A DNA stretch of 64,000 nt from an uncultured Elusimicrobia bacterium (GTDB lineage: Bacteria > Elusimicrobiota > Elusimicrobia > UBA1565 > UBA9628): the NCBI GenBank assembly GCA_903881545.1, contig CAIRTQ010000033.1, positions 1,267 through 65,266 of the forward strand. The letters are read 5' to 3'. Within the stretch, counting starts at the first letter, position 1, and each line of letters opens with the position of its first letter. Under the pieces are notes generated by a model, which did not search any database, had not been told where the DNA came from, and was given only the letters and a program-made list of their open reading frames with translations. The position numbers were made by a program, and so were the translations under genes. Shown here in pieces: positions 1 through 64,000 of this stretch.

Positions 1-272
1 CGGGCGCCCGTGCGCCGGGCTGGCTCGGCGCCGGACTGGCCGTCATGACCGTGGCCGCGGCGTTCGGAGTGGGTTTTTTGGCCATGTTCGGTCGGACCCT
101 CTTCGCGGCCCTGGTCGTGCGGCTGGTGTGGCCGTTGATCTTCTCGCCGTATTTCACCGCCCGTGTGTTCGGCTCGGAGCGTATCGTTTTTTGGAAGATT
201 TTAGTCGTATTCCTCGTGGTTGACTTGATCGCGCGGGTGTTCATCAGGAGAGAGCTATGGCCAAAAAAGTAA
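1..272 (+). CDS. Small hydrophobic membrane protein, probably 5'-partial
   Basis: The frame is open from the window edge ([15 protein letters not shown]...). Two or more hydrophobic stretches; the stop overlaps the rplK start region. Confidence 0.6.
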
Positions 273-682
273 AGACTCAGATCAAACTGCAGATTCCGGC
301 GGGAGCCGCCAATCCGGCGCCGCCCGTGGGCCCGGCCTTGGGCCAGCACGGCGTCAACATCATGGATTTCTGCAAGCAGTTCAACGACCGTTCCCGGAAC
401 ATGGAGGCGGGCATGACCATCCCGGTGGTCATCACCGTCTACGAGGACCGGTCTTTCTCCTTCATCACCAAGATGCCTCCGGTGGCGTCGCTCTTGAAGC
501 GCGCGGCCGGTTTGGCCAAGGCTTCCGGCGAGCCGAACCGCAACAAGGTCGGCAAGGTCACGTTGAAGCAGGCCGAGGAGATCGCGACGCAGAAGATGCC
601 GGACCTCAATACTAAGGACCTCAAGGCCGCCCTGCAGATGGTGAAGGGTACGGCCCGGTCCATGGGCATCGAGGTACTGTAG
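257..682 (+). CDS. rplK: 50S ribosomal protein L11
   Basis: MAKKV...[34 protein letters not shown]...[10 protein letters not shown]; GGAG RBS upstream. Confidence 0.99.
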
Positions 683-691
683 ACGACAGAA

Positions 692-722
692 GGCGGACCG
701 AGCCCCGCCGCGGCGGGGCGCC
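692..722 (+). promoter_or_regulatory. Stem-loop in the rplK-rplA spacer, possible L1 autoregulatory site
   Basis: GGC-GGACCGA-GCCCCGC(CGCG)GCGGGGC-GCC forms a bulged hairpin just upstream of the rplA AAGGAGG RBS. The function is inferred from position only. Confidence 0.3.
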
Positions 723-741
723 AACAGGTCAAGGAGGCGGT

Positions 742-1425
742 ATGGGAAAGAGAATAGCCGGTCTCATCAAGGACGTCGACCTCGCCAAGCGTTATCTTTT
801 GGATGAGGCTGTGGCGCTGGTCAAGAAGTGCGCCACCGCGAAGTTCGACGAGACGGTGGAACTGCATGTGCGCCTGGGCGTGGATCCCAAGCAGGCCGAG
901 CAGCAGGTGCGTGGCACCGTAGGCCTGCCTAACGGCCTGGGCAAGTCGAAGAAGGTCGCGGTCGTCACCCAGGGCGAGAAGCAGAAGGACGCCACGGCCG
1001 CCGGGGCCGATGTGGTCGGCGGCGCCGAACTGGTGGAGCAGATCGCCAAGGGCTTCCTGGATTTCGAGGTGCTGGTGGCCACGCCGGACATGATGAGGGA
1101 GCTTTCTAAGCTCGGGAAGGTCTTGGGCCCTAAAGGCCTCATGCCCAACCCCAAGAGCGGCACGGTGACCATGGACGTGGCTAAGACGGTCAAGGAGCTC
1201 AAGGCTGGACGGGTGGAGTACAAGGTGGACGACTACGGCATCATCCATGTCCCGGTAGGAAAGGCCTCTTTCGCCCCGCCCGCCATCGCCGGCAACGTCA
1301 AGGCCGTGATGGAGGTTCTCATTAAGGCCAAGCCGTCCTCATCCAAAGGCATCTACCTCATGAGCGTGACCTTGTCTTCGACCATGGGCCCGGGCGTCGG
1401 GTTGGATACGTCGCAGAAGTTCTGA
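742..1425 (+). CDS. rplA: 50S ribosomal protein L1
   Basis: AKFDETVELHVRLGVDP, VRGTVGLPNGLGK, LGPKGLMPNPKSGTVT, SSTMGPG. Confidence 0.99.
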   Translation: MGKRIAGLIKDVDLAKRYLLDEAVALVKKCATAKFDETVELHVRLGVDPKQAEQQVRGTVGLPNGLGKSKKVAVVTQGEKQKDATAAGADVVGGAELVEQIAKGFLDFEVLVATPDMMRELSKLGKVLGPKGLMPNPKSGTVTMDVAKTVKELKAGRVEYKVDDYGIIHVPVGKASFAPPAIAGNVKAVMEVLIKAKPSSSKGIYLMSVTLSSTMGPGVGLDTSQKF

Positions 1426-1446
1426 CCCCGTCGGTCCGGAGAAGTC

Positions 1447-2706
1447 ATGAGGCTGGCAGCGCTCTGGTGCTCATTGTTGCTGAGTGCCGCGTCGGCTTGG
1501 GCGCAGAATAGCGTTTTGCCCGCCGTCACCGAGGATACCGCCGCCGCCTTCGAGGCCATCAAGGCCGGTGCGTTGGAGCCCGATTCCGCCCTGCGCGCCG
1601 CGGCCTGCGAGAGCCTGCGTATCTTCGTCCAGCAGTATCCCTCCGCGACCCAGGCGCCGGAGGCCCTGGCCATGCTGGCCGGCCAAGAGGATCGTCGCGC
1701 GGCCATCGTGGACTGGCTACACCTGGCCTACGAATACCCCGCCTCTCCTGTGGCGCGGCAGGCCAAGTCCGAGTACTTGGACCTCGTTAAGAAGAAGATG
1801 AATCGTCATGCGCAGGCGGCGATGAGCGCCCTCGTTCAAGCTCCCGAATCCGCTGACCTGGCCGACCGGTTGGCCCAGGTCGTCTACGGGCTGGCGGAGA
1901 GTTCCGGTGACGCCCTGTATGAGCCCGCCGTCGCGGAGGCGCGGCGATTCCAGGTGCGCTTCCCCGCGTTCCATGACGGCGACCGCATCCTGTGGAGCCT
2001 AGCCCACCTGCATCGGGCCGACGGAAAGAATGCTGCGGCCCTGATGGCTTACCGCCAGTTGGCGGCGTACCGGGGCAGTTCCTACCGGGAGCAGGCCCAG
2101 TTCGCCGTGGGCGCCCTCCTGGCGGATAGGCTCAAGAAATTCAAGGCAGCGGCCGAGGCGTTCCAGGAATTTATCACGCAATTTCCGCAGAGCGCCGAAA
2201 TTCCGCGTGTGCTGGAGCGGCTGGCCGTGCTCTACGCTGATCGCTTCGACCAGCCCGCCTTGGCGGTCGAGACTTATGAACGCATCATCAAGGGCTACCC
2301 GAAAAGCGATTATGCCCTGAAGGCCTTCGACAGCGAGGCCAAGCTGCAGCGGGGCCGCCTCAAGCAGCCGCTGGAGGCGATCAAGACCTGGCAGCGGCTG
2401 ACCGAGCAGTTCCGCTATCCCGAGGCGGTGGCGGCGCTCCTGGCGGCGGCGAAAATAGCGCGTAAGGATCTCAAGGATTATAAGCAAGAGGTGGAACTGC
2501 GCATGAGGATAGCCTCTGATTTTCCCGCCGCCAAGGAGGCCGCGGAACAGCTTTATCAGGCCGCCCAAGTCACGGAGTATGATCTCAACGATTCGAGCGG
2601 CGCCGTCAAGATTTATAGGCAGGTCGTCGCCTTGGTTCCCGCGGACAAGCTGGGCCGCAAGGCCCGGGACCGGGCCGAGAAGCTGGAGCTGAAAAAGTCG
2701 CCATGA
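1447..2706 (+). CDS. Exported tetratricopeptide-repeat protein (BamD/CpoB-like TPR repeats)
   Basis: Signal peptide ending ASA-WA; repeated helical units such as FVQQYPSA, FITQFPQS, IIKGYPKS, IASDFPAA. Confidence 0.8.
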   Translation: MRLAALWCSLLLSAASAWAQNSVLPAVTEDTAAAFEAIKAGALEPDSALRAAACESLRIFVQQYPSATQAPEALAMLAGQEDRRAAIVDWLHLAYEYPASPVARQAKSEYLDLVKKKMNRHAQAAMSALVQAPESADLADRLAQVVYGLAESSGDALYEPAVAEARRFQVRFPAFHDGDRILWSLAHLHRADGKNAAALMAYRQLAAYRGSSYREQAQFAVGALLADRLKKFKAAAEAFQEFITQFPQSAEIPRVLERLAVLYADRFDQPALAVETYERIIKGYPKSDYALKAFDSEAKLQRGRLKQPLEAIKTWQRLTEQFRYPEAVAALLAAAKIARKDLKDYKQEVELRMRIASDFPAAKEAAEQLYQAAQVTEYDLNDSSGAVKIYRQVVALVPADKLGRKARDRAEKLELKKSP

Positions 2707-4439
2707 GATCCACCCCGTCCGGCGGGCTGCCCTCGGGGGCGCCGGCCGGATGGAGTTTCGCAAAAGCACTGATCCTCATCAGCTGCGCCTATTGGCTGGC
2801 CGTCCTGCTATTGCCGCCCTTCCAGGACGTTGCCCTCAACGACGATTGGGCCTACGCTTTCATCGTGCGCTGTTTCCTCCAGGGCGGAGGCATCGCGTCC
2901 CATGCCATCACGGAGCCCACCGGCATCGTCCAGGCGGCGTGGGGCATGATCTTTACCCGTCTTCTCGGCCCGGGTCATGGGGCACTGCGTCTGTCTACCC
3001 TCGTGTTGGGCTGGGTCGGGGCCATGGCCTTTTGTGACCTGCTCCGGCAAGAGCGACGCGAATCGCTCGAATGCCAGGATGTTGTCATAGGACTGCTTTT
3101 CGCTTTCAACCCCCTCTTCTTTGTGCTCTGTCCCAGCTTTATGACCGATGTCCCTGCCCTCGCCTTGAGTTTGGCGACCCTGGCCGTTAGTCGCAGAGCC
3201 TTCGCAGGCGAGCTCCCGGCCATGCGCGGGCTGCTTTTGGGTTCCGCCTGCGCGGCTCTGGCCTACGGCATCCGGCAGACCGCCATCCTGGTCCCCATTG
3301 GTTTGACCGCCTGCTATTGGCGCGAATGCCGGCGCACCCCCCGCATTCTTTTGGCCATTTGGTCACTGCCCTGCGCGGCCGCTGGCGGGCATCAATTTTG
3401 GCTGCATTCCACGGATGGCCCCAGCCTGGGCATTCACCGCTGGATATGGGAGGGCCAAGCGGGCTGGGCCGGGAGTTGGATGCTGGCCGTGCAGCGCGCG
3501 GCCGCGGCCGCGGTTTACTGCGGTCTCTTCAGCATTCCCTTGGCGGCTGCCTTCTGGTGCGACCGGCCCTGGGCCCGGATGCGGCGGCTGCCCCGGTCCG
3601 GTTGGTACGCCGCGGCAGCGGCCTTCGCCATCGTCGCGGTCTTTTTTTTATGCGGCGGGTGGCTTCCCTATTCGCCCTTCCCCGGGGACGGGCGGCTGGC
3701 CCAGGGTCTGTTCCATGAGTGCAGTTATGTTAGCCGTTGGGGGCTGGGGTGCTTCAACATCAACGGCATGGCATTCCGTCCGACCACCTTCATTCAGGGC
3801 GGATGGTTTTGGGCGGTGCTGAGTGCTCTCTCAGGCGTCGCTCTCGTCACTCTGGCGGCGCTGGCCGCGGACGCGCCGCCGGCGTCCGCGCGGCTGGCGC
3901 TGTTGGCTTTCGGGCCGCAATTCCTCTTGTTCCTATTGAGCGCGTACTTTTTTGACCGTTATATTTTGACATTGGTTCCCGCGGCCCTGCTTTGCGGCCA
4001 GGCCGCCGTCGGCAGAAGCGCGCGCTCACGGCTCGCGCTCGGCATCGGTACCCTGGCCGTCGCCGCTTTCACTTGGGCCGGGACCTCGGATTACCTACGC
4101 GCGACCGCAGCGGCCTGGGATCTGGGGCGGCGCGCCGTGAGCGCGGGCGTGCCGGCCAGTGAGGTGCACGCCGACCTTGATTGGTGCTGGGCGCACAACG
4201 AAGACCGCGTCGTCGCGGAATTTCGATGGCGTTTTAAGGAGCGCATCCCTACGGATGAGACCGCGCTGCCTTGCATACGGGAGCCCGAGGCCTTGGTCAC
4301 GTTCAAGGCTCCGGCCCGCTCCCCCTTCGTCCTGATGGGATCGGAGGACTTCTTCTCGCCGCTGGCTTGGCGCACGGAGCGGCTTTACCTTTATCGCCGA
4401 GCGGCGGCGAGAGCCGCGCGCACTCGGCCCGATTCCTGA
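2703..4439 (+). CDS. GT-C fold membrane glycosyltransferase (GT39/ArnT/PMT-like)
   Basis: LNDDWAY acidic loop after TM1, NPLF...SFMTDVP, FFDRY and many TM helices; ATGA overlap with the upstream gene. Confidence 0.8.
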   Translation: MRSTPSGGLPSGAPAGWSFAKALILISCAYWLAVLLLPPFQDVALNDDWAYAFIVRCFLQGGGIASHAITEPTGIVQAAWGMIFTRLLGPGHGALRLSTLVLGWVGAMAFCDLLRQERRESLECQDVVIGLLFAFNPLFFVLCPSFMTDVPALALSLATLAVSRRAFAGELPAMRGLLLGSACAALAYGIRQTAILVPIGLTACYWRECRRTPRILLAIWSLPCAAAGGHQFWLHSTDGPSLGIHRWIWEGQAGWAGSWMLAVQRAAAAAVYCGLFSIPLAAAFWCDRPWARMRRLPRSGWYAAAAAFAIVAVFFLCGGWLPYSPFPGDGRLAQGLFHECSYVSRWGLGCFNINGMAFRPTTFIQGGWFWAVLSALSGVALVTLAALAADAPPASARLALLAFGPQFLLFLLSAYFFDRYILTLVPAALLCGQAAVGRSARSRLALGIGTLAVAAFTWAGTSDYLRATAAAWDLGRRAVSAGVPASEVHADLDWCWAHNEDRVVAEFRWRFKERIPTDETALPCIREPEALVTFKAPARSPFVLMGSEDFFSPLAWRTERLYLYRRAAARAARTRPDS

Positions 4440-6574
4440 CGGGAATTCTCGTCCAAGGGCCACGCCGCGGCGGCCGCGTCATAGAAGGACAAGGCGTCCT
4501 CGCCGCGCCCGGCCTGCGCCATGATGCGGGCTACGAAAAGATAGCGGCGGCCGGCCGCGATCCTGCCATTGACGGCGGCCACGTCGAGATGCAGGGATCC
4601 GTCCGCTCCCGTGACGGGAGAGAATCGACCGAGATCGTAGACCGGATCCTGCGCGGGGATCGGGCCGGACTGGGACGGCTGGTCCGAGACGGCGAAGACC
4701 CTGAAGTCCGGATTCTCATGGAGCAGGCGGAAGTCTTTCAGTCGCTGCGGGCTGAAATGGAACAGGACCGCCGCCGAGTCGGGCTTAAGGCGCATGTCGC
4801 CCGCGGTGTAGCGCGGTCCGCCCGGCGACTCGTCCAGAATGTCCTCAGCGGAGTAGACGAAGAGTGCGGCGCTATTGCGGCGGCAGAAGGCCAGGAATTC
4901 CGGCTCGTTCGAGTAGAGGGCACGCAGGAATCGCATGGTCTTGGCGCGTATGCCGGGCGCCTCGAACTTCGGCTGTAGCAAGATCGGCGTCCCCGCGTAG
5001 GTCAGCAGCGAGGCCGAGAGTCCGAAATTGGCCAGCACCGGTCGGCCCGGTCCGCCATGCGTGCGCAGCCAGTGGATGAGGTCGAGCAGGTTGGAATAGG
5101 AGACGCCGGCGTGGCTTTCCTCTCTGGCCCACGCTGCGGAGAGGCGCAGGATAGGGTTGAACGGGGACGCTGGAGCCAGGGCCTTGGCACCTTCCAGGGT
5201 CGCGAGCAGGAAGAGTAGGCCGGTCAACCAAACGCCGCGCAGCCAGCGCCGCGGCAGCCGAGTCGCCGCGGCGCAGAGCAGGAATGCCAGTATCGGCACC
5301 AGGCGCAGTATCAGGGCGGTCCCCGCGAGGTAGAGGATGAGAAGGGCGTCTACGAGGGCGGCGGGGGCTCCCGCAGCCGAGTCTCTTTCGGCTGCCGCCG
5401 GGCTTCGCCGGGACAGGGCCGAAACCACCCTCGGCAATATGACCGCGGCCATGGGCAGAAGGGCGAACGATAGAAAACCGGGGTCGGGCGACTGGAATGG
5501 CCCCATCCAGAGCAGCCGAGCCTCGGGGCTTAGTTGGGCCGGGTCCGCCGGCAGGCTCAGGCCGTAGCGCAGTTTGGCCCACAGCAGGCCGTAGACATGG
5601 CCGTAAGCGGTCAGGTCGCTGGCTTGCCAAGAACCCAGCGCCAGGGCCAGGATGGCCGCCAAGGCGGGAAAAAGGACGCGCCGCGGCAGGCGGGAAATCG
5701 TCAAGAGCAGACCGTAGCCGAGAACCATGGCGGGCGATAGCGCAAAGGCGGTATGGCGCAGGGGGGCGAAGATCCAGCCGGCGGCGAAGGCGAAGACCAG
5801 GAGTATGGCCACGCAGCCGCGCAGGCGTGCGATGTCCGCTTCGTCATGACGGCAGTACCAGGCGGCCCAGGATAGTGCCAGGAAGAGCGCGGCCAGATGG
5901 AATCTCGAGAAGTGCCAGCTAGCCAGGGCCAGGGCCAAGAGCGCTCCGGCCGCCGCTGCATAGAGCCGCCAGCGGCGTTGCTCCTGGTCGAGCGCCGCCG
6001 CCAGGAGAGCCAGGCTGGCCATAAGGAAAGGGAGGGTGAAGCTTTCGAACACGTAGGTCCCGATGCCGTTGGCCATGCCAGCCCAGGACAGGGCGAAGAC
6101 CGCGGTCGCGGCCAGCGCCACGGGGGGGGCGCGGGAGAGCCGAACGGTGATGAGGTAGAGGGCCGGGATGCACAGGCTGTACATGACCGCGCTGAAGAGG
6201 AGGACGAACCATCTGAAGTCGTGCAACGGCGTGATGAGATTGATGAGCCGCCAGCTCCAGCCCGTGGCCCACTCCATGGCCAGGGTCAGCTCCTGGCGCG
6301 TCCGGATCCCTTCGGGATACTGCGCGTCGCGGTCGAGCTCCGGGATGCCCGCCCCGGCCGCAACCGACAAGGCGTAGCGGTATTGGAAAGCGCTCTCATT
6401 GCGGAAGAAGCCGGTGTCATCGGCCGCGTCGAAGTAGGGCAGGGAGACGTCTTGCCGGACCCTGAGGTAGACCTGTCCGGCGGCGAGGACAGCGAGAAGC
6501 ATCCAGACTAGGATGCGGCTGGCTCTGGGCGTAGATGGTTCTAGGGAGGTCTCGCCGTGAACAGGGCCGGGCAT
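4391..6574 (-). CDS. GT-C fold glycosyltransferase, DPY19/STT3-like (putative C-mannosyltransferase homolog)
   Basis: FRNESAFQYRY, QYPEGI, FESFTLPFL, SWHFSRF, LIHWLR and PILLQPKFEAPGIRAKT match, in order, DPY19 blocks as I recall them; multi-TM N-terminal part plus soluble C-terminal domain. Confidence 0.7.
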   Translation of the reverse strand: MPGPVHGETSLEPSTPRASRILVWMLLAVLAAGQVYLRVRQDVSLPYFDAADDTGFFRNESAFQYRYALSVAAGAGIPELDRDAQYPEGIRTRQELTLAMEWATGWSWRLINLITPLHDFRWFVLLFSAVMYSLCIPALYLITVRLSRAPPVALAATAVFALSWAGMANGIGTYVFESFTLPFLMASLALLAAALDQEQRRWRLYAAAAGALLALALASWHFSRFHLAALFLALSWAAWYCRHDEADIARLRGCVAILLVFAFAAGWIFAPLRHTAFALSPAMVLGYGLLLTISRLPRRVLFPALAAILALALGSWQASDLTAYGHVYGLLWAKLRYGLSLPADPAQLSPEARLLWMGPFQSPDPGFLSFALLPMAAVILPRVVSALSRRSPAAAERDSAAGAPAALVDALLILYLAGTALILRLVPILAFLLCAAATRLPRRWLRGVWLTGLLFLLATLEGAKALAPASPFNPILRLSAAWAREESHAGVSYSNLLDLIHWLRTHGGPGRPVLANFGLSASLLTYAGTPILLQPKFEAPGIRAKTMRFLRALYSNEPEFLAFCRRNSAALFVYSAEDILDESPGGPRYTAGDMRLKPDSAAVLFHFSPQRLKDFRLLHENPDFRVFAVSDQPSQSGPIPAQDPVYDLGRFSPVTGADGSLHLDVAAVNGRIAAGRRYLFVARIMAQAGRGEDALSFYDAAAAAWPLDENSRQESGRVRAALAAARR

Positions 6575-6630
6575 TTGCCTGTGCGGGTCTAAACTGATAA
6601 AATGGCCGACGAAAAGCTCCGGGTTCTGGT

Positions 6631-6707
6631 GGCGCGTTCGTCTAGCGGCCTAGGACGCTGCCCTCTCAAGGCAGAGATCAGGGGTTCAAATCCCCTACGC
6701 GCCACCA
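6631..6707 (+). tRNA. tRNA-Glu (anticodon CTC)
   Basis: Acceptor stem GGCGCGT/ACGCGCC, anticodon arm CTGCC-CTCTCAA-GGCAG, T arm AGGGG-TTCAAAT-CCCCT, encoded CCA end. Confidence 0.97.
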
Positions 6708-6974
6708 GGCCCCGGAGCGCTCTTTTTCCATTTCGGCTCATATGCCTTTACCGGATGTCGACTCGGCATAATAGCATTTCCTCGACGATAGGCCTTCCAA
6801 TGGATAAGAGTCGTTCCTCCTGGAGTTGCGCGCCGCTTTAATGCTGCCCGCAATGCTTGGGGGGAGCGGAAGGTGTATAATGTGCGAAACAGCGAATTGA
6901 CGACCGCTCGTAGCCAAGGCAGGCGCGGACTATTGGCGGGATTCCATTCGGGGTCGGTCTGTGCCGGCTGAGAC

Positions 6975-8648
6975 ATGGTTATGACCGGTAGTCAGATGGG
7001 CAATCCCGTGGGCGCTTCGCGTATCGACAAACGCCGATTACGAACCTGGCTGCTCTGCTTGAGCTTTCTGGTTCCCTATCTATCATTGAATCTGCCGCGG
7101 CTGCATCTCCCAGGCCTGTGCGCTGAAGAAGCCTGGGCCGCCCTCCCGGCCTTGAGCCTGCTGGGCCGCAAGGATTTGCGTGCGGGGCATTTTATTTCTA
7201 TCGGCGGCATTGCCTTCCCCGTGAGCGAGACGGCCTATCATGGCGCTCTGGCCAGCTATCTTCTCGCGCCGTTTTTGTGGCTGTTCGGAACGACGGTCGA
7301 AGCCATACGCTGCTATTCGGTCTGTATCGGAGCTTTGACCTTGCTCATGGTTTTCCTATTCAGCCGGAGGTTGCTTAACGACGATCGCGTGGCCTGGGGA
7401 GCCACCTTCCTGCTGGCGATATCCCCGGCTTACATCTCCGGCACGCGCCTCGGAGTCTATTATGGCGTTGCAATCGTATTGTTCCAAATGGCCGCGCTTG
7501 CAAGTTTCGCCTCCTGGCATGCCATGGGCGTTAGGCGGCATCTTTACTTGGGTTGCTATTTATTGGGATGCGCATTGGCCTGCTATTCTTTTTCGATCTT
7601 GTATATTATCGCGATTATCCCGTTCGGATTTTTTTTCTTTTGTAAGACACACCAGCCCATCCGCGTCGCGGCTTTTTGTCTAGGATTCTTCTTATTGGGA
7701 ATGTTCCCGTTCAATCTTTACCTCATGTTGGATGGCAAACCTTTCTGGGATTGCCTGCGGACGCTGTATCCTCACTCATATGCTCGGTTCGGTCCGTTCG
7801 GGGGCTCCGCTATCTTGTGTATTCTGGCTAGGCGTTGGAATCAGATAATGGACCTTGTGGCCAGGGATCCTCTCACCAAGGAGGTGTTTCCTCTTTCCGG
7901 GGGTGTATCCACCTGTCGCGCAATGCGGCTCTTCTTTTTTGGCGGGTTGTTATGGCTGCCCATCTCCTGCTGCCTGCGCCGGCAGACATTCCCGCGTGGG
8001 TGCAAGATTTTCTTGCTGCTTTATGCGGTCTTTGCTTTTCTTGTGAGTCCTTTGGGCGGGCTCACTTTTCATGTGGCCCATCTGTTCTCGATATTGCCCA
8101 TCCTGATTATTATTATGGTAACAGCTCTTGTCGAATTCGTGGACACCGCGCTCGGCGCTCTCAGCCTGGGGAGCCGGACCCTGCTGATCGTTTGCGCCGG
8201 ACTCTTTTTGGGTTGGGTAAATCCTCCACGGATGCCTTCCCTTATTAAGACGATGCGCGGCGTGTCCCCGTGCTTTACCGATGGCGTTTATGGCATGGCC
8301 GACTGGCTTCGGCTCAACACTGGACATGACCGACTCCTGCCGGATTATTGGCTTTATCCGACGGTCGACTTCTTGACCGGCCATGATCTCAACGGTCGGC
8401 TGGAGTCATTGGCAGTGGAACCCCCCAAGGCCAGCGATCTGTTGAGAGTGGATGTGGTGGTGGACTATCTGGCGATTGGTTCCGAAGCCTCCACCACCGG
8501 CTGTGGTCTTTTCAATGTGCCGGTTTATCGATTGATAAGGTCCGCGGAAGCGCGCGGCGAATTGAAACGGTTGAAGACCTTCTACAACCTAGATGGGACG
8601 CCCATGATGGCCGCTTACAAAGTCATGCACCACGGCCCCGGTCGGTAG
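6975..8648 (+). CDS. GT-C fold membrane glycosyltransferase (ArnT/GT83/GT39-like)
   Basis: PGLCAEEAW loop, YHGALASYLLAPF..LFG, LLAISPAY and many TM segments; visibly more AT-rich than the upstream core genes. Confidence 0.75.
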   Translation: MVMTGSQMGNPVGASRIDKRRLRTWLLCLSFLVPYLSLNLPRLHLPGLCAEEAWAALPALSLLGRKDLRAGHFISIGGIAFPVSETAYHGALASYLLAPFLWLFGTTVEAIRCYSVCIGALTLLMVFLFSRRLLNDDRVAWGATFLLAISPAYISGTRLGVYYGVAIVLFQMAALASFASWHAMGVRRHLYLGCYLLGCALACYSFSILYIIAIIPFGFFFFCKTHQPIRVAAFCLGFFLLGMFPFNLYLMLDGKPFWDCLRTLYPHSYARFGPFGGSAILCILARRWNQIMDLVARDPLTKEVFPLSGGVSTCRAMRLFFFGGLLWLPISCCLRRQTFPRGCKIFLLLYAVFAFLVSPLGGLTFHVAHLFSILPILIIIMVTALVEFVDTALGALSLGSRTLLIVCAGLFLGWVNPPRMPSLIKTMRGVSPCFTDGVYGMADWLRLNTGHDRLLPDYWLYPTVDFLTGHDLNGRLESLAVEPPKASDLLRVDVVVDYLAIGSEASTTGCGLFNVPVYRLIRSAEARGELKRLKTFYNLDGTPMMAAYKVMHHGPGR

Positions 8649-8807
8649 CAGGCTACTGGTAGAATCCGTTCCAAGAGAGGGCTCGCGATAGTTCGCCTAC
8701 AGCCGATCTGTGAAGCAGGGCGGAAAGGCCGATTCCACAGGTAAAGCGAAGGATTGCGTTTGCATCGCGACTGGCACAGGCAGGCTGCGCCTATCTGCGC
8801 CAAGCCA

Positions 8808-9257
8808 TTATGGGACTTTCCAGTAAAACGCACAGTACGACCGCGTTGCTGGTTTCTTGTCTTTCTCGTCGAAGGGGTAGGCTTTGCATCGGGAGGGCTG
8901 GCTGCCCCACTTCAGGCACTTGGTTCTGTCAAGTGGGTCAAGACACCGCCTGTGCCTGAGGCGGGCCAGCCAGTCAAGATCGCAGCATCCATGGCGGCCA
9001 CACACCCCTTTTCGCCGTGCCAGTTGTCGTTGAACATATCCTTTGCGAAATCTATAGTAATACCAGTGGCGTATTCGGGTAACGGCAGTCCTGATTCCCT
9101 GGTTCAACATCTGAAGGCAATTCGCCCCTTGGTTTGGTCCGAAGAACGCAGCCTTCATGAATTCGGGTGCTCTTATCCGACCGTTCATCCATAATAGTAA
9201 TTTTCGGGTATTCTCCTTTCTGAGAAGGTGGTGGAGGTGATTTTGGGCCGATTTCAT
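8808..9257 (-). CDS. YkgJ-like cysteine-cluster (Fe-S/Zn-binding) protein
   Basis: G-x-C-x-x-H-G-C-C ... C ... C ... QPSRCKAYPF ... C-x-F-Y-W pattern. Confidence 0.6.
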   Translation of the reverse strand: MKSAQNHLHHLLRKENTRKLLLWMNGRIRAPEFMKAAFFGPNQGANCLQMLNQGIRTAVTRIRHWYYYRFRKGYVQRQLARRKGVCGRHGCCDLDWLARLRHRRCLDPLDRTKCLKWGSQPSRCKAYPFDEKDKKPATRSYCAFYWKVP

Positions 9258-9535
9258 GGAGTTTATGGTAGGATATGTTGTGGGTTAAGTAAGCCAACTC
9301 ACGACGACAAGCTGCGTGCCACGAGCAGAAGGCCCCACTCCATGCTTCCGTTGATCCTGGTATTCGCGTATCGTGATCATGCCAGATTCATCGACCATCG
9401 AAACCTGCGTTTCTCCGTCGGGCCCCAGTGCCATTTCATGCTGAATTCACCCGCTCGATTGGGAGAAGACCCTCTTCCTGCCCTTTTCAGCCCTGGCATG
9501 CCTTGCGGCGCCTGCGGAGTCGGGGGGATTCCGCA

Positions 9536-10984
9536 ATGAGAGTGGCCCTGGTGAATCCGCCGATGGGGACCGTCTATTCATCCGTCAGCGCGTCTTTGGG
9601 CAAGAGCCCGCCGGTGGGGCTCGCCTCGCTGGCCGCCTATGTCAGAGCGAAGGGGTTCGAGGTGCGGGTGCTCGACGCCGCGGTGATGGGCGCCGGTTTC
9701 GATGACATCGAGCATTTCCTGCGGGCGGGCTTTGATGTGGTCGGCGTGGGCGCAATGACCCCGTCGTTGGACTGCTCCGCCAAGGTGTTGCGGTTGGCCA
9801 AGCAGGTCAACGGTGGATGCGTCACCGTCATGGGCGGCCCGCATCTGTCAGCCGTGCCCGAGGAGACCCTGCGCGCCTTGCCGGAAGTCGATTTTGGAGT
9901 CGTGGGCGAAGGCGAGGTGACCTTCCATGAGCTCCTGGATTGCCTGCGCAACGGCGGGGATGCATCGGGCATCCCCGGGCTTGTATTCAGGGACGGTGGC
10001 CAGGTCCGGCGAGGGCCCCGACGGGCGCTGATCGCAGATCTCGATTCCTTGCCCCTGCCGGCATACGATCTTCTGCCCATGGATCGATATTCCATGAAGA
10101 TCCACCATGTCTGGTCTTCGGAGAAGGTGGCGCTGCGCCCATACACTGATCTCTTCACCTCCCGGGGCTGCCCGTACCGATGCACTTTCTGCGCCTCGCA
10201 TGTCGTGTGGGGGCGGACGGTCCGATTTAGGAGCGCCGAGCACGTCCTTCGGGAAATCGATTTCTTGGTCGCCAGATACGGCGTGAAGGCCATCGAGATA
10301 TGCGATGACCTGTTCACTATCAACAAGCCCCGGCTCCATGCGATCCTGGCCGGGTTGGCGCAACGGAAAAGCCCCGTGAGTTTCACCTGCATGTCCCGGG
10401 TGGACACCGTCGACCGGGAGACCCTGGAGATGCTCAAGGCGGCGCGGTTCCGGCTGATAAGGTTTGGCGTCGAATCCTGCTCGCAGCCCATCCTGGACGC
10501 GATGCGCAAGGGCACCACCGTAGCGGATGTCCGAAGGGCTTTCCATCTGGCCAAGGAGGTTGGCTTGGCGGCATCGGCCTGCGTTATGATCGGCTATCCG
10601 GGGGAGACCCGTGAGACGTTCGCAGCCACTTTGCGCGTCCTCCGCGAGATAGATCCGGTCGCCGTCGACTTCTTCATCACGATCCCGATTATCGGCAGCG
10701 AGCTGTACGAACTGGCGCGCCAGAACGGCTACCTGGCCAATGAGGACTGGAGCAATTGGACTTTGATACCCAGGAGCCCGGCACTCGGCACGCCGCAGCT
10801 GCCGGCCGCGGAATTGAAGGGGTTGCTGAAAACCGCCTATCTCCGATTCTATTTCCGGCCGCGGTTCATTCTGCGCTGCCTGCGGCGGATCTATTCCTGG
10901 GAGAACCTAGTCCTCTTGGCCAAAGGGTTCAAGGCGCTCTTGAGCGTCATGTTGAGCCGGCGGCAGGGCTCCCCGCCCGCCTGA
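9536..10984 (+). CDS. Cobalamin-dependent radical SAM protein (class B methyltransferase-like)
   Basis: RVALVNPP..PPVGLASLAAY, VMGGPH, VGEGE, TSRGCPYRCTFC, FGVES, IGYPGET. Confidence 0.93.
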   Translation: MRVALVNPPMGTVYSSVSASLGKSPPVGLASLAAYVRAKGFEVRVLDAAVMGAGFDDIEHFLRAGFDVVGVGAMTPSLDCSAKVLRLAKQVNGGCVTVMGGPHLSAVPEETLRALPEVDFGVVGEGEVTFHELLDCLRNGGDASGIPGLVFRDGGQVRRGPRRALIADLDSLPLPAYDLLPMDRYSMKIHHVWSSEKVALRPYTDLFTSRGCPYRCTFCASHVVWGRTVRFRSAEHVLREIDFLVARYGVKAIEICDDLFTINKPRLHAILAGLAQRKSPVSFTCMSRVDTVDRETLEMLKAARFRLIRFGVESCSQPILDAMRKGTTVADVRRAFHLAKEVGLAASACVMIGYPGETRETFAATLRVLREIDPVAVDFFITIPIIGSELYELARQNGYLANEDWSNWTLIPRSPALGTPQLPAAELKGLLKTAYLRFYFRPRFILRCLRRIYSWENLVLLAKGFKALLSVMLSRRQGSPPA

Positions 10985-11100
10985 TCGCGGTTCCTGTTAG
11001 TTGTGTACGAGCTTGTTGATGGCCGCGTCCGGGCAATGTCGAATTTCTGGCAGTAGGCGTTATTGTGGTTCGGGGTGTCAGCATCTTTTATGTCACTGAT

Positions 11101-11907
11101 TCATTTCGCCGGGGCGGCGCCGCATTGGCGTTCATAATACTGCACCACTTCCGCGACCGGACCCTGCGCCGCGACCGCCCCGTGCTCCAGGCAAATCGCG
11201 CGGGAGCAATTATTCTTAATGAGAGCCATGCTGTGAGAAGCCATGACCGTGGTCGTGCCTTGCCTCAGGAGTTCGTTCATCTTGGCGAGACATTTGGTCT
11301 GGAACGGGGTGTCGCCCGTCGCGAAGACCTCGTCGGTCAAGAGGATGTCGATGTCCGAATGCAGGGCTGTGGCCAGGGGGACTCGCGACGTGAAACCCGT
11401 TGATAATTCGCCCAGCCGTGAATAGAGATAGTCCTCCAACTCTCCGAAAGCGACGATGGCGTCGAAGCGCTGGCGCAGGGTGGCGCGCGACATTCCGCAG
11501 AGGGCCGCGGTTAGGCGGATGTTGTCGATGACCCGCAGTTCGCTGAAGAGGCCGGAGCCGATGGAGAAGAATGTGCTGATGCGACCGTGAGTGCAGAGCG
11601 TTCCTTCCGTCGGGACCAGGACGCCAGCGAGCATGCGCAGAAAGGTGGTCTTGCCAGAGCCGTTGCGGCCGATGACTCCGACACACTCCCCTCTACGAAT
11701 CTGCAGGTCGATTCCCCGGACCGCCCATAACGGGCGAGTGTTGGTGATTCCGCTGCACCATGCCAGCATCTGCGAGAAAAACCGCGCGTCCGTCTTTGTG
11801 CCGATCTGGAACCGTTTGCCCAGCCCCACGGCGCTGATGGCGATCTGGTCGTCGCCGGAAGGTGGGCGCGCGGTCCCGACGGCGCCGGCAGAGCCCGCTA
11901 CCGGCAA
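11101..11907 (-). CDS. wzt: Polysaccharide ABC exporter, ATP-binding subunit (Wzt/TagH-like, no C-terminal carbohydrate-binding module)
   Basis: Walker A GRNGSGKT, LSTG signature variant, ILLTDEVFATGD..F..KC, ASHSM. Confidence 0.9.
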   Translation of the reverse strand: MPVAGSAGAVGTARPPSGDDQIAISAVGLGKRFQIGTKTDARFFSQMLAWCSGITNTRPLWAVRGIDLQIRRGECVGVIGRNGSGKTTFLRMLAGVLVPTEGTLCTHGRISTFFSIGSGLFSELRVIDNIRLTAALCGMSRATLRQRFDAIVAFGELEDYLYSRLGELSTGFTSRVPLATALHSDIDILLTDEVFATGDTPFQTKCLAKMNELLRQGTTTVMASHSMALIKNNCSRAICLEHGAVAAQGPVAEVVQYYERQCGAAPAK

Positions 11908-11919
11908 GGGCCCTTCCCG

Positions 11920-12693
11920 CTAGGACAGAACATAGTCGCTCAACCGCCGCTTCTGTTTATTGAACACGGCGTAACCGATACCCGCGACCAGAAGGGCTAA
12001 CGCCGTTAACGCCGCCATGTGTCGCCACGCGGGGAACCTCCCTTCCAATAGGCAATCCCGCGCCAGCCCGATGATATGCGCCATGGGATTGAAGCGGAGG
12101 AACCTTTGCCGATCCGCGCCGATGGCGGCGGCCGAATAGAAGACTGGGGTCAGGAAGAATCCTGCGGTCGTGATGATGCTCCAGATTCGTAGGAAATCAA
12201 TGAAGCGCAACGCTAGAACGGACAACCCTAAGGCCAGGCCGGTGACGAACAGGAGTAGGACCGCGTCAATGAGTGGAAACGTCAGCCAGGACAGGCGGGG
12301 AACGGCCCCAAGGGCAATCAAAAAGACGAGCATCAAGACCAGCTCGATGGCATGCGAGATGGCCACGCTGCAGACGGTGGTAAGCACAAATAACTCCCGC
12401 GGCATGATGAAGTTCATCATGATACTCCGGCGGCTATTGAGGCTGCCCATGCCGGTGGTTGTCGCGGTGGTGAATAGGTTGAATTGGACCACGCCGATGA
12501 GGAGATAGCCGGGGTAGTTGGCCATGAATCCACCCATCCACCGGGTGAACAACATGTACAAGACGAGGAACATGAGTAAGGGGTTGAGCAGCGTCCAAAG
12601 GAAGCCCAGCAGGGTTGATTGCTCACGCAGCTTCCATTCGCAACGCGTCAGCTCGCGAAATTGATTGGCGTAGACGGCAAAATTGTCGATCAT
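11920..12693 (-). CDS. wzm: Polysaccharide ABC exporter permease (Wzm/TagG-like)
   Basis: LGFLWTLLNPLLM, FFLTPVFY, FNPMAHII..ARDCLL; about six TM segments. Confidence 0.92.
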   Translation of the reverse strand: MIDNFAVYANQFRELTRCEWKLREQSTLLGFLWTLLNPLLMFLVLYMLFTRWMGGFMANYPGYLLIGVVQFNLFTTATTTGMGSLNSRRSIMMNFIMPRELFVLTTVCSVAISHAIELVLMLVFLIALGAVPRLSWLTFPLIDAVLLLFVTGLALGLSVLALRFIDFLRIWSIITTAGFFLTPVFYSAAAIGADRQRFLRFNPMAHIIGLARDCLLEGRFPAWRHMAALTALALLVAGIGYAVFNKQKRRLSDYVLS

Positions 12694-13745
12694 TGCCGGT
12701 CCCTCAGGAAGCCCGTCAGCGCCCGTGCGTTCTTATCGGCCCGGGGCCCCAAGGTGAAGCGGCATAGGCCGGCCTGGCGCAGGAGCGTGGCCGCCAGCGC
12801 CAGCCGGGAGCACGCTATGGACGCCAGCCGGGCCAGGTCGCCAGCGCTCCAGCCGATCATGTATTCGGCCATCTGCGCGACGCCGTGGCCGGCCACCAGG
12901 TTCACTGCCAGCGGCCACAGCGCCGCCGGCCTGCCAATCGGCTCGATTCCAGGCTGCGTCCCGCGGCGGCCGAGGAACAGCCACTTGACCGGGGCCTCGG
13001 CGCGAATGCTGCCGCGGAAATAGTCGATATCCACCAAATGCTTCGGCCCGTGTCTGCGGCGCAGGAAGGGCCGGACGAATCCCCCCGGGATACCCTCGAG
13101 AGGATAGGAATGCTGGAAGCCCCAGCGCAGAGGGAAGGCCAGCACTCGGCCATCCTGGGTCAGCAGTGGCGTGTCGTCCGAGAATATTCCGGCTTCGGTC
13201 GCGCGAGCCAATTCCAGGGCTAAGACGCTCTTGCCCCCGCCAGAGGGCAAGAGCAGGAGCGCGCCCGCCCCCTTCCATTCGAAGCCCAAGGCGTGGATTC
13301 GGTGCAGACCGCGGCAGTCCAAGGCTTCGCCCGCTTTGGACAGCAACGCCAGGTAGGCCAGCTCGTGGAGCCGCGGAAGGTCGGCGCAAGTGATGTGCAG
13401 TTCCCTCAGCCGCGGATGGAACTCCGCTTCGGCGGAATCCCAGTAGCGCACCCGGCGAATGCCGTCCTGGTCGAAGGCTACGTAGTCCCGCGTGGTCAGA
13501 GCTGGCAGGCCCGGCCAGCTCTTCCGGCGTTTCGGGGGCAGAGAGAATAGGCGCAGATGCAGCGCGTACTCCGGGGGGCGCCCGGCACCGGAAAAATAGG
13601 CGAAGTCTCGGCGCAGACCGTCGCGTACCGTCGGCGCTTGCGCGCTGATGCGGACAGCGAACCCGTGAATGTTCAGGTAGAGCTCATGCACCGCATCCGT
13701 TGCGCGGGCTGACGACGTCGGATCCGGATTTATCAGGGGAGGCAT
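12690..13745 (-). CDS. HPr-kinase-related P-loop kinase
   Basis: IHALG...GALLLLPSGGGKSVLALEL...FSDDTPLL: the His, Walker A and DD motifs of the HprK/PEPCK-type fold. Start codon uncertain. Confidence 0.7.
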   Translation of the reverse strand: MPPLINPDPTSSARATDAVHELYLNIHGFAVRISAQAPTVRDGLRRDFAYFSGAGRPPEYALHLRLFSLPPKRRKSWPGLPALTTRDYVAFDQDGIRRVRYWDSAEAEFHPRLRELHITCADLPRLHELAYLALLSKAGEALDCRGLHRIHALGFEWKGAGALLLLPSGGGKSVLALELARATEAGIFSDDTPLLTQDGRVLAFPLRWGFQHSYPLEGIPGGFVRPFLRRRHGPKHLVDIDYFRGSIRAEAPVKWLFLGRRGTQPGIEPIGRPAALWPLAVNLVAGHGVAQMAEYMIGWSAGDLARLASIACSRLALAATLLRQAGLCRFTLGPRADKNARALTGFLRDRQ

Positions 13746-13846
13746 GGGTGCACCAAGACCGTGCCTATGATGATAAGACATAGTGGGTTGCAGCCGCAAT
13801 GCTCTCCGACGGTAATGGTTGGCGCGCAAATCTGCTATCCTGGTAA

Positions 13847-15706
13847 ATGATGCAGCAAATAGGCGCGCCTCCAAGAGTGCGGTGGGTGAGAATCGCGCTC
13901 TTGTTGGGTCTTTGGGCCGGGGCCATGTTGCTTTATGCGGGCACGCTGCGCAATCCCCCGGTTTGGGATGACCATAACGTCCTTTTCGGGCAGGGCTTCC
14001 TCATGGATTGCCGCAACCTGCCCACGGCCGCCAACCCAGCGAATTTTTTCAGGATTCTACCGGTTCGCAACGCGGCCCGGCCGGGCTGGCTCGTCTCCGC
14101 GCTTATGGATACCTGTCTGGGCGGCGGCCAGGTCGTGGTCTACCGCCTCGACAGCATCTTCTGGCATGCGGTCGGCGCCATGCTGGTCCTGGCCCTGGGC
14201 TGGAGCCTGAGCCAGAATCTCGTGGCTTCGTTGTTGGCGGGAGTCCTGTTCGCTGTCCATCCCGTGCACACCGAGACAGTCAACATCATTAGCTTCCGTG
14301 GCGACTTGCTGGCCCTGGCTTTTATGCTGCTGTCCTTCATCTTCTATCGCGAAGGCGATCGCCGCAACGGCTGGGCGCGGCGGGCCTGCTGGACCGCGTC
14401 CCTGGTGGGATTCTTCACGGCCTTGTCCGCCAAGGAGATGGCGATCACGCTGCCGCTCTTGCTCGTCATCGGGTGCCTGTACTTCCCGACGCCGCGTCCG
14501 CAGGCGGCGGCCGGTGTCAGGGTTTGGCCGCGCCGGGTGCTGTGGGGATCTTTCGCGCTGTTGGTGCCGCTCTACTTGGTTTTTCATACCTTGCGGTCGG
14601 GTTATGTGATGGCGGGGCATCAGGACATTTTGAGCTTCTGGGGCGCCAAGACCGCTGGGTCGCCGGCGCGGTCGCCGCGCCTGCGCTACGCGTCGAAGGA
14701 CGGGATGTCGGCCAAGCTCGAGGACCCGCCCTGGCACCAGGTGTACGCCGACCGCCGATTGCGTTTTTTGACCATGTCGCGCGTCTTCGGTTCCTATTTA
14801 AGGCTCCTGGCGTGGCCCTGGCCGTTGCAAGGGGATTATTCTCCCCCGGTGCTTCATTCGTGGCGCCATGCGGGCCTGCTCGCCTCCTGGGCGGCATGGC
14901 TATTGCTCTTCGCGGCCGCTTGGAAACTCCGGCATCGGTTGCCCATGGCGGGTTTCGGCTTGATGTGGACGGCGACGGCCCTGCTCCCGGTCAGCGGCAT
15001 GGTGGTCCTGCGCAACTTGCAGGCGGAAAGGTATCTTTATGTGGCTTCGGCCGGGTTTTGCCTTGCTCTCGGCGCCCTCCTGGCATGGGCGGGCCGCCTT
15101 GGGGCTTGGCAGCGGCGCGTCTTTGTGACTGCGACGGCGCTGCTTGTATTATCCTGGGTCAGCCTTACCTTGGCCCGCAACCGCGATTATCGCAGCGAAC
15201 TGGCCTATTTCCGCGCCACGGAGAATGTGGACGGCAGCGTCGCGCGCGTTCATCTGGCCCTGGCGGGGGTCTATGAGGGACTGAGGCAGCCCGCCGCTGC
15301 GGAGGCTGAATTTCGCACCGCCCTGAGCTTGTGGCCGCGGTATCGCAAGGCCCAACTGCTCTTCGCCGGGTTTCTTATGGATAAGGGGCGCGCCCGGGAA
15401 TCGGAGGCGTTGCTTCGTTCTGCGGGAGTGCTCTTTCCCGGCGACCCCGTGATTGCCCTGCGCCTTGGCGTCTGCTTGCTCGAGCAGGGCCGCGCGGGAC
15501 CGGCCATGGAGCCTTTGCGGCAGGCGCTGGAAGAGACGAATTGGGCCTCGCCGCTGGCGCTTTACCACCTCGCTCTCGCTTGCCGCCAGGCCGGGCGGCA
15601 AGCGGAATTCAGGAAGCTTGAAGAGCGCTTGCGCCTGACTTCCCCGGAACTGGCCAATCTTGTTGGCGGTGGTAACCCGCGCCCTGTCAGGCCGACCTTC
15701 TTCTAG
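13847..15706 (+). CDS. TMTC-like (GT105/DUF1736 + TPR) protein O-mannosyltransferase homolog
   Basis: VWDD, LFAVHPVHTETV...RGDLL, SAKE, LLAWPWPLQGDYS, AERYLY, RNRDYRSE, followed by C-terminal TPR repeats. Confidence 0.85.
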   Translation: MMQQIGAPPRVRWVRIALLLGLWAGAMLLYAGTLRNPPVWDDHNVLFGQGFLMDCRNLPTAANPANFFRILPVRNAARPGWLVSALMDTCLGGGQVVVYRLDSIFWHAVGAMLVLALGWSLSQNLVASLLAGVLFAVHPVHTETVNIISFRGDLLALAFMLLSFIFYREGDRRNGWARRACWTASLVGFFTALSAKEMAITLPLLLVIGCLYFPTPRPQAAAGVRVWPRRVLWGSFALLVPLYLVFHTLRSGYVMAGHQDILSFWGAKTAGSPARSPRLRYASKDGMSAKLEDPPWHQVYADRRLRFLTMSRVFGSYLRLLAWPWPLQGDYSPPVLHSWRHAGLLASWAAWLLLFAAAWKLRHRLPMAGFGLMWTATALLPVSGMVVLRNLQAERYLYVASAGFCLALGALLAWAGRLGAWQRRVFVTATALLVLSWVSLTLARNRDYRSELAYFRATENVDGSVARVHLALAGVYEGLRQPAAAEAEFRTALSLWPRYRKAQLLFAGFLMDKGRARESEALLRSAGVLFPGDPVIALRLGVCLLEQGRAGPAMEPLRQALEETNWASPLALYHLALACRQAGRQAEFRKLEERLRLTSPELANLVGGGNPRPVRPTFF

Positions 15707-15804
15707 TTCGTCTGCGAACGGGCCATTTTGCTACCATAGCTTTCGAGAGGAGGCCCGCATTGGGGCCGGACAGGGGTGGTCTGCGGCCTCCGCTCAGGGC
15801 AACG

Positions 15805-16761
15805 ATGACTCCTCTATTGCCGCGAAAATATCCTCCGTTCAAGGTCCACTGGAACTGGGAGTTGCTGTTGGCCTGCAACTATCGCTGTAGCTATTGTGGT
15901 GCGCACAAGGAAGGAGTGCCTTGTCTCGAACTGGACATCGCTCAGTGGCGTGCGATCTGGGGGCGGATATTCGACCGATACGGCTGTTGCCAAGTCCGTT
16001 TTGCCGGTGGTGAGCCGACCATCTATCCGGGATTCATACCATTGGTCAGCATGCTTCTGGAGCGGCATACCGTGGACATCACGACGAACCTCAGTTTCGA
16101 CATCGCCGAGTGGGTCGCCAAGGTCCCGGCTCAAGGGATCGCGATTTCGGGCAGCCTACATCCCGAGTTCATGGCGCCGGAGGAATTTTTGCGGCGCCTG
16201 CTGATGTTGCGCGAGCATGGCGGCCGCCTCATCTCGGCCTGCATCGTCGCTTATCCACCCCACCTCGGCCAGCTGGAGAGCACCAGGCTCCTCTTCGAGC
16301 GGAACCAGATTCTTTTCAAGATAATCCCGTTCAGCGGAGTCTACCAGGGCCGCCGCTATCCGGAGGCTTATACAGAGCAGGAGAAGGCCCTGCTACAGGC
16401 CCAGGTGGACGGCAGTAGCGACCCCCTGGGCAAGACCTTGAACCGGCAGTGGCAGGATTATGCCAAGGCACCTGCCGAAGACAAGGACCGCAAAGACCTC
16501 AAAGGCCGGCTTTGCCATATGGGCGAACTCTACGCCAAGATACTGCCCGACGGCAAGGTCCTGCGCTGCTGCCATCCCGAGGTCGCCGCGCTCGGCCACA
16601 TTACGGACGCGGACTTGAAGCTTTACGAAGAGCCCCAACCCTGCACTGTCGAAGTTTGCCCCTGCTGGAAGGCCATGGTGGCCGGACAGTACGAGGCGAA
16701 GGTGGATCAGCTTTGGCAGTCGCCGGAACACCCGCGTTATCCCTTGGCCCAGCCCACATGA
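15805..16761 (+). CDS. Radical SAM protein with C-terminal twitch-like Cys cluster (family A)
   Basis: WNWELLLACNYRCSYC, GGEP, TTNLS, SLHP, CHMG..YA...RCC...CPCW. Confidence 0.9.
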   Translation: MTPLLPRKYPPFKVHWNWELLLACNYRCSYCGAHKEGVPCLELDIAQWRAIWGRIFDRYGCCQVRFAGGEPTIYPGFIPLVSMLLERHTVDITTNLSFDIAEWVAKVPAQGIAISGSLHPEFMAPEEFLRRLLMLREHGGRLISACIVAYPPHLGQLESTRLLFERNQILFKIIPFSGVYQGRRYPEAYTEQEKALLQAQVDGSSDPLGKTLNRQWQDYAKAPAEDKDRKDLKGRLCHMGELYAKILPDGKVLRCCHPEVAALGHITDADLKLYEEPQPCTVEVCPCWKAMVAGQYEAKVDQLWQSPEHPRYPLAQPT

Positions 16762-18140
16762 GCCCTCAGGAATTGGAACGGGAGATTCGCCCGGAAGAGA
16801 AGGCGGCGCTTCATGAGAAGCGCGCCAAAGAGCATTACCTCCGGGGCGATTATCCGGCCACGGTCAAGGAATTGGGGCTTTGTCTGGAAACGGAGCGCGT
16901 GCCCGAGCCCAAGAACCTGAGGATGATGCTGTTGATCCTACAGACGCATCGCCGCTTCGCGGACCTGGAATCGGCCGGCTCCATGCTTCGGCGCATGGAA
17001 AGCAAGTACGGAGGCAGCAACGATAAGTTTATCCGGAATATCATCCTCAACGAGAGGGAGATAACGGAGGGGGCGGTCGAACTGCGATCCTATCCGACGC
17101 GCCTGACCGTGCGGCCGACCAGCCGTTGCTCCGTGCGCTGCAACATGTGCACGTTCTGGAAGGAGCCGCCGTGGGACATGCCGCAGAGGACCTTGGATGA
17201 GGTGGTGGCCCTGTATCCCTATCTGGAGGACATCCTCTGGCAGGGCGGGGAAGTCTTCGAGATGAAGAGGGAGGTGTTCACCGACATCTTGTTGCGCGGG
17301 ATCGACTATCCACACCTGCTACAGAACATCATCACCAACGGCCTGGCCATCGACAAAGAATGGGCGGAAAATCTGGTGCGGACCAACATCCACATCAAAT
17401 TCTCCATAGACGGGACCACTCCCGAGGTCTATGAGCGGATCCGCGTCAGGGCGAAGTTCGCGGACCTGTTGAGATCGGTCGATAATCTGAATGACGCGAT
17501 GGCCAAGCACGGCAAGCGCATCGGGTTCTCTCTGCATATGGTCGTGCAGCGTCATAATTACCTGCAAATCGAGCAGATGCTGGAGTTCGCTAAGGAGCAT
17601 CGGTTCGACGCGGTGGCCTTGAGCCCCGTCGAGGGCGATCTGTATCGGGCCATAGACATCTTCAACCATGGTGATAGGCAGATTTGGGACGCCATAGAAC
17701 GGCAACGGGCGGCGGTCAGGAAGAAGGCCTTGGCCTATGGGATATATCTGGAAGACAATCTGCCGTTTCCGCCCGCAGCCGAAGAGCCAGCGCCCCCACG
17801 AGACCCAGCCCAGCCGGAAAAGAGATATCCGCTTTCGCCCATGACGATGGCGGAAAGTGCCGAATATGCGTCATCGCGGTTCTCCAGTTTCTGCTTGTCT
17901 CCGTGGAAGAATATGATCCTCCGCAACGGCGGCGGAGTCTTGCCGAATTGGCATTGCGGAGAGACTTACGTCGGCAATGTCGAAGAGCGCCCCCTGCTCG
18001 AGATATGGAATGGGGAGCCGATGCGGAATTTCCGCAGGGCCATCCGCGACCGGAAGTTCGGCGGCGTCTGCAGGGCCTACTGCCTTTCCGGCGCGTTGAT
18101 GGAATCTTGGAAACACCATATGGAATGGTACTGGTCCTGA
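16758..18140 (+). CDS. Radical SAM/SPASM protein with N-terminal TPR-like helices (family B)
   Basis: RNIILNERE...SYP, CSVRCNMC, WQGGE, TNG, SIDG, FCLSPW...GN...IWNG...C..YC; ATGA overlap. Confidence 0.9.
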   Translation: MSPQELEREIRPEEKAALHEKRAKEHYLRGDYPATVKELGLCLETERVPEPKNLRMMLLILQTHRRFADLESAGSMLRRMESKYGGSNDKFIRNIILNEREITEGAVELRSYPTRLTVRPTSRCSVRCNMCTFWKEPPWDMPQRTLDEVVALYPYLEDILWQGGEVFEMKREVFTDILLRGIDYPHLLQNIITNGLAIDKEWAENLVRTNIHIKFSIDGTTPEVYERIRVRAKFADLLRSVDNLNDAMAKHGKRIGFSLHMVVQRHNYLQIEQMLEFAKEHRFDAVALSPVEGDLYRAIDIFNHGDRQIWDAIERQRAAVRKKALAYGIYLEDNLPFPPAAEEPAPPRDPAQPEKRYPLSPMTMAESAEYASSRFSSFCLSPWKNMILRNGGGVLPNWHCGETYVGNVEERPLLEIWNGEPMRNFRRAIRDRKFGGVCRAYCLSGALMESWKHHMEWYWS

Positions 18141-18316
18141 GTCCGAAGTCCCTGGATTCAGAATAAGGAGTCTGCCTCTTGGGCAATCACGGGTCGCGCG
18201 TGGTATGGCAGGAGTAGGTGGCGGGTGGATGCGAAGATAAGGTAAACTCAATTGTGGCAGTCGCCACAGACGCTAGTCTGGCGACATAAGATGCCGGCTT
18301 CCTCAGGCCAGCGAAA

Positions 18317-19276
18317 ATGATTCCAACCCAAAGCGCGCGCCTCGAAAAGGCAGATGGCCGGAGTTTGCTCCCGCCTTTCAAGGTCTTCTTTACTTGGGAT
18401 CTCCAGTACTCCTGCAATTACCGATGCACTTATTGCTTGGTATTTGAGAGCCCCCAATGGGAGTCGGTGCTCGCCAAGAAAGACCGGACGGTCCCGGCGG
18501 AGCGCTGGATGGAGATTTGGGACGACATCTATGCGCGCTACGGCAGCACCCATATCCACTGCTCGGGGGGAGAGCCGTTCCATTATCCGCGTATCATCGA
18601 TATCCTCGCCCATATCACCCCCAAGCACACTATGGAATGCGATACCAACCTCTCTTTTGACATCGCGGACTTCATTGGCCGTGTGAAGCCCGGCACATTC
18701 CGATTCTCGCCCGCCTTCCATCCTCAGTTCGCCGTTTTGGAACCCTACGTCGAGAAATGCCGCAGGTTGCGCGACGCGGGCTACGACCTTCAGGGTGTCA
18801 ACTTCGTCTGTTGGCCGCCGCACCTCAAGCAAATCCCAGATCTGAATAAGGCTTTCGACGGCATCGGCGTGGTCTTGACGCTGATGCCTTTCCGGGGCCG
18901 CTTCGAGGGCCGGGACTATCCGGATGCCTACTCGCCCGAGGAGCGGCGTTTCATCAACTCGCACAGCGGCAATCCGGTGCTGTCCGAGGACTACGGTTCG
19001 TGGTATCAGGGCGGCAATCAAGGCGGAGAGAACCGCACGCGACAGGCGGCGCTTTGCCGGGCCGGGCAGATGTATGCCAAGATCCATCCCGACGGGACTG
19101 CCCTGCGTTGCTGCTTCATAGACGACCGTGGTCGGATCGGCAATCTCATTGATGGGACCTTTCGGCTTTCCGATGAGCCGCGTCCGTGCGAGTTTTCCGC
19201 GTGTTCCTGCTGGAAATGCATGATCGTCGGCGAGGAAGACCGCTGGTTGCGGCACTGGCGGGGCGTAGCCGCATAA
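18317..19276 (+). CDS. Radical SAM-twitch protein (family A)
   Basis: FFTWDLQYSCNYRCTYC, GGEP, FHPQF, CRAGQMYA...RCC...CSCW. Confidence 0.9.
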   Translation: MIPTQSARLEKADGRSLLPPFKVFFTWDLQYSCNYRCTYCLVFESPQWESVLAKKDRTVPAERWMEIWDDIYARYGSTHIHCSGGEPFHYPRIIDILAHITPKHTMECDTNLSFDIADFIGRVKPGTFRFSPAFHPQFAVLEPYVEKCRRLRDAGYDLQGVNFVCWPPHLKQIPDLNKAFDGIGVVLTLMPFRGRFEGRDYPDAYSPEERRFINSHSGNPVLSEDYGSWYQGGNQGGENRTRQAALCRAGQMYAKIHPDGTALRCCFIDDRGRIGNLIDGTFRLSDEPRPCEFSACSCWKCMIVGEEDRWLRHWRGVAA

Positions 19277-19285
19277 GGTGTTGCG

Positions 19286-19789
19286 ATGCGCGTCTATTTG
19301 AGTTCCAGCTTCGCCCCCGCCGAGGAGCGCCTTCTGGTGCAACTGCAGGGCGCCGGCCGCCTTTTTGACATCGAGGTGACGATCGGGCGCCGTTTTTGGG
19401 GGTCTTTGCAGACCCTTCCGCAGGATGTCGCGCAGGCCATCATGGATTCCGAAGTCGCGGCTTTCTGGCTGCTGGAAGGGGGATCAAACCTGTCCTATGT
19501 CGACATGGAGGCGGGCTTCGTCCGTAATGTGCGCCCGCGGCTCCCCCTCTTGATCGTCGCTGACGAATCCATCCGACCCAGCGGCTGTCTGGAATGGCGC
19601 GATACGGTGTCTCTGCCGCGGGCGGAACCCTGGCTGTTTGCACAGAAGGTCTGGCAGGCGACGGCACGGGTGGAAGCCGCGCTCGGGTCAGACCGCGCCG
19701 GCCGGCTGCGGGGCTGGCTCCTGGCAGGCATCGGCCTGAGAACGACGCCGGCCGCCCCGGTCCAGTCCACTCCCGCGCATCGGAGCTAG
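19286..19789 (+). CDS. TIR-like domain protein
   Basis: RVYLSSS (betaA), AIMDSEVAAFWL (alphaB-betaC), SYVDMEAG (alphaC Glu), PLLIV (betaD); single domain of about 165 aa. Confidence 0.55.
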   Translation: MRVYLSSSFAPAEERLLVQLQGAGRLFDIEVTIGRRFWGSLQTLPQDVAQAIMDSEVAAFWLLEGGSNLSYVDMEAGFVRNVRPRLPLLIVADESIRPSGCLEWRDTVSLPRAEPWLFAQKVWQATARVEAALGSDRAGRLRGWLLAGIGLRTTPAAPVQSTPAHRS

Positions 19790-19848
19790 GTGGGATGGTG
19801 GCAATTCCGACCACCGCGCCTATGATGCGGCGGCATCAGTCCTAGTTC

Positions 19849-21510
19849 ATGCCTGTGAAACCAAAGGTCTTCTTCCTGCAGATGCCGGCCTGGGGCCGGG
19901 AGCCCAACCTGGCGATCGCCCAGCTTTGCGCCGTGGTCAGACGCGAAGGCTATGAAGCGGTGGTCATGGACCTCAACATGGAGTTGTATCGCCGCTTCGG
20001 AGTGGCGCAAGGCCAGCGCGATCTATGGGCGGCTGAAATTGACAATCTGTGGCGCCAGCGCGAGTTTTGTTCCCGCATCCTGGAACAGAACAGGTCGTGG
20101 ATTGCGGCGGAGTTTTTGGACCACATCTGCCGCGCCGATCAGCCGGTGGTTTGTTTCCCGGTGACAGCACCCTCTCTTCCGGCTAGCTTTCTGCTGACGC
20201 GCTGGATCAAGGAGCTGCGCCCTGACGCCACCGTCGTTTTCGGAGGGTCCTATTTTACCGTCTGCCCGGAATCCATCGGCGGGGGGCTGTGGGAATGCGG
20301 GGTGGACGCCGTGGTCTCGGGGGACGGTGAGGCGACCCTGCTGGAGATCCTGGCGCGGCGCCAGGAGGGACGGGATTGGGATGGGTGCCGCGGCCTCTGG
20401 TTCCGGAGCCGCGAGAAGGGAATCGTCTTCACCGGCGAGCGGCCGCCTGTCGACTTGAACGCCCTCCCCTTCGCCGACTTCTCCGGATTCGACGCAAGCC
20501 TCTATCCCACAAAGGCATCCTCCGAGACCGAGAGGTTGGGGGTGGTGGGAACATTCGACGACCTCTTGCTGATGGCCAGCCGCGGTTGCTTTAGGAAATG
20601 TTCCTTCTGCGGCCATTGGATGTCCGGGAAGGGATTCCGCAGCATGAGCGGCCGCAGAACTTATGAAGAGATCGTCCATCAGAGGACGGTCAGGCCTGAG
20701 ATACGCCCCGGCGACAGCCTCATTAAATTCTATGACCTTATCGTGAACGGGGATATGCGGGCCTTGAATGAACTCTGCGACCTCCTGATCGCTGACCCGG
20801 CGCCGAAGCTTTTGTGGCAGGAATGCAATGTGGCGATACGCCCGGAAATGACCTACGAAGTCTGCCGGAAGCTTCATGCGGCAGGCTGCCGCCAGTTTAT
20901 CATAGGCTTGGAATCCGGGTCGCAGAGGATGTTGGACCTCATGGGTAAAGGTCAGACGATCGCTCAGATGAAGGAAGTTCTCCGCAACGCGTCCCGGGCA
21001 GGACTCCAAGTGCGCGGAAACTTCATGTTCGGCCATCCTGGAGAGACCGAGGAGGATTTCCAGAAGACTATGGAGTTCCTCAGGGAAATGCACCCGCACA
21101 TTCATTTCATCTATCCCAGCTATACCATGACCCATCTGGAAGGCCGGCTCCATAGCGAACCTGAGAAATGGGGGCTGGAACCCGGACAAGACGCGCACTT
21201 CTGGCGGTCTGCCGATGGGACTAACACCTATCCCATCCGCCTGGAGCGCTACCAGCGGTTCGTGAGGGAAGCGCAAGCCCTGGGCACCGGCCTCGGCCAT
21301 TGTCTGAATATGCCTGTGGAGGACCTCGTGGAACTGAAGCTGGGGGAATATTATCAGTTCACGAAAGAATACGATCTGGCGCTCGCCCATTTTAAGCGAC
21401 ATCTGGCCGCGGGGCGGGGAAATTCCTATGTCTTGAGCCAAGTCCGGGCCTTGGAACTGCAAACGAGTGGGACAGCGGGGGGGGCGGAACAAGGCCCGGG
21501 ATCGAAATGA
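19849..21510 (+). CDS. Cobalamin-dependent radical SAM protein with C-terminal TPR-like helix pair
   Basis: PNLAIAQL, VFGG, GDGE, SRGCFRKCSFC, GLESGS, FMFGHPGET, WRSADGTNT. Confidence 0.92.
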   Translation: MPVKPKVFFLQMPAWGREPNLAIAQLCAVVRREGYEAVVMDLNMELYRRFGVAQGQRDLWAAEIDNLWRQREFCSRILEQNRSWIAAEFLDHICRADQPVVCFPVTAPSLPASFLLTRWIKELRPDATVVFGGSYFTVCPESIGGGLWECGVDAVVSGDGEATLLEILARRQEGRDWDGCRGLWFRSREKGIVFTGERPPVDLNALPFADFSGFDASLYPTKASSETERLGVVGTFDDLLLMASRGCFRKCSFCGHWMSGKGFRSMSGRRTYEEIVHQRTVRPEIRPGDSLIKFYDLIVNGDMRALNELCDLLIADPAPKLLWQECNVAIRPEMTYEVCRKLHAAGCRQFIIGLESGSQRMLDLMGKGQTIAQMKEVLRNASRAGLQVRGNFMFGHPGETEEDFQKTMEFLREMHPHIHFIYPSYTMTHLEGRLHSEPEKWGLEPGQDAHFWRSADGTNTYPIRLERYQRFVREAQALGTGLGHCLNMPVEDLVELKLGEYYQFTKEYDLALAHFKRHLAAGRGNSYVLSQVRALELQTSGTAGGAEQGPGSK

Positions 21511-21529
21511 GACTGTTAGGGAGATGATG

Positions 21530-22486
21530 ATGGCCGCGGCGCGCTGGGATCACTCTCGCCGGATGTGGCAGGGCGCTTCTTTTACATGGGATCTTTGGTA
21601 CGGTTGCGACTATCACTGTCCTTACTGTTGGTTCGAGATGGATCCGGTTTGGGACCTGCTGGCCAAGGAGCACGAGGGCATTCCCATCGAGCGCTGGCTG
21701 CAAGCCTGGCGGCGCATCGGCGAGCGGCACGGCACCGCGTCCATAGATGTCGTCGGTGGAGAGCCTTTGCGCTATCCGGGAGTCCTGGACCTCTTGGGCG
21801 GACTGGCGCAGTGGCATCGCCTCGAGGTCGTCACGAACTTGAGCGTTCCGCTGGAGTTCCTGGAGGATCTGACCGCCCGAGTCTCCCCCGAGCGCATGCA
21901 TCTTTCGGGCAGTTTCCATCATGAGTCTGCCGACTGGGAGGATTTTTTGCGCAAGATTGTGTTCCTGAAATCCAGGGGATATGAGCCTGAGGTCGCGATG
22001 GTCGCGTGGCCTCCTCATATGGGTTTGATTCAAGAGAAGAAGGCGATTCTGGGGCGGATGCATATCCCGGCCAGCATCCTCGTCTTCCAAGGCGTCTTTC
22101 AAGGACGGGATTATCCCCGTTCCTACACTGACGCCGAGCGTGAGCAGTTAGGGGGATTGGTCTCGCCGCGCGAGCGGGAGTACCGCATGCATGAGCGGCG
22201 GACTTTGGCCAGGCCTTGTGGGGCGGGGCACGTCCACGCCCACGTGCGGGCCAATGGGGACGTCTTGCGCTGCGGCAAGGACAGTCAGTATTCGCGCCGA
22301 ATGGGGAACCTGCTGGAGGCCGACTTCGCGCTTCATTCTTCGCCCCAGCCTTGCCCCTACCCATATTGTAATGCCTGCGGGGAGCATGTATATCTTTGGG
22401 AGGATTGGACGAAGAAAGCGGCCTCGACAGGATGGCCGCTAGTGGAGGATTCTGGTTCGCACCATGCCGCGGCCCGCAGCGATTGA
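21530..22486 (+). CDS. Radical SAM-twitch protein (family A)
   Basis: FTWDLWYGCDYHCPYC, GGEP, TNLS, CGAG...LRC...CPYPYCNAC. Confidence 0.9.
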   Translation: MAAARWDHSRRMWQGASFTWDLWYGCDYHCPYCWFEMDPVWDLLAKEHEGIPIERWLQAWRRIGERHGTASIDVVGGEPLRYPGVLDLLGGLAQWHRLEVVTNLSVPLEFLEDLTARVSPERMHLSGSFHHESADWEDFLRKIVFLKSRGYEPEVAMVAWPPHMGLIQEKKAILGRMHIPASILVFQGVFQGRDYPRSYTDAEREQLGGLVSPREREYRMHERRTLARPCGAGHVHAHVRANGDVLRCGKDSQYSRRMGNLLEADFALHSSPQPCPYPYCNACGEHVYLWEDWTKKAASTGWPLVEDSGSHHAAARSD

Positions 22487-22510
22487 CGGCCGCCGGCATT
22501 GCCGGCCCTT

Positions 22511-23782
22511 ATGACCACGGAGACCTCTGGCTTCGGGCTCGGGTGGCCGGCCCTGGCGCGGGAGACGCTATTGAAGAGCTCGCGCGTGTTCTGCATGCTT
22601 CCATGGACACACATGAGCGTCTATCCAGACGGCCAGACCTACCCTTGCTGCAACGCCTCGGGATGGCCCTTGGGAAGCGTCGGCGAAACTTCGCTGCAGG
22701 GGTTGTGGAATTCTGAACTCCTGAGACGTCTAAGGCTGGACATGCTCGCGGGGCGCGAGAGCGCTGCATGCACGAGGTGCTACGAAGCGGAACTCTGCGG
22801 CATGGGCACCTTGAGAACTTGGGCCAATGCGGAACTCGCGCAGCACTTCGGACTCGTGGGGCAAACTCGGCCGGAGGGGTCCGTGGACCGTTTGAATCTG
22901 CCCTATTTAGATATCCGTTTCTCTAACCTCTGCAATCTGCGATGCCGGACCTGCCGGCCGGAACTCAGCAGCGCTTGGCAGAAGGATGCCCACTTGTTGG
23001 GGGGAGTGGCGGTTCCGGCCCGGTCCGCGATATCGGCTCAAGCTCGCGCGGCGCTGATGGAACAAGTCCGGGCGCTCCTGCCGCAGGCTGAGATCATCTA
23101 TTTCGCGGGTGGCGAGCCGCTGGTGATGGAAGAGCATCTGGAAATCCTGGAAGCTTTGATCGCACAGAAGCAGTTTGGGGTCCGTCTGCAATACAACACG
23201 AATCTTTCCATCTCGCATTTCAGAGGCGTCGATATTATGAAATTGTGGGACCGGTTCGAGACGGTCGTAATCCAGGCGAGTTTGGACGGCATGGGACGGC
23301 GAGGTGAGTACCTACGCAAGGGCTTGCTTTGGGCCGATGTGGTCTCCAACCGCGAACGCATGCGTGAGGTCTGCCCGCGCGCCGCGTTCATCGTCCTGGC
23401 CACGGTCAGTGCCATGAACGCTTGGCATCTGCCCGACTTCCACGCGCAATGGCTGCGCCAGGGCTATGTGGGGCGCGGGCAGTTTCAATTGAACCCGCTT
23501 TTTACTCCGGAGGAGTACTGCGTGCAAGTCCTGCCCCCGCGGCTTAAGCAAGCCGTGATCCGGAAATATGAGGCGCATGTCGATACCGTGGCGCAGGCTT
23601 CCGGGGATGCTGCGAGCTTCGCCGGCGCCGTGAGATTCATGCGCGCCCGGGATCGATCGGTTTTGCTCCCGAGATTCCGCGATCTGACGCTGAAGCTGGA
23701 TGCGGCGCGCGGCGAGCGTTTCGCGGAGGTTTTCCCGGAATGTGCCGAACTTATCGTCGATTGTTTGAGAAGGAGCGAATAA
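22511..23782 (+). CDS. Radical SAM protein with N-terminal twitch/SPASM domain
   Basis: FCMLPW...PCC...WNS..LRRLR...CTRC precedes the core motifs SNLCNLRCRTC, FAGGEPL, YNTN, ASLDG. Confidence 0.92.
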   Translation: MTTETSGFGLGWPALARETLLKSSRVFCMLPWTHMSVYPDGQTYPCCNASGWPLGSVGETSLQGLWNSELLRRLRLDMLAGRESAACTRCYEAELCGMGTLRTWANAELAQHFGLVGQTRPEGSVDRLNLPYLDIRFSNLCNLRCRTCRPELSSAWQKDAHLLGGVAVPARSAISAQARAALMEQVRALLPQAEIIYFAGGEPLVMEEHLEILEALIAQKQFGVRLQYNTNLSISHFRGVDIMKLWDRFETVVIQASLDGMGRRGEYLRKGLLWADVVSNRERMREVCPRAAFIVLATVSAMNAWHLPDFHAQWLRQGYVGRGQFQLNPLFTPEEYCVQVLPPRLKQAVIRKYEAHVDTVAQASGDAASFAGAVRFMRARDRSVLLPRFRDLTLKLDAARGERFAEVFPECAELIVDCLRRSE

Positions 23783-23922
23783 GCTAAAGTACCGACGGCC
23801 TGGCGGATGGGAGCGAGGGCGCGAGGGAGTGGGGGGGGCTCGATGAAATGCGACGCCAGTTATCCGGGAGGGGCGGCCCGTAGCCGTTGCGCCCATTGAC
23901 CTCCGGCAATCCAGAGCGGCAA

Positions 23923-24804
23923 ATGGCGGCGTGGTGGCTGGACGACCATCCGTTGACCCTTTCATGGGATATCTGGTATTCCTGCAACTACCGTTGCTCC
24001 TATTGTTGGTGGGAGATGGACCATCTCTGGGGCGAACTGGCCAAGCAGCATCGCATTCTGTCTCCAGGGGAGTGGGCGGCTATTTGGAGCCGCATCCACG
24101 CCCGCTACGGTACTGCGCTCATCGACCTCCTGGGCGGCGAGCCCATGCTCTATCCGAGGTGCAGCGAGCTTCTCCAGGAGCTGACCAGGCAGCATCGGTT
24201 CCGCATCACGACGAATCTCTCGTTGACGGTCAGCGAACTGGAGAGCCTGCTGGAGGGCATAAGCCCGGAACGCGTCCATTTCAATGTGAGCTTCCATCCG
24301 CAATTCGCGGACTTGGCAGAGTTCCTGGAGAAGGTAGAGAAGCTCCGGAAAAGGGGGTATCAGCCGGGCGTGCTGTTTGTTCCCTGGCCGCCATTGCTGC
24401 CAAAGATGGCTTTCTATCGCGCGGAATTCATCGCGCGCGGTCTGCCTTTCACCCCTATGATCTTCCAGGGACAATGGGAGGGGGGGGCCTATCCGGATTC
24501 CTATTCGCAGGAGGAGCGGGTGTTCTTGGCGGACATGATGAGCGACCCGTCCATCAAGGAGTCCGAGGTCAAATACCGTTTGGAGCGCCAGTCGCCCCGG
24601 GGAAAGCTCTGCCATGCCGGGAGGAAATACGTCAATATCAAGGGCAACGGGGACGTTTATCGCTGCGGACAGGATGCTTTTGGACGCAGTCCGATGGGGA
24701 ATATCTTCGATCCGGACTTCAAGCTGTATGAGCGCCCCATGCCATGCCCTTATGATAATTGTAGTTGCCTAGAGTTCAGATATCTGGATAAGGGGCAAGA
24801 GTGA
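23923..24804 (+). CDS. Radical SAM-twitch protein (family A)
   Basis: LSWDIWYSCNYRCSYC, GGEP, TTNLS, SFHPQF, CHAG...YRC...CSC. Confidence 0.9.
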   Translation: MAAWWLDDHPLTLSWDIWYSCNYRCSYCWWEMDHLWGELAKQHRILSPGEWAAIWSRIHARYGTALIDLLGGEPMLYPRCSELLQELTRQHRFRITTNLSLTVSELESLLEGISPERVHFNVSFHPQFADLAEFLEKVEKLRKRGYQPGVLFVPWPPLLPKMAFYRAEFIARGLPFTPMIFQGQWEGGAYPDSYSQEERVFLADMMSDPSIKESEVKYRLERQSPRGKLCHAGRKYVNIKGNGDVYRCGQDAFGRSPMGNIFDPDFKLYERPMPCPYDNCSCLEFRYLDKGQE

Positions 24805-24898
24805 GGTGCTGCGGGTTATCCGTCCAGCCGCAGCAGCCACAGCACTCGGCCGCTGGGACTGGAGATGACCCATCATAGAATCATCCGGGAACAAGCCT

Positions 24899-26674
24899 TT
24901 GTTTGAGTCATTGGCAAAGTCCAGGGTGTTCTGCGTCGCGCCATGGCGCAACCTGTTCGTGCGCGAGGACGGGTTGGCGTCCGTGTGTTGCATGGCAACG
25001 GACCAAACCAAGAATTCCCTCTGGCGCATGAGCCTGCAGGAGACATGGAATTCTCCCGAGATCAAGCAGATGCGTCTCAACATGCTGCAGGGGAGAAAGA
25101 GCCTGCCCTGCATGAAATGCTATGAGGTCGAGGCCGCCGGTGCGGAAAGTCTGCGCACGGAGCAAAACAGGACGGTGGAAAGCCTTGCGGATGTCGCGGC
25201 GCGCACGGGATGCGAGGGGCAGGTCGATCGTGCCCATTTAATCTCCCTGGAATTGAATCTATCGAACACTTGCAATTATCGCTGCCGTTACTGTAATCCA
25301 CGGCGCAGCACCGCATGGCATAAGGACTTCATGGCCGTCTCCAACAATAATTGGGGATACCCTGCGACATTGACGGCTACGGATGATTTCCCAGGGCTGT
25401 ATGAACAGATCCGCGCCATGTTGTCGCACCTGCAAAGGATCAGCTTCGCGGGCGGAGAGCCTTTGATATCGAATTGGCAACATGAGATCCTCGGAATCTT
25501 GCTGGCCGGGGGAAGGCCGGATGTCTCGATCAGCTACACCACGAATTTTTCTAACTTGGTCCATCAGGGGACCGATATCTTGGAATTGTGGAAACGATTC
25601 CGGCATGTCTCCGTCATGGCGAGTCTCGATGCTCCGGAAAAGCGCGGGGAGTATATTCGTAAAGGGCAAGAATGGGGCCAGGTGATAAGGAACCGGGAAC
25701 GCTTGATGGAGGCTTGCCCCCATGTGGTCTTCGGCATTGCACCCACGCTCTCGGCAATGAATGCGTTCTGTCTGCCCGATTTCCATCGCGACTGGCTGGA
25801 AAAAGGATATCTCGGGCCCAATAGCATTTGCATCGGGACGCTGTTCGTGCCTTTGGAGTACCGCATCCAGATTCTGCCGGACCATCTGAAGCGCAAGGCA
25901 GTCGAGCGGTATCAAGAACATGCCGCCTATCTCCACCATAGATTTGGCAAGCTCGCGGAACGTGACATATCTCGGTTCGAGGATGCCGTCCGCTTCATGC
26001 GGGATAAGGATTTGAGTTGCCTCATCGGCCGTTTCAGGAAGAAGACTCGGGAGTTGGACGAAATCAGGAAGGAAAGATTCGAGGAGGTGTTCCCGGAACT
26101 TGCGGAGCTTATGGATGAGCCATGGGCATCAGGAGCAGGTCCGGCTCGGGGCCGGCCCGGTGCTGATGCGAGTTCAGAGGATCCACCCGTGCCGACGGCG
26201 CAACAGACGCAGAGAGCGGTGACAAGTTACAGGGATCTGCTGAGTCTGGATACGCTGGAGCCGTTTCAGGTGGCCGAAACCCACTTGGAGATAGGGGCTT
26301 TGTATAAGCGGATAGGCCGTCTTGATGATGCGGTGCAGGAATTCCTTCAGGTGATCAAGGTGCATGCTTCGCCCGCGGAATCATGGATGGACCTGTGGGG
26401 CGAGGTCGGGTTCCTATGCGCGGAGATGGGGAGAATCAAGGAAGCGGAATCTGGGTTCCAAGACTTGTTATCCCGGGAGGGGCGCACCCTTGAGCAGACG
26501 GCCGGGGCGCGCATCGGACTGGGGCGGCTGTACCAGTGCGCTGGCCGTGCCCTAGACGCTCTGCCGGAATATCAGAAGGTCTTAGAGGCGGATGACTCCC
26601 CTGCCGGCGCCAAGGCGCAGGCCTCTCGCGAGATGGACCGTGTTCTCTTGGAAATGGGATTGGCCTTACATTAA
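24899..26674 (+). CDS. N-terminal-twitch radical SAM protein with C-terminal TPR domain
   Basis: FCVAPW...CC...CMKC, SNTCNYRCRYC, FAGGEPL; clear paralog of 22511-23782 plus about 150 aa of TPR-like tail. Confidence 0.9.
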   Translation: MFESLAKSRVFCVAPWRNLFVREDGLASVCCMATDQTKNSLWRMSLQETWNSPEIKQMRLNMLQGRKSLPCMKCYEVEAAGAESLRTEQNRTVESLADVAARTGCEGQVDRAHLISLELNLSNTCNYRCRYCNPRRSTAWHKDFMAVSNNNWGYPATLTATDDFPGLYEQIRAMLSHLQRISFAGGEPLISNWQHEILGILLAGGRPDVSISYTTNFSNLVHQGTDILELWKRFRHVSVMASLDAPEKRGEYIRKGQEWGQVIRNRERLMEACPHVVFGIAPTLSAMNAFCLPDFHRDWLEKGYLGPNSICIGTLFVPLEYRIQILPDHLKRKAVERYQEHAAYLHHRFGKLAERDISRFEDAVRFMRDKDLSCLIGRFRKKTRELDEIRKERFEEVFPELAELMDEPWASGAGPARGRPGADASSEDPPVPTAQQTQRAVTSYRDLLSLDTLEPFQVAETHLEIGALYKRIGRLDDAVQEFLQVIKVHASPAESWMDLWGEVGFLCAEMGRIKEAESGFQDLLSREGRTLEQTAGARIGLGRLYQCAGRALDALPEYQKVLEADDSPAGAKAQASREMDRVLLEMGLALH

Positions 26675-26686
26675 GATGCCGCAGCA

Positions 26687-27541
26687 CTACGGCAGCCACG
26701 CCCCCGCCTGTTCGGGAGGCTTCTCGTCCGGGATGACCTTCCATTCATCGCACGGGCAGAAGGGCACATCGCAGGGTAAGGGCTCCGACAGTAGGGAGAA
26801 TGACGGTTCAAAGATGTTGCCGATGATATGGCGGTCGCCGATCTGGCCGCAACGGGCCACGTTGCCATTGGGCAGAAGAAGCGCCCCCAGGCGCCCGGCT
26901 TGGCACAAGACCCCCTTATGGCCCTTATCCGCCACCCAGTGGTCCGACATGCCAAGGATGCTCTTTTGTTCGGCGTTATAGCCTGCCGGATATTCCACGC
27001 CCTCGTGGGTCCCGATGAAAGGCACCAGCTTGAGGCTTTCTCCGATGGTCTTGAACGCTTCCACATAGCGCGGTATGTCCGGGATGAACGGCGGCCATGC
27101 CACCAGGTTGATGACGCCCAAATTGACCCCGCGCTTCCTCAAGAGGGCAACCGTATTCAGGAAATCGTCGAGCCGGTGATGCTCGGGATGGAAGCTCACT
27201 GACAGGGAGACTTTCGCCGGGTCGCAGCGCGACGTGAATTCCTCTAGGTGCACGGAGACATTGGTGGTGATGTTGATGGGCCAATGCCAGCGAGAGATCC
27301 TCGCGATGATGTCGAGGAAGCCGGGGTAGGTGAAGGGCTCCCCTCCGTTGATGACCAGGAAACAGCGCCCGTAGTGCTCATGCATTCGGCCCCAGCATTC
27401 CTCCCATTCCGCCGGGCTCTTGTAGACATTGCGTTTGGCGTATTCCTCCCAACGCGCAGCGAACAGGCAATAGGTGCACCGGTAATTGCAGCTCCAGTGG
27501 ATGTTCCAGCTGAACCGCACCTGCTCATTCATTGCGGGCAT
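26687..27541 (-). CDS. Radical SAM-twitch protein (family A)
   Basis: FSWNIHWSCNYRCTYC, GGEP, SFHPEH, CQAG...RC...CPCDEW. Confidence 0.9.
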   Translation of the reverse strand: MPAMNEQVRFSWNIHWSCNYRCTYCLFAARWEEYAKRNVYKSPAEWEECWGRMHEHYGRCFLVINGGEPFTYPGFLDIIARISRWHWPINITTNVSVHLEEFTSRCDPAKVSLSVSFHPEHHRLDDFLNTVALLRKRGVNLGVINLVAWPPFIPDIPRYVEAFKTIGESLKLVPFIGTHEGVEYPAGYNAEQKSILGMSDHWVADKGHKGVLCQAGRLGALLLPNGNVARCGQIGDRHIIGNIFEPSFSLLSEPLPCDVPFCPCDEWKVIPDEKPPEQAGAWLP

Positions 27542-27558
27542 GCCAATCTTGGGGCCCA

Positions 27559-28692
27559 CTAGGGCTTCGCCATGGCCTCGTTGTACTCCGTCATGATCTG
27601 GGACGGCTCCTTGGGCCGGTGGATCACGTGCGCCGGCCATTCGTTAATCCCGGCGGGGTTGTGCCGCGGGCAGGTGCGGAAGCAGCCATCCCCTTCGCGC
27701 AAGGCGCGGCGGATGGCCCGGTAGCGCGGGCCATCCCATATCTCCAGGAAGCTCTTTTCCGCCAAGCTGTCCTCGAAGCCGCCGTAAATGTCGCAGGGCA
27801 AGACCCGTCCGTCCACGCTGAACATGAACTGCCCCCAGGGCTCCCGGCAGAAATTCATGGCTGGGTCCGGCGCGGCCGTCTGGCCGAACTTGTGCGGCAA
27901 TTCGATTTCGATCCCCACCTCTGTCGCCACGCGGCGGGCCTCGTCAATACAGCGATTGGCCAGTTCCGGTTTGAAGTATAGGGAAAGGTATTTTTGCTGC
28001 GACTCGTAGATATAGAAGTATCCAGCCCGGACCCGGTCCGCCCCCATGTCTTTGGCGAAGCGCACGAAATCCGGCAGTCTTTCTACATTCAAGGTGGTCA
28101 TGACGAACATGAAGTACAGTTTTGGATTGCCGGTGTTCCCGCGCAAGCGCTGAAGCTCTCGGATGTTCTCCGTCACACGGTCGAAGGCGTTGTAGCGCAT
28201 CATCAGTTTATGAGTGGCGGCGTCGCTGGCATGCAGGGAGAGTTGTAGGGTGTAGCGGCTGTCCGAGCCGGCGATCAGCTCGCGCATGCGCGGGTTTAGA
28301 TGGGAGGCGTTGGTGGCGATGAATTTGTCCACATGAGGGAATTCATTGTTGAGATACTCAAGGATGTGTTCCGCGTCCGGCAGGCCCAGGAATTCTCCGG
28401 AACCGGACAGGACGACCTGCTGGGCCCGCCGCAGCACCGGAGCCAGTTCCTGCCCGAAGCGCTTGAGGTATTCGTCCAGATGAAACAGGGGGTAGCCGTT
28501 GCCTTTGGAGCAGAAGATACAGTCCGCGTTACAGGCGGCGTGGAGCTGCATGAAGAAGGTGCGCGGAACGCTGGAGAGGATGATGCGGCGTTCCTGCCAC
28601 TCCCGCTCGTTCAGGTCGGAATTCTCTTTCTGTAGTTTCTCCCAGACCGTGCGCCGCAGGGTGGAAGGGCGCGTTAAGGTCGCCGTCGTCAT
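27559..28692 (-). CDS. Radical SAM/SPASM protein (family B)
   Basis: ENSDLNERE...SVP, CNADCIFC, SGSGE, ATN, SLHA, FCREPW...PCD...IW...C..TC. Confidence 0.9.
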   Translation of the reverse strand: MTTATLTRPSTLRRTVWEKLQKENSDLNEREWQERRIILSSVPRTFFMQLHAACNADCIFCSKGNGYPLFHLDEYLKRFGQELAPVLRRAQQVVLSGSGEFLGLPDAEHILEYLNNEFPHVDKFIATNASHLNPRMRELIAGSDSRYTLQLSLHASDAATHKLMMRYNAFDRVTENIRELQRLRGNTGNPKLYFMFVMTTLNVERLPDFVRFAKDMGADRVRAGYFYIYESQQKYLSLYFKPELANRCIDEARRVATEVGIEIELPHKFGQTAAPDPAMNFCREPWGQFMFSVDGRVLPCDIYGGFEDSLAEKSFLEIWDGPRYRAIRRALREGDGCFRTCPRHNPAGINEWPAHVIHRPKEPSQIMTEYNEAMAKP

Positions 28693-29672
28693 GGCATCGT
28701 GCCGAGGGCCAACTTTTGGGCGTCTACGGGCTGCAAACGGTTCTCCTGCAACATCATTTTTTTCTCATCGTCTTCCCAGGCGGATTGGAACTCTTTGCAC
28801 CGGCAATAATCGACCGGGCAAGGCCGCCCCGTTTCCAGGAGTTTGACTTCGGGGGCGAAGATGGAGGCGATGGACTGATCCTCATGGCACAATTGTCCGC
28901 AGCGGTAGATCTTTCCGTCGGCCTGGACGACGGCGTATCTCTGTCCGGCGCCGCAGATTTTGCCGCGCACCGGGATTGGCTCGAGATTGACGGTCTCCGG
29001 ACCAATCTCCTGGCCGATGACTTCCTTAATCAGTAGGCGTTCCTCTGACGAATACGCGAACGGATAGTCTTTGGCCTGGTAGGCGCCCCAATACATCGCC
29101 AGATTCATGTGCACGCCGTTCTGCGCGAAGCGTCGTTTGAAATCCGGCATACCCGCCAACTGGGCGGGATAGGCGAGATAACATACATTGGCCGTGAAGC
29201 CATGCTTGCGCAGAAGTAGCACATTGTTGAGAAAAAGGTCGAAATCGGTGTTTAAGGGGTGGAAGGTGCAGTCCAATTCCGCATGGGCCGGATCCACGGC
29301 CGTGACGAATTTGTGGAGCGAATCGGTGCGCGAGCCGTTGGTCGTCACCTGGACATCATGCCACCGCGTGATGGTCGCGATCACCTCGACGAATCCGGGA
29401 TAGGTGAACGGCTCCCCGGCCGTGATGCGGAGTTGGCAGCTGCCATGCCGGGCATGCATCCGCTCCCAGACCTCCCCCCATTCCTGCGGGGATTTGTAGG
29501 TGTTCTTCTTGGCCAGCTCGGCCCAGCCAGCCGAGGTATAGAAGCAGTAGGGGCACCGGTAGTTGCAGTTATAATGCATGTCCCAAGCCAGGACTAGCCG
29601 CCGCTTAGGCAGCTTCGATTCCATGTTCATCTGCGGCACCGGCTGAGACGCGCTTTCGCTGGTCGGGTTCAT
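28689..29672 (-). CDS. Radical SAM-twitch protein (family A)
   Basis: LAWDMHYNCNYRCPYC, TAGEP, TFHP, CGAGQRYA...RC...CRC. Confidence 0.9.
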   Translation of the reverse strand: MNPTSESASQPVPQMNMESKLPKRRLVLAWDMHYNCNYRCPYCFYTSAGWAELAKKNTYKSPQEWGEVWERMHARHGSCQLRITAGEPFTYPGFVEVIATITRWHDVQVTTNGSRTDSLHKFVTAVDPAHAELDCTFHPLNTDFDLFLNNVLLLRKHGFTANVCYLAYPAQLAGMPDFKRRFAQNGVHMNLAMYWGAYQAKDYPFAYSSEERLLIKEVIGQEIGPETVNLEPIPVRGKICGAGQRYAVVQADGKIYRCGQLCHEDQSIASIFAPEVKLLETGRPCPVDYCRCKEFQSAWEDDEKKMMLQENRLQPVDAQKLALGTMP

Positions 29673-29817
29673 TGAGGGAGTCGAATTGCTGCGGCCGAGT
29701 GGAGCGCCTAGTCAGCCTCCGAATTTTTAGATTGTAGGAATTCCAGAGGGGAGTTGTCCATGCTTGCCTGCTCGCGAATGTCAGGCCTCGGGCGCGTCGC
29801 ATCGGGTCGCAGTGCTT

Positions 29818-29826
29818 TGGTATAAT
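29818..29826 (+). promoter_or_regulatory. Extended -10 promoter element (TGnTATAAT)
   Basis: TGGTATAAT in the divergent spacer about 40 bp upstream of the 29867 gene, at the head of a ten-gene rSAM run. Confidence 0.55.
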
Positions 29827-29866
29827 CAAACGCGGACGAACCGTATTGCCCGCCCAATAGCTCCAA

Positions 29867-31003
29867 GTGCCATCCAAGAACGCGCCGGACCCGCAAGCTG
29901 CTGGTTGGATCGGAAGTGGGGCATGTGCCCAGCCGATTCTTGACCGGGAGAGCCAGTTGGATAGGGAGCGCTTTGAAAGGAACCGCGATCTCAACGATAT
30001 GGAAACGCGCTCCCGCAAAATCGTGCTCCAATCCAACCCCCTGCGTTTTGGCGTCATCGCAACGACTGTCTGCAACTTGCGATGCATCATGTGTCTGAGT
30101 TCGCGGCATACCAAGGATGCTACTCTGTCTGCGTCTGCGTTGGCTAAGATAGATGAATTGCTGCCTTTCTTGGAAAGGATCGAATGGCAGGGCGGTGAAG
30201 TCTTTGGAATCGACCACATCAGGGATTATTTCGTCACCCTCTCGCGCTACCCCCAGATCAGCCATCGGTTCACGACCAACGGGCTCTTGCTGGATGAGGA
30301 GTGGATTGAACTCTTGCTCGCGTGCCGGTCGGAGATCACATTCTCCATTGACGGCGCCCGCAAGGAGACCTATGAGCGCATCCGGCGTGGCGGACGCTTT
30401 GAAGACTTGATACGCAATTTGAATCTTATCAGAAAGATGGAAATGGAACACCATAAGAGCATAAGGCGGCATCTTACGGTCGTCGTGATGGCATCGAATT
30501 GCCAGGAACTGGCAGAGTTCGTCCCGTTCGCGGCGGCGTTCGGATTTTATTCGTTGAGTTTTCGGCCAGTGATGTTATTGGAAAACGAAGAGAATATATT
30601 CCAGAGACCGGATTTCGATGGCCGTAGCCTCGCCGTCACGGGTGAACTCATGAGGCGCAAGTGCGAGGAATTGAATATCGCTTTTTGTTGGATGCTCCCG
30701 ACGCCGCCGGAAGACCAGTCTCCCCGCACCGCGGTCCCCGTCCCGCTCGCGGCCGACCGGCTCTTTTGTAATTACCCGTGGAAGTCTCTATGGATATCCG
30801 CCGATAGGGAGGGCGACATCTTCCCTGATTGCTGGTGCCGGCAACCCATCGGCAATGTCTCGACCGAAACTTGTCTACAGGCTTGGAACAGCGAGAAGAT
30901 GCAGGAATACCGTCGGCGCATCATCATGCATGACTCAGGTCTCTGCAACAAGGATTGCGTGACCGGCTATTCCGCGGCCGTGGACCCGAAGAACTATGAG
31001 TGA
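29867..31003 (+). CDS. Radical SAM/SPASM protein (family B)
   Basis: RNRDLNDME...SNP, CNLRCIMC, WQGGE, TTNG, SIDG, FCNYPW...PDCWC...WNS...C..DC. Confidence 0.9.
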   Translation: MPSKNAPDPQAAGWIGSGACAQPILDRESQLDRERFERNRDLNDMETRSRKIVLQSNPLRFGVIATTVCNLRCIMCLSSRHTKDATLSASALAKIDELLPFLERIEWQGGEVFGIDHIRDYFVTLSRYPQISHRFTTNGLLLDEEWIELLLACRSEITFSIDGARKETYERIRRGGRFEDLIRNLNLIRKMEMEHHKSIRRHLTVVVMASNCQELAEFVPFAAAFGFYSLSFRPVMLLENEENIFQRPDFDGRSLAVTGELMRRKCEELNIAFCWMLPTPPEDQSPRTAVPVPLAADRLFCNYPWKSLWISADREGDIFPDCWCRQPIGNVSTETCLQAWNSEKMQEYRRRIIMHDSGLCNKDCVTGYSAAVDPKNYE

Positions 31004-31084
31004 TCCTTTAGCACTTACGCGCAGATCATGTCGCGATGTTTGTGCCCAGTGCTTGCCCGGGAGGCATCCCAAAAGGAGAAACCC

Positions 31085-32050
31085 ATGCTAGAACGATTGC
31101 CTGTCCCGCCCCGGTTCCCCCGCAAGGGCCCGCTCTACAGAGTCTATTGGAATTGGGAAATCACATACGAATGCAATTACCAGTGCTCCTACTGTTACTT
31201 CTGGAAGGAGGAGCGCTACCGACAGGTCTATCCGAGCGTCTCCACGGGGCGGTGGCGGCAGATTTGGGAGGCCATCTTCGAGGATTACGGTTGCGGGCAC
31301 ATCCGATTCTCGGGTGGAGAGCCCTTCGTTTATCCTGATTTCATCGGGCTCGTGTCGGCTCTGGCCGGGATGCATACCGTTGATGTGACTACCAATCTGG
31401 CTTTTGATGTGCACCGTTTTCTGCGGGAAGTCGAGCCAGGCGGAGTCACTCTGTCCGCGAGCTTCCATCCCGAGTTTGTTGCTTTGCGGGATTTTTTGGA
31501 TTCGGTCAGGCTGCTGCAGGAGTGCGGTTTCCCGACCAGCATCGCCTATGTTGCGTACCCGCCCCACTTGGCGGATCTGGAACGATATAAATCCGAAGCG
31601 GAGAAAGGCTCCCTCTTCAAAATCATCCCGTTCCATGGCGAGTTTGAAGGCAAGAGATACCCTGACGGCTACAGCCCCGAGCAGAAGAAGCTCCTGGAGG
31701 GTGCTGCGGCGAACACCACGAACCCGTCTCAAAAGGAGATCAACACTCAATTCCTGGATAGAGGCGCGAGCCAGAAGGGATCCTCGATGGAGAAATCCTG
31801 CCACATGGGCGAGTTGTATGCTAGAATCCTGCCGAGCGGCGAAGTGACCCGATGTTGCCACCCCGACAGCGGGAAGATTGGGAGCATCTTTAGTCCTGGA
31901 TTGAGGCTCCTGGACGCCCCGGCACCATGCGCTGTGGAGGCGTGCCCTTGCTGGAAAGCCATGATCGTCGGCCGTATTGAAGATAAGTATTCGATCCTTT
32001 GGGAAATGCCAGCGCCCAAGAAAGACGGAAGCCCCGCGCCGCGGCTTTGA
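31085..32050 (+). CDS. Radical SAM-twitch protein (family A)
   Basis: WNWEITYECNYQCSYC, GGEP, CHMGELYA...RCCHP...CPCW; AAGGAG RBS. Confidence 0.9.
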   Translation: MLERLPVPPRFPRKGPLYRVYWNWEITYECNYQCSYCYFWKEERYRQVYPSVSTGRWRQIWEAIFEDYGCGHIRFSGGEPFVYPDFIGLVSALAGMHTVDVTTNLAFDVHRFLREVEPGGVTLSASFHPEFVALRDFLDSVRLLQECGFPTSIAYVAYPPHLADLERYKSEAEKGSLFKIIPFHGEFEGKRYPDGYSPEQKKLLEGAAANTTNPSQKEINTQFLDRGASQKGSSMEKSCHMGELYARILPSGEVTRCCHPDSGKIGSIFSPGLRLLDAPAPCAVEACPCWKAMIVGRIEDKYSILWEMPAPKKDGSPAPRL

Positions 32051-32051
32051 G

Positions 32052-32891
32052 ATGGATGACAAGATTTCGTTCAGTTGGGACCTGCACTTCGTCTGCAACT
32101 ACCGTTGTCCCTACTGCTGGTTTGACGGGAAATGGGGCGATCTTTCCAAATTCAACCTTTATCCGTCCTTGGCCGATGTGCTCAAAGCGTGGGGGCGGAT
32201 TCACGACAGATATGGCGCCGCGCACATCCATCTGTTAGGGGGAGAGCCGCTCGTATACCCCCGGTTCCCCGAACTTATTAGGGCCTTATCCCGTTCCCAC
32301 AATGTTTCTTGTACGACCAATTTGTCCGTGGATGTGGACGAATTCTTGCACGATATCGACTCCGCCCGGGTCCGTTTTTCTCCGACCTTCCACCCGCGAT
32401 TCGCTGATTTCGATCGATTCGTTTCCAGGCTATTGAAGCTACAGGGACAGGGCTTGGCGGCCGCCAAGGTGGGCTATCTTGCCTATCCGCCGCAGATCCC
32501 GGACTTCGAATCCTTCCGGAAAAGATTCGCAGCGCATGGGATCGCGCTGGTGGCCATGACCTTTTGGGGTGATTATGGTGGTATTTCGTTCCCAGCCGGG
32601 TATTCTCAGGAGGAAAAATCTATCATCGAGCCGTATCTGGCGGATCGCGACGGAGAGAAGTTCCAGCTGGAACCGAAAAAAGTCAAAGGCATGCTCTGCG
32701 GGGCCGGACAGCGCTATGCGGTCGTGAAGCCGGATGGAGCGGTCGTCAGATGCGGCGGGAGCAGCGTTTCGCAGTCGATGGGCAATTTGTTCGATGACCA
32801 TTTCGCGCTGGCGGATCAGCCCCAACCCTGTGTTTCAGACCACTGTCCGTGCAATGAATGGGTGGCGCTACTGCTCGAGGAGGTGGCGTGA
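32052..32891 (+). CDS. Radical SAM-twitch protein (family A)
   Basis: FSWDLHFVCNYRCPYC, GGEP, TFHPRF, CGAGQRYA...CPCNEW. Confidence 0.9.
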   Translation: MDDKISFSWDLHFVCNYRCPYCWFDGKWGDLSKFNLYPSLADVLKAWGRIHDRYGAAHIHLLGGEPLVYPRFPELIRALSRSHNVSCTTNLSVDVDEFLHDIDSARVRFSPTFHPRFADFDRFVSRLLKLQGQGLAAAKVGYLAYPPQIPDFESFRKRFAAHGIALVAMTFWGDYGGISFPAGYSQEEKSIIEPYLADRDGEKFQLEPKKVKGMLCGAGQRYAVVKPDGAVVRCGGSSVSQSMGNLFDDHFALADQPQPCVSDHCPCNEWVALLLEEVA

Positions 32892-33793
32892 GGGGCGCGG
32901 CCAAGACTCCGGTCGCGCAGCCTCCGGCCGCCGACACTGCGGCTCCTGCGGCGGCGCCGATTGAGTTCAGCTGGGACATTCATCATGCCTGCAATTACCG
33001 GTGCCCATACTGCTTCAGCCATGGCCACTGGGAAGAGCTGGCCCGGATGAACAGATATTTCCCGGTGGCCAAATGGTTGGAGGCATGGCACGCCATCAGA
33101 TTGCGGCATGGCCGTGCCCGCATCAAGATAGCCTGCGGCGAACCCTTCACCTATCCCGCTTTTTTCGACTTGGCGGCGGGGTTGTCCCAGGAGCATTCTT
33201 TGGAGATCGTCACCAATCTTTCCTGCCGGAAGGAGGAACTGTCCACATTCTTGGCCGGGGTCTCTCCCGGGGCAGTGACTCTTTATGCCAGCTTCCACCC
33301 GCGATTCGCGGAATTTGAGCCTTTTATCGAAAAGGCGCTGTTGGCCAAGGCCCAGGGCGTCTTGGCCGGCGTCAATTTTGTCGCCTATCCTCCGGACTTG
33401 GAGCAAGCGCAGCGGCTCAAGGCGAGTTTTAATGCTGCCAGCCTCACTTTCGGCATTCTTCCTTTTCGGGGGATGTACCATGGTGCCGTCTATCCTGATT
33501 CCTACACCGAAGCGGAGAAGCAGGCCATCCATGAGACGGCGCGCGGAGCCTCTCCCAAGCAGGTGGAGAATCTCCGCTGGATGGTGGAGCCGGAGCGGAC
33601 CAGGGGCAGGCTGTGCCGCGCAGGCCAGGCCTTTGCCTGCGTAGAATCTGATGGGACTGTCTTCCGCTGCGGGGAGTCCAAGCATAAGCCGATTGGATGT
33701 ATCTTCGACCAAAACCTCGCGTTGTCCGAGGAACCGCGTCCATGCGAGAAAGAATCCTGCCCATGCGAGTTCAGGTGGCTGGTGCGGGAGTGA
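32888..33793 (+). CDS. Radical SAM-twitch protein (family A)
   Basis: FSWDIHHACNYRCPYC, CGEP, SFHPRF, CRAG...RC...CPC; GTGA overlap. Confidence 0.9.
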   Translation: MRGAAKTPVAQPPAADTAAPAAAPIEFSWDIHHACNYRCPYCFSHGHWEELARMNRYFPVAKWLEAWHAIRLRHGRARIKIACGEPFTYPAFFDLAAGLSQEHSLEIVTNLSCRKEELSTFLAGVSPGAVTLYASFHPRFAEFEPFIEKALLAKAQGVLAGVNFVAYPPDLEQAQRLKASFNAASLTFGILPFRGMYHGAVYPDSYTEAEKQAIHETARGASPKQVENLRWMVEPERTRGRLCRAGQAFACVESDGTVFRCGESKHKPIGCIFDQNLALSEEPRPCEKESCPCEFRWLVRE

Positions 33794-33797
33794 AACC

Positions 33798-34736
33798 ATG
33801 ATTCAGCCGCGAGCCGAGGTCCCGCCGTACGGCGTATTCTTCACATGGGACATCCATTTCCGGTGCAATTATAGTTGTCCTTATTGCTTTTTCGACAAGA
33901 TATGGCCGCAATTGGCGGAGGAGAACCGATATCCCGGTGCGGACAAATGGATTGAGGTCTGGGAAGGGATCCATGCCAGATACGGGCCCTGCAATATCCA
34001 TATCACGGGTGGAGAACTCTCCAGCTATCCTGATTTCTTGCGCCTCGCGGCAGCGTTGGCGCAACGGCATTTTTTGGAATTGGACACCAATCTATCGCTG
34101 GACGCGGAGTCCTTCGTTGCGCGTATTCCGCCGCGTAATGTCCGATTCGCGGCCACCTTCCATCCCGTTTGCACGGATATCGATTCATTCCTCAGAAGGG
34201 CCGTCAGGCTGCGCGATAGCGGATTCCCCATAAGGGTCGATTTTGTCGCGTATCCGCCGCAACTGGCCAACCTACCGGAATACGCCGCCAGGTTCCAGAA
34301 GAGCAACATGGATCTGCAGGTCATACCCTTCCGAGGGGAATACCAGGGCCGCCAGTACCCGGGAGGATACACCGACCAGGAAAGGGCGGCGGTCCTGAGC
34401 TTAGGCGGCAAGCCCTTTTCCACGGGACAGATGATGGAGAAATATGCCGCCCCCGATGCGAGCCGCCTGCCCCTGCGCAATGTGTGCCGCATGGGCCAGA
34501 TGTATGCGAAGATACGGCCAGACGGTACGGCGCATCGGTGCTGTAAGGTCAAAGACAGCGGCAAGCTCGGGAATCTGCTCGAAGGGACATTCAAGCTGTT
34601 GGATGATGCCGCCCCATGCGATTACAGTGATGAATGCACATGCTGGAGAGCGATGGTCCTGGGCCGGGAGGAGAACTGGCTCCGCGATTGGGTGTTCCCG
34701 TTCCGGCGTTCCGCAACGGAGGCCGCGCGGCCATGA
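33798..34736 (+). CDS. Radical SAM-twitch protein (family A)
   Basis: FFTWDIHFRCNYSCPYC, TGGE, TFHP, CRMGQMYA...RCC...CTCW. Confidence 0.9.
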   Translation: MIQPRAEVPPYGVFFTWDIHFRCNYSCPYCFFDKIWPQLAEENRYPGADKWIEVWEGIHARYGPCNIHITGGELSSYPDFLRLAAALAQRHFLELDTNLSLDAESFVARIPPRNVRFAATFHPVCTDIDSFLRRAVRLRDSGFPIRVDFVAYPPQLANLPEYAARFQKSNMDLQVIPFRGEYQGRQYPGGYTDQERAAVLSLGGKPFSTGQMMEKYAAPDASRLPLRNVCRMGQMYAKIRPDGTAHRCCKVKDSGKLGNLLEGTFKLLDDAAPCDYSDECTCWRAMVLGREENWLRDWVFPFRRSATEAARP

Positions 34737-35806
34737 TGCCTTGCGGTCGTGCGATCTCTAACCGGGACTTGAACGCGACGGAATTGGCCCGGCGGGAAGT
34801 GGCGCTGGAATCCTTGCCCACGAAGCTCATGGTCGTCCTCACCCGGGAGTGCAACCTCAGGTGTATCATGTGTCCAAGGTGTTTGGACCGGCCTTTGACA
34901 TTGCCCTACGCTCTGGCCGTAAAGGCGACCGAACTCCTGCCCGGGCTGGAGAAGATCGATTGGCAGGGGGGCGAGGTTTTCCTCCTGGACTACTTCAAGA
35001 AACTCTTTGCCATGACAGCCGATCATCCCCATATCCTACAGCATATCACTACCAACGGGCTGCTCATCGACCAGCAATGGGCGGAGCTGTTCTCCCGATC
35101 GAAGGTCGATCTCCTGATTTCCATAGATTCCGTGGTGGCGGCCACGTACGAATCCATCAGGGTCAACGGGCGGTTCGCGGATCTGCTCCGCGCCCTGGAC
35201 CGTCTTAATGGCGCCCGGGTTAAGAACCCCGGGGACTTGCATCTCGATTTGATTGCCATCGTCATGAAGCGTAACTATCGCGAGGTAGAGCTGTTGCCCG
35301 ATTTCTGCCTGCGTCATGGGTTCAGGAGCCTGCTCCTCGACCTGCTCTGGCCGGCGGTCGCTCCGCAAGAGGATATTCTCACCCCGCCGGACCAGCTGGC
35401 GGTGGAATTCTTGCGCCGGGCGCTGCCGCGCATGGAGCGTGACTGCGCGGAGCAGGGGATCCAGTTTAACTGCACTTTTCGTCAACATCTGGAGGTCGCG
35501 CCGGCTGGTTGGGATTCGGACGCCGGTGAGAGTGCGGTCGCGCCGAGAGTGTTGCGCGTAGTGGAACCGACGTGGGATTGCTCGGCTCCCTGGAACAGTC
35601 TGCATGTCGAGCCCGATGGTCACGTCTATCCAGATTGCAAGTGCTCGCGAGCGGTTGGCGATCTATGTAAGAGCTCCTTGAAGAAAATATGGAACGGAGG
35701 GGAGATGCGCCAGTATCGGTCTCTGCTGAGGGCTGGCCAGGCGCGGCAGATCTGCTCCGAACAGTGCGGATTGTACGCGTCCTTGAGTAGAAGGGATGGA
35801 CAGTAG
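34733..35806 (+). CDS. Radical SAM/SPASM protein (family B)
   Basis: SNRDLNATE...SLP, CNLRCIMC, WQGGE, TTNG, CSAPW...PDCKC...IWNG...C..QC. Confidence 0.9.
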   Translation: MMPCGRAISNRDLNATELARREVALESLPTKLMVVLTRECNLRCIMCPRCLDRPLTLPYALAVKATELLPGLEKIDWQGGEVFLLDYFKKLFAMTADHPHILQHITTNGLLIDQQWAELFSRSKVDLLISIDSVVAATYESIRVNGRFADLLRALDRLNGARVKNPGDLHLDLIAIVMKRNYREVELLPDFCLRHGFRSLLLDLLWPAVAPQEDILTPPDQLAVEFLRRALPRMERDCAEQGIQFNCTFRQHLEVAPAGWDSDAGESAVAPRVLRVVEPTWDCSAPWNSLHVEPDGHVYPDCKCSRAVGDLCKSSLKKIWNGGEMRQYRSLLRAGQARQICSEQCGLYASLSRRDGQ

Positions 35807-35874
35807 TTGGTCTATGCGCTGCGGGGATACGAGAAGCCGGCGGCAGAGTGGCCGGTGGGCCTAAGGAGTCGAGA

Positions 35875-36729
35875 TTGAATCCTACAGAATCAAGCGGGAT
35901 CCTTTCGTTTTCGTGGGACCTTCATTACGCCTGCAACTACCGTTGTCCTTATTGCTGGTGGCACGGAAGATGGGAGGAGCTCGCCCGCGGCAACGTGTAT
36001 CCCCCGTCGGATAAGCTGGTGGATATCTGGCGGAGCATTTACTATAGTTACGGGGGAGGGCATATCTCCATCGTCGGGGGAGAGCCTCTCATTTATCCGG
36101 AATTCGGCAAGGTGGTAAGAGAGATCTCCCAGATGTTCTCGATAGGCATTGTCACCAATTTGGCGGGTGACATTGCCGACCTGTTACGGGAGACTTCTCC
36201 TTCCCGGGTCGCTATCACCCCCACATTCCATCCGGGATTCGTGGATTTCGACGAATTCCTGGGTCGAGCGGTACAGTTGAAGGAAGGCGGCAGAGGCTCC
36301 GCCGTGCTCTATGTCGCCTACCCGGAGCAGCTCAAGCGTATCCCGGAGTACGGGGAGAGATTTAAGAAGCATGGGTTGGAGCTTCAGGTTTTCTCCTTCT
36401 GGGGCGAATTCCAGGGGAAGACCTATCCCGCCAGTTACACGCAAGAGGAAAAGACCATCATCGGATCGTATTTGGGAGAACGCGCTGGGAAGAAGTTCCA
36501 ACTCGTCCCCAGCAAGGTCAAGGGCAAGTTGTGCCGGGCGGGCCAACGCTACGCGGTCGTAAAGGCCAACGGAGACGTCGCGGCCTGCGGAGGGGATTGG
36601 CCGCGTATGATGGGGAATATCTTTGCCGGCACGTTCAAGCTCCAGGATCAGCCGTTGCCTTGCCAATCGGATTTTTGCCCGTGTAACGAATGGGCCTATC
36701 TTCTGTTGCCCGACGATGCAACTAACTAG
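35875..36729 (+). CDS. Radical SAM-twitch protein (family A)
   Basis: FSWDLHYACNYRCPYC, GGEP, TFHP, CRAGQRYA...CPCNEW; AAGGAG before a TTG start. Confidence 0.9.
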   Translation: MNPTESSGILSFSWDLHYACNYRCPYCWWHGRWEELARGNVYPPSDKLVDIWRSIYYSYGGGHISIVGGEPLIYPEFGKVVREISQMFSIGIVTNLAGDIADLLRETSPSRVAITPTFHPGFVDFDEFLGRAVQLKEGGRGSAVLYVAYPEQLKRIPEYGERFKKHGLELQVFSFWGEFQGKTYPASYTQEEKTIIGSYLGERAGKKFQLVPSKVKGKLCRAGQRYAVVKANGDVAACGGDWPRMMGNIFAGTFKLQDQPLPCQSDFCPCNEWAYLLLPDDATN

Positions 36730-36742
36730 CAAGGGAGACCAA

Positions 36743-37819
36743 ATGGACCAGCGCGAAAGCTACATCGAATCAGAACTGGGAGCGCGCAGGCTGCTTCCTC
36801 AGGAGGACGAGAAGGTCGTCGCCGCGGAGCACTATATCAGGGTGGATAAGCCTTTCCAGCCTCTTCCCGAGGCTACCAGCGCGCTGGATCGCAGCCGGAT
36901 CGCGCCGAATCACGTCTTCTTCACTTGGGACATCCATTACGCCTGCAACTACAATTGCACTTATTGCAACACTCCAAAACGGGTGCAGCCGGCTGATATG
37001 TGGACCTTCCGGGAGCGCAAGAGGGTCGTGTATCCGGGATTGCGACGTTGGCTGGAGGTGTGGAGCAAGATTCACGACCTTTATGGAAGCAGCGAAATCC
37101 ATATCACCGGCGGGGAGCCTTTCATTTATCCCGATTTCCTGGAGCTTATCACCGAACTCTCCAAGATACACACCCTGGAGATCATCACGAATCTGGCCGT
37201 AGACGCCAAGGAGATTGCTGCGCATGTCACCCCCGACCGGGTGCGGATAGGGACTACTTTCCATCCCGAATTCGCCGATTTGCGCGGCTTCCTGGAAAAA
37301 CATAAGGCGCTGCGGGCCGGCGGTTTCGAGACTTGGGCCAACTATGTGCTCTATCCGCCATTGTTGGCGGAGGTCCCCAATTACAAGCGTGAATTCGATG
37401 CGCTCGGCATCCCTTTCAACTTGCAGCCATATTTAGGTTGGTACAACAACAAGGAGTATCCCATGGGGTACTCCGATGAAGAGCTGTCATTTCTGAAGGC
37501 ATGCTACGGCAGCGATGATATCGTCAACAAGAAGACCATGGAATGGAAGATCGGCTCGCCTAAACGCGACATGAGAGGGCAGCCTTGCCGGATGGGCCAG
37601 ATGTACGCCAAGATCTATCCGACGGGAGACGCCTATCGGTGCTGCGCCAGCGGCGGGGCCTACATTGGTAATCTGATCGAAGGCACTTTTCAGCTGAACA
37701 GCGAACCCTTGCCCTGCGACGGCGAACATTGTCATTGCTGGAGGGGTATGCTTGTTTCCCAGGAGGAAGGCTGGAAGCGCCATTGGGTGATTCCCCACAA
37801 ACAGGCTGTCAGGGCGTGA
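36743..37819 (+). CDS. Radical SAM-twitch protein (family A)
   Basis: FFTWDIHYACNYNCTYC, GGEP, TFHPEF, CRMGQMYA...RCC...CHCW. Confidence 0.9.
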   Translation: MDQRESYIESELGARRLLPQEDEKVVAAEHYIRVDKPFQPLPEATSALDRSRIAPNHVFFTWDIHYACNYNCTYCNTPKRVQPADMWTFRERKRVVYPGLRRWLEVWSKIHDLYGSSEIHITGGEPFIYPDFLELITELSKIHTLEIITNLAVDAKEIAAHVTPDRVRIGTTFHPEFADLRGFLEKHKALRAGGFETWANYVLYPPLLAEVPNYKREFDALGIPFNLQPYLGWYNNKEYPMGYSDEELSFLKACYGSDDIVNKKTMEWKIGSPKRDMRGQPCRMGQMYAKIYPTGDAYRCCASGGAYIGNLIEGTFQLNSEPLPCDGEHCHCWRGMLVSQEEGWKRHWVIPHKQAVRA

Positions 37820-37853
37820 ATCCCCGGCCAGTTCGTCGCGGTGCAGGGACCGT

Positions 37854-39239
37854 ATGAAGATTGCTCTGGTCCTGGCGCCCAACTTGTTTAAGCGCGGCCC
37901 TCTGATAGGATTGGCCTACCTGGACGCCTATCTCAAGGCGCATGATTTCGAGGTTGAGATTTTCGATCTGAACACCGAGATCCAGGTACCGCACGAGGGC
38001 GATGAGACTCTGTGGGGCCAGAAGGAGTTCGTAGACGACCTCATGTCCGCGAACCAAGGTGCTTGGGACCTGCTGGCCCGCAAGGTGTTGCGGTCCGGCG
38101 CCGAGGTCATCGGATTCTCCGCATGGGCGAGCACCAGCTTTGCCTCCTTGGGCCTCGCGAGGATCATGAAGCGTGAGGATCCCAAGAGGCTGGTCGTCTT
38201 TGGAGGGCCACAATGCAGCTTCTTCCCCGATGAGTTGCTCTCCGACGGGAGCGTGGATGCGCTGGTCTTCGGCGAAGGCGAGGCAACCCTTCTGGAACTG
38301 GCGCGTCAGTATCGGGCGCAGGGCAGAGTCGAGTCCTGTCCGGGCGCGGCTACCAGACATGACGGCGCGGCCACCCCGGCCACCTTCAGGCCGGAAATCC
38401 CGGATTTGGACGCACTGCCCTTCCCCGATTTCTCCGGATTCCCACTAAAGAAATACTATTTTCCCAACCATCTTCCCATCACTTTCTACCGGGGCTGCGC
38501 TAGGCGCTGCGTGTTCTGTAACTCTGCCTCAATATGGAAGAAGTTCCGCTCGCGTTCGGCACGGAACATCTTCCGCGAAATGCTCCATCAGAAGAGTCTT
38601 TATCCCAATCTCGAGAAGTTCGAGGTGGACGATACCGCTCTGAACCTGGATCTGAATGTGATCTCCGAGTTGTGCGACCTGATGTCGGCCCATGATTTTA
38701 AAATCCGCTGGGGAGGCGCCGCCATAATTCATCCGGACCTCGGGCCGGAACTGCTGCGCAAGATGGGGCGAGCCGGATGCAACAGCCTGGCCTATGGTTT
38801 GGAAAGTGGCTCGCAGGTGGTGATCGATGGGATGCGGAAGGGCTTTAGGATCGATGCCGCCGAAAGGAATGTCAGGGATACCCATGATGCCGGTATAGGG
38901 GTCGACCTGAATATCGTTATCGGCTTTCCGGGCGAAACGGAGAGAGAGTTTCAAGAAACCTGTGCCTTCATTCAACGCAATAGGGAATTCATTTCCTTCG
39001 TGAGTTTTCCCAGCGAATGTTGGGTAGGCAACGACACGTACCTGCACACCCACCCGGAGGATTTCGGGATCGTGCTTGGGGAGTCCGGGCACATGTGGCG
39101 TTCTCAAGACGGGACCAATACCCATGAGGTGCGGCAAGACAGGATCCGCAGGTTCAACGGTATGGTTTCATCCCTCGGGCTCTCCCAGCACAACTACGCT
39201 ACAGAAGCGGCAAAGCGGCAAGGAGCGGCGCGCCTATGA
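37854..39239 (+). CDS. Cobalamin-dependent radical SAM protein
   Basis: MKIALV...GLAYL, VFGGP, FGEGE, RGCARRCVFC, GLESGS, IGFPGET, WRSQDGTNT. Confidence 0.93.
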   Translation: MKIALVLAPNLFKRGPLIGLAYLDAYLKAHDFEVEIFDLNTEIQVPHEGDETLWGQKEFVDDLMSANQGAWDLLARKVLRSGAEVIGFSAWASTSFASLGLARIMKREDPKRLVVFGGPQCSFFPDELLSDGSVDALVFGEGEATLLELARQYRAQGRVESCPGAATRHDGAATPATFRPEIPDLDALPFPDFSGFPLKKYYFPNHLPITFYRGCARRCVFCNSASIWKKFRSRSARNIFREMLHQKSLYPNLEKFEVDDTALNLDLNVISELCDLMSAHDFKIRWGGAAIIHPDLGPELLRKMGRAGCNSLAYGLESGSQVVIDGMRKGFRIDAAERNVRDTHDAGIGVDLNIVIGFPGETEREFQETCAFIQRNREFISFVSFPSECWVGNDTYLHTHPEDFGIVLGESGHMWRSQDGTNTHEVRQDRIRRFNGMVSSLGLSQHNYATEAAKRQGAARL

Positions 39240-40723
39240 AGATCACCCTGGTGTTATGCCCGAGTTGGGGGATCGAAACGCCTCACCTGGGGATCGCGTT
39301 GCTGTCGGCTAACCTTAGAAAGAATGGCTTCGCCGTGGCTGTGCTGGATCTTAACATTAGATTTCATAACCGGCACAAGGAAGAAGGCCTCTGGAAGTCG
39401 GAGGAAGACGTGCATTGGGAGGATCCCCAATCGTTGAACCGCTTCGTCCAGGAGAATTCCGCCCTCCTTGACTCATTCGCCGATGAGATCCTTGCCACCG
39501 GTTCGGAGGTGATAGGATTCTCGGTCTACAGCACCACGCAACGGCTTTCCTTGGAACTGGCCCGCCGCATCAAGAGCAAGGACAAAGCCAAGACCATCGT
39601 ATGCGGCGGACAGATGTGCTATCCCCAGGCCCGAGCGATGAGTCTCATTCGTGAGGAATCCGTGGATGCCGTGGTCTTGGGCGAGGGTGACGAGGTCATT
39701 GTGAGCCTCATGCGCAAGATGGCCGAATCCGGCAAGCCCGACCATTGCCTCGGCGTGTTATGGAAGGAAAACGGGACAGTCCGTTCCGGAGGCCTGGCGC
39801 CCGCCATTGCCGATTTGGACGGCTTGCCTTGTCCTGATTTCAGTGATTTCAATCTTCGGGACTACGGCAACCCGACACAACTCCCCATGCTCGCCAGCCG
39901 AGGCTGCCCGTATCCCTGCGCGTTCTGCAATACCAAGCTTTTCTGGGGCAAGCACCGTTCCTTGAGCGGCGAGCGGATGTTCCGCGAGGTCCTCCATGAT
40001 TTGGATTTATATCCGGAGGTGCATTTCATCACCCTTAATGATCACACGGTCAATGCCGACATGGAGGCTTTTTCCCATTTTGTGGATCTGGCCACGGAAC
40101 TCAAGGAGAAGAATGGCCACCTGAAAAAGAATTACGCCCGGTTGGGATGGAAGGGCGCCGCTGTCATCCGAGAGGAAATGACGAAGGAGTTGATGGAGAG
40201 AGTCAAGCGTTCCGGCTGCATCGAGCTGGAATATGGTGTCGAGAGCGCCTCGGACAAGGTCAGGAGGATCATGCGAAAGCCTCCGAAGGACATGGGGACG
40301 TTAGAAAGGGTGATAAGGGATACCGCCGAGGCAGGCATCGACGTGCGCGCCAATTTTATGTTCGGATTCCCCGGGGAGACGGTCGAGGATTTCGAACAGA
40401 CGCTGGAATTCCTGCGCAGGAATAAGGATTATTTCAGGCAGGTGCATCCCAGTGAGACCTTTTGCCATATCGATCCTGATACATACATGTACAACCATCC
40501 GCAGGAATTCGGAATCACTAACTTCCTTACGAATTCCCTCTATTGGGAGTCCGCCGAGGATTTGCAGAACATTTATCCCGAAAGATTGAGGCGGCATCAG
40601 GTGTTTTGCGATCTGGCGAGTTCTTTGAATATTCCCCTTAGTCCGGGCGGGCTCAAGATCCGGCTGTATAAACAGCACTTTCTGGATGAGTACTTCAAAT
40701 ACAAGGAGCGGGCCGCAGGTTAA
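39236..40723 (+). CDS. Cobalamin-dependent radical SAM protein
   Basis: PHLGIALL, LGEGD, SRGCPYPCAFC, YGVES, FMFGFPGET, LYWES. Confidence 0.93.
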   Translation: MKITLVLCPSWGIETPHLGIALLSANLRKNGFAVAVLDLNIRFHNRHKEEGLWKSEEDVHWEDPQSLNRFVQENSALLDSFADEILATGSEVIGFSVYSTTQRLSLELARRIKSKDKAKTIVCGGQMCYPQARAMSLIREESVDAVVLGEGDEVIVSLMRKMAESGKPDHCLGVLWKENGTVRSGGLAPAIADLDGLPCPDFSDFNLRDYGNPTQLPMLASRGCPYPCAFCNTKLFWGKHRSLSGERMFREVLHDLDLYPEVHFITLNDHTVNADMEAFSHFVDLATELKEKNGHLKKNYARLGWKGAAVIREEMTKELMERVKRSGCIELEYGVESASDKVRRIMRKPPKDMGTLERVIRDTAEAGIDVRANFMFGFPGETVEDFEQTLEFLRRNKDYFRQVHPSETFCHIDPDTYMYNHPQEFGITNFLTNSLYWESAEDLQNIYPERLRRHQVFCDLASSLNIPLSPGGLKIRLYKQHFLDEYFKYKERAAG

Positions 40724-40853
40724 CCTGAATTTGAGGAGGGGCATCCTCCATGATTTTAACTAGCCAGGGATAACACCAGCCGCCCGCAAATACTGGGTCT
40801 TGTTGCATTTGAGTTTTCCTAACGGTCCTGCTCCTCGAATCGTAATCAAAATG

Positions 40854-40882
40854 TTGACTGCGGAAAATTTCATAGGTATGAT
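40854..40882 (+). promoter_or_regulatory. Sigma70-type promoter for the lipoprotein gene
   Basis: TTGACT - 17 bp - TATGAT in an AT-rich spacer, followed by an AGGAG RBS. Confidence 0.65.
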
Positions 40883-40953
40883 TGTTTTAGGAATAGGATC
40901 TGCGCTGTGAGGACTCGAACCCGGGATCGGAGACGGGGATATAGGAGAGCCAA

Positions 40954-41862
40954 ATGAGAATGGAGACGGGAAAGAGAATAGCAGGCGCGTGTTCAATTCT
41001 GATCGCGGGGGGCTTCCTCGCCGGCTGCGAGACCATGAAGGTGGCGGGCGTGTCGAAGTCGTCGGAATCCGAGAAGAACGCCCTTGTAAAAAAGGTGCTG
41101 ACCTACAGCGTGGCGCATTACATGTATAACATCGCGTCGGGCCAGCAGATGTGGGGCGACCCCAAGTTGGACCATGCCGCCCTGAAGAAGGTGAAGAAGG
41201 TCGCGATCCTGCGCTTCGGCGTGCAGTCCTACTCCGGCACAACCGAAACCGGAGGAAACGGCGTGAACTTCACATACACCGCCTCCTTTGATGGTAATTG
41301 GCAACCGTTCGCGGGAAAGGCTTACGACCAGATGAAGACGGCGTTCGAACAGAACGGTATCGATGTCATTCCCGCCGACGCGGTCACGTCGAACGCCGCC
41401 TATAAGGCCTTCGAGATCGACAAGCCGGCCGGGTATCAGTTCACCGCCTACGCGCTGAGGGACTTTGCCCCGGCCACGAGCTACGTCAGGAAGGGGCTCG
41501 GTTTTGGAGCGAAGGAGTACTCGATCGGGAATGCGACCCGGTTCCAAAAACTGGGGAAGGCGCTGGGCGTTGACGCCGTCATGCTGATCGTGGGCGATAT
41601 AGGGCTCGATGCGAGTGGGGTCTTGTGGTTCAGCAAGCTGCACGCCAAGCTTCCCGGCTACGGCGGGAAGCCCGACCATGGGCTGATGGTGGACATGTTC
41701 TCGGCGGACGAGCCCAAGCTGATCTGGAGCGCGTGTACCAAGAAGGACATAGTTGTGCCGATCACGTCGAAGAAGGACCTCATGAACGACTTCCTCAACA
41801 GCTACAATGAGGTGGCGCAACTCGTCGCCCATAAACTGAAGCTGGACATGGACAGTAACTAG
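40954..41862 (+). CDS. Lipoprotein of unknown function (possibly CsgG/LpoB-like alpha/beta fold)
   Basis: Lipobox LAG-C at residue 25 after a basic and hydrophobic leader; KKVAILRF and LGKALGVDAVMLI; strongly G/C-ending codons. Confidence 0.75.
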   Translation: MRMETGKRIAGACSILIAGGFLAGCETMKVAGVSKSSESEKNALVKKVLTYSVAHYMYNIASGQQMWGDPKLDHAALKKVKKVAILRFGVQSYSGTTETGGNGVNFTYTASFDGNWQPFAGKAYDQMKTAFEQNGIDVIPADAVTSNAAYKAFEIDKPAGYQFTAYALRDFAPATSYVRKGLGFGAKEYSIGNATRFQKLGKALGVDAVMLIVGDIGLDASGVLWFSKLHAKLPGYGGKPDHGLMVDMFSADEPKLIWSACTKKDIVVPITSKKDLMNDFLNSYNEVAQLVAHKLKLDMDSN

Positions 41863-41901
41863 GTTTTTGAGTGGGGCTTTGCGTCTCTTGGCCCGACTGG
41901 T

Positions 41902-41934
41902 GCTCGCCGGTCCCAAGTTCGGGGGCCGACGAGC
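41902..41934 (+). terminator. Strong hairpin downstream of the lipoprotein gene
   Basis: GCTCG-C-CGGTCCC-loop-GGGGCCG-A-CGAGC. There is no U tract, so a terminator role is uncertain. Confidence 0.35.
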
Positions 41935-42332
41935 GGATGGTGATTGCTGATTCCGTCAGCGCGCAAGAACTTATTGCGATACTACGGAGCGTTGGGGCTG
42001 AACTTGCCGCTGCGGTCTATGGTTGTAGCTGTAGACGTTGTGGATAAGGCGCAAAACTTGGGATTCATGCGAATCCCGAAGGGAGGGAATCGGCAGGACG
42101 ATGGCATTGGACCGTCTCTGAGGGTGAAAGTCACCCCGAGGGACGAGAATGTCGTGCGGTAGCCATCCGGCGAGCCGCAGGACACCCGCAAACCGGAAGA
42201 TTTTTTCGTGGGCCGGAATCTTCCTTGGTCATCTTTAGCACGATTACGACTTACGTGATCTTTTGGGAGAAGCCCAGGGGCCTTCTTGCGAGAGAGTCAA
42301 TTTTATATAATTCCAAAACCCTCCCCTATTCA

Positions 42333-43127
42333 ATGGATACTCCCCTCGCTAGCATCGTCATTCTGACCCATAATGATGTGGAGTATTTTAGGGAATGCTT
42401 GGCCAGCGTCCGGGCCCGTACCGACGTGCCGTATGAGGTCATCGTGGTCGACAACTCGTCCACCGGCGCGGCCGTGTCCGCTCTCGGGCGCCTCTGCCGG
42501 GGCCCGAACATCCGGCTGATTCGCAACGCGGAGAACCGCTTCTTCGCCGCGGGGAATAATCAGGGTATACGCGCCGCGCGCGGGCGGTACGTGGTGCTGC
42601 TGAACGCCGACGCCGTCGTCGGTCTGCAGTGGCTTTCCCGGCTCATCGCCTGGGCGCAGGCTGACCCTGAGGTTGGCCTCGTAGCCCCCGTGACCAACAG
42701 CGCTTCGGGATTGCAATATATCGCGGCGCCCGGCTATCACGGTGTCGCTGATTTCGCGAAGTTCTCTTGGGCCTGGGCCCAGGTGCACGCCGGGCGCAGC
42801 CGCGAGGCGCATCGGCTCATCGCGTTCTGCCTGCTGATCAAGCGCGAGGTCATCGATTGCGTCGGGTTGCTCGATGAACGCTTCGGACCGGGCGGCTACG
42901 AGGACTACGACTACTGCTTGCGCGTGCGCCAAGCGGGGTTCAAGCTCTTGCTGGCCGAAGATGTCTTCGTGCACCATTACGGCGCTAAGGGCTATGAGGG
43001 CATGGACTACTCCCACCACCGCAGGATTAACCGGGAGATTCTGGCGCGAAAATGGTCCCAATTCGTGCTGCACGCCCTTGACGACGTGGATAAGGCCATC
43101 GAGAATCTGCGGGCGGTCCCGCGATGA
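42333..43127 (+). CDS. Glycosyltransferase family 2
   Basis: SIVILTHN, VVDNSS, FAAGNNQG, LLNAD, GLLDERF..GYEDYDYCLR; TATAAT at 42306-42311. Confidence 0.92.
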   Translation: MDTPLASIVILTHNDVEYFRECLASVRARTDVPYEVIVVDNSSTGAAVSALGRLCRGPNIRLIRNAENRFFAAGNNQGIRAARGRYVVLLNADAVVGLQWLSRLIAWAQADPEVGLVAPVTNSASGLQYIAAPGYHGVADFAKFSWAWAQVHAGRSREAHRLIAFCLLIKREVIDCVGLLDERFGPGGYEDYDYCLRVRQAGFKLLLAEDVFVHHYGAKGYEGMDYSHHRRINREILARKWSQFVLHALDDVDKAIENLRAVPR

Positions 43128-44272
43128 ATAAGTGCCGCAGCGAGGATGGGACGGGCCATGCCCCGGAGAAGGCGGCGGCCGCGCCGCGGAAAACCAATCC
43201 CTTCGTCGCGGACAAGATTCTTGGGCATGTGGATCGCGTCAGGGACTGGCTCGTCAGCGGCCGTTCGCGGCCCATCACTGTCGAATTTGACTTGACCAAC
43301 CGGTGCAACCAGGGCTGTCCGCGCTGCTTCGGCTTTCATCCTAAGCGTGGCGCGTCCCAGATGGCCTTGGAGGATGCCCGGCGTATCCTCCGTCAGGTCC
43401 AGGCCCTGGGCGCGCGCGGAGTGACCTTCACTGGGGGCGGCGATCCCTTGGTGAGTCCCATCGTGATCCCCGTCCTACGTTTCGCGCGCGAACTGGGCCT
43501 GGACCTGGGATTTATTACCAATGCCGCCGCCCTGACCGAGGAGTCTGCCCGGGTGGTCTTGGAATGTTGCCAGTGGGTTCGGGTGAGCCTTGATGCGGCG
43601 AGTCCGGAAATCTATAAGTTGACGCACGGCATGGACGGCCCTGACTGGCGCGCGGTGCTGGAAAACATGAGGTTACTGCTGAAGCTTAAGCAGCAGGCGA
43701 GCCTGGCTTGCACCGTGGGGATTGGGTTTCTCACCAGCGCCGAGAGCCGGCAGGATATACTTTCTTTTGCGGCCTTAGGCCGGGAATTGGGGGTGGACTA
43801 TGTCCAGTACCGACCTTTGCTGCGTCGTTTCGGAGAGGCCGAACTAAATTACTCGGATCCGGCTGTTTTGGCGAGCATCCGTCGTGCCCGGGAGTTCGCG
43901 CATGATGGCTTCCAGGTCGTTGATTCCGAGCATAAATACCGTCTCATCCAGGAAGGGGACTGGCGCAGGACTTACGCGCAATGTTATGGCCAGAATTTTG
44001 CGACCGTGGTGGCGGCTGATAGCCGGATGTATATTTGCTGCCATATGCGAGGGGTGGAGAAATACTGCATAGGGGACCTCTCCCGCCAGAGTCTGGAAGA
44101 AATATGGGACTCTCCTAGGCGCCAAGAGGTGGCTGCCACCGTGGATTTCCGGGACTGCCCCCCGTTGTGCCGTTGCGACAGTTTTAACCATATCCTCTGG
44201 CGCCTGCGGCAGGAAGGCTTGGAGCCGCCGGTTTCGGCGACCACCTTGCAACGGCATCCGAACTTCATCTAG
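43124..44272 (+). CDS. Radical SAM/SPASM protein
   Basis: DLTNRCNQGCPRC, TFTGGGDP, VSLDA, C...YICCH...IGDL...IW...CPPLCRC. Confidence 0.9.
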   Translation: MNKCRSEDGTGHAPEKAAAAPRKTNPFVADKILGHVDRVRDWLVSGRSRPITVEFDLTNRCNQGCPRCFGFHPKRGASQMALEDARRILRQVQALGARGVTFTGGGDPLVSPIVIPVLRFARELGLDLGFITNAAALTEESARVVLECCQWVRVSLDAASPEIYKLTHGMDGPDWRAVLENMRLLLKLKQQASLACTVGIGFLTSAESRQDILSFAALGRELGVDYVQYRPLLRRFGEAELNYSDPAVLASIRRAREFAHDGFQVVDSEHKYRLIQEGDWRRTYAQCYGQNFATVVAADSRMYICCHMRGVEKYCIGDLSRQSLEEIWDSPRRQEVAATVDFRDCPPLCRCDSFNHILWRLRQEGLEPPVSATTLQRHPNFI

Positions 44273-45343
44273 GTGGGGGCCTTGAAGCTAAGCATTGTCA
44301 TCATCAGTCACCGTCCGGAACTGCTGCGGTGCTGTCTGGACAGCCTGGACCTTTCGGGCTGCGAAACGACTGAGATACTGGTTTTTCTCAACGGCCAAGA
44401 CGAGGGCGTCGGCCGCCTGCGCGCCGAGTTGGAGGCCCGCTGGCCTCATGTGACGGTACGGGATGTTCCGCGTATCTCCCGGGGCGCGGCGCGCAATCTG
44501 GCGGTGGGGCAGACGCACGGGGAAATCCTCTATTTCCTTGACGACGACGTGGTTGCGCCCCCAGGCTTCTGCCGGAGGGTGGTGGAGAAATTCGAGCGGA
44601 ACCCTGAGCTTTGCTACGGTGGCGGCCCTAACCTTTGCGCGCCGGGCGCCACGGCATTCCAGGCCGCGGTGGATGCGGCGCTGAATTCGCCCTGGGGTGC
44701 GGGACCTATGAGGGTGCGCTACCGTTCGGGAGGCCGAGAGCGGTTGCTGGACTCTTGGGGCTTCATGCTTTGCAACCTGGGAGTGCGGCGCCGGATCTTC
44801 GCTGAGGACGGACTCGCATTCCCCGAATCCTGCGTGAGCGCGGAGGAGAACCTCCTGCTCTATCGCGCGCAAAGGCGGCATGGCCGCGGCTTCTTCAGTC
44901 CGGAATTATATGTCTATCATGTTCGCCGCCGGGACATAGGTGGCTTCTGCCGCCAGGCTTTCCAGTGCGGCGTCGGCCGCATGCAAGTAACGCTCATGGA
45001 GCCGGGGTCCCTGCAATGGGTGACGCTACTGCCGCCTTTCGGGCTGGTCCTTCTAATCTTGCTTTGTCTGGACCTGCGCACGACCGCGGCGGGGGCGCTG
45101 CTGGCTCTCTATTCCGGGTTTTGTGTCGGCGCCGCGGTGCCTCTGCTGCGGACGGCGCGTGGCCTGGCGGCAGCCATGCGGTTGCCCTGGGTGCTGGGGT
45201 TGGGTCATCTCTGCTACGCGGTGGGGATGCTGGCCGGCATCGCGCGTTGCCGCTCGGCCCGGGGCATCATCGCTCCGGTTTGTCTCCCCAGAACCCGGGC
45301 CAGCCTTCCTGGCGCGCCGCTGCGCCCCGCCGCGAATGAATGA
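44273..45343 (+). CDS. Glycosyltransferase family 2 with C-terminal TM helices
   Basis: SIVII, AARN, YFLDDD, GGP, CNL, AEE, YHVRR and a hydrophobic C-terminus. Confidence 0.88.
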   Translation: MGALKLSIVIISHRPELLRCCLDSLDLSGCETTEILVFLNGQDEGVGRLRAELEARWPHVTVRDVPRISRGAARNLAVGQTHGEILYFLDDDVVAPPGFCRRVVEKFERNPELCYGGGPNLCAPGATAFQAAVDAALNSPWGAGPMRVRYRSGGRERLLDSWGFMLCNLGVRRRIFAEDGLAFPESCVSAEENLLLYRAQRRHGRGFFSPELYVYHVRRRDIGGFCRQAFQCGVGRMQVTLMEPGSLQWVTLLPPFGLVLLILLCLDLRTTAAGALLALYSGFCVGAAVPLLRTARGLAAAMRLPWVLGLGHLCYAVGMLAGIARCRSARGIIAPVCLPRTRASLPGAPLRPAANE

Positions 45344-45362
45344 GGATCGGGCACTGCCCCAG

Positions 45363-46511
45363 CTACGGCCGGCGCAGGGCTCTATGGTGCTCCTGGACGA
45401 TTTGTCCGTCGCACTTGTGCCGATGATCCACGTGCGCTTCCCAATCATTGATGCTGGTGGCATTATGGCGTTGACAGGTCCCTAGGCAGCCGCCACCAGC
45501 CCGCAAGCTGCGTCGGATGGCGCGGTAGGCGGGTCCGTTCCAAATTTCCGCGAAGCTCTTATCGGCCAGCGATTCCTTGAAAGATCCAATCAAATCGCAG
45601 GGTAGTATCCTGCCTTCGGGATCCACCACCACCTGGTGCCACGGCTCGTTGCACCGGGCCGGCGTCCGGGCCGGTGCCGGCCCTTCACCGAACTTTTGCG
45701 GGAGGCTGATCTCCATGCCCACCTCCTGTGCCACGCTGCGCGCCTCGTCTATGGCGCGGTTGGCCAAGTCCTGCTTGAAGTAGAGCGAAAGGTATTTCTG
45801 TGCTGCTTCGCAGATGAAGAAGTAGGTGGCCAGTACCCTGTCCGCCCCCAGTTCCTTGGCCAAGCGCACGAAATCCGGCAGCTTGTCCGCATTGAGCGTG
45901 GTCATCACGAATTTGAAGTGCACCCGTACTTGGTCCGTGCCTTGGCGCATCTCCATGAGTTGTTTGATGTTCTTCATGACTCGCTCAAAGGACCAGTACC
46001 TCATCATGAGTTCGTGCGTCGACTGGTCGGGCGCGTGGAGGGACAGCTGGAGCGTGTAGCGGCTTGCCGAGTTCACTATCAGGTCGCATTTCTCATGCGT
46101 GAGATACGAGGCGTTGGTGGCGATGCGTTTCTCTACATGCGGGAATCGGCCATTGAGATAGCCCAAGAGCGCGGGCGCCTCGGATAGCCCCAATACCTCG
46201 CCCGAACCAGAGAAGGTCAGCGTCGCCGCGCGTTGGAGGACCGGCGTCATCGATGAGTCGAATCGAGCCAGCCAGTCGTCCAACCGGAACGACTCGAAGC
46301 CGTCGCCTTGGGAGCAGAACACGCAGCCAGCGTTGCAGGGCGCATGGATCTGAAGACGCACTGTCTGCGGCGTGCTGGCCAAGATGATGCGGCCGGCTTC
46401 GTGCTCCTGCCGGTTGAGATCCACATTCTCCGTTTGGAGCTGTTCGAGCCGGCGACGCCGCCGGCCGGCGGCGGGCTCGGGCGATCGGGCGGCGGAGGGC
46501 ATGGCCTTCAT
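45363..46511 (-). CDS. Radical SAM/SPASM protein (family B), close paralog of 27559-28692
   Basis: ENVDLNRQE...STP, CNAGCVFC, SGSGE, SRYTLQLSLHA, QKYLSLYFK, CNEPW...PCD. Confidence 0.9.
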   Translation of the reverse strand: MKAMPSAARSPEPAAGRRRRRLEQLQTENVDLNRQEHEAGRIILASTPQTVRLQIHAPCNAGCVFCSQGDGFESFRLDDWLARFDSSMTPVLQRAATLTFSGSGEVLGLSEAPALLGYLNGRFPHVEKRIATNASYLTHEKCDLIVNSASRYTLQLSLHAPDQSTHELMMRYWSFERVMKNIKQLMEMRQGTDQVRVHFKFVMTTLNADKLPDFVRLAKELGADRVLATYFFICEAAQKYLSLYFKQDLANRAIDEARSVAQEVGMEISLPQKFGEGPAPARTPARCNEPWHQVVVDPEGRILPCDLIGSFKESLADKSFAEIWNGPAYRAIRRSLRAGGGCLGTCQRHNATSINDWEAHVDHRHKCDGQIVQEHHRALRRP

Positions 46512-48475
46512 CGCGCGCAGAGCGGGGCGGGTTGAGCCGCTTCGCCCCCGGCAGTCTCGGATTTGACCAGGCTCATCGCCAGGCGCAGACGTTTGGCCAG
46601 CAGGTGCAGAGTGTTCGGGTCCGTCGCCCGTTCGCCGGCCCAGAAGATGTCGAAATGATCCCCACTCCATTCGATGCGGGCCTTTTCCCCGGTCATGGCT
46701 TTGAGGAACGAGGCTGCTCGAAACAGGAAACGCTCGAGGCTCTGCGGCGCTTGACGGGAGCCCGCCAAGAACTCATCCCAGGTTAAGCCCGCGTCCAAGC
46801 GGCTTCGGAGTCCCTCCCAGACCGCCGCTGGGTCTGCCTTGCCGGCGGCCGCAATCCGGTCGGCCTTGGCCAGGGCCCGGGCGGCGTTCCGGAAGCTCTC
46901 CAGATGCGGGAGAGCCCGGATTAGATGCTTGAGCGTCGGCCCATGGTAAAGGTCCAACTCCAGGTATTCCAAGTAATTCTGCAGGGCCGCTAAGGGCCGG
47001 CCTGCGAAATGGTGGTACGCCGCTAGGTTGGAGAGATGATCCAGGTCAAGGGCGCCGTTGACCCCCTTGTAAGCGTCTATGCCCAGAGTGATGGCCAGGG
47101 ACCGGAACTTTTTGTAGCGTTCCAAACGCACCGGATAGGTATTGGTCCCATCCTGGGACTCCCAGTAGAGATTGTGCGTTGACTCTTCGGAGCGCTGGCG
47201 AATTCCCAACTCCTCCTGGTGGTCGATCAGATAGCTGTGCGCCTCCAGGCTTGTGAAGGTGGCGCTGGCGTAGACCCGGTCCAAGTTGCTTCGGTTGCGG
47301 CGCAGGAAATCCAGAGTCATCTGCGCGTCTTCCTCCGTCTCCCCGGGAAAGCCGAACATGAAGTTGCCGGTCACGATGATGCCGGCATCATGGGTGTCCC
47401 GCAACACCCGTTCGGCCACGTCGGGAGAGTAGTTTTTGTTCATGGCCTTGAGCACGCGCTCCGAGCCGCTCTCGATTCCGTAGATGATGTCGTGGCAGTT
47501 GGCGGCGCGTAGATCTTTCAGGACTTCCAGCGTCATCTCCGGGCGTATGACCGCGTTGATCTTCCATCCGATCAGATCGTTCTTCCACCGGTCTTCGGCC
47601 ACGGCTGCGCTTACGAGCCGACTAAACTTCTGCAGGGCCCGGACGTCGCCGTTGGCTGTAATGTCGTAGAACTCCCTATGGCGACGGCTAGGGAACAGGC
47701 GCAGGTTGTGCATGACCTCCGCGAAGATGCGGTCTCCGCCCATATGCGCATAGCCGGGCCAGAAGGAGTGCGCGCTGCAGAACCGGCACTGCCAGACGCA
47801 CCCTCGGCTGGCCGCGATCGGGATCCGCTCCGGGTCGGTATAGAGCTCCATGGGAAATCCCGTGAAGTCCGCGAATGGGATATCGTCTAGATTGCGTACC
47901 GGCACAGCCGCGCCGGAGGTGAACGGTGCTCCGTCGCGCCAAACCCAGGCCCCCGGCAGCGGTTCTAGCTCGCCCGTGCTGTCAAAGCGCTTCAATATCT
48001 GGGGGAATACCACGTCGCCCGCGCCTTGCACCACCATGTCCACGCAGGGCTCTCCGAGTAGGGCTCTGATCTTGTTACCAAAATAGAAATAGGGCCCCCC
48101 AAGGATAATCTTGACCTTGGGATCGGCGGCCTTGAGGCGCCGCGCCAGCTCCAGCGCGGCCAGATGGGAGCCGCTTTGCACAGAAATGCCAATGACGCGG
48201 GCGCCGGTCTTGAGGATGTCCTCCAAGAAGCGCTCCACCTGCTGAGAATTATCCTGGAAGAAGGTGGCAACGAACGCCGGCTGGTTCCAGAAATGGAACT
48301 GCTCCCAGACCCAGAGGCTTTCATATTTCTTCACCCGTTCCTTCCAGAGCAGGATGTTGAGGTCAAACACCGCCGGCTCGAAACCAGCCGCGCGAGCGCA
48401 ACCCGCCAATTGGGCTAAGCCCAAGGGTGGGTCTGTGATGCCCCAGACTGGAGGCTGGATCAAGGCGACTTTCAT
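46508..48475 (-). CDS. Cobalamin-dependent radical SAM protein with helical C-terminal extension
   Basis: MKVALIQPP..PPLGLAQL, LGGP, SRGCVWQCRFC, YGIESGS, FMFGFPGET, WESQDGTNT. Confidence 0.93.
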   Translation of the reverse strand: MKVALIQPPVWGITDPPLGLAQLAGCARAAGFEPAVFDLNILLWKERVKKYESLWVWEQFHFWNQPAFVATFFQDNSQQVERFLEDILKTGARVIGISVQSGSHLAALELARRLKAADPKVKIILGGPYFYFGNKIRALLGEPCVDMVVQGAGDVVFPQILKRFDSTGELEPLPGAWVWRDGAPFTSGAAVPVRNLDDIPFADFTGFPMELYTDPERIPIAASRGCVWQCRFCSAHSFWPGYAHMGGDRIFAEVMHNLRLFPSRRHREFYDITANGDVRALQKFSRLVSAAVAEDRWKNDLIGWKINAVIRPEMTLEVLKDLRAANCHDIIYGIESGSERVLKAMNKNYSPDVAERVLRDTHDAGIIVTGNFMFGFPGETEEDAQMTLDFLRRNRSNLDRVYASATFTSLEAHSYLIDHQEELGIRQRSEESTHNLYWESQDGTNTYPVRLERYKKFRSLAITLGIDAYKGVNGALDLDHLSNLAAYHHFAGRPLAALQNYLEYLELDLYHGPTLKHLIRALPHLESFRNAARALAKADRIAAAGKADPAAVWEGLRSRLDAGLTWDEFLAGSRQAPQSLERFLFRAASFLKAMTGEKARIEWSGDHFDIFWAGERATDPNTLHLLAKRLRLAMSLVKSETAGGEAAQPAPLCAR

Positions 48476-49830
48476 GAGTAGCTCCCGTGCGGCGGAAATT
48501 TAAAATCGGCTCGGCCGATGGACTGGCAGCGTTCGCAAACATGATCAGAATCGGCCTTCACTCCGACTTGGCCGCGGGCGAACCGGCGGACATGGCGCCG
48601 CGCGGCGCGGTAGCGCGAGCCGTTCCAGAGGGCGCGCCAGCCTTTTCGGGTGAACACGCCGAAATCGTCCGACTGGTCCTCTACACTACAGCAGGGCGAA
48701 GCCGAGCCGTCTGGATTGAGCGCCAGTCCCGCCCAGGGCCACTTGCACAGAGGCCGGGGCCCCGACGGAGCCTCCTGCTGATCACGGCCGCAGCTCTCGC
48801 TGCGCTCGGCTAGGTGCGCCGTTCTTTTGAGCGCGAAACCCAGGTCTGCTGGACGCCGGGTTCGGCGCAAGACCTCGAGCCAATAGGATGCGCGCCGCAA
48901 GTGGCGGGCCTGAAAGCGCCGCGCATGGAGTACGACTGAGGGCGCGCCCGGCTTTACATGCGTGCATTCGCGGGCTCGGCTAAGCTCTTCTGCAGGTGGC
49001 TCAGCGGCGGGCATAGGATAGATCTGGTAGCGCGGGTCGCGCGCCATCCATTCCCAAAGATAGCCCTTTTCGTTGGGTAGATACGGAGCCACCAGGCTCG
49101 TTTGGTCCGCCCCGCAGGCGCGCGCGAACTCCTCGACCCGATCGGCTTCATGCTCGTTGTGCCGGAAGACCAGAAACTGCCAGATGATCCAGGGCTTCTT
49201 GCACCCCAGCGCCTGGCGCTTCTCCACTAATGTGCGCAGGTTCCGCAAAACCCGGTCGAAATCTCCGCCTGCTCGGTAGCGTCCGTAGGTTTCGGGGGAG
49301 AGTCCATCCACGGATAGGCTCAGGATGTCCAAGCCCGAGCGGACCAGGCGGTCGATGGTCTCTTCGCTGGCGTCGTTAAAATTGGCGTCCAGCTTGACTT
49401 CGATGCCGTAGCTCTTGGTCAGCGCGATCATCTCCGGAAGCTGTTTATTGAGTAAGGACTCGCCCCAGTTCATGATGTCCAGGTGGATGGCGGATGGTCC
49501 GACTTCTTTTAGGATGGCCTTGAAGAAATTTATATCCATGGTGCCCTTGTTGCGGACGCCGCGGTTGGCTCCGGTCGGACAGAAAGGGCAATGGAGTTGG
49601 CACAGGTTCGATGGATCCAAGGTGAGCCAATAGGGCCGGCCGCCCCAGAGGCTCTGGCTGCCCCGTGCCATCAGGAATTCCACCCAAAGATAGTTGCCTA
49701 GTTTGAGGTAGCGCCCTTGCCGCCAGAGGTTGCTCGACACGGCCCAGTCGCTCAAGGGGCAGAGTCGCGCTTGGAGCCGGCGCCACCGGCTGGGATTCTT
49801 CTGCGTCCGCGTCATATCCAAGGCCACCAT
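48472..49830 (-). CDS. Radical SAM/SPASM protein
   Basis: DPSNLCQLHCPFC, NWGE, SVDG, WQFLVFRHNEHE, CKWPW...PCC...WNG...CERC. Confidence 0.9.
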   Translation of the reverse strand: MVALDMTRTQKNPSRWRRLQARLCPLSDWAVSSNLWRQGRYLKLGNYLWVEFLMARGSQSLWGGRPYWLTLDPSNLCQLHCPFCPTGANRGVRNKGTMDINFFKAILKEVGPSAIHLDIMNWGESLLNKQLPEMIALTKSYGIEVKLDANFNDASEETIDRLVRSGLDILSLSVDGLSPETYGRYRAGGDFDRVLRNLRTLVEKRQALGCKKPWIIWQFLVFRHNEHEADRVEEFARACGADQTSLVAPYLPNEKGYLWEWMARDPRYQIYPMPAAEPPAEELSRARECTHVKPGAPSVVLHARRFQARHLRRASYWLEVLRRTRRPADLGFALKRTAHLAERSESCGRDQQEAPSGPRPLCKWPWAGLALNPDGSASPCCSVEDQSDDFGVFTRKGWRALWNGSRYRAARRHVRRFARGQVGVKADSDHVCERCQSIGRADFKFPPHGSYS

Positions 49831-49834
49831 GATA

Positions 49835-50575
49835 TCATAGCGTCGACGCGTTCAGGGCGTCGATGCGGGCCTGGTTCAGCCTCGTGGGAGGGATGGATGA
49901 GACGCAATCCGTCATCCTGACCCAGCCGTGGTCCAAGGCGCACACTGCTGACTCCGTTTGCCCTTCGAACCGGCAACCCGTCAAGTCGACCAAGGACCAG
50001 CCCGAGGCGGAGCAGCCTTGCTCGCCGCCGCGCAGGAGGCTGCGTTCCAAACGCACCTGGGAGCCTTCACAACAGATCGCCCCCCAACGCTCCGCCGCGA
50101 TCTCGCCGGAGATGAAGCGCACGCGCGCCAGGCCCATGGCCCAGAGGCCCTTTTCGCTGTCCCGCATCAAGCAGCCCACGCAATCGATCCGGGCATCGTC
50201 GAGAGCCTGTAGCGAAGTCTCGCGCGCCCCAGCGATGCGGACCTGCCGCAGCCGGCCGCGCCCTTGGCCCAGGAAGCAGAGGCCGCCCCAAGGTTCTTCC
50301 GGCGTGCCCAAAGAGATCGAAGCCCCAACAGCACCCAATATCTCAAGCCGGCCCTGCACCACGATGTCGCAGAGCTCGCGGCGGGTCGTCTCGATCGGCC
50401 AACCTTCTGGCGCGCTGCGGAATACCGCGCATGACCAAGCTGGCTTCGGAGCGAACCGCACTTTCGTCCCGGCGTGGATGCGTAACAACTTCCCCTGCGG
50501 GATTAGGAGGTCTCCATCCACGAGGACTTCTCCAGACCATTCCGTGTCGGCGGTGAGTGCCCCGTGCCAGCCCAT
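49835..50575 (-). CDS. Right-handed parallel beta-helix protein
   Basis: WSGEVLVDGDLLIPQGKLLRIHAGTKV, VQGRL, PWGG, then ~22-aa beta-coil repeats; paralogous to the C-terminal half of 56884-59214. Confidence 0.7.
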   Translation of the reverse strand: MGWHGALTADTEWSGEVLVDGDLLIPQGKLLRIHAGTKVRFAPKPAWSCAVFRSAPEGWPIETTRRELCDIVVQGRLEILGAVGASISLGTPEEPWGGLCFLGQGRGRLRQVRIAGARETSLQALDDARIDCVGCLMRDSEKGLWAMGLARVRFISGEIAAERWGAICCEGSQVRLERSLLRGGEQGCSASGWSLVDLTGCRFEGQTESAVCALDHGWVRMTDCVSSIPPTRLNQARIDALNASTL

Positions 50576-53500
50576 TTAGGCCTCCACCGCCAGCTTGCGG
50601 GCCGCCGCCAGGATGGCGGCGCGAGCTTGGGGGCGGTTGGTGATATGGCAAGATAAGTCATCCACGTTGTAGCCCGCGTAGCGTGCGCAGCGGCGGCACC
50701 AGGGATGCGGCTTGCCTTGCGCCATGCTGCAGCGCAGGCTGCGATAGAAAGGGGAATTCCATATGGCCCCGATTTCCGAATCTTTGATGTTCCCGATGTG
50801 CTCGCCCCAGCGACAGCAAGGCAGCACCGAGCCCTGAAGTTCCACATAGATGTGCTGCCAGGGCTCAGTGCAGAGCGACTGCGCGGCCGCGCCGCCGCCA
50901 AACAGGGGGGGCAGGTCCACGCGGAAGGGCCGGTCCGGGGCGCGTTGGCGCAATTGATCTGCCGTCCGGGCAGCTGTCTGCAGGGCCGCGTTGGCCTGGC
51001 CCTGATGGAAGAAGCAGGAGAGCGGGAGTTGCTTGGGCGTGAAGACCTCCACATGCAGGCCGCGCACGCTTTGCGCGCCCAAGTCCCAGGCCAGACGGAT
51101 GAAGTCGGGGAGGTCCGCAATGTTGCGGCTATTGAGCACGTTGACGAGTTCCAGGTGCAGCCGGCCGCTCGCTTGGCTGCGGTCGCGCCATTTGGATAAG
51201 CTCCGCAAGTTGTCGATAATCTCCTGGAAACGGCCTTTGAGACCGGTCAGTTCTTGATGCAGGCCAGCGCGGGAAGAGTGCAAGGAGACTTGAACCGCGT
51301 AGCGTCCCTGCAACAGGCGTTCCACCACCGAGGGCCGCAGGGGTGTTCCGTTGGTGGTCAATATTTTTTCGGTCTCGGGCAAGGATCTGTTGATGTAATC
51401 AAGGAACGCTTCGGCTTTCGGCATGAGCAAGAGCTCCCCGAAGCCGGTAAAGGTGATCTTCTGCGCGTTGCGCAGGAAAGAGCCCATCCGGACCTCGAAG
51501 AAATCTCGGTAGGTCTCCAAGGTGAATCGGGGATAATCGCCTTCGGGACAGAAGATGCAGCGGGCGTTGCAGGCCTGGTGCGCGCCGAGGGTCACCAGCA
51601 CCGGCGTCGAGCGCAGGCGCTGCTCCCCCGCCGCTGTTTCGCGCTGGTTGAGGACCATGTTGAATCCGCGCGGAGAGAACTCTTGCGGCGCCGGCGGAAA
51701 CGCCGGCCCGCGCGCTGGCCGGCCGGCCTTATCGTAGCAACGGCGCAGGGCTTCCCGGAGCGTTTCATCTTGGGATTCTAGGCGCCAGGAGCGGCGATAG
51801 CAGAGGATGGCGCGGGGCAGGTCCGCCTCCCTCTCGTAGTACGCGCCCAGCAGAAGCCACTTGTCCGGCTTGCTACGGAGCACTCCTGAAGTCTCAGGCA
51901 GGCCCAAGGCCAGGGCCAGGCGGCAAAATTCTTCATAGCGGCGGAAGCGTTCCGGATAGTCGTTGCGACCGCCATCTGATTTCCAGTAAAGGTGATGCTC
52001 CGCTCCGGTGATGCCAAACTCCTTCGGATGGTTGTAAAGCCGCGTGTTCTTGTCGATGACGCAGAACGATTGGCTGGCCAGGACCGAATCCACGAACGGC
52101 CGCGCTCGCTTGAGAAGGTCTAGCGTCCGGCTGAAGTCCCGCTTGGTCTCACCCGGGATGCCGAACATGACGTTGATCTGCGCCTTGATCCCTGCCGCGT
52201 GAGCGGCGCGCAATGCGCGCAATGCCTGGGCGTTGGTGAAGCGCTTGTTCATGGCCGCGCGCACTTTGGGCGATCCGGATTCGATGCCAAAGCCTAGCCA
52301 GCGGCAGCCCGCGCGCGCCATCTTGGCCAGCAGCCGCTCATCCATGCCGGGCACCACGATGGCCTGGCCTTCCCAGGTCACGGGCAGGCCTTGCGCGATG
52401 ACCAGGTCGCAGAAGCGCTCGAGCTCGCGCAATCTGCCGTTGAGCAATGAGCCGATGAAATAGAAGTGGTTGACCTGCGGATATAGCTGCATCTGATGGC
52501 TGATCTCAGCGAAGATTCGTTCCCCGCTCATGGAGCGGAATCGGGTCCAGAACTGCCACTCGCTGCAAAAATGGCAGGAGCGGGCGCAGCCGCGGCTGTC
52601 CATGATCTCCAGGCGCCGCGGGTTCCGGTAGCGGCCCTCGCGCATTTGCGCAGTGAAGTCGGAGTAGTCCGGGAAGGGTAGGCGGTCCAGGTCCATGATG
52701 GGTGCGCGGTCGCCGCCGTCCACGATGCCGGAAGGCCCGCGGGCCACCAGTCCGGGCAGTCCCAAAATGGATTTCCCAGCGCGAAGCTGGTCCAATAGCT
52801 CGCGCAAGGTCTCCTCACCTTCGCCGACGGCTACCGCGTCCACGCGCGGGTCAAGCGCTAGGTCTTGGCCCCGTTGTTCCCGCGCGCAGCGCGGCCCGCC
52901 GAAGACCACCAGCCGGGACGGATCGGCGTGCTTGATCCGCCCCGCGATTTCGAGGCTGGCGAGTACCGAAGTCGTGTGGGTCGTGAATCCGATCACCTTG
53001 GCGCCGCTGGCCAGGATGCGGTTGACGCAAGAGTTCACCGCGCTGTCCTGGGATTCCATGAGACGCCCCACCAAGGCGGGATTCTCCCAAAATGAATAGA
53101 GGTCTTTGTCGTCCCAGACGGCCCGTTGCCCGGCCGCGGCATGATAGAGCTCGTTGTTGAGATCGAAGCAGGCAGCCTCGTGGCCATTCTGCCGCGCATA
53201 GGCGGCTAAGGCGGCCAGGGAGAAAGGGGGGCATTCCTGGCCCCAGCCCGGACACTGCACCAAGGCGACTTGGGCGGTACGCTTCTTCGGCGTGGGCGCG
53301 GCAACGGCTGAATCGTCTGATGCCACACGGAGGGGAGTATCCTTCTTGCAGCCTAAGGCCACGATCCGGTCCAGGACTGGATTGGCGGTACAGAGCAGCC
53401 AGCAGTGGCAGCGGCCGCGCGCGACATTGTCCCTTTCCTGGCGCGCTCGAGGCGACTGCCAGACTTCGTCGAACGGGGCCTCACGCACACTGCCGACGGT

Positions 53501-54484
53501 ACGTTGTTTGTTGACCGGGCAGAAGAACAGGCTGCCCTCCGGGTCCAGCATGGCGTAGCGCTGACCAGCCAGGCAATCCGGGAAGAACCGTCGCGGCATC
53601 CGAATGTACTCCTTGAGGTAATGCCAGTAGAGGATCCGGCTCAACAGCCCGACGGATTCGGATTCGCGTCCTTGCAGCAGACGGGGCAAGATGCCTTCGC
53701 GCCGGCATATGTCGTCCATGACCAGATCAATCTGGCCGGTGATCGCCGCGATCTGTGCCGGTTTCCAGAGGAAGGCCGGAGCCTCGGGAACCCCCGTATG
53801 GTTGACCGCCATCTGCGCCCCGAACCAAACGCCCTGCTCCGTCGCGAAGCGATAGGCCGGCCATAGTTGCCGATAGTTGTGTGGAGTGATGGTTAAATTG
53901 AAACTGAATGTAATGTCAGGGAATTCTCGACGCAACATTCCCATCGATTCGACCAGCCCTGCGAAGGCCCCGGAGCGGCCGCGGATCAGGTCATGCGCGC
54001 CCCCCACGCCGTCCAAGGAAGACCCCAGCCATAGCCGTTGAACTCCGGCCGCGCGCAGCTGCGTCAAGCGGCGGCGCAACAGCGTGGGATCGCCGAAATG
54101 GGAAAGCACTCCCAGGGAAGCCTTGGGGAAGCGCCGGCAGAGCAGGGCCGCGATCTCAGGCAGGTCCTGGCGCAGGCAGGGTTCGCCTCCGGTCAGGACG
54201 ATCGTCTCTACGCCGTCCAGCGTCCTTGCCTCGCCGAGGATGTGCTCCAATTCGGCGGCACCCAATTCTCGGCCGGTCGCCGCAGGTTCGGCGCGATGCC
54301 GGCGCCAGTGATGGCACATGAGGCAGCGCATATCGCAGCGCCGGGTCAGTTCCAGATGCAGTTCTCGGATGGGAGATGGGATGCTCCCCTCGTCTTTCAG
54401 CCGCGCCTCGCCGCGCCGGGCGATTTCCGCCAAGAGGCTCTCGGTCCAGCGCAGTGCGTCCAAGGCCAAGGCGCGTCGGCTCAT
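50576..54484 (-). CDS. Triple radical SAM fusion: rSAM/SPASM + B12-rSAM + family-B rSAM/SPASM
   Basis: One open frame with CDMRCLMC (~54314-54337), a B12-binding domain plus CARSCHFC (~52565-52588), and CNARCIFC (~51548-51571). The first and third domains each have a SPASM-type tail. Confidence 0.9.
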   Translation of the reverse strand: MSRRALALDALRWTESLLAEIARRGEARLKDEGSIPSPIRELHLELTRRCDMRCLMCHHWRRHRAEPAATGRELGAAELEHILGEARTLDGVETIVLTGGEPCLRQDLPEIAALLCRRFPKASLGVLSHFGDPTLLRRRLTQLRAAGVQRLWLGSSLDGVGGAHDLIRGRSGAFAGLVESMGMLRREFPDITFSFNLTITPHNYRQLWPAYRFATEQGVWFGAQMAVNHTGVPEAPAFLWKPAQIAAITGQIDLVMDDICRREGILPRLLQGRESESVGLLSRILYWHYLKEYIRMPRRFFPDCLAGQRYAMLDPEGSLFFCPVNKQRTVGSVREAPFDEVWQSPRARQERDNVARGRCHCWLLCTANPVLDRIVALGCKKDTPLRVASDDSAVAAPTPKKRTAQVALVQCPGWGQECPPFSLAALAAYARQNGHEAACFDLNNELYHAAAGQRAVWDDKDLYSFWENPALVGRLMESQDSAVNSCVNRILASGAKVIGFTTHTTSVLASLEIAGRIKHADPSRLVVFGGPRCAREQRGQDLALDPRVDAVAVGEGEETLRELLDQLRAGKSILGLPGLVARGPSGIVDGGDRAPIMDLDRLPFPDYSDFTAQMREGRYRNPRRLEIMDSRGCARSCHFCSEWQFWTRFRSMSGERIFAEISHQMQLYPQVNHFYFIGSLLNGRLRELERFCDLVIAQGLPVTWEGQAIVVPGMDERLLAKMARAGCRWLGFGIESGSPKVRAAMNKRFTNAQALRALRAAHAAGIKAQINVMFGIPGETKRDFSRTLDLLKRARPFVDSVLASQSFCVIDKNTRLYNHPKEFGITGAEHHLYWKSDGGRNDYPERFRRYEEFCRLALALGLPETSGVLRSKPDKWLLLGAYYEREADLPRAILCYRRSWRLESQDETLREALRRCYDKAGRPARGPAFPPAPQEFSPRGFNMVLNQRETAAGEQRLRSTPVLVTLGAHQACNARCIFCPEGDYPRFTLETYRDFFEVRMGSFLRNAQKITFTGFGELLLMPKAEAFLDYINRSLPETEKILTTNGTPLRPSVVERLLQGRYAVQVSLHSSRAGLHQELTGLKGRFQEIIDNLRSLSKWRDRSQASGRLHLELVNVLNSRNIADLPDFIRLAWDLGAQSVRGLHVEVFTPKQLPLSCFFHQGQANAALQTAARTADQLRQRAPDRPFRVDLPPLFGGGAAAQSLCTEPWQHIYVELQGSVLPCCRWGEHIGNIKDSEIGAIWNSPFYRSLRCSMAQGKPHPWCRRCARYAGYNVDDLSCHITNRPQARAAILAAARKLAVEA

Positions 54485-55647
54485 GCGGGACCTCTGCGGA
54501 AGAGCTGTTCGAGCGCGGATGTCGGCCCCAGGCACCACTTGCGCAGCAGAAGGTTCATGTCGGCCTCCGCATCCCGCGCCGCGGGCGGCGGTTCGGTAGG
54601 CGGAAAGGTCAGGATATCGGTGGCGATGAGCAGGCGCTGGTTGAGTTGGCGCAGACGCAGGCAATAGTCGAATACCGCGGCGGCCCAGGTCTGGTAGCGT
54701 TCATCGAGGCCGCCGGCCAGGGCCGCGGCGTTGCGCCGCAGCATCCAGCAAGACGAATCCAGGTAATGCGCGCATTCGCGGTGGCTCCGCCCGGCGCTCA
54801 GACGAGCCGAGGCCAATTGTCTCTGAGAGCCAGCGCGGGATGGCTGGCCCCGCACCGCGCCCACCGCGGCCAGGGGGGCCTCTCCTTCCAGATATTCTTT
54901 CATGCGCTCCAGGCTCGCGGGGATCAGACCGGTGCCGCCCCGCACCGACAGCACGCATCGGTAACGCGCGCGCTGGAGTGCCGCGTTCCAGCCGACGATG
55001 CCGCCGCGTCCCCGGGGCACGGTGATCCATTCGCTGGGGAAGGGCAGCCGGTCCAGGCGCCTACGCAGATTCTGGTCTGAGCCCAGGACCAGGACGCTGA
55101 TGCCGTCGCGGCCCGCGTCATCGAATTCCCGGGAGGGGCGCGGCTGGGCCGGCAAGAAGCGGCCTCCCAGTTTTTCGCAGGCCTGAACTGCGGTCCGAGC
55201 CATGACCCAGTCGTGCGGCTGTGTGCCCTGGTGGTCTGGCCATGGGTCGGAGAGCAGGACCAGGTCCGAAAGCTGGTTCATCCCCGGAATCTGCTCGCGC
55301 CAAGCCGGCGAAAAATTCTCACGGCGCAGGAGGCAAACGCGCGGAGTCGTGGGGGACCATCCGGCCACGCGATGTAGGTTCTCGATACTGGCCGCCTCGC
55401 CGACGGCCAGTATGACCTCGACCCGCGCGTCGAAAAGGGCTTCTTTGACGTGCTCGAAGAAATCCCTTTGCGCGCGAGGCGGGAAACGCATCCCGCCACG
55501 GCAGAGTCCGGGGCCGCCCGGGTCTAGTGCCAGCGCGACGCCCCACCGGGCGCCGAGCTCGTGCAGGAGCTCCGAGGTCCGCTGGCCGTCGCCGGTCTTC
55601 AATTCGTTGAGCCACCCCGGCACCAGCGCCAGCACCCTATACGACAT
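54481..55647 (-). CDS. Degenerate glycosyltransferase-like protein (GT4-like N-terminus + GT2-like C-terminus)
   Basis: GWNAALQRA, CWMLRR, GGLDERY...DYCLRL are GT2-like but the DxD position reads VLSVRGG; AGGAG RBS. Confidence 0.6.
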   Translation of the reverse strand: MSYRVLALVPGWLNELKTGDGQRTSELLHELGARWGVALALDPGGPGLCRGGMRFPPRAQRDFFEHVKEALFDARVEVILAVGEAASIENLHRVAGWSPTTPRVCLLRRENFSPAWREQIPGMNQLSDLVLLSDPWPDHQGTQPHDWVMARTAVQACEKLGGRFLPAQPRPSREFDDAGRDGISVLVLGSDQNLRRRLDRLPFPSEWITVPRGRGGIVGWNAALQRARYRCVLSVRGGTGLIPASLERMKEYLEGEAPLAAVGAVRGQPSRAGSQRQLASARLSAGRSHRECAHYLDSSCWMLRRNAAALAGGLDERYQTWAAAVFDYCLRLRQLNQRLLIATDILTFPPTEPPPAARDAEADMNLLLRKWCLGPTSALEQLFRRGPA

Positions 55648-56887
55648 CGGCTTTCTCCTGAGGCGAGCGCGCCAGCACTTCATCGTACACCGCGCCCAGG
55701 CGCGGGGCGAGCTGCGACCAATCATAGCGGCGGCGCACCAGCTCCACCCCCCGGGCTCCGAGTTCGCGGCGCAGAGGGGCAGAGTCGAGCAGGCGCAGTA
55801 CCTGAGCGGCGAAGAGCGCCGGGGAGTCGGCTGAAAGGACGTCGCGGTCGGGCGTGAGTTCGAGGCCGCGTAGGGAACGCCGCGTTGCCACCACCGGCAG
55901 GCCCGAGGCCAGAGCCTCCAGAATCTTGCCCTTGATGCCCTCTCCCAAGCGTACAGGCGCCACAAACACGGTGGCTTGCTCCAGGTACGGCTTGACGTCC
56001 GGGACCGTCCCCGTGACCGTGACGCCGGGGATATCCCGGGCCAAGTTAAGCACCGCATTGGTGGGGCTTGAGCCCACGGCGAAGAACCGCGCCTGAGGCC
56101 GCACTTTTAGGATCGCGGGCCAGATCTTCCGGCAGAAAAAGACCACCGCGTCTTCGTTGGGGTAGTGGGGGTAGTGGCCTACGTAAAGCAGGGTGGGCGC
56201 CGCGCCGGTGGGGGGCTCTGGGGCCGGGCGGAAATGCGTCGTGTCCACGCCCGTAGGGACCACTTGGATTTTGTGGGCCGCGATGACTTTGGAAAGGCGG
56301 TGATGGTCCGTGGGAGTCATGACCACGACCCGGTCGAACCAAGTCCCGGCCTGGCGCACGAATGCCACGCGGCGGCGCCATTGCCGGATCTGTAGGAATT
56401 TGCGCCAGCCCACCATCTCCCGGAAGTAGGAGCCGAAGAACGATATGGAACCGGCGTCGTGCTGAGTCCAGATGCGGGGCACTCCGGCGAGCTGGCGAGC
56501 GTAGAGCGCCGTGAGGTCGAACTCGGCGTGCACCAGGTCCGGCCGCTCTTCTGCGACGATCTCCGCTACCCTCTGAGCCGTCTGCGGGTCGAAAAAGCGG
56601 GCGACGTCATCGGGGAGGGCCAAACGGTCGACGCGAAGCGAGCGGGGTTCCGGAGGCAGCGTGAGCCAATGGATGCGCTCGAAGATGGGCCGCAAGTAGT
56701 GGTGCTCCCACAGGAGCTCTTGCGCCGTTTGATGCGCGTCGCGCGGGATGTCGCGCGGGAGGAAGGTGGCCAGGGAGAAACGGAACCGTTGGCCCAGAAG
56801 CTGGCACAAGGTGTGGATGCGCTTGCATCCACCATCGAAGGGGTAGGGCGGGGAAGGCGTCAAAAGCAGCACATGCGGCTTCATCAT
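55637..56887 (-). CDS. Glycosyltransferase family 4
   Basis: PPYPFDGG, VPTGVD, YVGHY.HYPN.DA, VFVAPVRLGEGIKGKILEALASGLPVV, YDW. Confidence 0.92.
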   Translation of the reverse strand: MMKPHVLLLTPSPPYPFDGGCKRIHTLCQLLGQRFRFSLATFLPRDIPRDAHQTAQELLWEHHYLRPIFERIHWLTLPPEPRSLRVDRLALPDDVARFFDPQTAQRVAEIVAEERPDLVHAEFDLTALYARQLAGVPRIWTQHDAGSISFFGSYFREMVGWRKFLQIRQWRRRVAFVRQAGTWFDRVVVMTPTDHHRLSKVIAAHKIQVVPTGVDTTHFRPAPEPPTGAAPTLLYVGHYPHYPNEDAVVFFCRKIWPAILKVRPQARFFAVGSSPTNAVLNLARDIPGVTVTGTVPDVKPYLEQATVFVAPVRLGEGIKGKILEALASGLPVVATRRSLRGLELTPDRDVLSADSPALFAAQVLRLLDSAPLRRELGARGVELVRRRYDWSQLAPRLGAVYDEVLARSPQEKADVV

Positions 56888-59214
56888 GCGCTCCGCTGCA
56901 CCGAGTCGTAGCAAGGATGATATTCGCGGTGAAAATCCTTGCCGTTGCCCATATAATCGTTGTGTGACAGCCGAGTCCGGCAGCGGTGGTCGGTCCATAC
57001 GGCCGTATCCCGGCAGCTGGAAAAGGTATTGCCTGTCGCGCGCAGGCGCGATCTTCGTAATGCGAGTACGCCGTTCTCATTGTCGGTGAACACCGCTCCG
57101 TCCATTCGGATGCGGCAATCATCCTCGGCCATGATGGCGGTCTTGGCTTGGCGGCTGAACGATATCCCCCGTAGGCGCGCCCGCGAGGAATGGCTGCAGC
57201 GGATCGCCTCGCGGTTATCCTGCCAGGAGCCACCCATGGCCTCGATCTGCGAGGAATTCTGAGTCCATACGCCGGTGCCGTTGCCTTCGATTCGGACCCC
57301 GCAAAGGAGGGCCCGCGACCGTTGCAGAGTCTCCATGCCCACGTTGTTGCGTTCCAAGCGGCAGCCCCTGAGGCGTAGACGCGCCCGGCCCGAGGCAAAG
57401 ATTGCGGACTGGCCAGCGTGATCGAGCCAACGGCTCGAACGGCCGAGGAAGGTCGAGTGACCGAGCATCGTCGCCGCTGAGCCGCGACAGCGGGAATAGG
57501 TCCCGCAGAAGTCGGATACGACGGCGCAACCTTCAGTGAGAATGTCCGTGTTGCAATCGCAGGCCCGGCAGCGCCGCAGGCGCACGCGGGCATCGTCGTG
57601 CGCCCAGACTGCGGCCTTGCTGGATTCAGTGAAGGAGCAGTCATGCAAGACAGCGGAGGCGCCTCCTCCCCAAGCGGTGGCGCCCTGTCCGCCTTGGAAA
57701 TCACAATGGCGAAACTCGGCCCGGCAGAAGTCCACGCCCAGAGCGGCAAAGTCGGCAGCGGGATCGAAACGGGCGTGGCGGATGCTGGCCCGGGAGCGGC
57801 CGAGCAGTACGATGCCGCCCCAGGGGGCCCCAGTGAAGTGCACTTTGTGGCCCGGTTCGCCGGCGACATCCAACTCTCCATAGACCATTAGCGCGCAGCG
57901 GCCGCGGCGGGGGAGCTGAGCCCTGGTCCCAAAAGCCAACCGGTCTGCCGCCCAGCCCGCAGCGGCTGTTGTTTCCGACCGGACCAGCGTCCCCGGCAAG
58001 ATGCTCAGCCTGCATCCGGCCGCAATCACCATGGTTTCGGAAAGAGTGACCTCACCTTCCCAAACGATGTCGCGGCCGCGATGCGGAGCGGGACATCCAG
58101 CGTCCAGCCGTAGCCATGTGCCTTCAATCCGAGCCCGCAAGGCGCGGCAACGGCGCGGGAAGGCCAAGCCACATGCGCGATACGCTACAGTAAGGAATCT
58201 AAGCGTATGCCGGATGGCGGGCCGCCGCAGAGCAATCCATGCTTCTTTGGCCCGGTCGCGGATCCAGGCGGCGGTCTGGAGGGTGCGGTCGCGCAGAAAG
58301 CGATAGGCGTCGCGTAGAGCAATGCAGGCATCGAATATCCGGTCTCGGGTCCAGGCGCCGGACTGGAGACAGGCGTCCCGCAGGGACCGGTAGGCATCGC
58401 GCAGAATAATGCAGGCATCGAATATCCGGTCTCGGAGCCAAGCCCGGGTCTTCAGAAAACTGTCGCGCAGGAAACGGCAGGCATCAATGGTGCGGTCGCG
58501 AGTCCAGGCGCAGGTCTGAAGAAAACGGTCGCGCAGGAAGCGGTAGGCGTCGCGCAGGGCCAGTCCGGCGTCAATGATGCGGTCGCGGGTCCAGGCGGCG
58601 GTCTGGAGGGTGCGGTCGCGCAGGAAATGGCATGCATCAATGATGCGGTCGCGAGTCCAGGCGCAGGTCTGAAGAAAACGGTCGCGCAGAAAGCGGTAGG
58701 CGTCACGTAGTGCTAGTCCGGCGTCGATGATGCGGTCGCGGGTCCAGGCGGCGGTCTTCAGGCAGAACCCCCGGATTATTTCGGCGCATAGCAATCCAAG
58801 CACGACCGTTGAGACAATCCCTATGCCGCAGTGGCAGAGCCTACGGAATGGGCCTTGCAGGCTTATCCAGCGCCCTTGTCCACGCCGGAAGGACTCGACG
58901 CGGCCCGCGATGCATGAGCTGGGAACCGCCTTGTCCAGGATGATGGACCGATCTCCCTTCGTCCAAAAGACATGACCACCCGTACGGTCGGCCTTCCAAA
59001 CGATGCGATGCGCCACGAAATTGCGGCGCTCTATATCGACATAGACGACGATGTCTCCCAGGAGCAATTGGTTGGGAGCGATGCGGCGAAAGCGCAGGGC
59101 GTCTCCGGATCGCAATAGAAACCGCATGGAGTTTCCGGAGAACGGCATCTCTCGCTCCGCGTAGTGGCCACGCGGGTCTTGTGGCTCATCCGAATATATA
59201 GGAGCGGTGGTCAT
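56884..59214 (-). CDS. Multidomain protein: S26 signal-peptidase-like domain + TM helix + amphipathic repeat + beta-helix (NosD-like)
   Basis: GNSM...GD...AHRIV...TKGD (Ser/His type S26), a hydrophobic helix, WTRDR repeats, then beta-helix coils (NNVG, NGTG, NREA, NENG). Confidence 0.75.
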   Translation of the reverse strand: MTTAPIYSDEPQDPRGHYAEREMPFSGNSMRFLLRSGDALRFRRIAPNQLLLGDIVVYVDIERRNFVAHRIVWKADRTGGHVFWTKGDRSIILDKAVPSSCIAGRVESFRRGQGRWISLQGPFRRLCHCGIGIVSTVVLGLLCAEIIRGFCLKTAAWTRDRIIDAGLALRDAYRFLRDRFLQTCAWTRDRIIDACHFLRDRTLQTAAWTRDRIIDAGLALRDAYRFLRDRFLQTCAWTRDRTIDACRFLRDSFLKTRAWLRDRIFDACIILRDAYRSLRDACLQSGAWTRDRIFDACIALRDAYRFLRDRTLQTAAWIRDRAKEAWIALRRPAIRHTLRFLTVAYRACGLAFPRRCRALRARIEGTWLRLDAGCPAPHRGRDIVWEGEVTLSETMVIAAGCRLSILPGTLVRSETTAAAGWAADRLAFGTRAQLPRRGRCALMVYGELDVAGEPGHKVHFTGAPWGGIVLLGRSRASIRHARFDPAADFAALGVDFCRAEFRHCDFQGGQGATAWGGGASAVLHDCSFTESSKAAVWAHDDARVRLRRCRACDCNTDILTEGCAVVSDFCGTYSRCRGSAATMLGHSTFLGRSSRWLDHAGQSAIFASGRARLRLRGCRLERNNVGMETLQRSRALLCGVRIEGNGTGVWTQNSSQIEAMGGSWQDNREAIRCSHSSRARLRGISFSRQAKTAIMAEDDCRIRMDGAVFTDNENGVLALRRSRLRATGNTFSSCRDTAVWTDHRCRTRLSHNDYMGNGKDFHREYHPCYDSVQRSA
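58222..58746 (-). repeat. Intragenic tandem repeat, units of 87/66/87/66/87/87 bp plus a partial unit (29/22-aa WTRDR... units)
   Basis: The first Trp codon is at 58746 and the seventh at 58266 (480 bp apart). Units 1 and 3 are identical in amino-acid sequence (WTRDRIIDAGLALRDAYRFLRDRFLQTCA). Confidence 0.92.
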
Positions 59215-59389
59215 GGCTCAGGCCATGCCGCGTTGGGGTGAGATGGGTTCTTCCGCATCATGAGATCGAACGGGCGGCCTTGCCATGGTGGACTAATGGA
59301 CCAATAGATATCCTGCCTACCCATTGCCAGTCCGAGGGCAGTGGGTTTATGACGGAACCGAGAGTTCTAGCCCCGGGTCTCGGCCGTGC

Positions 59390-59845
59390 TTACTTGGAAG
59401 ACCCCGTCAGATTCTGCCGGAATGAGTTCTTCAGCAATCGCCAAAGCTGGCTGCAATTCACTCCGGAGGCCCGGAGCGTCCCGGCGACCTCATCGCCCGC
59501 TTTGAAATCCAGATTGGCGCGCGCCTCGGTCCCGCTCTTTCCGTTCTGGAGATCGACATGGCTTGACCGCCAATGGAGGTCGCGAATGTTGTGCCGCAAC
59601 GGCAGTAAGTTGAGGTCGTCGATTGAGAGCCAATCGCGGGCCTCGATGAGGTGGCTCGGTGAGAAGAGCCACAGGCTTTCGTGGACGCGCGCGCCGTCGC
59701 GGTTGATATACTCAGAAAAGAAAAGGTCTTCGATCGGTTCCGGGGAGATGCCTTCCGCATATTCCAGGACTTGCTGTAATCTTTGGTGCACATCCTTGGC
59801 GACGACTCCCAGCGAACGGAGATATTCCTCTGGATTGGTTTTCAT
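59390..59845 (-). CDS. Hypothetical protein
   Basis: 151-aa ORF with AAGGAG RBS, AT-rich upstream spacer and globular-looking composition; no motif recognised. Confidence 0.7.
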   Translation of the reverse strand: MKTNPEEYLRSLGVVAKDVHQRLQQVLEYAEGISPEPIEDLFFSEYINRDGARVHESLWLFSPSHLIEARDWLSIDDLNLLPLRHNIRDLHWRSSHVDLQNGKSGTEARANLDFKAGDEVAGTLRASGVNCSQLWRLLKNSFRQNLTGSSK

Positions 59846-60029
59846 GTTGAAGTCTCCTTAAATGAATTTAAATTATTATACAAATTAGCAGGATTCTGCG
59901 CCAAGCGTAGACTTGTCGCTACACGAACATCGTGGAAACGCCCAACTTGGTGGTCAATTTGAATTTCTTCAAGATTGGTTTTTTATAGATTTTCTTTGGC
60001 TCGGGTTTCTTCTTCATCTGGCGCTCCTT

Positions 60030-61217
60030 CTATCTTTGTGATAAGAAAGCGATCAGGTGGTCGTCTTTCAACTCCTGCAGCAAGGTGTCGATGTCTTTTC
60101 GTGCTTCCTCTGATTGCGCCGCGCCGGATGCTTCGACTTCTTTGATTATCTCCTCCTCGGTCTTTCCTTCCGACAAAAGCTCCCAGACCCTCGCGCCGAC
60201 GCCGTGCAACTGATAACCGAAGCCGCTCTGCAGGTTGACGGCCTTGACGTCCCCGGTCCTGCCCCACCGCCAAACGAGCCGCTTCGGAACGAACGTCAAA
60301 GGGGCGAAAGCCCGCCTTTTCCCAAACCATTCTTCCAGAGAGCCGTATATCCAGGTGAGCAATCCCATGAAGGAAAAGATCAGCCGGAAAGAATAGACGC
60401 TCAGGTTCTTGGCGCGCTCCACTTGGAAGACGCTTCTTCCAGCCAGAAGGGCATTCTTGAACGTGTCGGCCAGCATGCGCCGCCCGGACAGCGACAGACC
60501 GATTATGCCTTCGTATTTTCTTATGAGGCAGTACTGCCAATAGACATAATGGAGGAATACTTCCGGCAATTGCGCGATCTTATCGCGATGTTTGTGAAAG
60601 ACGACGGCGTTGCGCATATGCCGCAGTTGATGTCCCTTCAGATTGATGCGCCATATGAGGTCGGTGTCTTCTCCTGCGGCGAAATATTCGTCGAAAGAAC
60701 CGACCTGGCTGAATAGTTCTCGGCGGCAGGCTAGGTTGCAGGTGGCGAACAGTGGCTCGGTGAAATAGTTCTCTTCGTTGATGTCATCGTTCCCGTTGTT
60801 CTGGTTCTGGTGCTTTTGGAACCAGTAGAAGGCCTTCTCGATGGTGTTGGCAGGCCGGTAGGATCGCGTGCTTCCGCCGCAGCCGCCGACATTCGGGGTG
60901 GAGAATCCTTTGACCAAATTCTTTATCCAGTGCCTGCCTACCACGCAATCGGCATCCGTGAAGGCGATGATGTTCCCGGAGGCGATCTTCAGGCCTGCAT
61001 TCCGGGCTGCGCTGCGGCCTTTTCTGGGCTCGAATACATAGCGTACCGGGTATCTTTTTATGATTTCGGCGCTCGAATCCGTCGAGCGATTATCGATGAT
61101 GATGAATTCCAGAAGTTCCTTGGGATAATCAAGCGCCATCAAGGAATCCAGGCAGAAAGGCAGCATCTCCTCCTCATTATAAACAGGAATTAGGATGCTG
61201 ACGGTCGGCAGGGGCAT
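60030..61217 (-). CDS. GT2 glycosyltransferase fused to a C-terminal PqqD/RRE domain
   Basis: SILIPVYNEE, IDNRSTD, AARNAG, AFTDAD, GEDTDL; tail YQLHGVGARVWELLSEGKTEEEII...EARKDIDTLLQEL...LI. Confidence 0.88.
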   Translation of the reverse strand: MPLPTVSILIPVYNEEEMLPFCLDSLMALDYPKELLEFIIIDNRSTDSSAEIIKRYPVRYVFEPRKGRSAARNAGLKIASGNIIAFTDADCVVGRHWIKNLVKGFSTPNVGGCGGSTRSYRPANTIEKAFYWFQKHQNQNNGNDDINEENYFTEPLFATCNLACRRELFSQVGSFDEYFAAGEDTDLIWRINLKGHQLRHMRNAVVFHKHRDKIAQLPEVFLHYVYWQYCLIRKYEGIIGLSLSGRRMLADTFKNALLAGRSVFQVERAKNLSVYSFRLIFSFMGLLTWIYGSLEEWFGKRRAFAPLTFVPKRLVWRWGRTGDVKAVNLQSGFGYQLHGVGARVWELLSEGKTEEEIIKEVEASGAAQSEEARKDIDTLLQELKDDHLIAFLSQR

Positions 61218-61310
61218 GTCGCTTTAGGAAATTAGGCATCCCGCTCGGCTGCGCGGGCATGGTCGTCAGTCTATCTTTTTTATGGGCAAGAATCAAAAAA
61301 TGGGTGGGGG

Positions 61311-62708
61311 CTAGTGGACCGTGGGAAAGCCGATGGTGCTGCACATCAGGCTCTGCTGCAAGAGTTCATACAACGGCTTTCCCCACTTCCTGATGAAGAT
61401 GTCTCTATTCGTTTTTCTATAGTCCAGCAAGACTCCGGGCGCATATCCTTTCGAGCCGTAATGATGGATGAACACATCATTGACGCAAAAGGAGCGGAAC
61501 CCGGCGATCCTTGCCCGCAGGCAGTAATCGTAATCCTCAAAAGGTCCCCAGGCGAACTGTTCGTCCAAGAGCCCGACGGCTTTGACCACTTCCCTCTTGA
61601 TGAGAAGGCAAAAGCCCGTTAGTGCGAAGACTTCGAACCAATCGCCCAGATGCGCTAGGTGGCGCATCCGCGACCAGCGGATCATGTCTGCCAGAGTGCG
61701 ATACGGGCCGGGGGCTGTCATTTGCACCCCGTAGATGGAATTCGTGCGGGGGCCTACCAATCCGATGGCGCGGCTGCTCTGCGCGCAGGCAATCATCCGG
61801 TCAAGCCACAAGGGCGTGACCACGGTGTCGTTATTGAGCAAGAGTAGGTATTTGCCCCGGGCCTTCTTGATTCCCTGGTTGCAACCCGCGGCAAAACCGC
61901 GGTTATCCGGGTTAAGGATGACCGTGGCTCCGGGGACGGATTCCAGATACTTCGCGGTGCCGTCCGTCGAGCCATTGTCTATCAGCAGGAGCTCGTAGGG
62001 TTTATGGGTGTATTTCACGATACTCTTGATGCAGCGCTTGGAATACTGCAGGCCGTTGTGATTGAGGATTATAATGCTGGTTAAATCATTCTTGGCATGC
62101 GTTTCCGGTGTCGGCCCTATGTCTGCGAATAAGTCCGGCAACCGCTGTAGGGCGAGCCGGCCCGAAGGCTTGCTCAGCAGTGGGACGGTCTCTACGCGAA
62201 GCGTGGGGTTTTCCTGGTGCAGGAGGCCCTTGTCTTCTGCGGTCTCGGTGATGACAAGATCCGCCTGCGCGTACGCAGTCAGAAGCTGGAGGGCGAACCC
62301 CTCCTGCTGAAACAGGCGGGAGAGCGCAGCGCGGGGCAGACGGTGGTAGATGTCCAAAGTCCCGGCAAAGACCACGATCTTGCTATGAGGGGCGAGGGCC
62401 CTCACATCCCGCATCAAGGCGCTCATCTGTACGGATTCTCTGACAAAGATGGCGACGGCTGCGAAGGCATGCCGCAGAAGATTCCGGTGCAGTAGGCGTC
62501 GCATGTCGGGGCCATCAAGCAGGCGTATCCCCGCGTCGCTCAGCTGACGTCTGTATGCCGGATTATTGAAGAACGAATGCAGCGGCGAGATGAGATAGAC
62601 GTCGTAGCGACGCAGCAGCATCCTCGCTGCGGCTTCGATGTGATCGGCCGGCTCCGAGGCAAGAAGCAGTATTTTGGCTTTCGTGGCACGCCGTTTCGAT
62701 GTTTTCAT
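61311..62708 (-). CDS. GT2 glycosyltransferase with N-terminal GT-B-like half-domain
   Basis: TSIIILNHN, IDNGSTD, FAAGCNQG, LLNND, GLLDEQF...EDYDYCLR; paralog of 42333-43127. Confidence 0.88.
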   Translation of the reverse strand: MKTSKRRATKAKILLLASEPADHIEAAARMLLRRYDVYLISPLHSFFNNPAYRRQLSDAGIRLLDGPDMRRLLHRNLLRHAFAAVAIFVRESVQMSALMRDVRALAPHSKIVVFAGTLDIYHRLPRAALSRLFQQEGFALQLLTAYAQADLVITETAEDKGLLHQENPTLRVETVPLLSKPSGRLALQRLPDLFADIGPTPETHAKNDLTSIIILNHNGLQYSKRCIKSIVKYTHKPYELLLIDNGSTDGTAKYLESVPGATVILNPDNRGFAAGCNQGIKKARGKYLLLLNNDTVVTPLWLDRMIACAQSSRAIGLVGPRTNSIYGVQMTAPGPYRTLADMIRWSRMRHLAHLGDWFEVFALTGFCLLIKREVVKAVGLLDEQFAWGPFEDYDYCLRARIAGFRSFCVNDVFIHHYGSKGYAPGVLLDYRKTNRDIFIRKWGKPLYELLQQSLMCSTIGFPTVH

Positions 62709-62709
62709 T

Positions 62710-63918
62710 CTAGGCGATTTGGTCCGTCATCCGAGGCCGGACATTGCCCCGGGATAGTTCCGAGATCAGGTGTTCAACATCGGCGCGGGCGTCTTCCCGG
62801 CTGACCCCATATTCATTCTGGATCGCGTCGGCGATGGCGGCGGGGGCATCCCCGTACGCCCAGCGCTCCCAGATCCGGCCGGCGGCTCCTTCGAGATGGT
62901 AACCGTTCTTGTTCACGAGATCCAATATCAGGACATCTCCGGCGCTGTCCCAGCGCCATATCACCGGCGCCGGGGCGAAACCCAAGGGCGTCATCTTGAT
63001 CCTCTGGCCCAGGGTGCCTGCTGCCCAGCCATAAGCTGCGGTCGCCAGATGCATCGCGGTAAGCGCGGCGGTGAGAAAATCGAAGCGGCTTTGCTCAAAA
63101 CGCCCTCGCCACGCCTGCCGCACGGCGGCGCACAGCTTGGCGCCCGTCTTGCGCGCTGCGGCGCCCCAGGCGAAGGACATCCCGACCACGGGTTCGTATT
63201 TTTTGATGAGGCGAAAGTGGTCGTAGGCATATCGGACGCCTATCTCCACCAGAGCGCTCCAGGCCGCCGGCCGCTTATGGTAAACAATGGCGTCCTCGAC
63301 GTAATTGAGTTGGTGGCCTTTGAGGTTGATCCTCCAGAGCAGGTCGAGATCCTCGCTCGCGAAGAGCCTTTCGTCAAAAGGGCCGACCTCATCGAGGATG
63401 CGGCGGCGGCAGGCCATGTTGCTCGCGGCGAAGAGCGTCCCGACGAAGTAGTTCTCGAAACAGGTTTCAGCGCTCTCCGGAAAGCCCTGGTCTTCCTGTT
63501 CGAAGAATCTCTCAATCCAGGTGGTCGGTCGGAAGGATGCGTTCCTGCCGCCGCAGCCGCCTATGCCCGGCTGTCGAAAGCACGGCATGAGTCTCCGCAG
63601 CCAGTCCCTGTCGACTACGGCGTCAGCGTCGGTGAATGCGATGATTTCTCCGGTGGCCGCCTTCAGTCCGGTGTTGCGGGCGCGGGCCCGCCCCTTCCTA
63701 CCCTCGAAGACATAGCGCACGGGGAACCCCCGGATGATTCCAGCGCTGCCATCCGTCGAATTGTTGTCGATCACGATGATCTCAAGCAGCTTTTTGGGGT
63801 AATCGAGCCGCATGAGAGAGTCCAGGCATAAGGGCAGCATCGCTTCTTCATTGTGCGCCGGGACGATGACGCTTACGGAAGGCAGGGCATCGGTCATGGC
63901 ATGGGGTGGATTCGTCAC
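62710..63918 (-). CDS. GT2 glycosyltransferase fused to a C-terminal PqqD/RRE domain (paralog of 60030-61217)
   Basis: SVIVPAHNEE, AFTDAD, SEDLDL; tail YHLEGAAGRIWE...IADAIQNEYGVSREDARADVEHLISEL. An alternative ATG start lies at 63897. Confidence 0.88.
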   Translation of the reverse strand: MTNPPHAMTDALPSVSVIVPAHNEEAMLPLCLDSLMRLDYPKKLLEIIVIDNNSTDGSAGIIRGFPVRYVFEGRKGRARARNTGLKAATGEIIAFTDADAVVDRDWLRRLMPCFRQPGIGGCGGRNASFRPTTWIERFFEQEDQGFPESAETCFENYFVGTLFAASNMACRRRILDEVGPFDERLFASEDLDLLWRINLKGHQLNYVEDAIVYHKRPAAWSALVEIGVRYAYDHFRLIKKYEPVVGMSFAWGAAARKTGAKLCAAVRQAWRGRFEQSRFDFLTAALTAMHLATAAYGWAAGTLGQRIKMTPLGFAPAPVIWRWDSAGDVLILDLVNKNGYHLEGAAGRIWERWAYGDAPAAIADAIQNEYGVSREDARADVEHLISELSRGNVRPRMTDQIA

Positions 63919-64000
63919 TAGGGGTCGACCCGACGGATTTTGAATCCGCGGCTCGCCAGTTCCGGCTCCAGGACGCCGCGGTGGTCGCCCTGGAATTCCA
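63918..64000 (-). CDS. yciH: Translation initiation factor SUI1/YciH-like protein, C-terminal fragment (5'-partial)
   Basis: Manual translation gives EFQGDHRGVLEPELASRGFKIRRVDP*, matching the E-x-QGD-H-R...L...G-F C-terminus of eIF1/YciH. Confidence 0.7.
   Translation of the reverse strand, partial: EFQGDHRGVLEPELASRGFKIRRVDP

What the first reader, a model, noticed from the sequence alone, without database searches (positions are those of the whole stretch)
6975..63918. ~57-kb radical-SAM mega-cluster (27 genes, 29 rSAM domains) coupled to glycosylation, export and peptide-recognition modules
Seen: 27 CDSs with CxxxCxxC motifs in a few internally expanded families, mostly with overlapping stop/start codons. 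They are interleaved with Wzm/Wzt, GT2/GT4/GT-C enzymes, two GT2-PqqD fusions, an HprK-like kinase and an S26 peptidase domain, between tRNA-Glu and a yciH-like gene. Known: B12-rSAMs methylate unactivated C or P; twitch/SPASM rSAMs act on sugars (BtrN type) or peptides (PqqE/MftC type); Wzm/Wzt export lipid-linked glycans. From memory, unverified here, rSAM-rich loci have been reported in groundwater Elusimicrobia alongside a nitrogenase paralog, but no nif-like gene is in this window. Inference: an uncharacterised pathway building a heavily radical-tailored surface glycan or glycopeptide that is exported and transferred to proteins or lipids by the GT-C enzymes. The product cannot be read from the sequence.
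Basis: partly seen in the sequence, partly recalled or inferred. Interest (0 to 1): 0.92.

Follow-up and report, generated by a model that had tools for sequence, protein, structure and literature searches.

The report
Radical-SAM-rich glycopeptide gene cluster
A 57-kb gene island in an uncultured Elusimicrobiota bacterium packs 27 radical SAM enzyme genes around sugar-adding enzymes, an exporter and a previously unnoticed 32-residue peptide gene, and it most likely builds a heavily modified, sugar-carrying peptide of a kind not yet described.

Summary
There are 27 CDSs with 29 CxxxCxxC/PF04055 domains between tRNA-Glu and a SUI1/yciH gene. With them are Wzm/Wzt, GT2, GT4 and GT-C genes, two GT2-PqqD fusions, a PEPCK/HprK-fold P-loop kinase and an S26-like domain.

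The 29 domains are 19% of the 150 radical SAM matches listed for this 2.94-Mb genome. They fall into a few old paralogous families, and only one family passes an NCBIfam cut-off.

A core of these genes is syntenic in other Elusimicrobiota MAGs, where it is patchily distributed.

New here is a 32-aa ORF at 59919-60017(-), 12 bp downstream of a GT2-PqqD gene. It belongs to a family of basic peptides with a lasso-like [YW]xxPxL leader motif. These peptides lie in or beside such clusters in at least 7 genomes, next to PqqD, kinase, Wzm/Wzt, GT2 and radical SAM genes. A strain variant of the ORF carries 5 synonymous changes and one I-to-V change.

Best reading (about 0.55): an RRE-dependent, RiPP-like pathway making a phospho/glycosylated, radical-SAM-tailored peptide. 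The product is unknown.

The parts
6631..6707 (+). tRNA-Glu(CTC); left boundary
   Evidence: ARAGORN; Rfam
6975..8648 (+). GT-C glycosyltransferase (PMT_2/PMT), 7 predicted TM segments
   Evidence: Pfam; hydropathy
9428..10984 (+). B12-binding radical SAM, HpnJ/BchE-like (215 bits, below 578 cut-off)
11101..11907 (-). ABC ATPase, Wzt/TagH type
   Evidence: Pfam; NCBIfam
11920..12693 (-). ABC-2 permease (Wzm type)
   Evidence: Pfam
12690..13874 (-). P-loop kinase of PEPCK/HprK fold (real product probably 351 aa)
   Evidence: homologues sit beside the peptide gene in 7 of 27 loci
13847..15706 (+). 9-TM protein with C-terminal TPR (GT-C-like by architecture only)
   Evidence: Pfam; hydropathy; homologue next to the peptide gene in G021
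15760..16761 (+). family A twitch radical SAM
16449..18140 (+). family C radical SAM/SPASM (start probably 16758)
18317..19276 (+). family A radical SAM
19286..19789 (+). 167-aa protein, no family; homologue in G016 cluster
19849..21510 (+). B12-binding radical SAM
21467..22486 (+). family A radical SAM
22499..23782 (+). family E, N-terminal twitch radical SAM (NF033640, 356 bits, above 170 cut-off)
23887..24804 (+). family A radical SAM
24899..26674 (+). family E radical SAM with C-terminal TPR
26687..27640 (-). family A radical SAM
27559..28692 (-). family D radical SAM/SPASM
28689..29672 (-). family A radical SAM (modelled, pLDDT 89)
29867..31003 (+). family C radical SAM/SPASM
31028..37819 (+). 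run of seven radical SAM genes: A (31028), A (31977), A (32858), A (33651), C (34634), A (35848), A (36623)
37854..40723 (+). two B12-binding radical SAM genes (37854-39239, 39236-40723); best NCBIfam hit is RiPP C-methyltransferase, 145 bits, below 282 cut-off
40954..41862 (+). 302-aa protein with lipoprotein-like N-terminus, no family
42225..43127 (+). GT2; paired with the next gene in 6 other clusters
43124..44272 (+). radical SAM/SPASM, single copy (s1)
44273..45343 (+). GT2 with 3 C-terminal TM segments
   Evidence: homologue beside the peptide gene in 3 of 27 loci
45363..46670 (-). family D radical SAM/SPASM
46508..48475 (-). B12-binding radical SAM (conserved core)
48472..49830 (-). radical SAM/SPASM, single copy (s2; conserved core)
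49835..50575 (-). 246-aa small beta-helix protein (conserved core)
50576..54664 (-). triple fusion SPASM-rSAM / B12-rSAM / SPASM-rSAM; three separate genes in G016, G019, G021
54481..55641 (-). about 386-aa protein, no family (conserved core)
55637..56998 (-). GT4 glycosyltransferase (conserved core)
56884..59214 (-). S26-like N-terminal domain, one TM segment, right-handed beta-helix (NosD/CASH type)
59390..59845 (-). 151-aa ORF with coding-like GC pattern, no family
59919..60017 (-). 32-aa precursor-like peptide, basic N-terminus, YKKPIL motif, hydrophobic C-terminus
60030..61217 (-). GT2 fused to C-terminal PqqD/RRE domain
61311..62708 (-). 200-aa N-terminal domain plus GT2
62710..63918 (-). 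second GT2-PqqD/RRE fusion; right end of cluster

Best explanation
The island is a greatly expanded RRE-dependent, RiPP-like biosynthetic gene cluster of an Elusimicrobiota bacterium.

Proposed mechanism, all steps inferred:
1. A small basic peptide (window 59919-60017, minus strand) carries a lasso-like [YW]xxPxL leader motif. PqqD-type recognition domains bind this motif; here they are fused to two GT2 glycosyltransferases.
2. The short C-terminal core is glycosylated by these GT2s and then by GT2/GT4 enzymes.
3. The core is possibly phosphorylated by the PEPCK/HprK-fold kinase.
4. The peptide, its sugars or both are tailored by B12-dependent and twitch/SPASM radical SAM enzymes (methylation and other radical chemistry).
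5. The product is exported by the Wzm/Wzt-type ABC-2 transporter.
6. The leader is removed by the membrane-anchored S26-like/beta-helix protein.

Shown by tool results: the gene content, the conserved synteny, and the existence, conservation and neighbourhood of the peptide gene.
Not shown: every enzymatic step and the product.
For: 1. Gene content: 27 radical SAM genes with 29 domains sit with GTs, an ABC-2 pair, a kinase and two PqqD fusions.
2. Single operon: the minus-strand run 63918 to 45363 is tightly packed. It reads GT2-PqqD, GT2, GT2-PqqD, peptide, 151-aa ORF, S26/beta-helix, GT4, 386-aa protein, triple rSAM, beta-helix, rSAM, B12-rSAM, rSAM.
3. The peptide looks like a real gene. 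It has a GGAG motif upstream and GC3 of 0.70. A strain variant in a lake-water metagenome contig has 6 differences in the ORF: 5 synonymous and one I10V. A gene caller elsewhere produced exactly that variant (P0307).
4. The same peptide type follows GT2-PqqD homologues in two distant genomes of 33% and 50% GC. The type-1 peptide profile (E<=1e-10) and the GT2-PqqD protein (E<=1e-50) match the same 3 of 401 phylum genomes.
5. Compact operons in those two genomes. The G176 operon is 15 kb; the G145 one is similar. They hold peptide, PqqD, B12-rSAM (4 and 2 copies), GT2s, an S24/S26-like protein, GT4 and a family A rSAM; G176 also has a SPASM rSAM. The G176 operon ends at FliG.
6. A second peptide type with the same motif and a C-terminal Tyr lies in or beside the clusters of G002, G019, G021 and G022.
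7. A joint peptide profile hits 44 of 401 genomes, and 22 of these are among the 40 with family A rSAMs (odds ratio 18.8; kin are not independent).
8. Within 1.5 kb of the peptide in 27 loci: PqqD in 8, kinase in 7, Wzm/Wzt in 2, TM-GT2 in 3, GT2-PqqD-like in 3, family A in 2, and no hit in 9.
9. Stand-alone PqqD genes occur in 6 related clusters.
10. Type-2 peptides weakly hit lasso-leader models (E 0.0006-0.06, below cut-off), and the PqqD domains best match lasso PqqD chaperones.
11. Predicted complex of the RRE part (residues 296-395) with the peptide: weak support. The score is 0.44 against a best control of 0.01. That mark was reached by 58 of 80 solved complexes and 2 of 110 mismatched pairs. 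At 0.60 or under it was reached by only 7 of the 80 solved and by both mismatches. The runs agree in at least 90% of contacts, and partner pLDDT is at least 56. My own alignments were used, and RRE-leader complexes have been solved, so the pass may reflect likeness to those.
12. HPr-kinase homologues phosphorylate lasso precursors, and a phosphoglycosylated lasso peptide is known (PMC8498205, passages read).
13. RRE-glycosyltransferase fusions have been noted as possible new RiPP systems (PMC7470986 and PMC12710340, passages read).
Against: - No enzyme-substrate link is shown.
- The same-genus genome G002 keeps the radical SAM core at 49-74% identity but has no GT2-PqqD and no type-1 peptide. 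Its operon starts at the S26/beta-helix gene, and its type-2 peptide lies about 30 kb away, beside the kinase.
- 18 of 40 family-A genomes gave no peptide hit, and 22 of 44 peptide genomes have no family A. The peptide/PqqD/kinase set and the radical SAM arrays can therefore exist apart.
- G176 and G145 also carry larger family A arrays on other contigs, away from the peptide.
- Weak peptide hits (E 1e-3 to 1e-2) may include chance matches.
- The family A, B12 and SPASM enzymes showed no Pfam PqqD domain of their own.
- GT4, GT-C, beta-helix and Wzt/TagH-like genes are equally typical of glycan pathways.
- Family A's fold matches are generic, with TM about 0.5 to CteB, SkfB, anSME and MoaA.
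- The core region is very short for 29 radical SAM domains.
Confidence: 0.55

Rival explanations
1. Two systems lie side by side. The radical SAM array with GT4, GT2, beta-helix proteins, Wzm/Wzt and GT-C enzymes builds and exports a radically tailored envelope glycan or glycolipid. The peptide/GT2-PqqD module at 59.9-63.9 kb is a separate small RiPP system that happens to adjoin it.
For: - The Wzt ATPase is closest to galactan and teichoic-acid exporters (146 and 145 bits).
- GT4, GT2 with TM tail, PMT_2 GT-C and NosD/CASH-type beta-helix proteins are present.
- G002 has the core without GT2-PqqD.
- The peptide and family A occur separately in many genomes.
- G176 and G145 have further family A arrays away from the peptide.
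Against: - No sugar-nucleotide synthesis, Wzx/Wzy, initiating phosphoglycosyl transferase or O-antigen ligase gene was found by Pfam in the window.
- The peptide gene sits inside one tightly packed minus-strand run with 7 radical SAM domains.
- In G176 and G145 the peptide shares a compact operon with B12, SPASM and family A radical SAM genes.
- Wzm/Wzt, the kinase, the TM-GT2 and family A genes lie within 1.5 kb of peptide genes in other genomes.
- PqqD genes recur within the radical SAM clusters.
Confidence: 0.25
2. The peptide is only a scaffold. As in mycofactocin or PQQ, radical SAM/SPASM enzymes remodel its C-terminal residues. A peptidase releases a small molecule, and MftF-like GT2 enzymes glycosylate it into a redox cofactor or metabolite.
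For: - Both GT2-PqqD proteins best match the mycofactocin glycosyltransferase MftF (159 and 158 bits).
- Type-2 peptides end in an aromatic residue, mostly Tyr, as the mycofactocin precursor does (recalled).
- SPASM enzymes and PqqD chaperones are present.
Against: - The MftF scores are below the 280-bit cut-off, and all MftC/PqqE scores are far below theirs.
- The window's own peptide ends in MFV, not Tyr.
- An exporter, a kinase and a membrane peptidase fit a secreted product better.
- No partner oxidoreductase was seen in the window.
Confidence: 0.12
3. The cluster is an artefact: a chimeric contig, or a chance run of Cys motifs in a GC-rich genome.
For: - The genome is a 158-contig MAG.
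- The Logan contigs laid on 44001-64000 are short (3.4 kb or less), so long-range contiguity is not independently shown.
- Gene order differs from G002 around the duplicated family D genes.
Against: - All 27 genes hit PF04055.
- Composition is even across the region.
- Blocks of 10 or more genes are syntenic in 6 other genomes.
- Four runs of one study cover all 30 bins of the last 20 kb, mostly at 99% identity or more, and single contigs bridge 45029-46151 and 53357-56768.
Confidence: 0.02

Closest known systems
Lasso peptide clusters with HPr-kinase homologues (paeninodin, pseudomycoidin)
   Same: - Small precursor with a YxxPxL-type leader motif.
- PqqD-type RRE whose best NCBIfam hits are lasso PqqD chaperones.
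- P-loop kinase next to the precursor, sugar transfer, and an ABC exporter (PMC8498205 passages).
   Different: - No lasso cyclase on the contig and no B2 transglutaminase-type peptidase in the genome.
- The window's core has no acidic residue for a ring.
- The kinase is not a recognised HprK family member (E=0.0037).
- Lasso clusters do not carry dozens of radical SAM genes (recalled).
Proteusin/polytheonamide-type RiPPs (B12 radical SAM C-methyltransferases, radical SAM epimerase)
   Same: Best NCBIfam hit of the main B12 family is 'RiPP maturation radical SAM C-methyltransferase' TIGR03975, at 145 and 164 bits. Both have many radical modifications on one ribosomal peptide.
   Different: - Scores are below the 282-bit cut-off.
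- The leader is not of the nitrile-hydratase type (recalled).
- GTs, kinase and Wzm/Wzt are present here.
- There are 27 radical SAM genes here rather than about three (recalled).
Mycofactocin system (MftA-F)
   Same: A GT2 closest to MftF, a PqqD chaperone, SPASM radical SAM enzymes and a small peptide.
   Different: All scores are below the equivalog cut-offs. The PqqD is fused to the GT2. The gene set is different and an exporter is present.
RRE-glycosyltransferase fusions flagged by RRE-Finder
   Same: PF00535 fused to an RRE, proposed as uncharacterised RiPP systems, some with radical SAM genes (PMC7470986, PMC12710340; passages read).
   Different: Those papers' figures and supplements were not seen, so I cannot say whether this family is among them. 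No precursor family or radical SAM array of this size is mentioned in the passages read.
Radical-SAM-rich loci beside group VI nitrogenase paralogues in groundwater Elusimicrobia (bioRxiv 10.1101/765248)
   Same: Same phylum. This genome has 2 NifH-like and 4 NifD/K-like matches interleaved with radical SAM genes on contig C98. The paper reports up to 13 radical SAM genes near the paralogues (passages read).
   Different: No nif-like gene is in this window. This locus has GTs, an exporter, RRE domains and a peptide gene. The paper's passages do not mention glycosyltransferases (0 occurrences).
Wzm/Wzt-dependent glycan export
   Same: Adjacent ABC-2 permease and ATPase. Nearest named ATPases are galactan Wzt/RfbE and TagH.
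   Different: The scores are below the cut-offs. Pfam found no Wzt C-terminal carbohydrate-binding domain. Homologous pairs lie directly next to the peptide gene in G014 and G405.

Membership tests
Radical SAM superfamily (PF04055) | CxxxCxxC cluster motif and a Pfam match over the gathering score | tested here: met
   27 of 27 genes have the motif and a PF04055 hit. 26 are over 29.5 bits and one scores 26.7.
B12-binding (class B) radical SAM | N-terminal PF02310 domain plus PF04055 | tested here: met
   5 single genes (9428, 19849, 37854, 39236, 46508) and the middle part of the triple fusion. No NCBIfam equivalog cut-off was reached by the 3 tested.
SPASM/twitch radical SAM | C-terminal (or N-terminal) Cys-rich auxiliary cluster domain, PF13186 | tested here: met
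   PF13186 in 11 genes. Family A has 5 conserved C-terminal Cys and a twitch/SPASM-like fold, but only 1 of its 12 members has a PF13186 hit, and that one sits at the cut-off.
NF033640 N-terminal twitch radical SAM | score over the curated cut-off of 170 bits | tested here: met
   22499-23782 scores 356.5 bits. 24899-26674 is 43% identical to it but was not itself scanned against NCBIfam.
RRE-dependent RiPP gene cluster | short precursor peptide gene next to the modifying genes | tested here: met
   59919-60017(-). It is conserved in position and sequence in G176 and G145, and a strain variant shows 5 synonymous changes plus 1 conservative change.
RRE-dependent RiPP gene cluster | RRE (PqqD-like) domain | tested here: met
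   PF05402 at 44.7 and 38.3 bits, over the 23.4 cut-off, at the C-termini of two GT2 proteins.
RRE-dependent RiPP gene cluster | RRE binds the leader | tested here: inconclusive
   Predicted complex gave weak support only: 0.44 against a best control of 0.01.
RRE-dependent RiPP gene cluster | core peptide carries the modifications | not testable with these tools
   Needs mass spectrometry of the product.
Lasso peptide cluster | lasso cyclase (Asn-synthase-like) in the cluster | tested here: not met
   7 PF00733 matches in the genome, none on contig C33.
Lasso peptide cluster | B2 leader peptidase (Transglut_core3) | tested here: not met
   0 matches in the genome, which is 93% complete.
Lasso peptide cluster | lasso leader or precursor model over its cut-off | tested here: not met
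   Type-1 peptides gave no hit. Type-2 peptides gave 13-20 bits, below the cut-offs of 19 and 33.
Mycofactocin system | MftF and MftC equivalog scores over their cut-offs | tested here: not met
   MftF 159 and 158 bits against 280. MftC 58 bits or less against 265.
HprK/P-related kinase | match to an HprK family model; P-loop kinase fold | tested here: inconclusive
   TIGR04355 at 16.4 bits against a cut-off of 200. No Pfam hit. The fold matches PEP carboxykinase at TM about 0.55, with no HprK chain among the ranks listed. That HprK and PEPCK share this fold is recalled.
Signal peptidase S26 | match to an S26/S24 model; Ser plus Lys/His catalytic motifs | tested here: inconclusive
   No Pfam hit for residues 1-250. 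SEC11A at E=0.095. The G176 homologue hits S24 at E=0.001. The SGNSM and AHRIV motifs were read by eye and their meaning is recalled.
Wzm/Wzt glycan exporter | ABC-2 permease plus ATPase pair; equivalog score | tested here: inconclusive
   The pair is present. The best equivalog scores 146 bits against a cut-off of 400.
Nitrogenase-paralogue-linked radical SAM locus (Elusimicrobia group VI) | nifH/D/K-like genes adjacent | tested here: not met
   None in the window. They lie on contig C98.

The most novel reading that the evidence does not exclude
This is a new class of ribosomal natural product. A core of roughly 10-15 residues, recognised through a lasso-like leader by GT-fused RRE domains, is phospho/glycosylated and then worked on by up to 29 radical SAM domains from at least five old paralogous families. 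To my knowledge (recalled) that is the highest radical SAM load of any single biosynthetic locus. The system is modular across Elusimicrobiota: a small peptide/PqqD/kinase kernel onto which lineages have stacked radical SAM arrays.
Probability: 0.35. Interest if true: 0.9.

Novelty: new variant of a known kind. Interest (0 to 1): 0.8.

Why it matters
If the reading is right, four things follow.
1. The locus links a very large set of uncharacterised radical SAM enzymes to a defined, genetically encoded substrate. The set includes the 12-member family A, which source names place only in Elusimicrobiota and Omnitrophota. That link would make their chemistry testable: co-express the peptide with single enzymes and read the mass shifts.
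2. The 15-kb operon in G176 offers a tractable minimal version.
3. It would help explain why some Elusimicrobiota devote an unusual share of a roughly 3-Mb genome to radical SAM genes. This genome has 150 or more domains, against 9-127 first-look candidates in 30 relatives.
4. It would add a precursor family that gene callers mostly miss. Only 10 representatives were found among 1.84 billion proteins.

Tried and rejected
I used an alignment of s2 orthologues instead.
- Rfam at gathering threshold found only the tRNA. No riboswitch was found.
- phmmer against PDB sequences gave nothing for the kinase or for the 386-aa protein.
- Pfam at E<=0.1 gave nothing for 19286-19789, 40954-41862, 54481-55641, 59390-59845 or the first 250 residues of the beta-helix protein.
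- The 207-aa plus-strand ORF at 59238-59861 was dropped as a gene. Its GC pattern is atypical, and the 151-aa minus-strand ORF fits better.
- I looked for paralogues of the window's peptide in the genome and in the first set of relatives by tblastn and found none. A regex scan then found the second peptide type. That regex was written after seeing the first peptides, so it is tuned to them.
- Sequencing runs: no RNA holder was listed, so nothing can be said about expression.
- The Logan contigs laid on 44001-64000 are too short to prove long-range contiguity.
- Fold search for family A gave only generic twitch/SPASM matches and no substrate class.
- A lasso peptide reading was considered and rejected. 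A link to the nitrogenase paralogues was considered and rejected, because those genes are on another contig.
- Literature searches found no description of this cluster or peptide family in the held library. The searches were 'Elusimicrobi' + RiPP + radical SAM (2 papers, both unrelated, listing only), a five-term RiPP/PqqD/GT search, an HPr kinase/PqqD search, STM4011 (1 unrelated paper) and a six-term search. Supplements and figures of the RRE-Finder papers could not be seen and may show related GT-RRE clusters.

Full report
**1. Observation**

The window is G000:C33:1267-65266, part of a 68.9-kb contig. The genome is a 2.94-Mb, 158-contig MAG, 64% GC and 93% complete.

I picked ORFs by length and third-position GC. 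Twenty-seven of 48 candidate CDSs contain CxxxCxxC, giving 29 motifs in all. A 1362-aa protein at 50576-54664(-) carries three.

Pfam finds PF04055 in all 27. Twenty-six are above the gathering score, and 32858-33793 scores 26.7 bits against 29.5. There are three matched stretches in the 1362-aa protein. B12-binding domains occur in 6 proteins and SPASM domains in 11.

A six-frame scan of the whole genome lists 150 PF04055 matches from 157 first-look candidates. Twenty-nine of them lie on C33, all inside the window. So 2.2% of the genome holds 19% of the listed matches.

- tRNA-Glu.
- An ABC-2 permease/ATPase pair.
- A PMT_2 GT-C.
- GT2, GT4 and two GT2-PqqD fusions.
- A SUI1/yciH-like gene just beyond the right edge, followed by esterase, SIS, hydrolase and NDK genes. 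These close the cluster.

Left of the tRNA lie a Dpy19-like GT-C, a 6-TM protein, a TPR protein and ribosomal protein L1.

Three claims are weaker than written:
- The 'HprK-like kinase' is a P-loop protein with a PEP-carboxykinase-like fold, and its match to an HprK-related model is only marginal.
- The 'S26 domain' rests on marginal matches and on motifs read by eye.
- Junctions are tight rather than mostly overlapping. With starts chosen to minimise gaps, 12 of 38 overlap and 25 of 38 have gaps of 13 bp or less.

**2. Anatomy of the radical SAM set**

All-against-all BLASTP sorts the 27 genes as follows.

| Family | Members | Notes |
|---|---|---|
| A | 12 | About 300 aa, CNYRCxYC motif, 29-49% identical to each other |
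| B12-binding | 5, plus the middle third of the triple fusion | 9428 is the outlier |
| C | 3 | SPASM type |
| D | 2, plus the last third of the fusion | SPASM type |
| E | 2 | Twitch domain at the N-terminus |
| Singletons | 2 | s1 at 43124, s2 at 48472 |

Ten representatives were scanned against NCBIfam. Only family E passes a curated cut-off: NF033640 at 356 bits against 170. Family A is nearest to the uncharacterised STM4011 subfamily (82 bits against 200). The main B12 family is nearest to RiPP C-methyltransferases (145-164 bits against 282). Gene 9428 is nearest to HpnJ (215 against 578). The SPASM genes are nearest to assorted maturases, far below their cut-offs. So the domains do not map to characterised cofactor pathways.

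Family A has five conserved C-terminal cysteines. Its model is confident (pLDDT 89.1). The best PDB matches are CteB, SkfB, anSME, MoaA and PqqE at TM about 0.5. That marks it as a twitch/SPASM enzyme but does not give a substrate.

Its relatives in the 5.8-billion-protein collection number 74 at E<=1e-5. Source names call them only 'radical SAM protein', and the organisms named are Elusimicrobiota and Omnitrophota.

Genome-wide by phmmer at E<=1e-20:
- Family A has 16 copies, 12 of them here.
- Family D has 3, all here.
- Family E has 53, only 2 here.

**3. Organism and conservation**

Loci found with an alignment of s2 orthologues come from 14 records. Ten are titled Elusimicrobia or Elusimicrobiota MAGs, two are 'bacterium', one is a Deltaproteobacteria MAG and one is Anaerolineales.

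The genome carries 2 NifH-like and 4 NifD/K-like matches on contig C98, interleaved with radical SAM genes. This fits the group VI paralogue loci described for groundwater Elusimicrobia (bioRxiv 10.1101/765248, passages read). Those genes are not in this window.

Among 30 relatives of the same order, first-look radical SAM candidates range from 9 to 127, against 157 here.

The family A profile finds arrays in 11 of 31 genomes of the order. It finds none in four same-genus genomes that are 82-99% complete. Across the phylum sample it finds arrays in 40 of 401 genomes and 25 of 123 genera. The island is therefore widespread but patchy.

tblastn of the window's proteins against fetched loci shows a conserved core in G002, G014, G016, G019, G021 and G022 and in L031 and L032. 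Its order is:
- S26/beta-helix
- GT4
- the 386-aa protein
- the three parts of the fusion, as separate genes in G016, G019 and G021 and fused only in G000 and G002
- the small beta-helix protein
- s2
- B12-rSAM
- family D
- two or three family A genes

Wzm/Wzt, the GT2+s1 pair, the TM-GT2, the kinase and the TPR membrane protein recur nearby.

**4. A precursor-like peptide**

Scanning intergenic gaps gave a 32-aa ORF at 59919-60017(-). It lies 12 bp downstream of the GT2-PqqD gene 60030-61217 and has a GGAG motif upstream and GC3 of 0.70. Its sequence is MKKKPEPKKIYKKPILKKFKLTTKLGVSTMFV.

Close GT2-PqqD homologues occur in 3 of 401 phylum genomes at E<=1e-50, G000 included; only 4 candidates were scored per genome. 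In both other genomes, G176 (50% GC) and G145 (33% GC), a homologous 32- or 37-aa ORF follows the GT2-PqqD gene. The three-sequence profile finds exactly these three genomes at E<=1e-10 and 6 of 401 at E<=0.01.

In G176 the operon runs as follows and ends at FliG:
- GT2-PqqD
- peptide
- stand-alone PqqD (65 bits)
- B12-rSAM
- GT2
- three more B12-rSAM genes
- GT2
- S24/S26-like protein with TPR
- SPASM rSAM
- GT4
- family A rSAM

G145 has a shorter version.

A regex for the motif then found a second peptide type in or beside the clusters of G002, G019, G021 and G022. An example ending is ...KKYSKPKLTRHGELSRTALAHSY. Only two short chance-like hits appeared elsewhere in G000.

A joint 7-sequence profile hits 44 of 401 genomes at E<=0.01 and 15 at E<=1e-5. 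In 26 of the 27 fetched loci a small ORF shows a basic N-terminus, [YW]xxPx[LIV] and a 12-17-residue tail that often ends in an aromatic residue.

Neighbours within 1.5 kb of the peptide in those 27 loci:

| Neighbour | Loci |
|---|---|
| PqqD | 8 |
| Kinase | 7 |
| TM-GT2 | 3 |
| GT2-PqqD-like | 3 |
| Wzm/Wzt | 2 |
| Family A rSAM | 2 |
| S26/beta-helix and TPR protein | 1 |
| Nothing recognised | 9 |

Stand-alone PqqD genes lie in six related clusters.

Twenty-two of the 44 peptide-positive genomes are among the 40 family-A genomes. For the 15 stricter peptide hits the figure is 11 of 15. The odds ratio is 18.8 and Fisher p is 9e-14, but relatives are not independent and the weak hits may include noise.

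In four lake-water metagenome runs of one study the last 20 kb is covered throughout. One contig carries a variant of the peptide ORF with five synonymous changes and one I10V change. That product is on record as P0307.

Only 10 representatives of the family were found among 1.84 billion proteins. NCBIfam has no model for it. Type-2 members touch lasso-leader models below their cut-offs.

**5. Mechanism**

The parts match the logic of RRE-dependent RiPP pathways:
- a short precursor
- PqqD-type recognition domains, fused or free
- tailoring enzymes
- a peptidase-like protein
- an ABC exporter

I propose the following. The RRE domains bind the [YW]xxPxL leader. The fused GT2 domains and the further GT2/GT4 enzymes glycosylate the core; a Ser/Thr is conserved in type 1. 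The kinase may phosphorylate it. The B12 and twitch/SPASM radical SAM enzymes modify the peptide, its sugars or both. The ABC-2 pair exports the product, and the membrane-anchored S26-like/beta-helix protein removes the leader.

HPr-kinase homologues that phosphorylate lasso precursors, and a phosphoglycosylated lasso peptide, are precedents (PMC8498205, passages read).

A predicted complex of the RRE part with the peptide gave weak support only. The score was 0.44 against a best control of 0.01. That mark was reached by 58 of 80 solved complexes and 2 of 110 mismatched pairs. At 0.60 or under it was reached by only 7 of the 80 and by both mismatches. The runs agree in at least 90% of contacts and partner pLDDT is at least 56. 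My own alignments were used, and likeness to solved RRE-leader complexes could explain the pass.

None of the enzymatic steps is shown.

**6. Evidence against, and rivals**

- G002 keeps the core without GT2-PqqD. Its peptide lies beside the kinase, about 30 kb from the core.
- Many genomes have the peptide set without family A, or family A without a detected peptide.
- G176 and G145 hold further family A arrays away from the peptide.
- The GT4, GT-C, beta-helix and Wzt/TagH-like genes would suit a glycan pathway.

So a two-system reading, an envelope glycan island next to a small RiPP module, keeps about 0.25. A peptide-derived cofactor in the manner of mycofactocin keeps about 0.12. An artefact keeps about 0.02.

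It is not a lasso cluster. No cyclase is on the contig, no B2 peptidase is in the genome, and the window's core has no ring-forming acidic residue.

**7. Novelty**

RRE-glycosyltransferase fusions have been flagged as possible new RiPP systems (PMC7470986, PMC12710340, passages read). Their figures and supplements were not available to me.

Five full-text searches found no description of this cluster, of the peptide family or of family A.

The logic is that of a known kind, RiPP biosynthesis. The combination of GT-fused RRE, kinase, Wzm/Wzt-type exporter and up to 29 radical SAM domains appears to be new, as does the scale. I file it as a new variant of a known kind, with interest 0.8.

Noticed in passing
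G000 contig C98 (about 1.7-14.5 kb; L079): Two NifH-like and four NifD/K-like matches are interleaved with radical SAM genes. This fits the 'group VI nitrogenase paralogue' loci reported for groundwater Elusimicrobia. A PqqD gene lies on the same contig at 36.3 kb.
   Followed up: partly
G000 contigs C22, C126, C31, C2, C39, C135, C117, C62 and others (L078 for C22): Family E (N-terminal twitch radical SAM, motif CNLRCRTC) has 53 copies genome-wide by phmmer at E<=1e-20. Many sit in tandem arrays of 540-1080-aa proteins; C22 alone has 7. Only 2 are in the window. Their role is unknown.
   Followed up: partly
G000 contig C115 (about 7.1-10.8 kb; L080): A further PqqD gene lies next to three radical SAM genes. 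This may be a separate RiPP-like locus.
   Followed up: no
window 8649-9427: A 779-bp stretch between the GT-C gene and the first B12 radical SAM gene has lower GC and no convincing ORF or Rfam match.
   Followed up: partly
window 2703-4439 and 4391-6574: Just left of the tRNA lie a 6-TM protein with a DD motif in its first loop and a Dpy19-like GT-C. Counting the PMT_2 protein and the TPR/9-TM protein, up to four GT-C-like membrane proteins flank the left end.
   Followed up: partly
window 26687-29672 versus 45363-46670: Family D is duplicated (57% identity). The A-D-A block sits apart from the rest of the core, whereas in G002, G016, G019 and G021 the core is contiguous. This points to a rearrangement or an insertion of about 15 kb of radical SAM genes in this genome.
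   Followed up: partly
L028 (MAG titled Deltaproteobacteria), L035 (Anaerolineales): Homologues of the s2 radical SAM gene (52% and 38% identity) occur in MAGs labelled outside Elusimicrobiota. In L028 the small beta-helix gene is present as well. This could be gene transfer or mis-binning.
   Followed up: no
L074 (G196:C35:1-2257): Two tandem copies of the peptide gene lie next to a PqqD gene and a radical SAM gene.
   Followed up: no

Follow-up and report, generated by a model that had tools for sequence, protein, structure and literature searches.

The locus analyzed here raises the question of whether one gene truly encodes three radical SAM (rSAM) enzymes in a single polypeptide and, if so, on which class of molecule these enzymes would act. 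The window, i.e. the whole stretch of 64,000 nucleotides that was analyzed, comes from an uncultured freshwater Elusimicrobiota bacterium.

A single open reading frame encodes three radical SAM modules

An earlier note on this DNA had described an uninterrupted frame of about 1300 residues carrying three rSAM domains of different types, and both observations hold. The ORF of 1302 amino acids (146 kDa) has no internal stop, and its start and stop are those that the note had assigned; it lies within a stop-to-stop frame at 50576..54664 (minus strand), in which the ATG at 54484 yields the 1302 residues. This ATG shares the tetranucleotide ATGA with the stop of the upstream ORF, and the ATG of the downstream gene follows immediately after the TAA. 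The gene and its modules, termed M1, M2 and M3, are as follows.

50576..54484, minus strand: tri-module rSAM gene (P0001), 1302 aa plus stop, supported by the open frame, domain matches and a 74% identical orthologue in genome G002
53339..54484, minus strand: M1, residues 1-382, an N-terminal helix, rSAM core and C-terminal auxiliary-cluster domain
53273..53338, minus strand: M1-M2 linker, residues ~383-404, Lys/Pro/Ala-rich, low model confidence
51710..53272, minus strand: M2, residues ~405-925, a B12-binding-like domain, rSAM core and C-terminal region ending in a TPR pair
50579..51679, minus strand: M3, residues ~936-1302, an rSAM core and twitch/SPASM-type Cys cluster

The junctions between the modules, previously placed at about 53300 and 51700, were found near 53273-53338 (M1/M2) and 51680-51710 (M2/M3). 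Pfam recognizes three stretches of Radical_SAM (PF04055; 159.2 bits, cut-off 29.5), two of SPASM (PF13186; 74 bits, cut-off 21.5) and a B12-binding domain at residues 485-564 (PF02310; 39.8 bits, cut-off 32.1). The CX3CX2C motifs, whose letters agree with those quoted in the note, start at residues 50, 633 and 972, and each module combines this motif with a Pfam match above the gathering cut-off, the two features that define the rSAM superfamily. Across the family alignments A1, A2 and A3, the Fe-S cluster cysteines vary little or not at all, and the GGE motif is also intact. Genome-wide, a custom-built rSAM-core HMM detected cores in 145 ORFs, two of which carry two cores; the tri-module gene is the sole ORF with three, and its module count is therefore not attributable to chance. 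Judged by its sequence, the gene is genuine and is predicted to encode one polypeptide with three catalytically complete rSAM enzymes.

The three-module frame is conserved in a second species

In split relatives (loci L020, L023 and L024), the M1/M2 boundary is an ATGA stop/start overlap of only 4 nt, and a single indel could therefore merge the M1 and M2 frames. Accordingly, the gene might result from an error in assembly or base calling that joined neighboring genes, or be a decaying gene with modules that are partly non-functional. In favor of such an artefact, depth is only 3-7x in the sequencing runs X1-X4, all from one study, and X2 shows a contig break at the M1/M2 linker as well as, on a contig of depth 6.7, an additional G behind 51544, within a homopolymer just past the M3 CX3CX2C motif, which, if real, would frameshift M3; the one further contig covering this site, from X1 (depth 2.6, possibly the source), is without the extra base.

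Against it, the junction stops, frameshifts or uniformly split homologues that the earlier note had named as signs of an artefact were not what we encountered: genome G002, of the same genus and assembled independently, encodes an orthologue of 1307 aa, uninterrupted from ATG to TGA, with all three motifs (74% identity overall; 70/78/74% for M1/M2/M3), and in G001 M1 and M2 are contiguous up to the contig end. The M1-M2 linker differs in length between G000, G001 and G002 (26, 9 and 14 aa), and a 1-aa variant of the protein (P0002) is present on four more contigs. Moreover, Logan contigs of three runs (X1, X3 and X4) span this linker in frame, one of them with an in-frame +3 nt variant, and contigs of X1, X2 and X3 span the M2/M3 junction. 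Since G002 has the same fusion at 74% identity and M1-M2 is contiguous in G001, the three-module frame is not an assembly artefact; that reading, extremely improbable in our estimation and at odds with the intact cysteines and GGE motif, is close to refuted.

The modules are syntenic and variably joined in two phyla

Orthologues of M1, M2 and M3 are syntenic in Elusimicrobiota and Omnitrophota and are joined in at least five ways. Across the 66 loci mapped, the architectures are M1, M2-M3; M1, M2, M3; GT1-M1; GT..-M1-M3, M2+x; and GT..-M1, M3, M2+x (hyphens denote fusion, commas separate genes), including giant GT2-GT2-GT1-M1-M3 proteins with M2 behind them, such as P0092 (GT2-GT2-GT1-M1like-M3like). 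The fusion, kept in the second species, and the variable joining of its modules in two phyla bear out the earlier proposal of a Rosetta-stone fusion. That the arrangement is unusual holds only in part: in these phyla, M2 and M3 (B12-rSAM and twitch-rSAM) are often fused, as in 67 of 88 non-self matches, and three other triple-rSAM architectures were found among 242 fetched relatives. The modules may also act sequentially on one substrate, as the assembly line that the note had proposed.

In a tree of M2, the fused M2-M3 state requires at least three changes, and the tri-fusion forms a single clade with a support of 100. The tri-fusion probably arose in one genus, either from an M1 gene and a preexisting M2-M3 fusion that lost the ATGA between them or by loss of two such stop/start boundaries; the loss of the overlap would have left flexible linkers.

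M1 and M3 resemble both sugar- and peptide-modifying enzymes

M1, identified by Pfam and NCBIfam matches, carries CX3CX2C at residues 50-57, GGE at 99-101 and auxiliary-domain cysteines at 304, 322, 359, 361 and 365, the latter conserved in alignment A3. Its AF2 model (pLDDT 91.7) places a single helix of ~30 aa ahead of the core, and the structure models of all modules are without an N-terminal domain the size of an RRE; linker residues 383-395 have a pLDDT <50. Searched against the PDB, the M1 family profile matched SkfB (3.5e-26) and CteB (1.6e-17), both ahead of BlsE, and also PqqE, whereas the best single-sequence matches of the modules were BlsE, AprD4 and BtrN, all sugar-modifying rSAMs. 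SkfB tops the Foldseek ranking for the M1 model, and the Foldseek matches of the M1 and M3 models mix peptide-modifying (SuiB, SkfB, CteB) with sugar-modifying (DesII, BlsE) enzymes at TM 0.5-0.6.

M3 (AF2 model pLDDT 91.2) carries CX3CX2C at residues 972-979 and a Cys cluster at 1205, 1223, 1224, 1263 and 1266 within a Pfam SPASM stretch (1205-1266), with the pattern C-x17-C(C)...C-x2-C and cysteines that are invariant in alignment A2. Its best PDB match is BtrN (family profile E 2e-22, single sequence E 3.9e-7), which ranks 47th in Foldseek (TM 0.42), after SuiB, DesII and SkfB. BtrN-type dehydrogenases, which oxidize sugar alcohols, combine the rSAM core with a single auxiliary cluster bound through C..C...CxxC ligands. 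M3 scores 112.7 bits against the 170 required for NF033640 (N_Twi_rSAM), a family with an N-terminal twitch, whereas the Cys-rich domain of M3 is C-terminal. Two neighboring genes, at 22499.. (356 bits) and 24899.. (337 bits), do reach the NF033640 threshold.

In a full SPASM domain, seven cysteines in a characteristic pattern bind two auxiliary clusters. The Cys-rich domains of M1 and M3, both SPASM-positive in Pfam, have about five conserved cysteines each, and by this pattern they look more like one-cluster twitch than full two-cluster SPASM domains.

M2 is a class-B radical SAM module with a terminal TPR pair

M2, with CX3CX2C at residues 633-640 (cysteines invariant in alignment A1), has a B12-binding domain N-terminal to its rSAM core, as defines class-B rSAMs. 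The TPR-like pair proposed in the note, at ~51695-51865 of the window, could be substantiated, as homologues score TPR_2 there and positions 474-530 of the family profile match designed TPR proteins. Single-sequence PDB matches were AprD4 (4.3e-11), 9ccb (MgmA/QCMT; 8.5e-9) and TokK (1.3e-8), and the family profile matched OxsB at 1e-16. The RiPP maturation C-methyltransferase family TIGR03975 (rSAM_ocin_1) matched residues 480-826 with 164.5 bits, below its curated cut-off of 281.85, and M2 misses all NCBIfam cut-offs.

The genome has 37 B12-binding domain matches. Searches of this 93%-complete genome recovered neither CobS nor CobD, which leaves any use of cobalamin by M2 putative. Scavenging of cobalamin or a cobalamin-independent chemistry is possible; AprD4 functions without cobalamin.

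Glycosyltransferases and polysaccharide exporters accompany the cassette

The tri-module gene lies in an operon-like string with the following neighbors.

55637..56998, minus strand: GT4-family (Glyco_trans_1_4, Pfam) glycosyltransferase, two genes upstream; TIGR03087-like (191.9 bits, below the cut-off of 316.65)
54481..56058, minus strand: up525, upstream ORF whose stop overlaps the tri-fusion ATG; its true start is uncertain and the ORF call overlaps the glycosyltransferase gene
49835..50575, minus strand: dn246, 246 aa, weak right-handed beta-helix (Beta_helix E 0.011), starting directly after the tri-fusion stop
45363..49830, minus strand: rest of the string (Pfam), rSAM-SPASM at 48472..49830, B12-rSAM at 46508..48475 and twitch-rSAM at 45363..46670

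up525 is conserved in G001 and G002 (56-58% identity) and has no Pfam or NCBIfam match; its language-model features resemble GT2/GT1 clusters (0.92, a lead only), and it is possibly a divergent glycosyltransferase. dn246 resembles part of a 776-aa beta-helix/NosD protein and is conserved after M3 in relatives. The stand-alone paralogues of the second and third modules reported earlier are present: the pair at 46508..48475 and 45363..46670 is related to M2 (37%) and M3 (34%), and further copies lie at 39236.. (M2-like, 39% identity) and 27559.. (M3-like, 33%). Most related loci likewise continue with this second B12-rSAM/twitch-rSAM pair, either fused or as two genes. The window as a whole contains five GT2 genes, a GT1, three GT-C-like proteins, beta-helix proteins and Wzm/Wzt-like ABC genes, the Wzt-like ATPase being short, without Wzt_C and ~39 kb from the tri-module gene.

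Across relatives, a GT4-type/GT1-like glycosyltransferase lies upstream of M1 (within 3 kb) or is fused to it at 24 of the 31 loci with M1, and GT1 directly precedes the rSAM domain in 11 of 14 long M1-family proteins. In Omnitrophota, exporter genes sit just before the cassette: directly upstream of the giant gene, L054 and L038 encode Wzm together with a Wzt that carries Wzt_C (E 2.6e-33 and 7e-36), and Wzm and Wzt were found in all four loci that extend far enough. This link with glycosyltransferases and polysaccharide ABC exporters, absent from the earlier note, is the strongest lead to a function.

A surface glycan is the favored substrate

On these grounds, the modules probably form a conserved cassette of three enzymes by which a surface glycan is tailored in the cytoplasm. 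We infer which class of substrate they use, what each of them catalyzes, in which order they act and whether there is channelling. The cassette's partners would be the GT4-family glycosyltransferase together with additional GT2 enzymes, in a glycan pathway that depends on an ABC transporter (Wzm/Wzt). Each module would cleave SAM at its own [4Fe-4S] cluster in the cytoplasm and take a hydrogen from a sugar residue, either in the growing glycan, which is probably bound to a lipid, or in the nucleotide sugar from which it is made. M3 may be a BtrN-type oxidase or an epimerase; M2 would be a C-methylase if cobalamin is bound and an AprD4-like dehydratase if not; M1 might carry out a further redox, decarboxylation or cross-linking step. 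The fusion would ensure 1:1:1 stoichiometry and hold the oxygen-sensitive steps in proximity. Taken together, the cassette and the sugar-chain genes point to radical chemistry, so far unstudied, on a sugar polymer of the cell surface.

The main rival, in our view rather unlikely, is a peptide or protein substrate, with the modules acting as maturases (RiPP-like, or on a secreted or surface protein). M2 would then C-methylate side chains like PoyC-type enzymes, M1 and M3 would make thioether or carbon-carbon cross-links or epimerise residues, and the glycosyltransferases would subsequently glycosylate the same peptide or protein by a mycofactocin-like or glycoprotein logic. Counting for this and against the glycan reading, the M1 family profile lies nearest the peptide-modifying SkfB and CteB, and the top NCBIfam matches of M2 are RiPP C-methyltransferase families (TIGR03975, ApyD). 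Furthermore, two GT2 genes of the window carry a PqqD (peptide-recognition) domain and resemble MftF (about 158 bits), one of the two is immediately followed by a Lys-rich ORF of 32 aa, and PMT_2/Dpy19-like GT-C proteins of protein-glycosylation type are present. Besides the TPR pair of M2, dozens of genes in the genome encode TPR-array-rSAM fusions, which suggests protein partners. The mixed Foldseek matches and, in the window, the short and distant Wzt-like ATPase devoid of Wzt_C likewise weigh against the glycan reading. However, these NCBIfam RiPP matches all fall far under the cut-offs, every module is without an RRE-sized N-terminal domain, and no small ORF is conserved in the core (GT1, M1, M2, M3, beta-helix); neither the 32-aa ORF nor the one next to it had a match in any fetched locus. 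The polymerase-like GT2-GT2-GT1 proteins to which the modules are fused adjoin Wzm/Wzt_C exporters, the hallmark of polysaccharide rather than peptide pathways.

Quite improbable is a cassette that modifies a lipid or cofactor (a hopanoid, membrane-spanning lipid or tetrapyrrole-like cofactor): lipid methylases occur among class-B rSAMs, the B12-rSAM at 9428..10984 has HpnJ and BchE as its nearest families, though below cut-off, and Meheust et al. describe up to 13 rSAM genes, some B12-binding, beside NifHDK paralogues in Elusimicrobia and predict tetrapyrrole reduction for such suites in groundwater members (bioRxiv 10.1101/765248), but no nitrogenase-like, tetrapyrrole or hopanoid pathway domain was found in 52 window ORFs and 54 ORFs of four related loci, and the consistent partners are glycosyltransferases and Wzm/Wzt.

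Comparison with known systems

BtrN, a 2-deoxy-scyllo-inosamine dehydrogenase with a carbohydrate-like substrate, is a twitch-domain rSAM (PDB 4m7s/4m7t). In M3, as in BtrN, a short Cys-rich domain for an auxiliary cluster comes after the rSAM core, but M3 is ~100 aa longer and has two additional conserved cysteines side by side (CC at 1223-1224). M2 shares the N-terminal B12-binding-type domain and rSAM core of the class-B enzymes AprD4, MgmA/QCMT, TokK, OxsB and TIGR03975, and differs in adding the C-terminal TPR pair and in being usually fused to a twitch rSAM. M1 and the sactipeptide-type maturases SkfB and CteB are alike in having an rSAM core and a C-terminal auxiliary cluster domain, whereas M1 lacks their peptide-recognition (RRE) domain and is fused to or adjoins a GT4 glycosyltransferase at most loci.

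At the pathway level, the ABC-transporter-dependent O-antigen O9a of E. coli is made by the multidomain polymerase/terminator WbdA/WbdD with Wzm/Wzt; we know of no O-antigen structure from Elusimicrobiota or Omnitrophota. In relatives of the tri-module locus, multi-GT polyproteins likewise adjoin Wzm and Wzt with Wzt_C and have modifying domains attached to the glycosyltransferases, but these modifiers are rSAM enzymes instead of the kinase/methyltransferase of WbdA/WbdD systems, and the Wzt-like protein of the window is without Wzt_C. The GT-M1-M3 relatives also fit a preprint description of long Omnitrophota proteins, in which GT group 1 and radical SAM belong to one 'sugar metabolism' Pfam module; in its available part, this is a domain-statistics remark that does not identify the three-module cassette, the Elusimicrobiota fusions or a function (bioRxiv 10.64898/2026.06.07.730766).

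Finally, FbiC (FO synthase) is described as a CofG-CofH fusion of coenzyme F420 biosynthesis whose domains cooperate on one product and are separate genes elsewhere (PMC11917521). CofG and CofH are not among the best 25 NCBIfam matches of the tri-module protein, and FbiC has two domains rather than three, no B12-binding or SPASM/twitch domain, and a known substrate. Both proteins nevertheless carry more than one rSAM domain per polypeptide and, as in fusions of the FbiC kind, defined by domains that other genomes encode as separate, adjacent genes, the modules described here occur in split and fused forms across the 66 loci.

A single polypeptide with three radical SAM modules

An ORF scan of the window showed that the minus-strand frame 50576..54664 is open from stop to stop, and translation from the ATG at 54484 yields a protein of 1302 amino acids (about 146 kDa, 37 cysteines), hereafter the tri-fusion.

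50576..54484, minus strand: tri-fusion gene

Since its ATG shares an ATGA overlap with the stop of the upstream ORF, and the ATG of the next gene lies directly behind its TAA, the tri-fusion gene is a member of a tightly packed same-strand gene string. Above the gathering cut-offs, Pfam recognized three stretches of Radical_SAM, two of SPASM and a single B12-binding domain, and CX3CX2C motifs were found at residues 50, 633 and 972. A look-up of transcript evidence returned no RNA record carrying the gene. The uninterrupted frame with three radical SAM (rSAM) domains described in an earlier note is thus borne out, and the stand-alone paralogues named there are present as well (33–39% identity). 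We refer to the modules, in their order along the chain, as M1 (rSAM with a C-terminal Cys-rich auxiliary domain), M2 (B12-binding domain, rSAM and a TPR pair) and M3 (BtrN-like twitch rSAM).

None of the modules has a curated NCBIfam family, every best match lying below its cut-off (TIGR03975 for M2; N_Twi_rSAM and rSAM_Geo_metal for M3; AhbD/NirJ/MoaA-like for M1). Because only about five cysteines are conserved in the C-terminal domain of M1, and likewise of M3, the family alignments suggest a single auxiliary cluster in each, as in twitch domains, and not a full SPASM domain. The AF2 model of M1 (pLDDT 91.7) is of low confidence only at residues 383–395, which correspond to the linker. In the predicted models, a single helix precedes the rSAM domain in both M1 and M3, and inspection revealed no RRE-sized N-terminal domain in either. 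A complex prediction for M1 (A3) and M3 (A2), for which controls were not run, scored 0.00 and speaks neither for nor against docking.

Authenticity of the three-module frame

Four lines of evidence establish that the fusion is real. First, among 30 relatives searched, a different species of the same genus (G002) matched residues 8–1299 at 74% identity without stops, and an ORF scan delimited its frame as 1307 aa, from ATG to TGA, with all three motifs. An apparent 380-aa N-terminal extension in this genome was rejected, as it reads the upstream gene in the wrong frame. Second, the M1–M2 linker measures 26 aa in the genome under study (G000), 9 aa in G002 and 14 aa in G001, a further genome in which M1 runs on into M2 as far as the contig end, and three split relatives (L020, L023, L024) have the stop codon of M1 and the start codon of M2 overlapping in an ATGA. 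Because linker lengths vary and the split relatives overlap in this manner at the boundary, the M1/M2 junction looks like an old fusion with an evolving linker and not like a sequencing slip. A 1255-aa M1–M2 open frame in G019 was set aside, as a stop-to-stop scan resolved it into separate ORFs with a beta-helix gene between them. Third, a one-residue variant of the tri-fusion protein occurs on 4 further contigs of its protein cluster.

Fourth, Logan contigs from four lake-water sequencing runs of one study (X1–X4; depth 3–7x throughout) were aligned to the gene. The M1/M2 junction is bridged in frame by contigs of X1 (possibly the source), X3 and X4, the X2 contig breaking at the linker, and the M2/M3 boundary is bridged by contigs of X1, X2 and X3. 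Two length differences lie in homopolymer runs: an in-frame +GGG behind 53225 in one X3 contig, which would lengthen the protein by one residue immediately behind the linker, and an extra G behind 51544 in one X2 contig (depth 6.7), which would frameshift M3 just past its cluster motif. Position 51544 is otherwise covered only by X1 (depth 2.6), without the extra G, and at 3–7x depth we cannot say whether it reflects a sequencing error or a real allele. This insertion would favour an artefactual three-module frame, an explanation that the stop-free frame of G002, the varied linkers, the 4 further contigs and the in-frame bridging contigs render exceedingly improbable.

Distribution of fused architectures

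A homologue search of 5.8 billion proteins returned 88 non-self matches, bearing source-given names of Elusimicrobiota, Omnitrophota and, for one record, Patescibacteria. Because 67 of these align unbroken over M2 and M3 (36–60% identity, 851–1143 aa), two-module B12-rSAM-TPR-twitch-rSAM proteins constitute a large, uncurated family; the remainder comprised 3 N-truncated matches, 12 with M2 and a different rSAM-SPASM, 2 combining M1-like and M3-like modules, and 4 others. Among the relatives examined, the three-module form was confined to G000, G001 and G002. Of eight further genomes of the genus that were searched, G008 carries split genes, G005 has M1 only, and four gave no match at E<=1e-40. 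Within G000, our own rSAM-core HMM detected 145 ORFs, with three cores only in the tri-fusion and two cores in two others, whereas among 242 fetched relatives three proteins (P0060, P0100, P0182) have three cores, each with its full motif, but arranged differently; a triple-rSAM protein is therefore rare but not unique.

Other double fusions were also encountered. C132:17-2605 (plus strand) of G000 encodes 863 aa with B12-binding, rSAM, rSAM and SPASM domains, another fusion of the M2–M3 type, and C41:6417-9218 (minus strand) a 934-aa ORF with two rSAM cores, while three loci in Nitrospirota and 'Planctomycetales' records (L075, L081, L084) hold ORFs of ~1080–1190 aa with two tandem M2-like modules, a different kind of double-rSAM fusion.

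Radical SAM genes across the genome

The rSAM load of G000 (2.94 Mb, 93% complete) is extreme, with at least 150 PF04055 domain matches and, by our HMM, the 145 ORFs mentioned above, 100 of which lie on contigs with three or more; the window itself holds 27 of these genes (29 domains). Tandem arrays of 3–7 large ORFs (600–1200 aa) occur on contigs C22, C126, C39, C31, C2, C62, C117 and C135 (loci L086, L087), and in all six ORFs scanned a SPASM/twitch domain stands between a long TPR array and the following rSAM core (N_Twi_rSAM-like); this looks like a fast-diversifying paralogue family. At 15760-37819 of the window, about a dozen small (~300-aa) rSAM genes follow in series, with best NCBIfam matches to the STM4011 family and viperin-like proteins (58–82 bits against a cut-off of 200); two true N_Twi_rSAM genes lie among them (22499..23782 and 24899..26674).

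M1, M2 and M3 as a cassette

In a survey limited to one genome per species, 295 relatives were found and 66 loci kept for module mapping.

Arrangement of the modules in related loci (slash, separate genes; hyphen, fused; M2x, M2 fused to another rSAM-SPASM; GT, glycosyltransferase; some Omnitrophota records carry a Planctomycetes label)
M1 / M2-M3 / beta-helix gene: Elusimicrobiota L020, L023, L024, L034, L035, L049; also genomes G016, G021
M1 ... M2 / M3: Elusimicrobiota L022, L025, L029, L031, L033, L039, L045
M1 about 2 kb from M2-M3: Elusimicrobiota L021, L026, L027
Giant GT...-M1-M3 gene, then M2x: Omnitrophota, 11 loci
GT...-M1 / M3 / M2x: Omnitrophota, 7 loci

A second, more distant pair of B12-rSAM and twitch-rSAM modules, fused or split, comes next in most loci, including the window.

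46508..48475 and 45363..46670: second B12-rSAM and twitch-rSAM pair

In a tree of the M2 part, an Elusimicrobiota clade stands apart from an Omnitrophota clade, G000 and G002 form one clade (support 100), and the fused state of M2 and M3 needs at least three changes, with some 'split' states possibly reflecting truncation or error. Syntenic genes that repeatedly fuse and split classically encode cooperating enzymes, and because the genes for M1, M2 and M3 behave in this way, their products probably cooperate. On this comparative evidence, M1/M2/M3 is a conserved three-enzyme cassette across phyla.

Glycosyltransferases, exporters and the candidate substrate

The strongest lead to the substrate comes from the neighbours of the cassette. 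Among 14 long M1-family members found through a representative-protein search, 11 carry a GT1 (GT4-type) glycosyltransferase domain directly N-terminal of the rSAM domain, as illustrated by the 2189-aa protein P0092 (GT2-GT2-GT1-M1like-M3like); the other three comprise a protein with a methyltransferase, a triple-rSAM protein and one in which only rSAM was recognized. Of the 31 loci containing an M1-like gene, 24 likewise have a homologue of the window's GT1 on the same strand no more than 3 kb upstream, in most cases fused or at most 200 nt away; the 7 loci that depart from this pattern include some that are truncated at the locus end or in which up525 intervenes. The order in the window is GT1, up525, tri-fusion and a small beta-helix protein.

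55637..56998: GT1, TIGR03087-like

Domain and family profile searches gave no family match for up525, and its language-model features, a lead only, resemble GT2/GT1 proteins. In the passages of the 2026 preprint 10.64898/2026.06.07.730766 on long Omnitrophota proteins, GT group 1 and radical SAM share a 'sugar metabolism' Pfam module, without further analysis there.

Directly upstream of the giant GT-M1-M3 gene, L054 and L038 encode an ABC-2 permease and an ABC ATPase with Wzt_C (E 2.6e-33 and 7e-36), and the same exporter pair recurs in L044 and L046, and hence in all four loci reaching upstream of this gene. The combination of Wzm/Wzt with Wzt_C is a hallmark of ABC-transporter-dependent O-antigen-type pathways; these complete the entire glycan in the cytoplasm, where enzymes that depend on SAM and are sensitive to oxygen are able to work. 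The window further contains five GT2 genes, three GT-C-like membrane proteins, Wzm/Wzt-like genes and beta-helix proteins. The three large membrane proteins (2703-8648) have weak GT-C signatures (ALG10-like E 0.097, Dpy19 1.2e-7, PMT_2 5.5e-6), with a tRNA gene between them at 6631-6704; standing at the edge of the island, they may glycosylate proteins or lipids.

Evidence from the modules themselves is mixed. The best single-sequence PDB matches are sugar-modifying enzymes (BlsE for M1, AprD4 for M2, BtrN for M3), and the M3 family profile likewise retrieves BtrN (2e-22), whereas the family profile of M1 ranks the peptide-modifying SkfB and CteB first. Foldseek against the PDB with the confident M1 and M3 models returned peptide- and sugar-modifying rSAMs together (TM 0.5–0.6), and these model-based neighbours do not discriminate substrate class. 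Taken together, we consider it fairly probable that the cassette acts on a surface glycan.

A peptide or protein substrate would accord with the M1 profile, with the TPR pair in M2 and the TPR arrays of the tandem-array ORFs, and with genes at 60030-63918 (minus strand), where two GT2-PqqD fusions and a further GT2 gene show similarity, below the cut-off (about 158 bits against 280), to the mycofactocin glycosyltransferase MftF, and one fusion is followed by a short ORF.

59919..60017, minus strand: 32-aa Lys-rich ORF, directly downstream of a GT2-PqqD fusion gene

Yet M1 and M3 have no RRE-sized N-terminal domain, and in the precursor-peptide search neither this non-conserved ORF nor the adjoining 151-aa ORF had a match in any fetched locus or in Pfam; we regard such a substrate as unlikely. 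A lipid or cofactor substrate is very unlikely.

Proposed mechanism and cobalamin supply

Given their intact and conserved motifs, all three modules are expected to bind SAM and a [4Fe-4S] cluster of their own. In analogy to the closest enzymes of solved structure, M3 may oxidise or epimerise a sugar carbon, M2 may methylate an unactivated carbon with cobalamin or dehydrate a diol without it, and M1 may contribute another redox, decarboxylation or cross-linking reaction, while the fusion would fix stoichiometry and proximity of the three. CobS (PF02654) and CobD/CbiB (PF03186) were not found in G000, which at 93% completeness is not proof of absence, yet the genome has 37 B12-binding domain matches, suggesting corrinoid scavenging or cobalamin-independent 'B12' domains. 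An Rfam search of the whole window, in which the tRNA was the only match, gave no cobalamin or SAM riboswitch.

Because a conserved cassette is coupled to glycosyltransferases and O-antigen-type exporters, we hypothesize that radical enzymes tailor the surface polysaccharides of Elusimicrobiota, Omnitrophota and some Nitrospirota. More tentatively, and with some doubt, the twitch, B12-type and twitch modules could form the core of an undescribed polysaccharide-tailoring machinery hard-wired to GT4/GT2 polymerases and Wzm/Wzt exporters. Such a machinery would perform multi-step radical chemistry on surface-glycan sugars, for example oxidation or epimerisation together with C-methylation or deoxygenation at unactivated carbons, and may make the terminal residue read by Wzt_C for export. 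In that case the tri-fusion would amount to a self-contained 'radical glycan editor', and diversification of the cell surface could be the main role of the roughly 145 rSAM genes in the 2.9-Mb genome.

Significance and comparison with known systems

We know of no glycan structures for the Elusimicrobiota, Omnitrophota and Nitrospirota of this comparison. If true, radical polysaccharide tailoring would represent a new enzyme logic for glycobiology and help account for about 5% of genes being radical SAM in these small genomes. The comparative data make an anonymous fusion a testable hypothesis, for which natural split and fused versions of the cassette are at hand, the naturally fused protein being a convenient single construct for biochemistry.

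To our knowledge, radical SAM enzymes have nearly always been studied as single-domain catalysts. Two-domain rSAM fusions and all domain families of the tri-fusion are already known; new are the conserved three-class rSAM fusion, the recognition of M1, M2 and M3 as a cassette across phyla, and the way this cassette is physically joined to glycosyltransferases beside exporters of the O-antigen type. Our search of the full-text literature, with most subscription journals outside its scope, found no description of this cassette or of a triple-rSAM protein. The well-known rSAM fusion FbiC (PMC11917521) has two domains; in contrast, the tri-fusion joins three different rSAM classes in one polypeptide, which is predicted to bind at least five Fe-S clusters and may also bind cobalamin.
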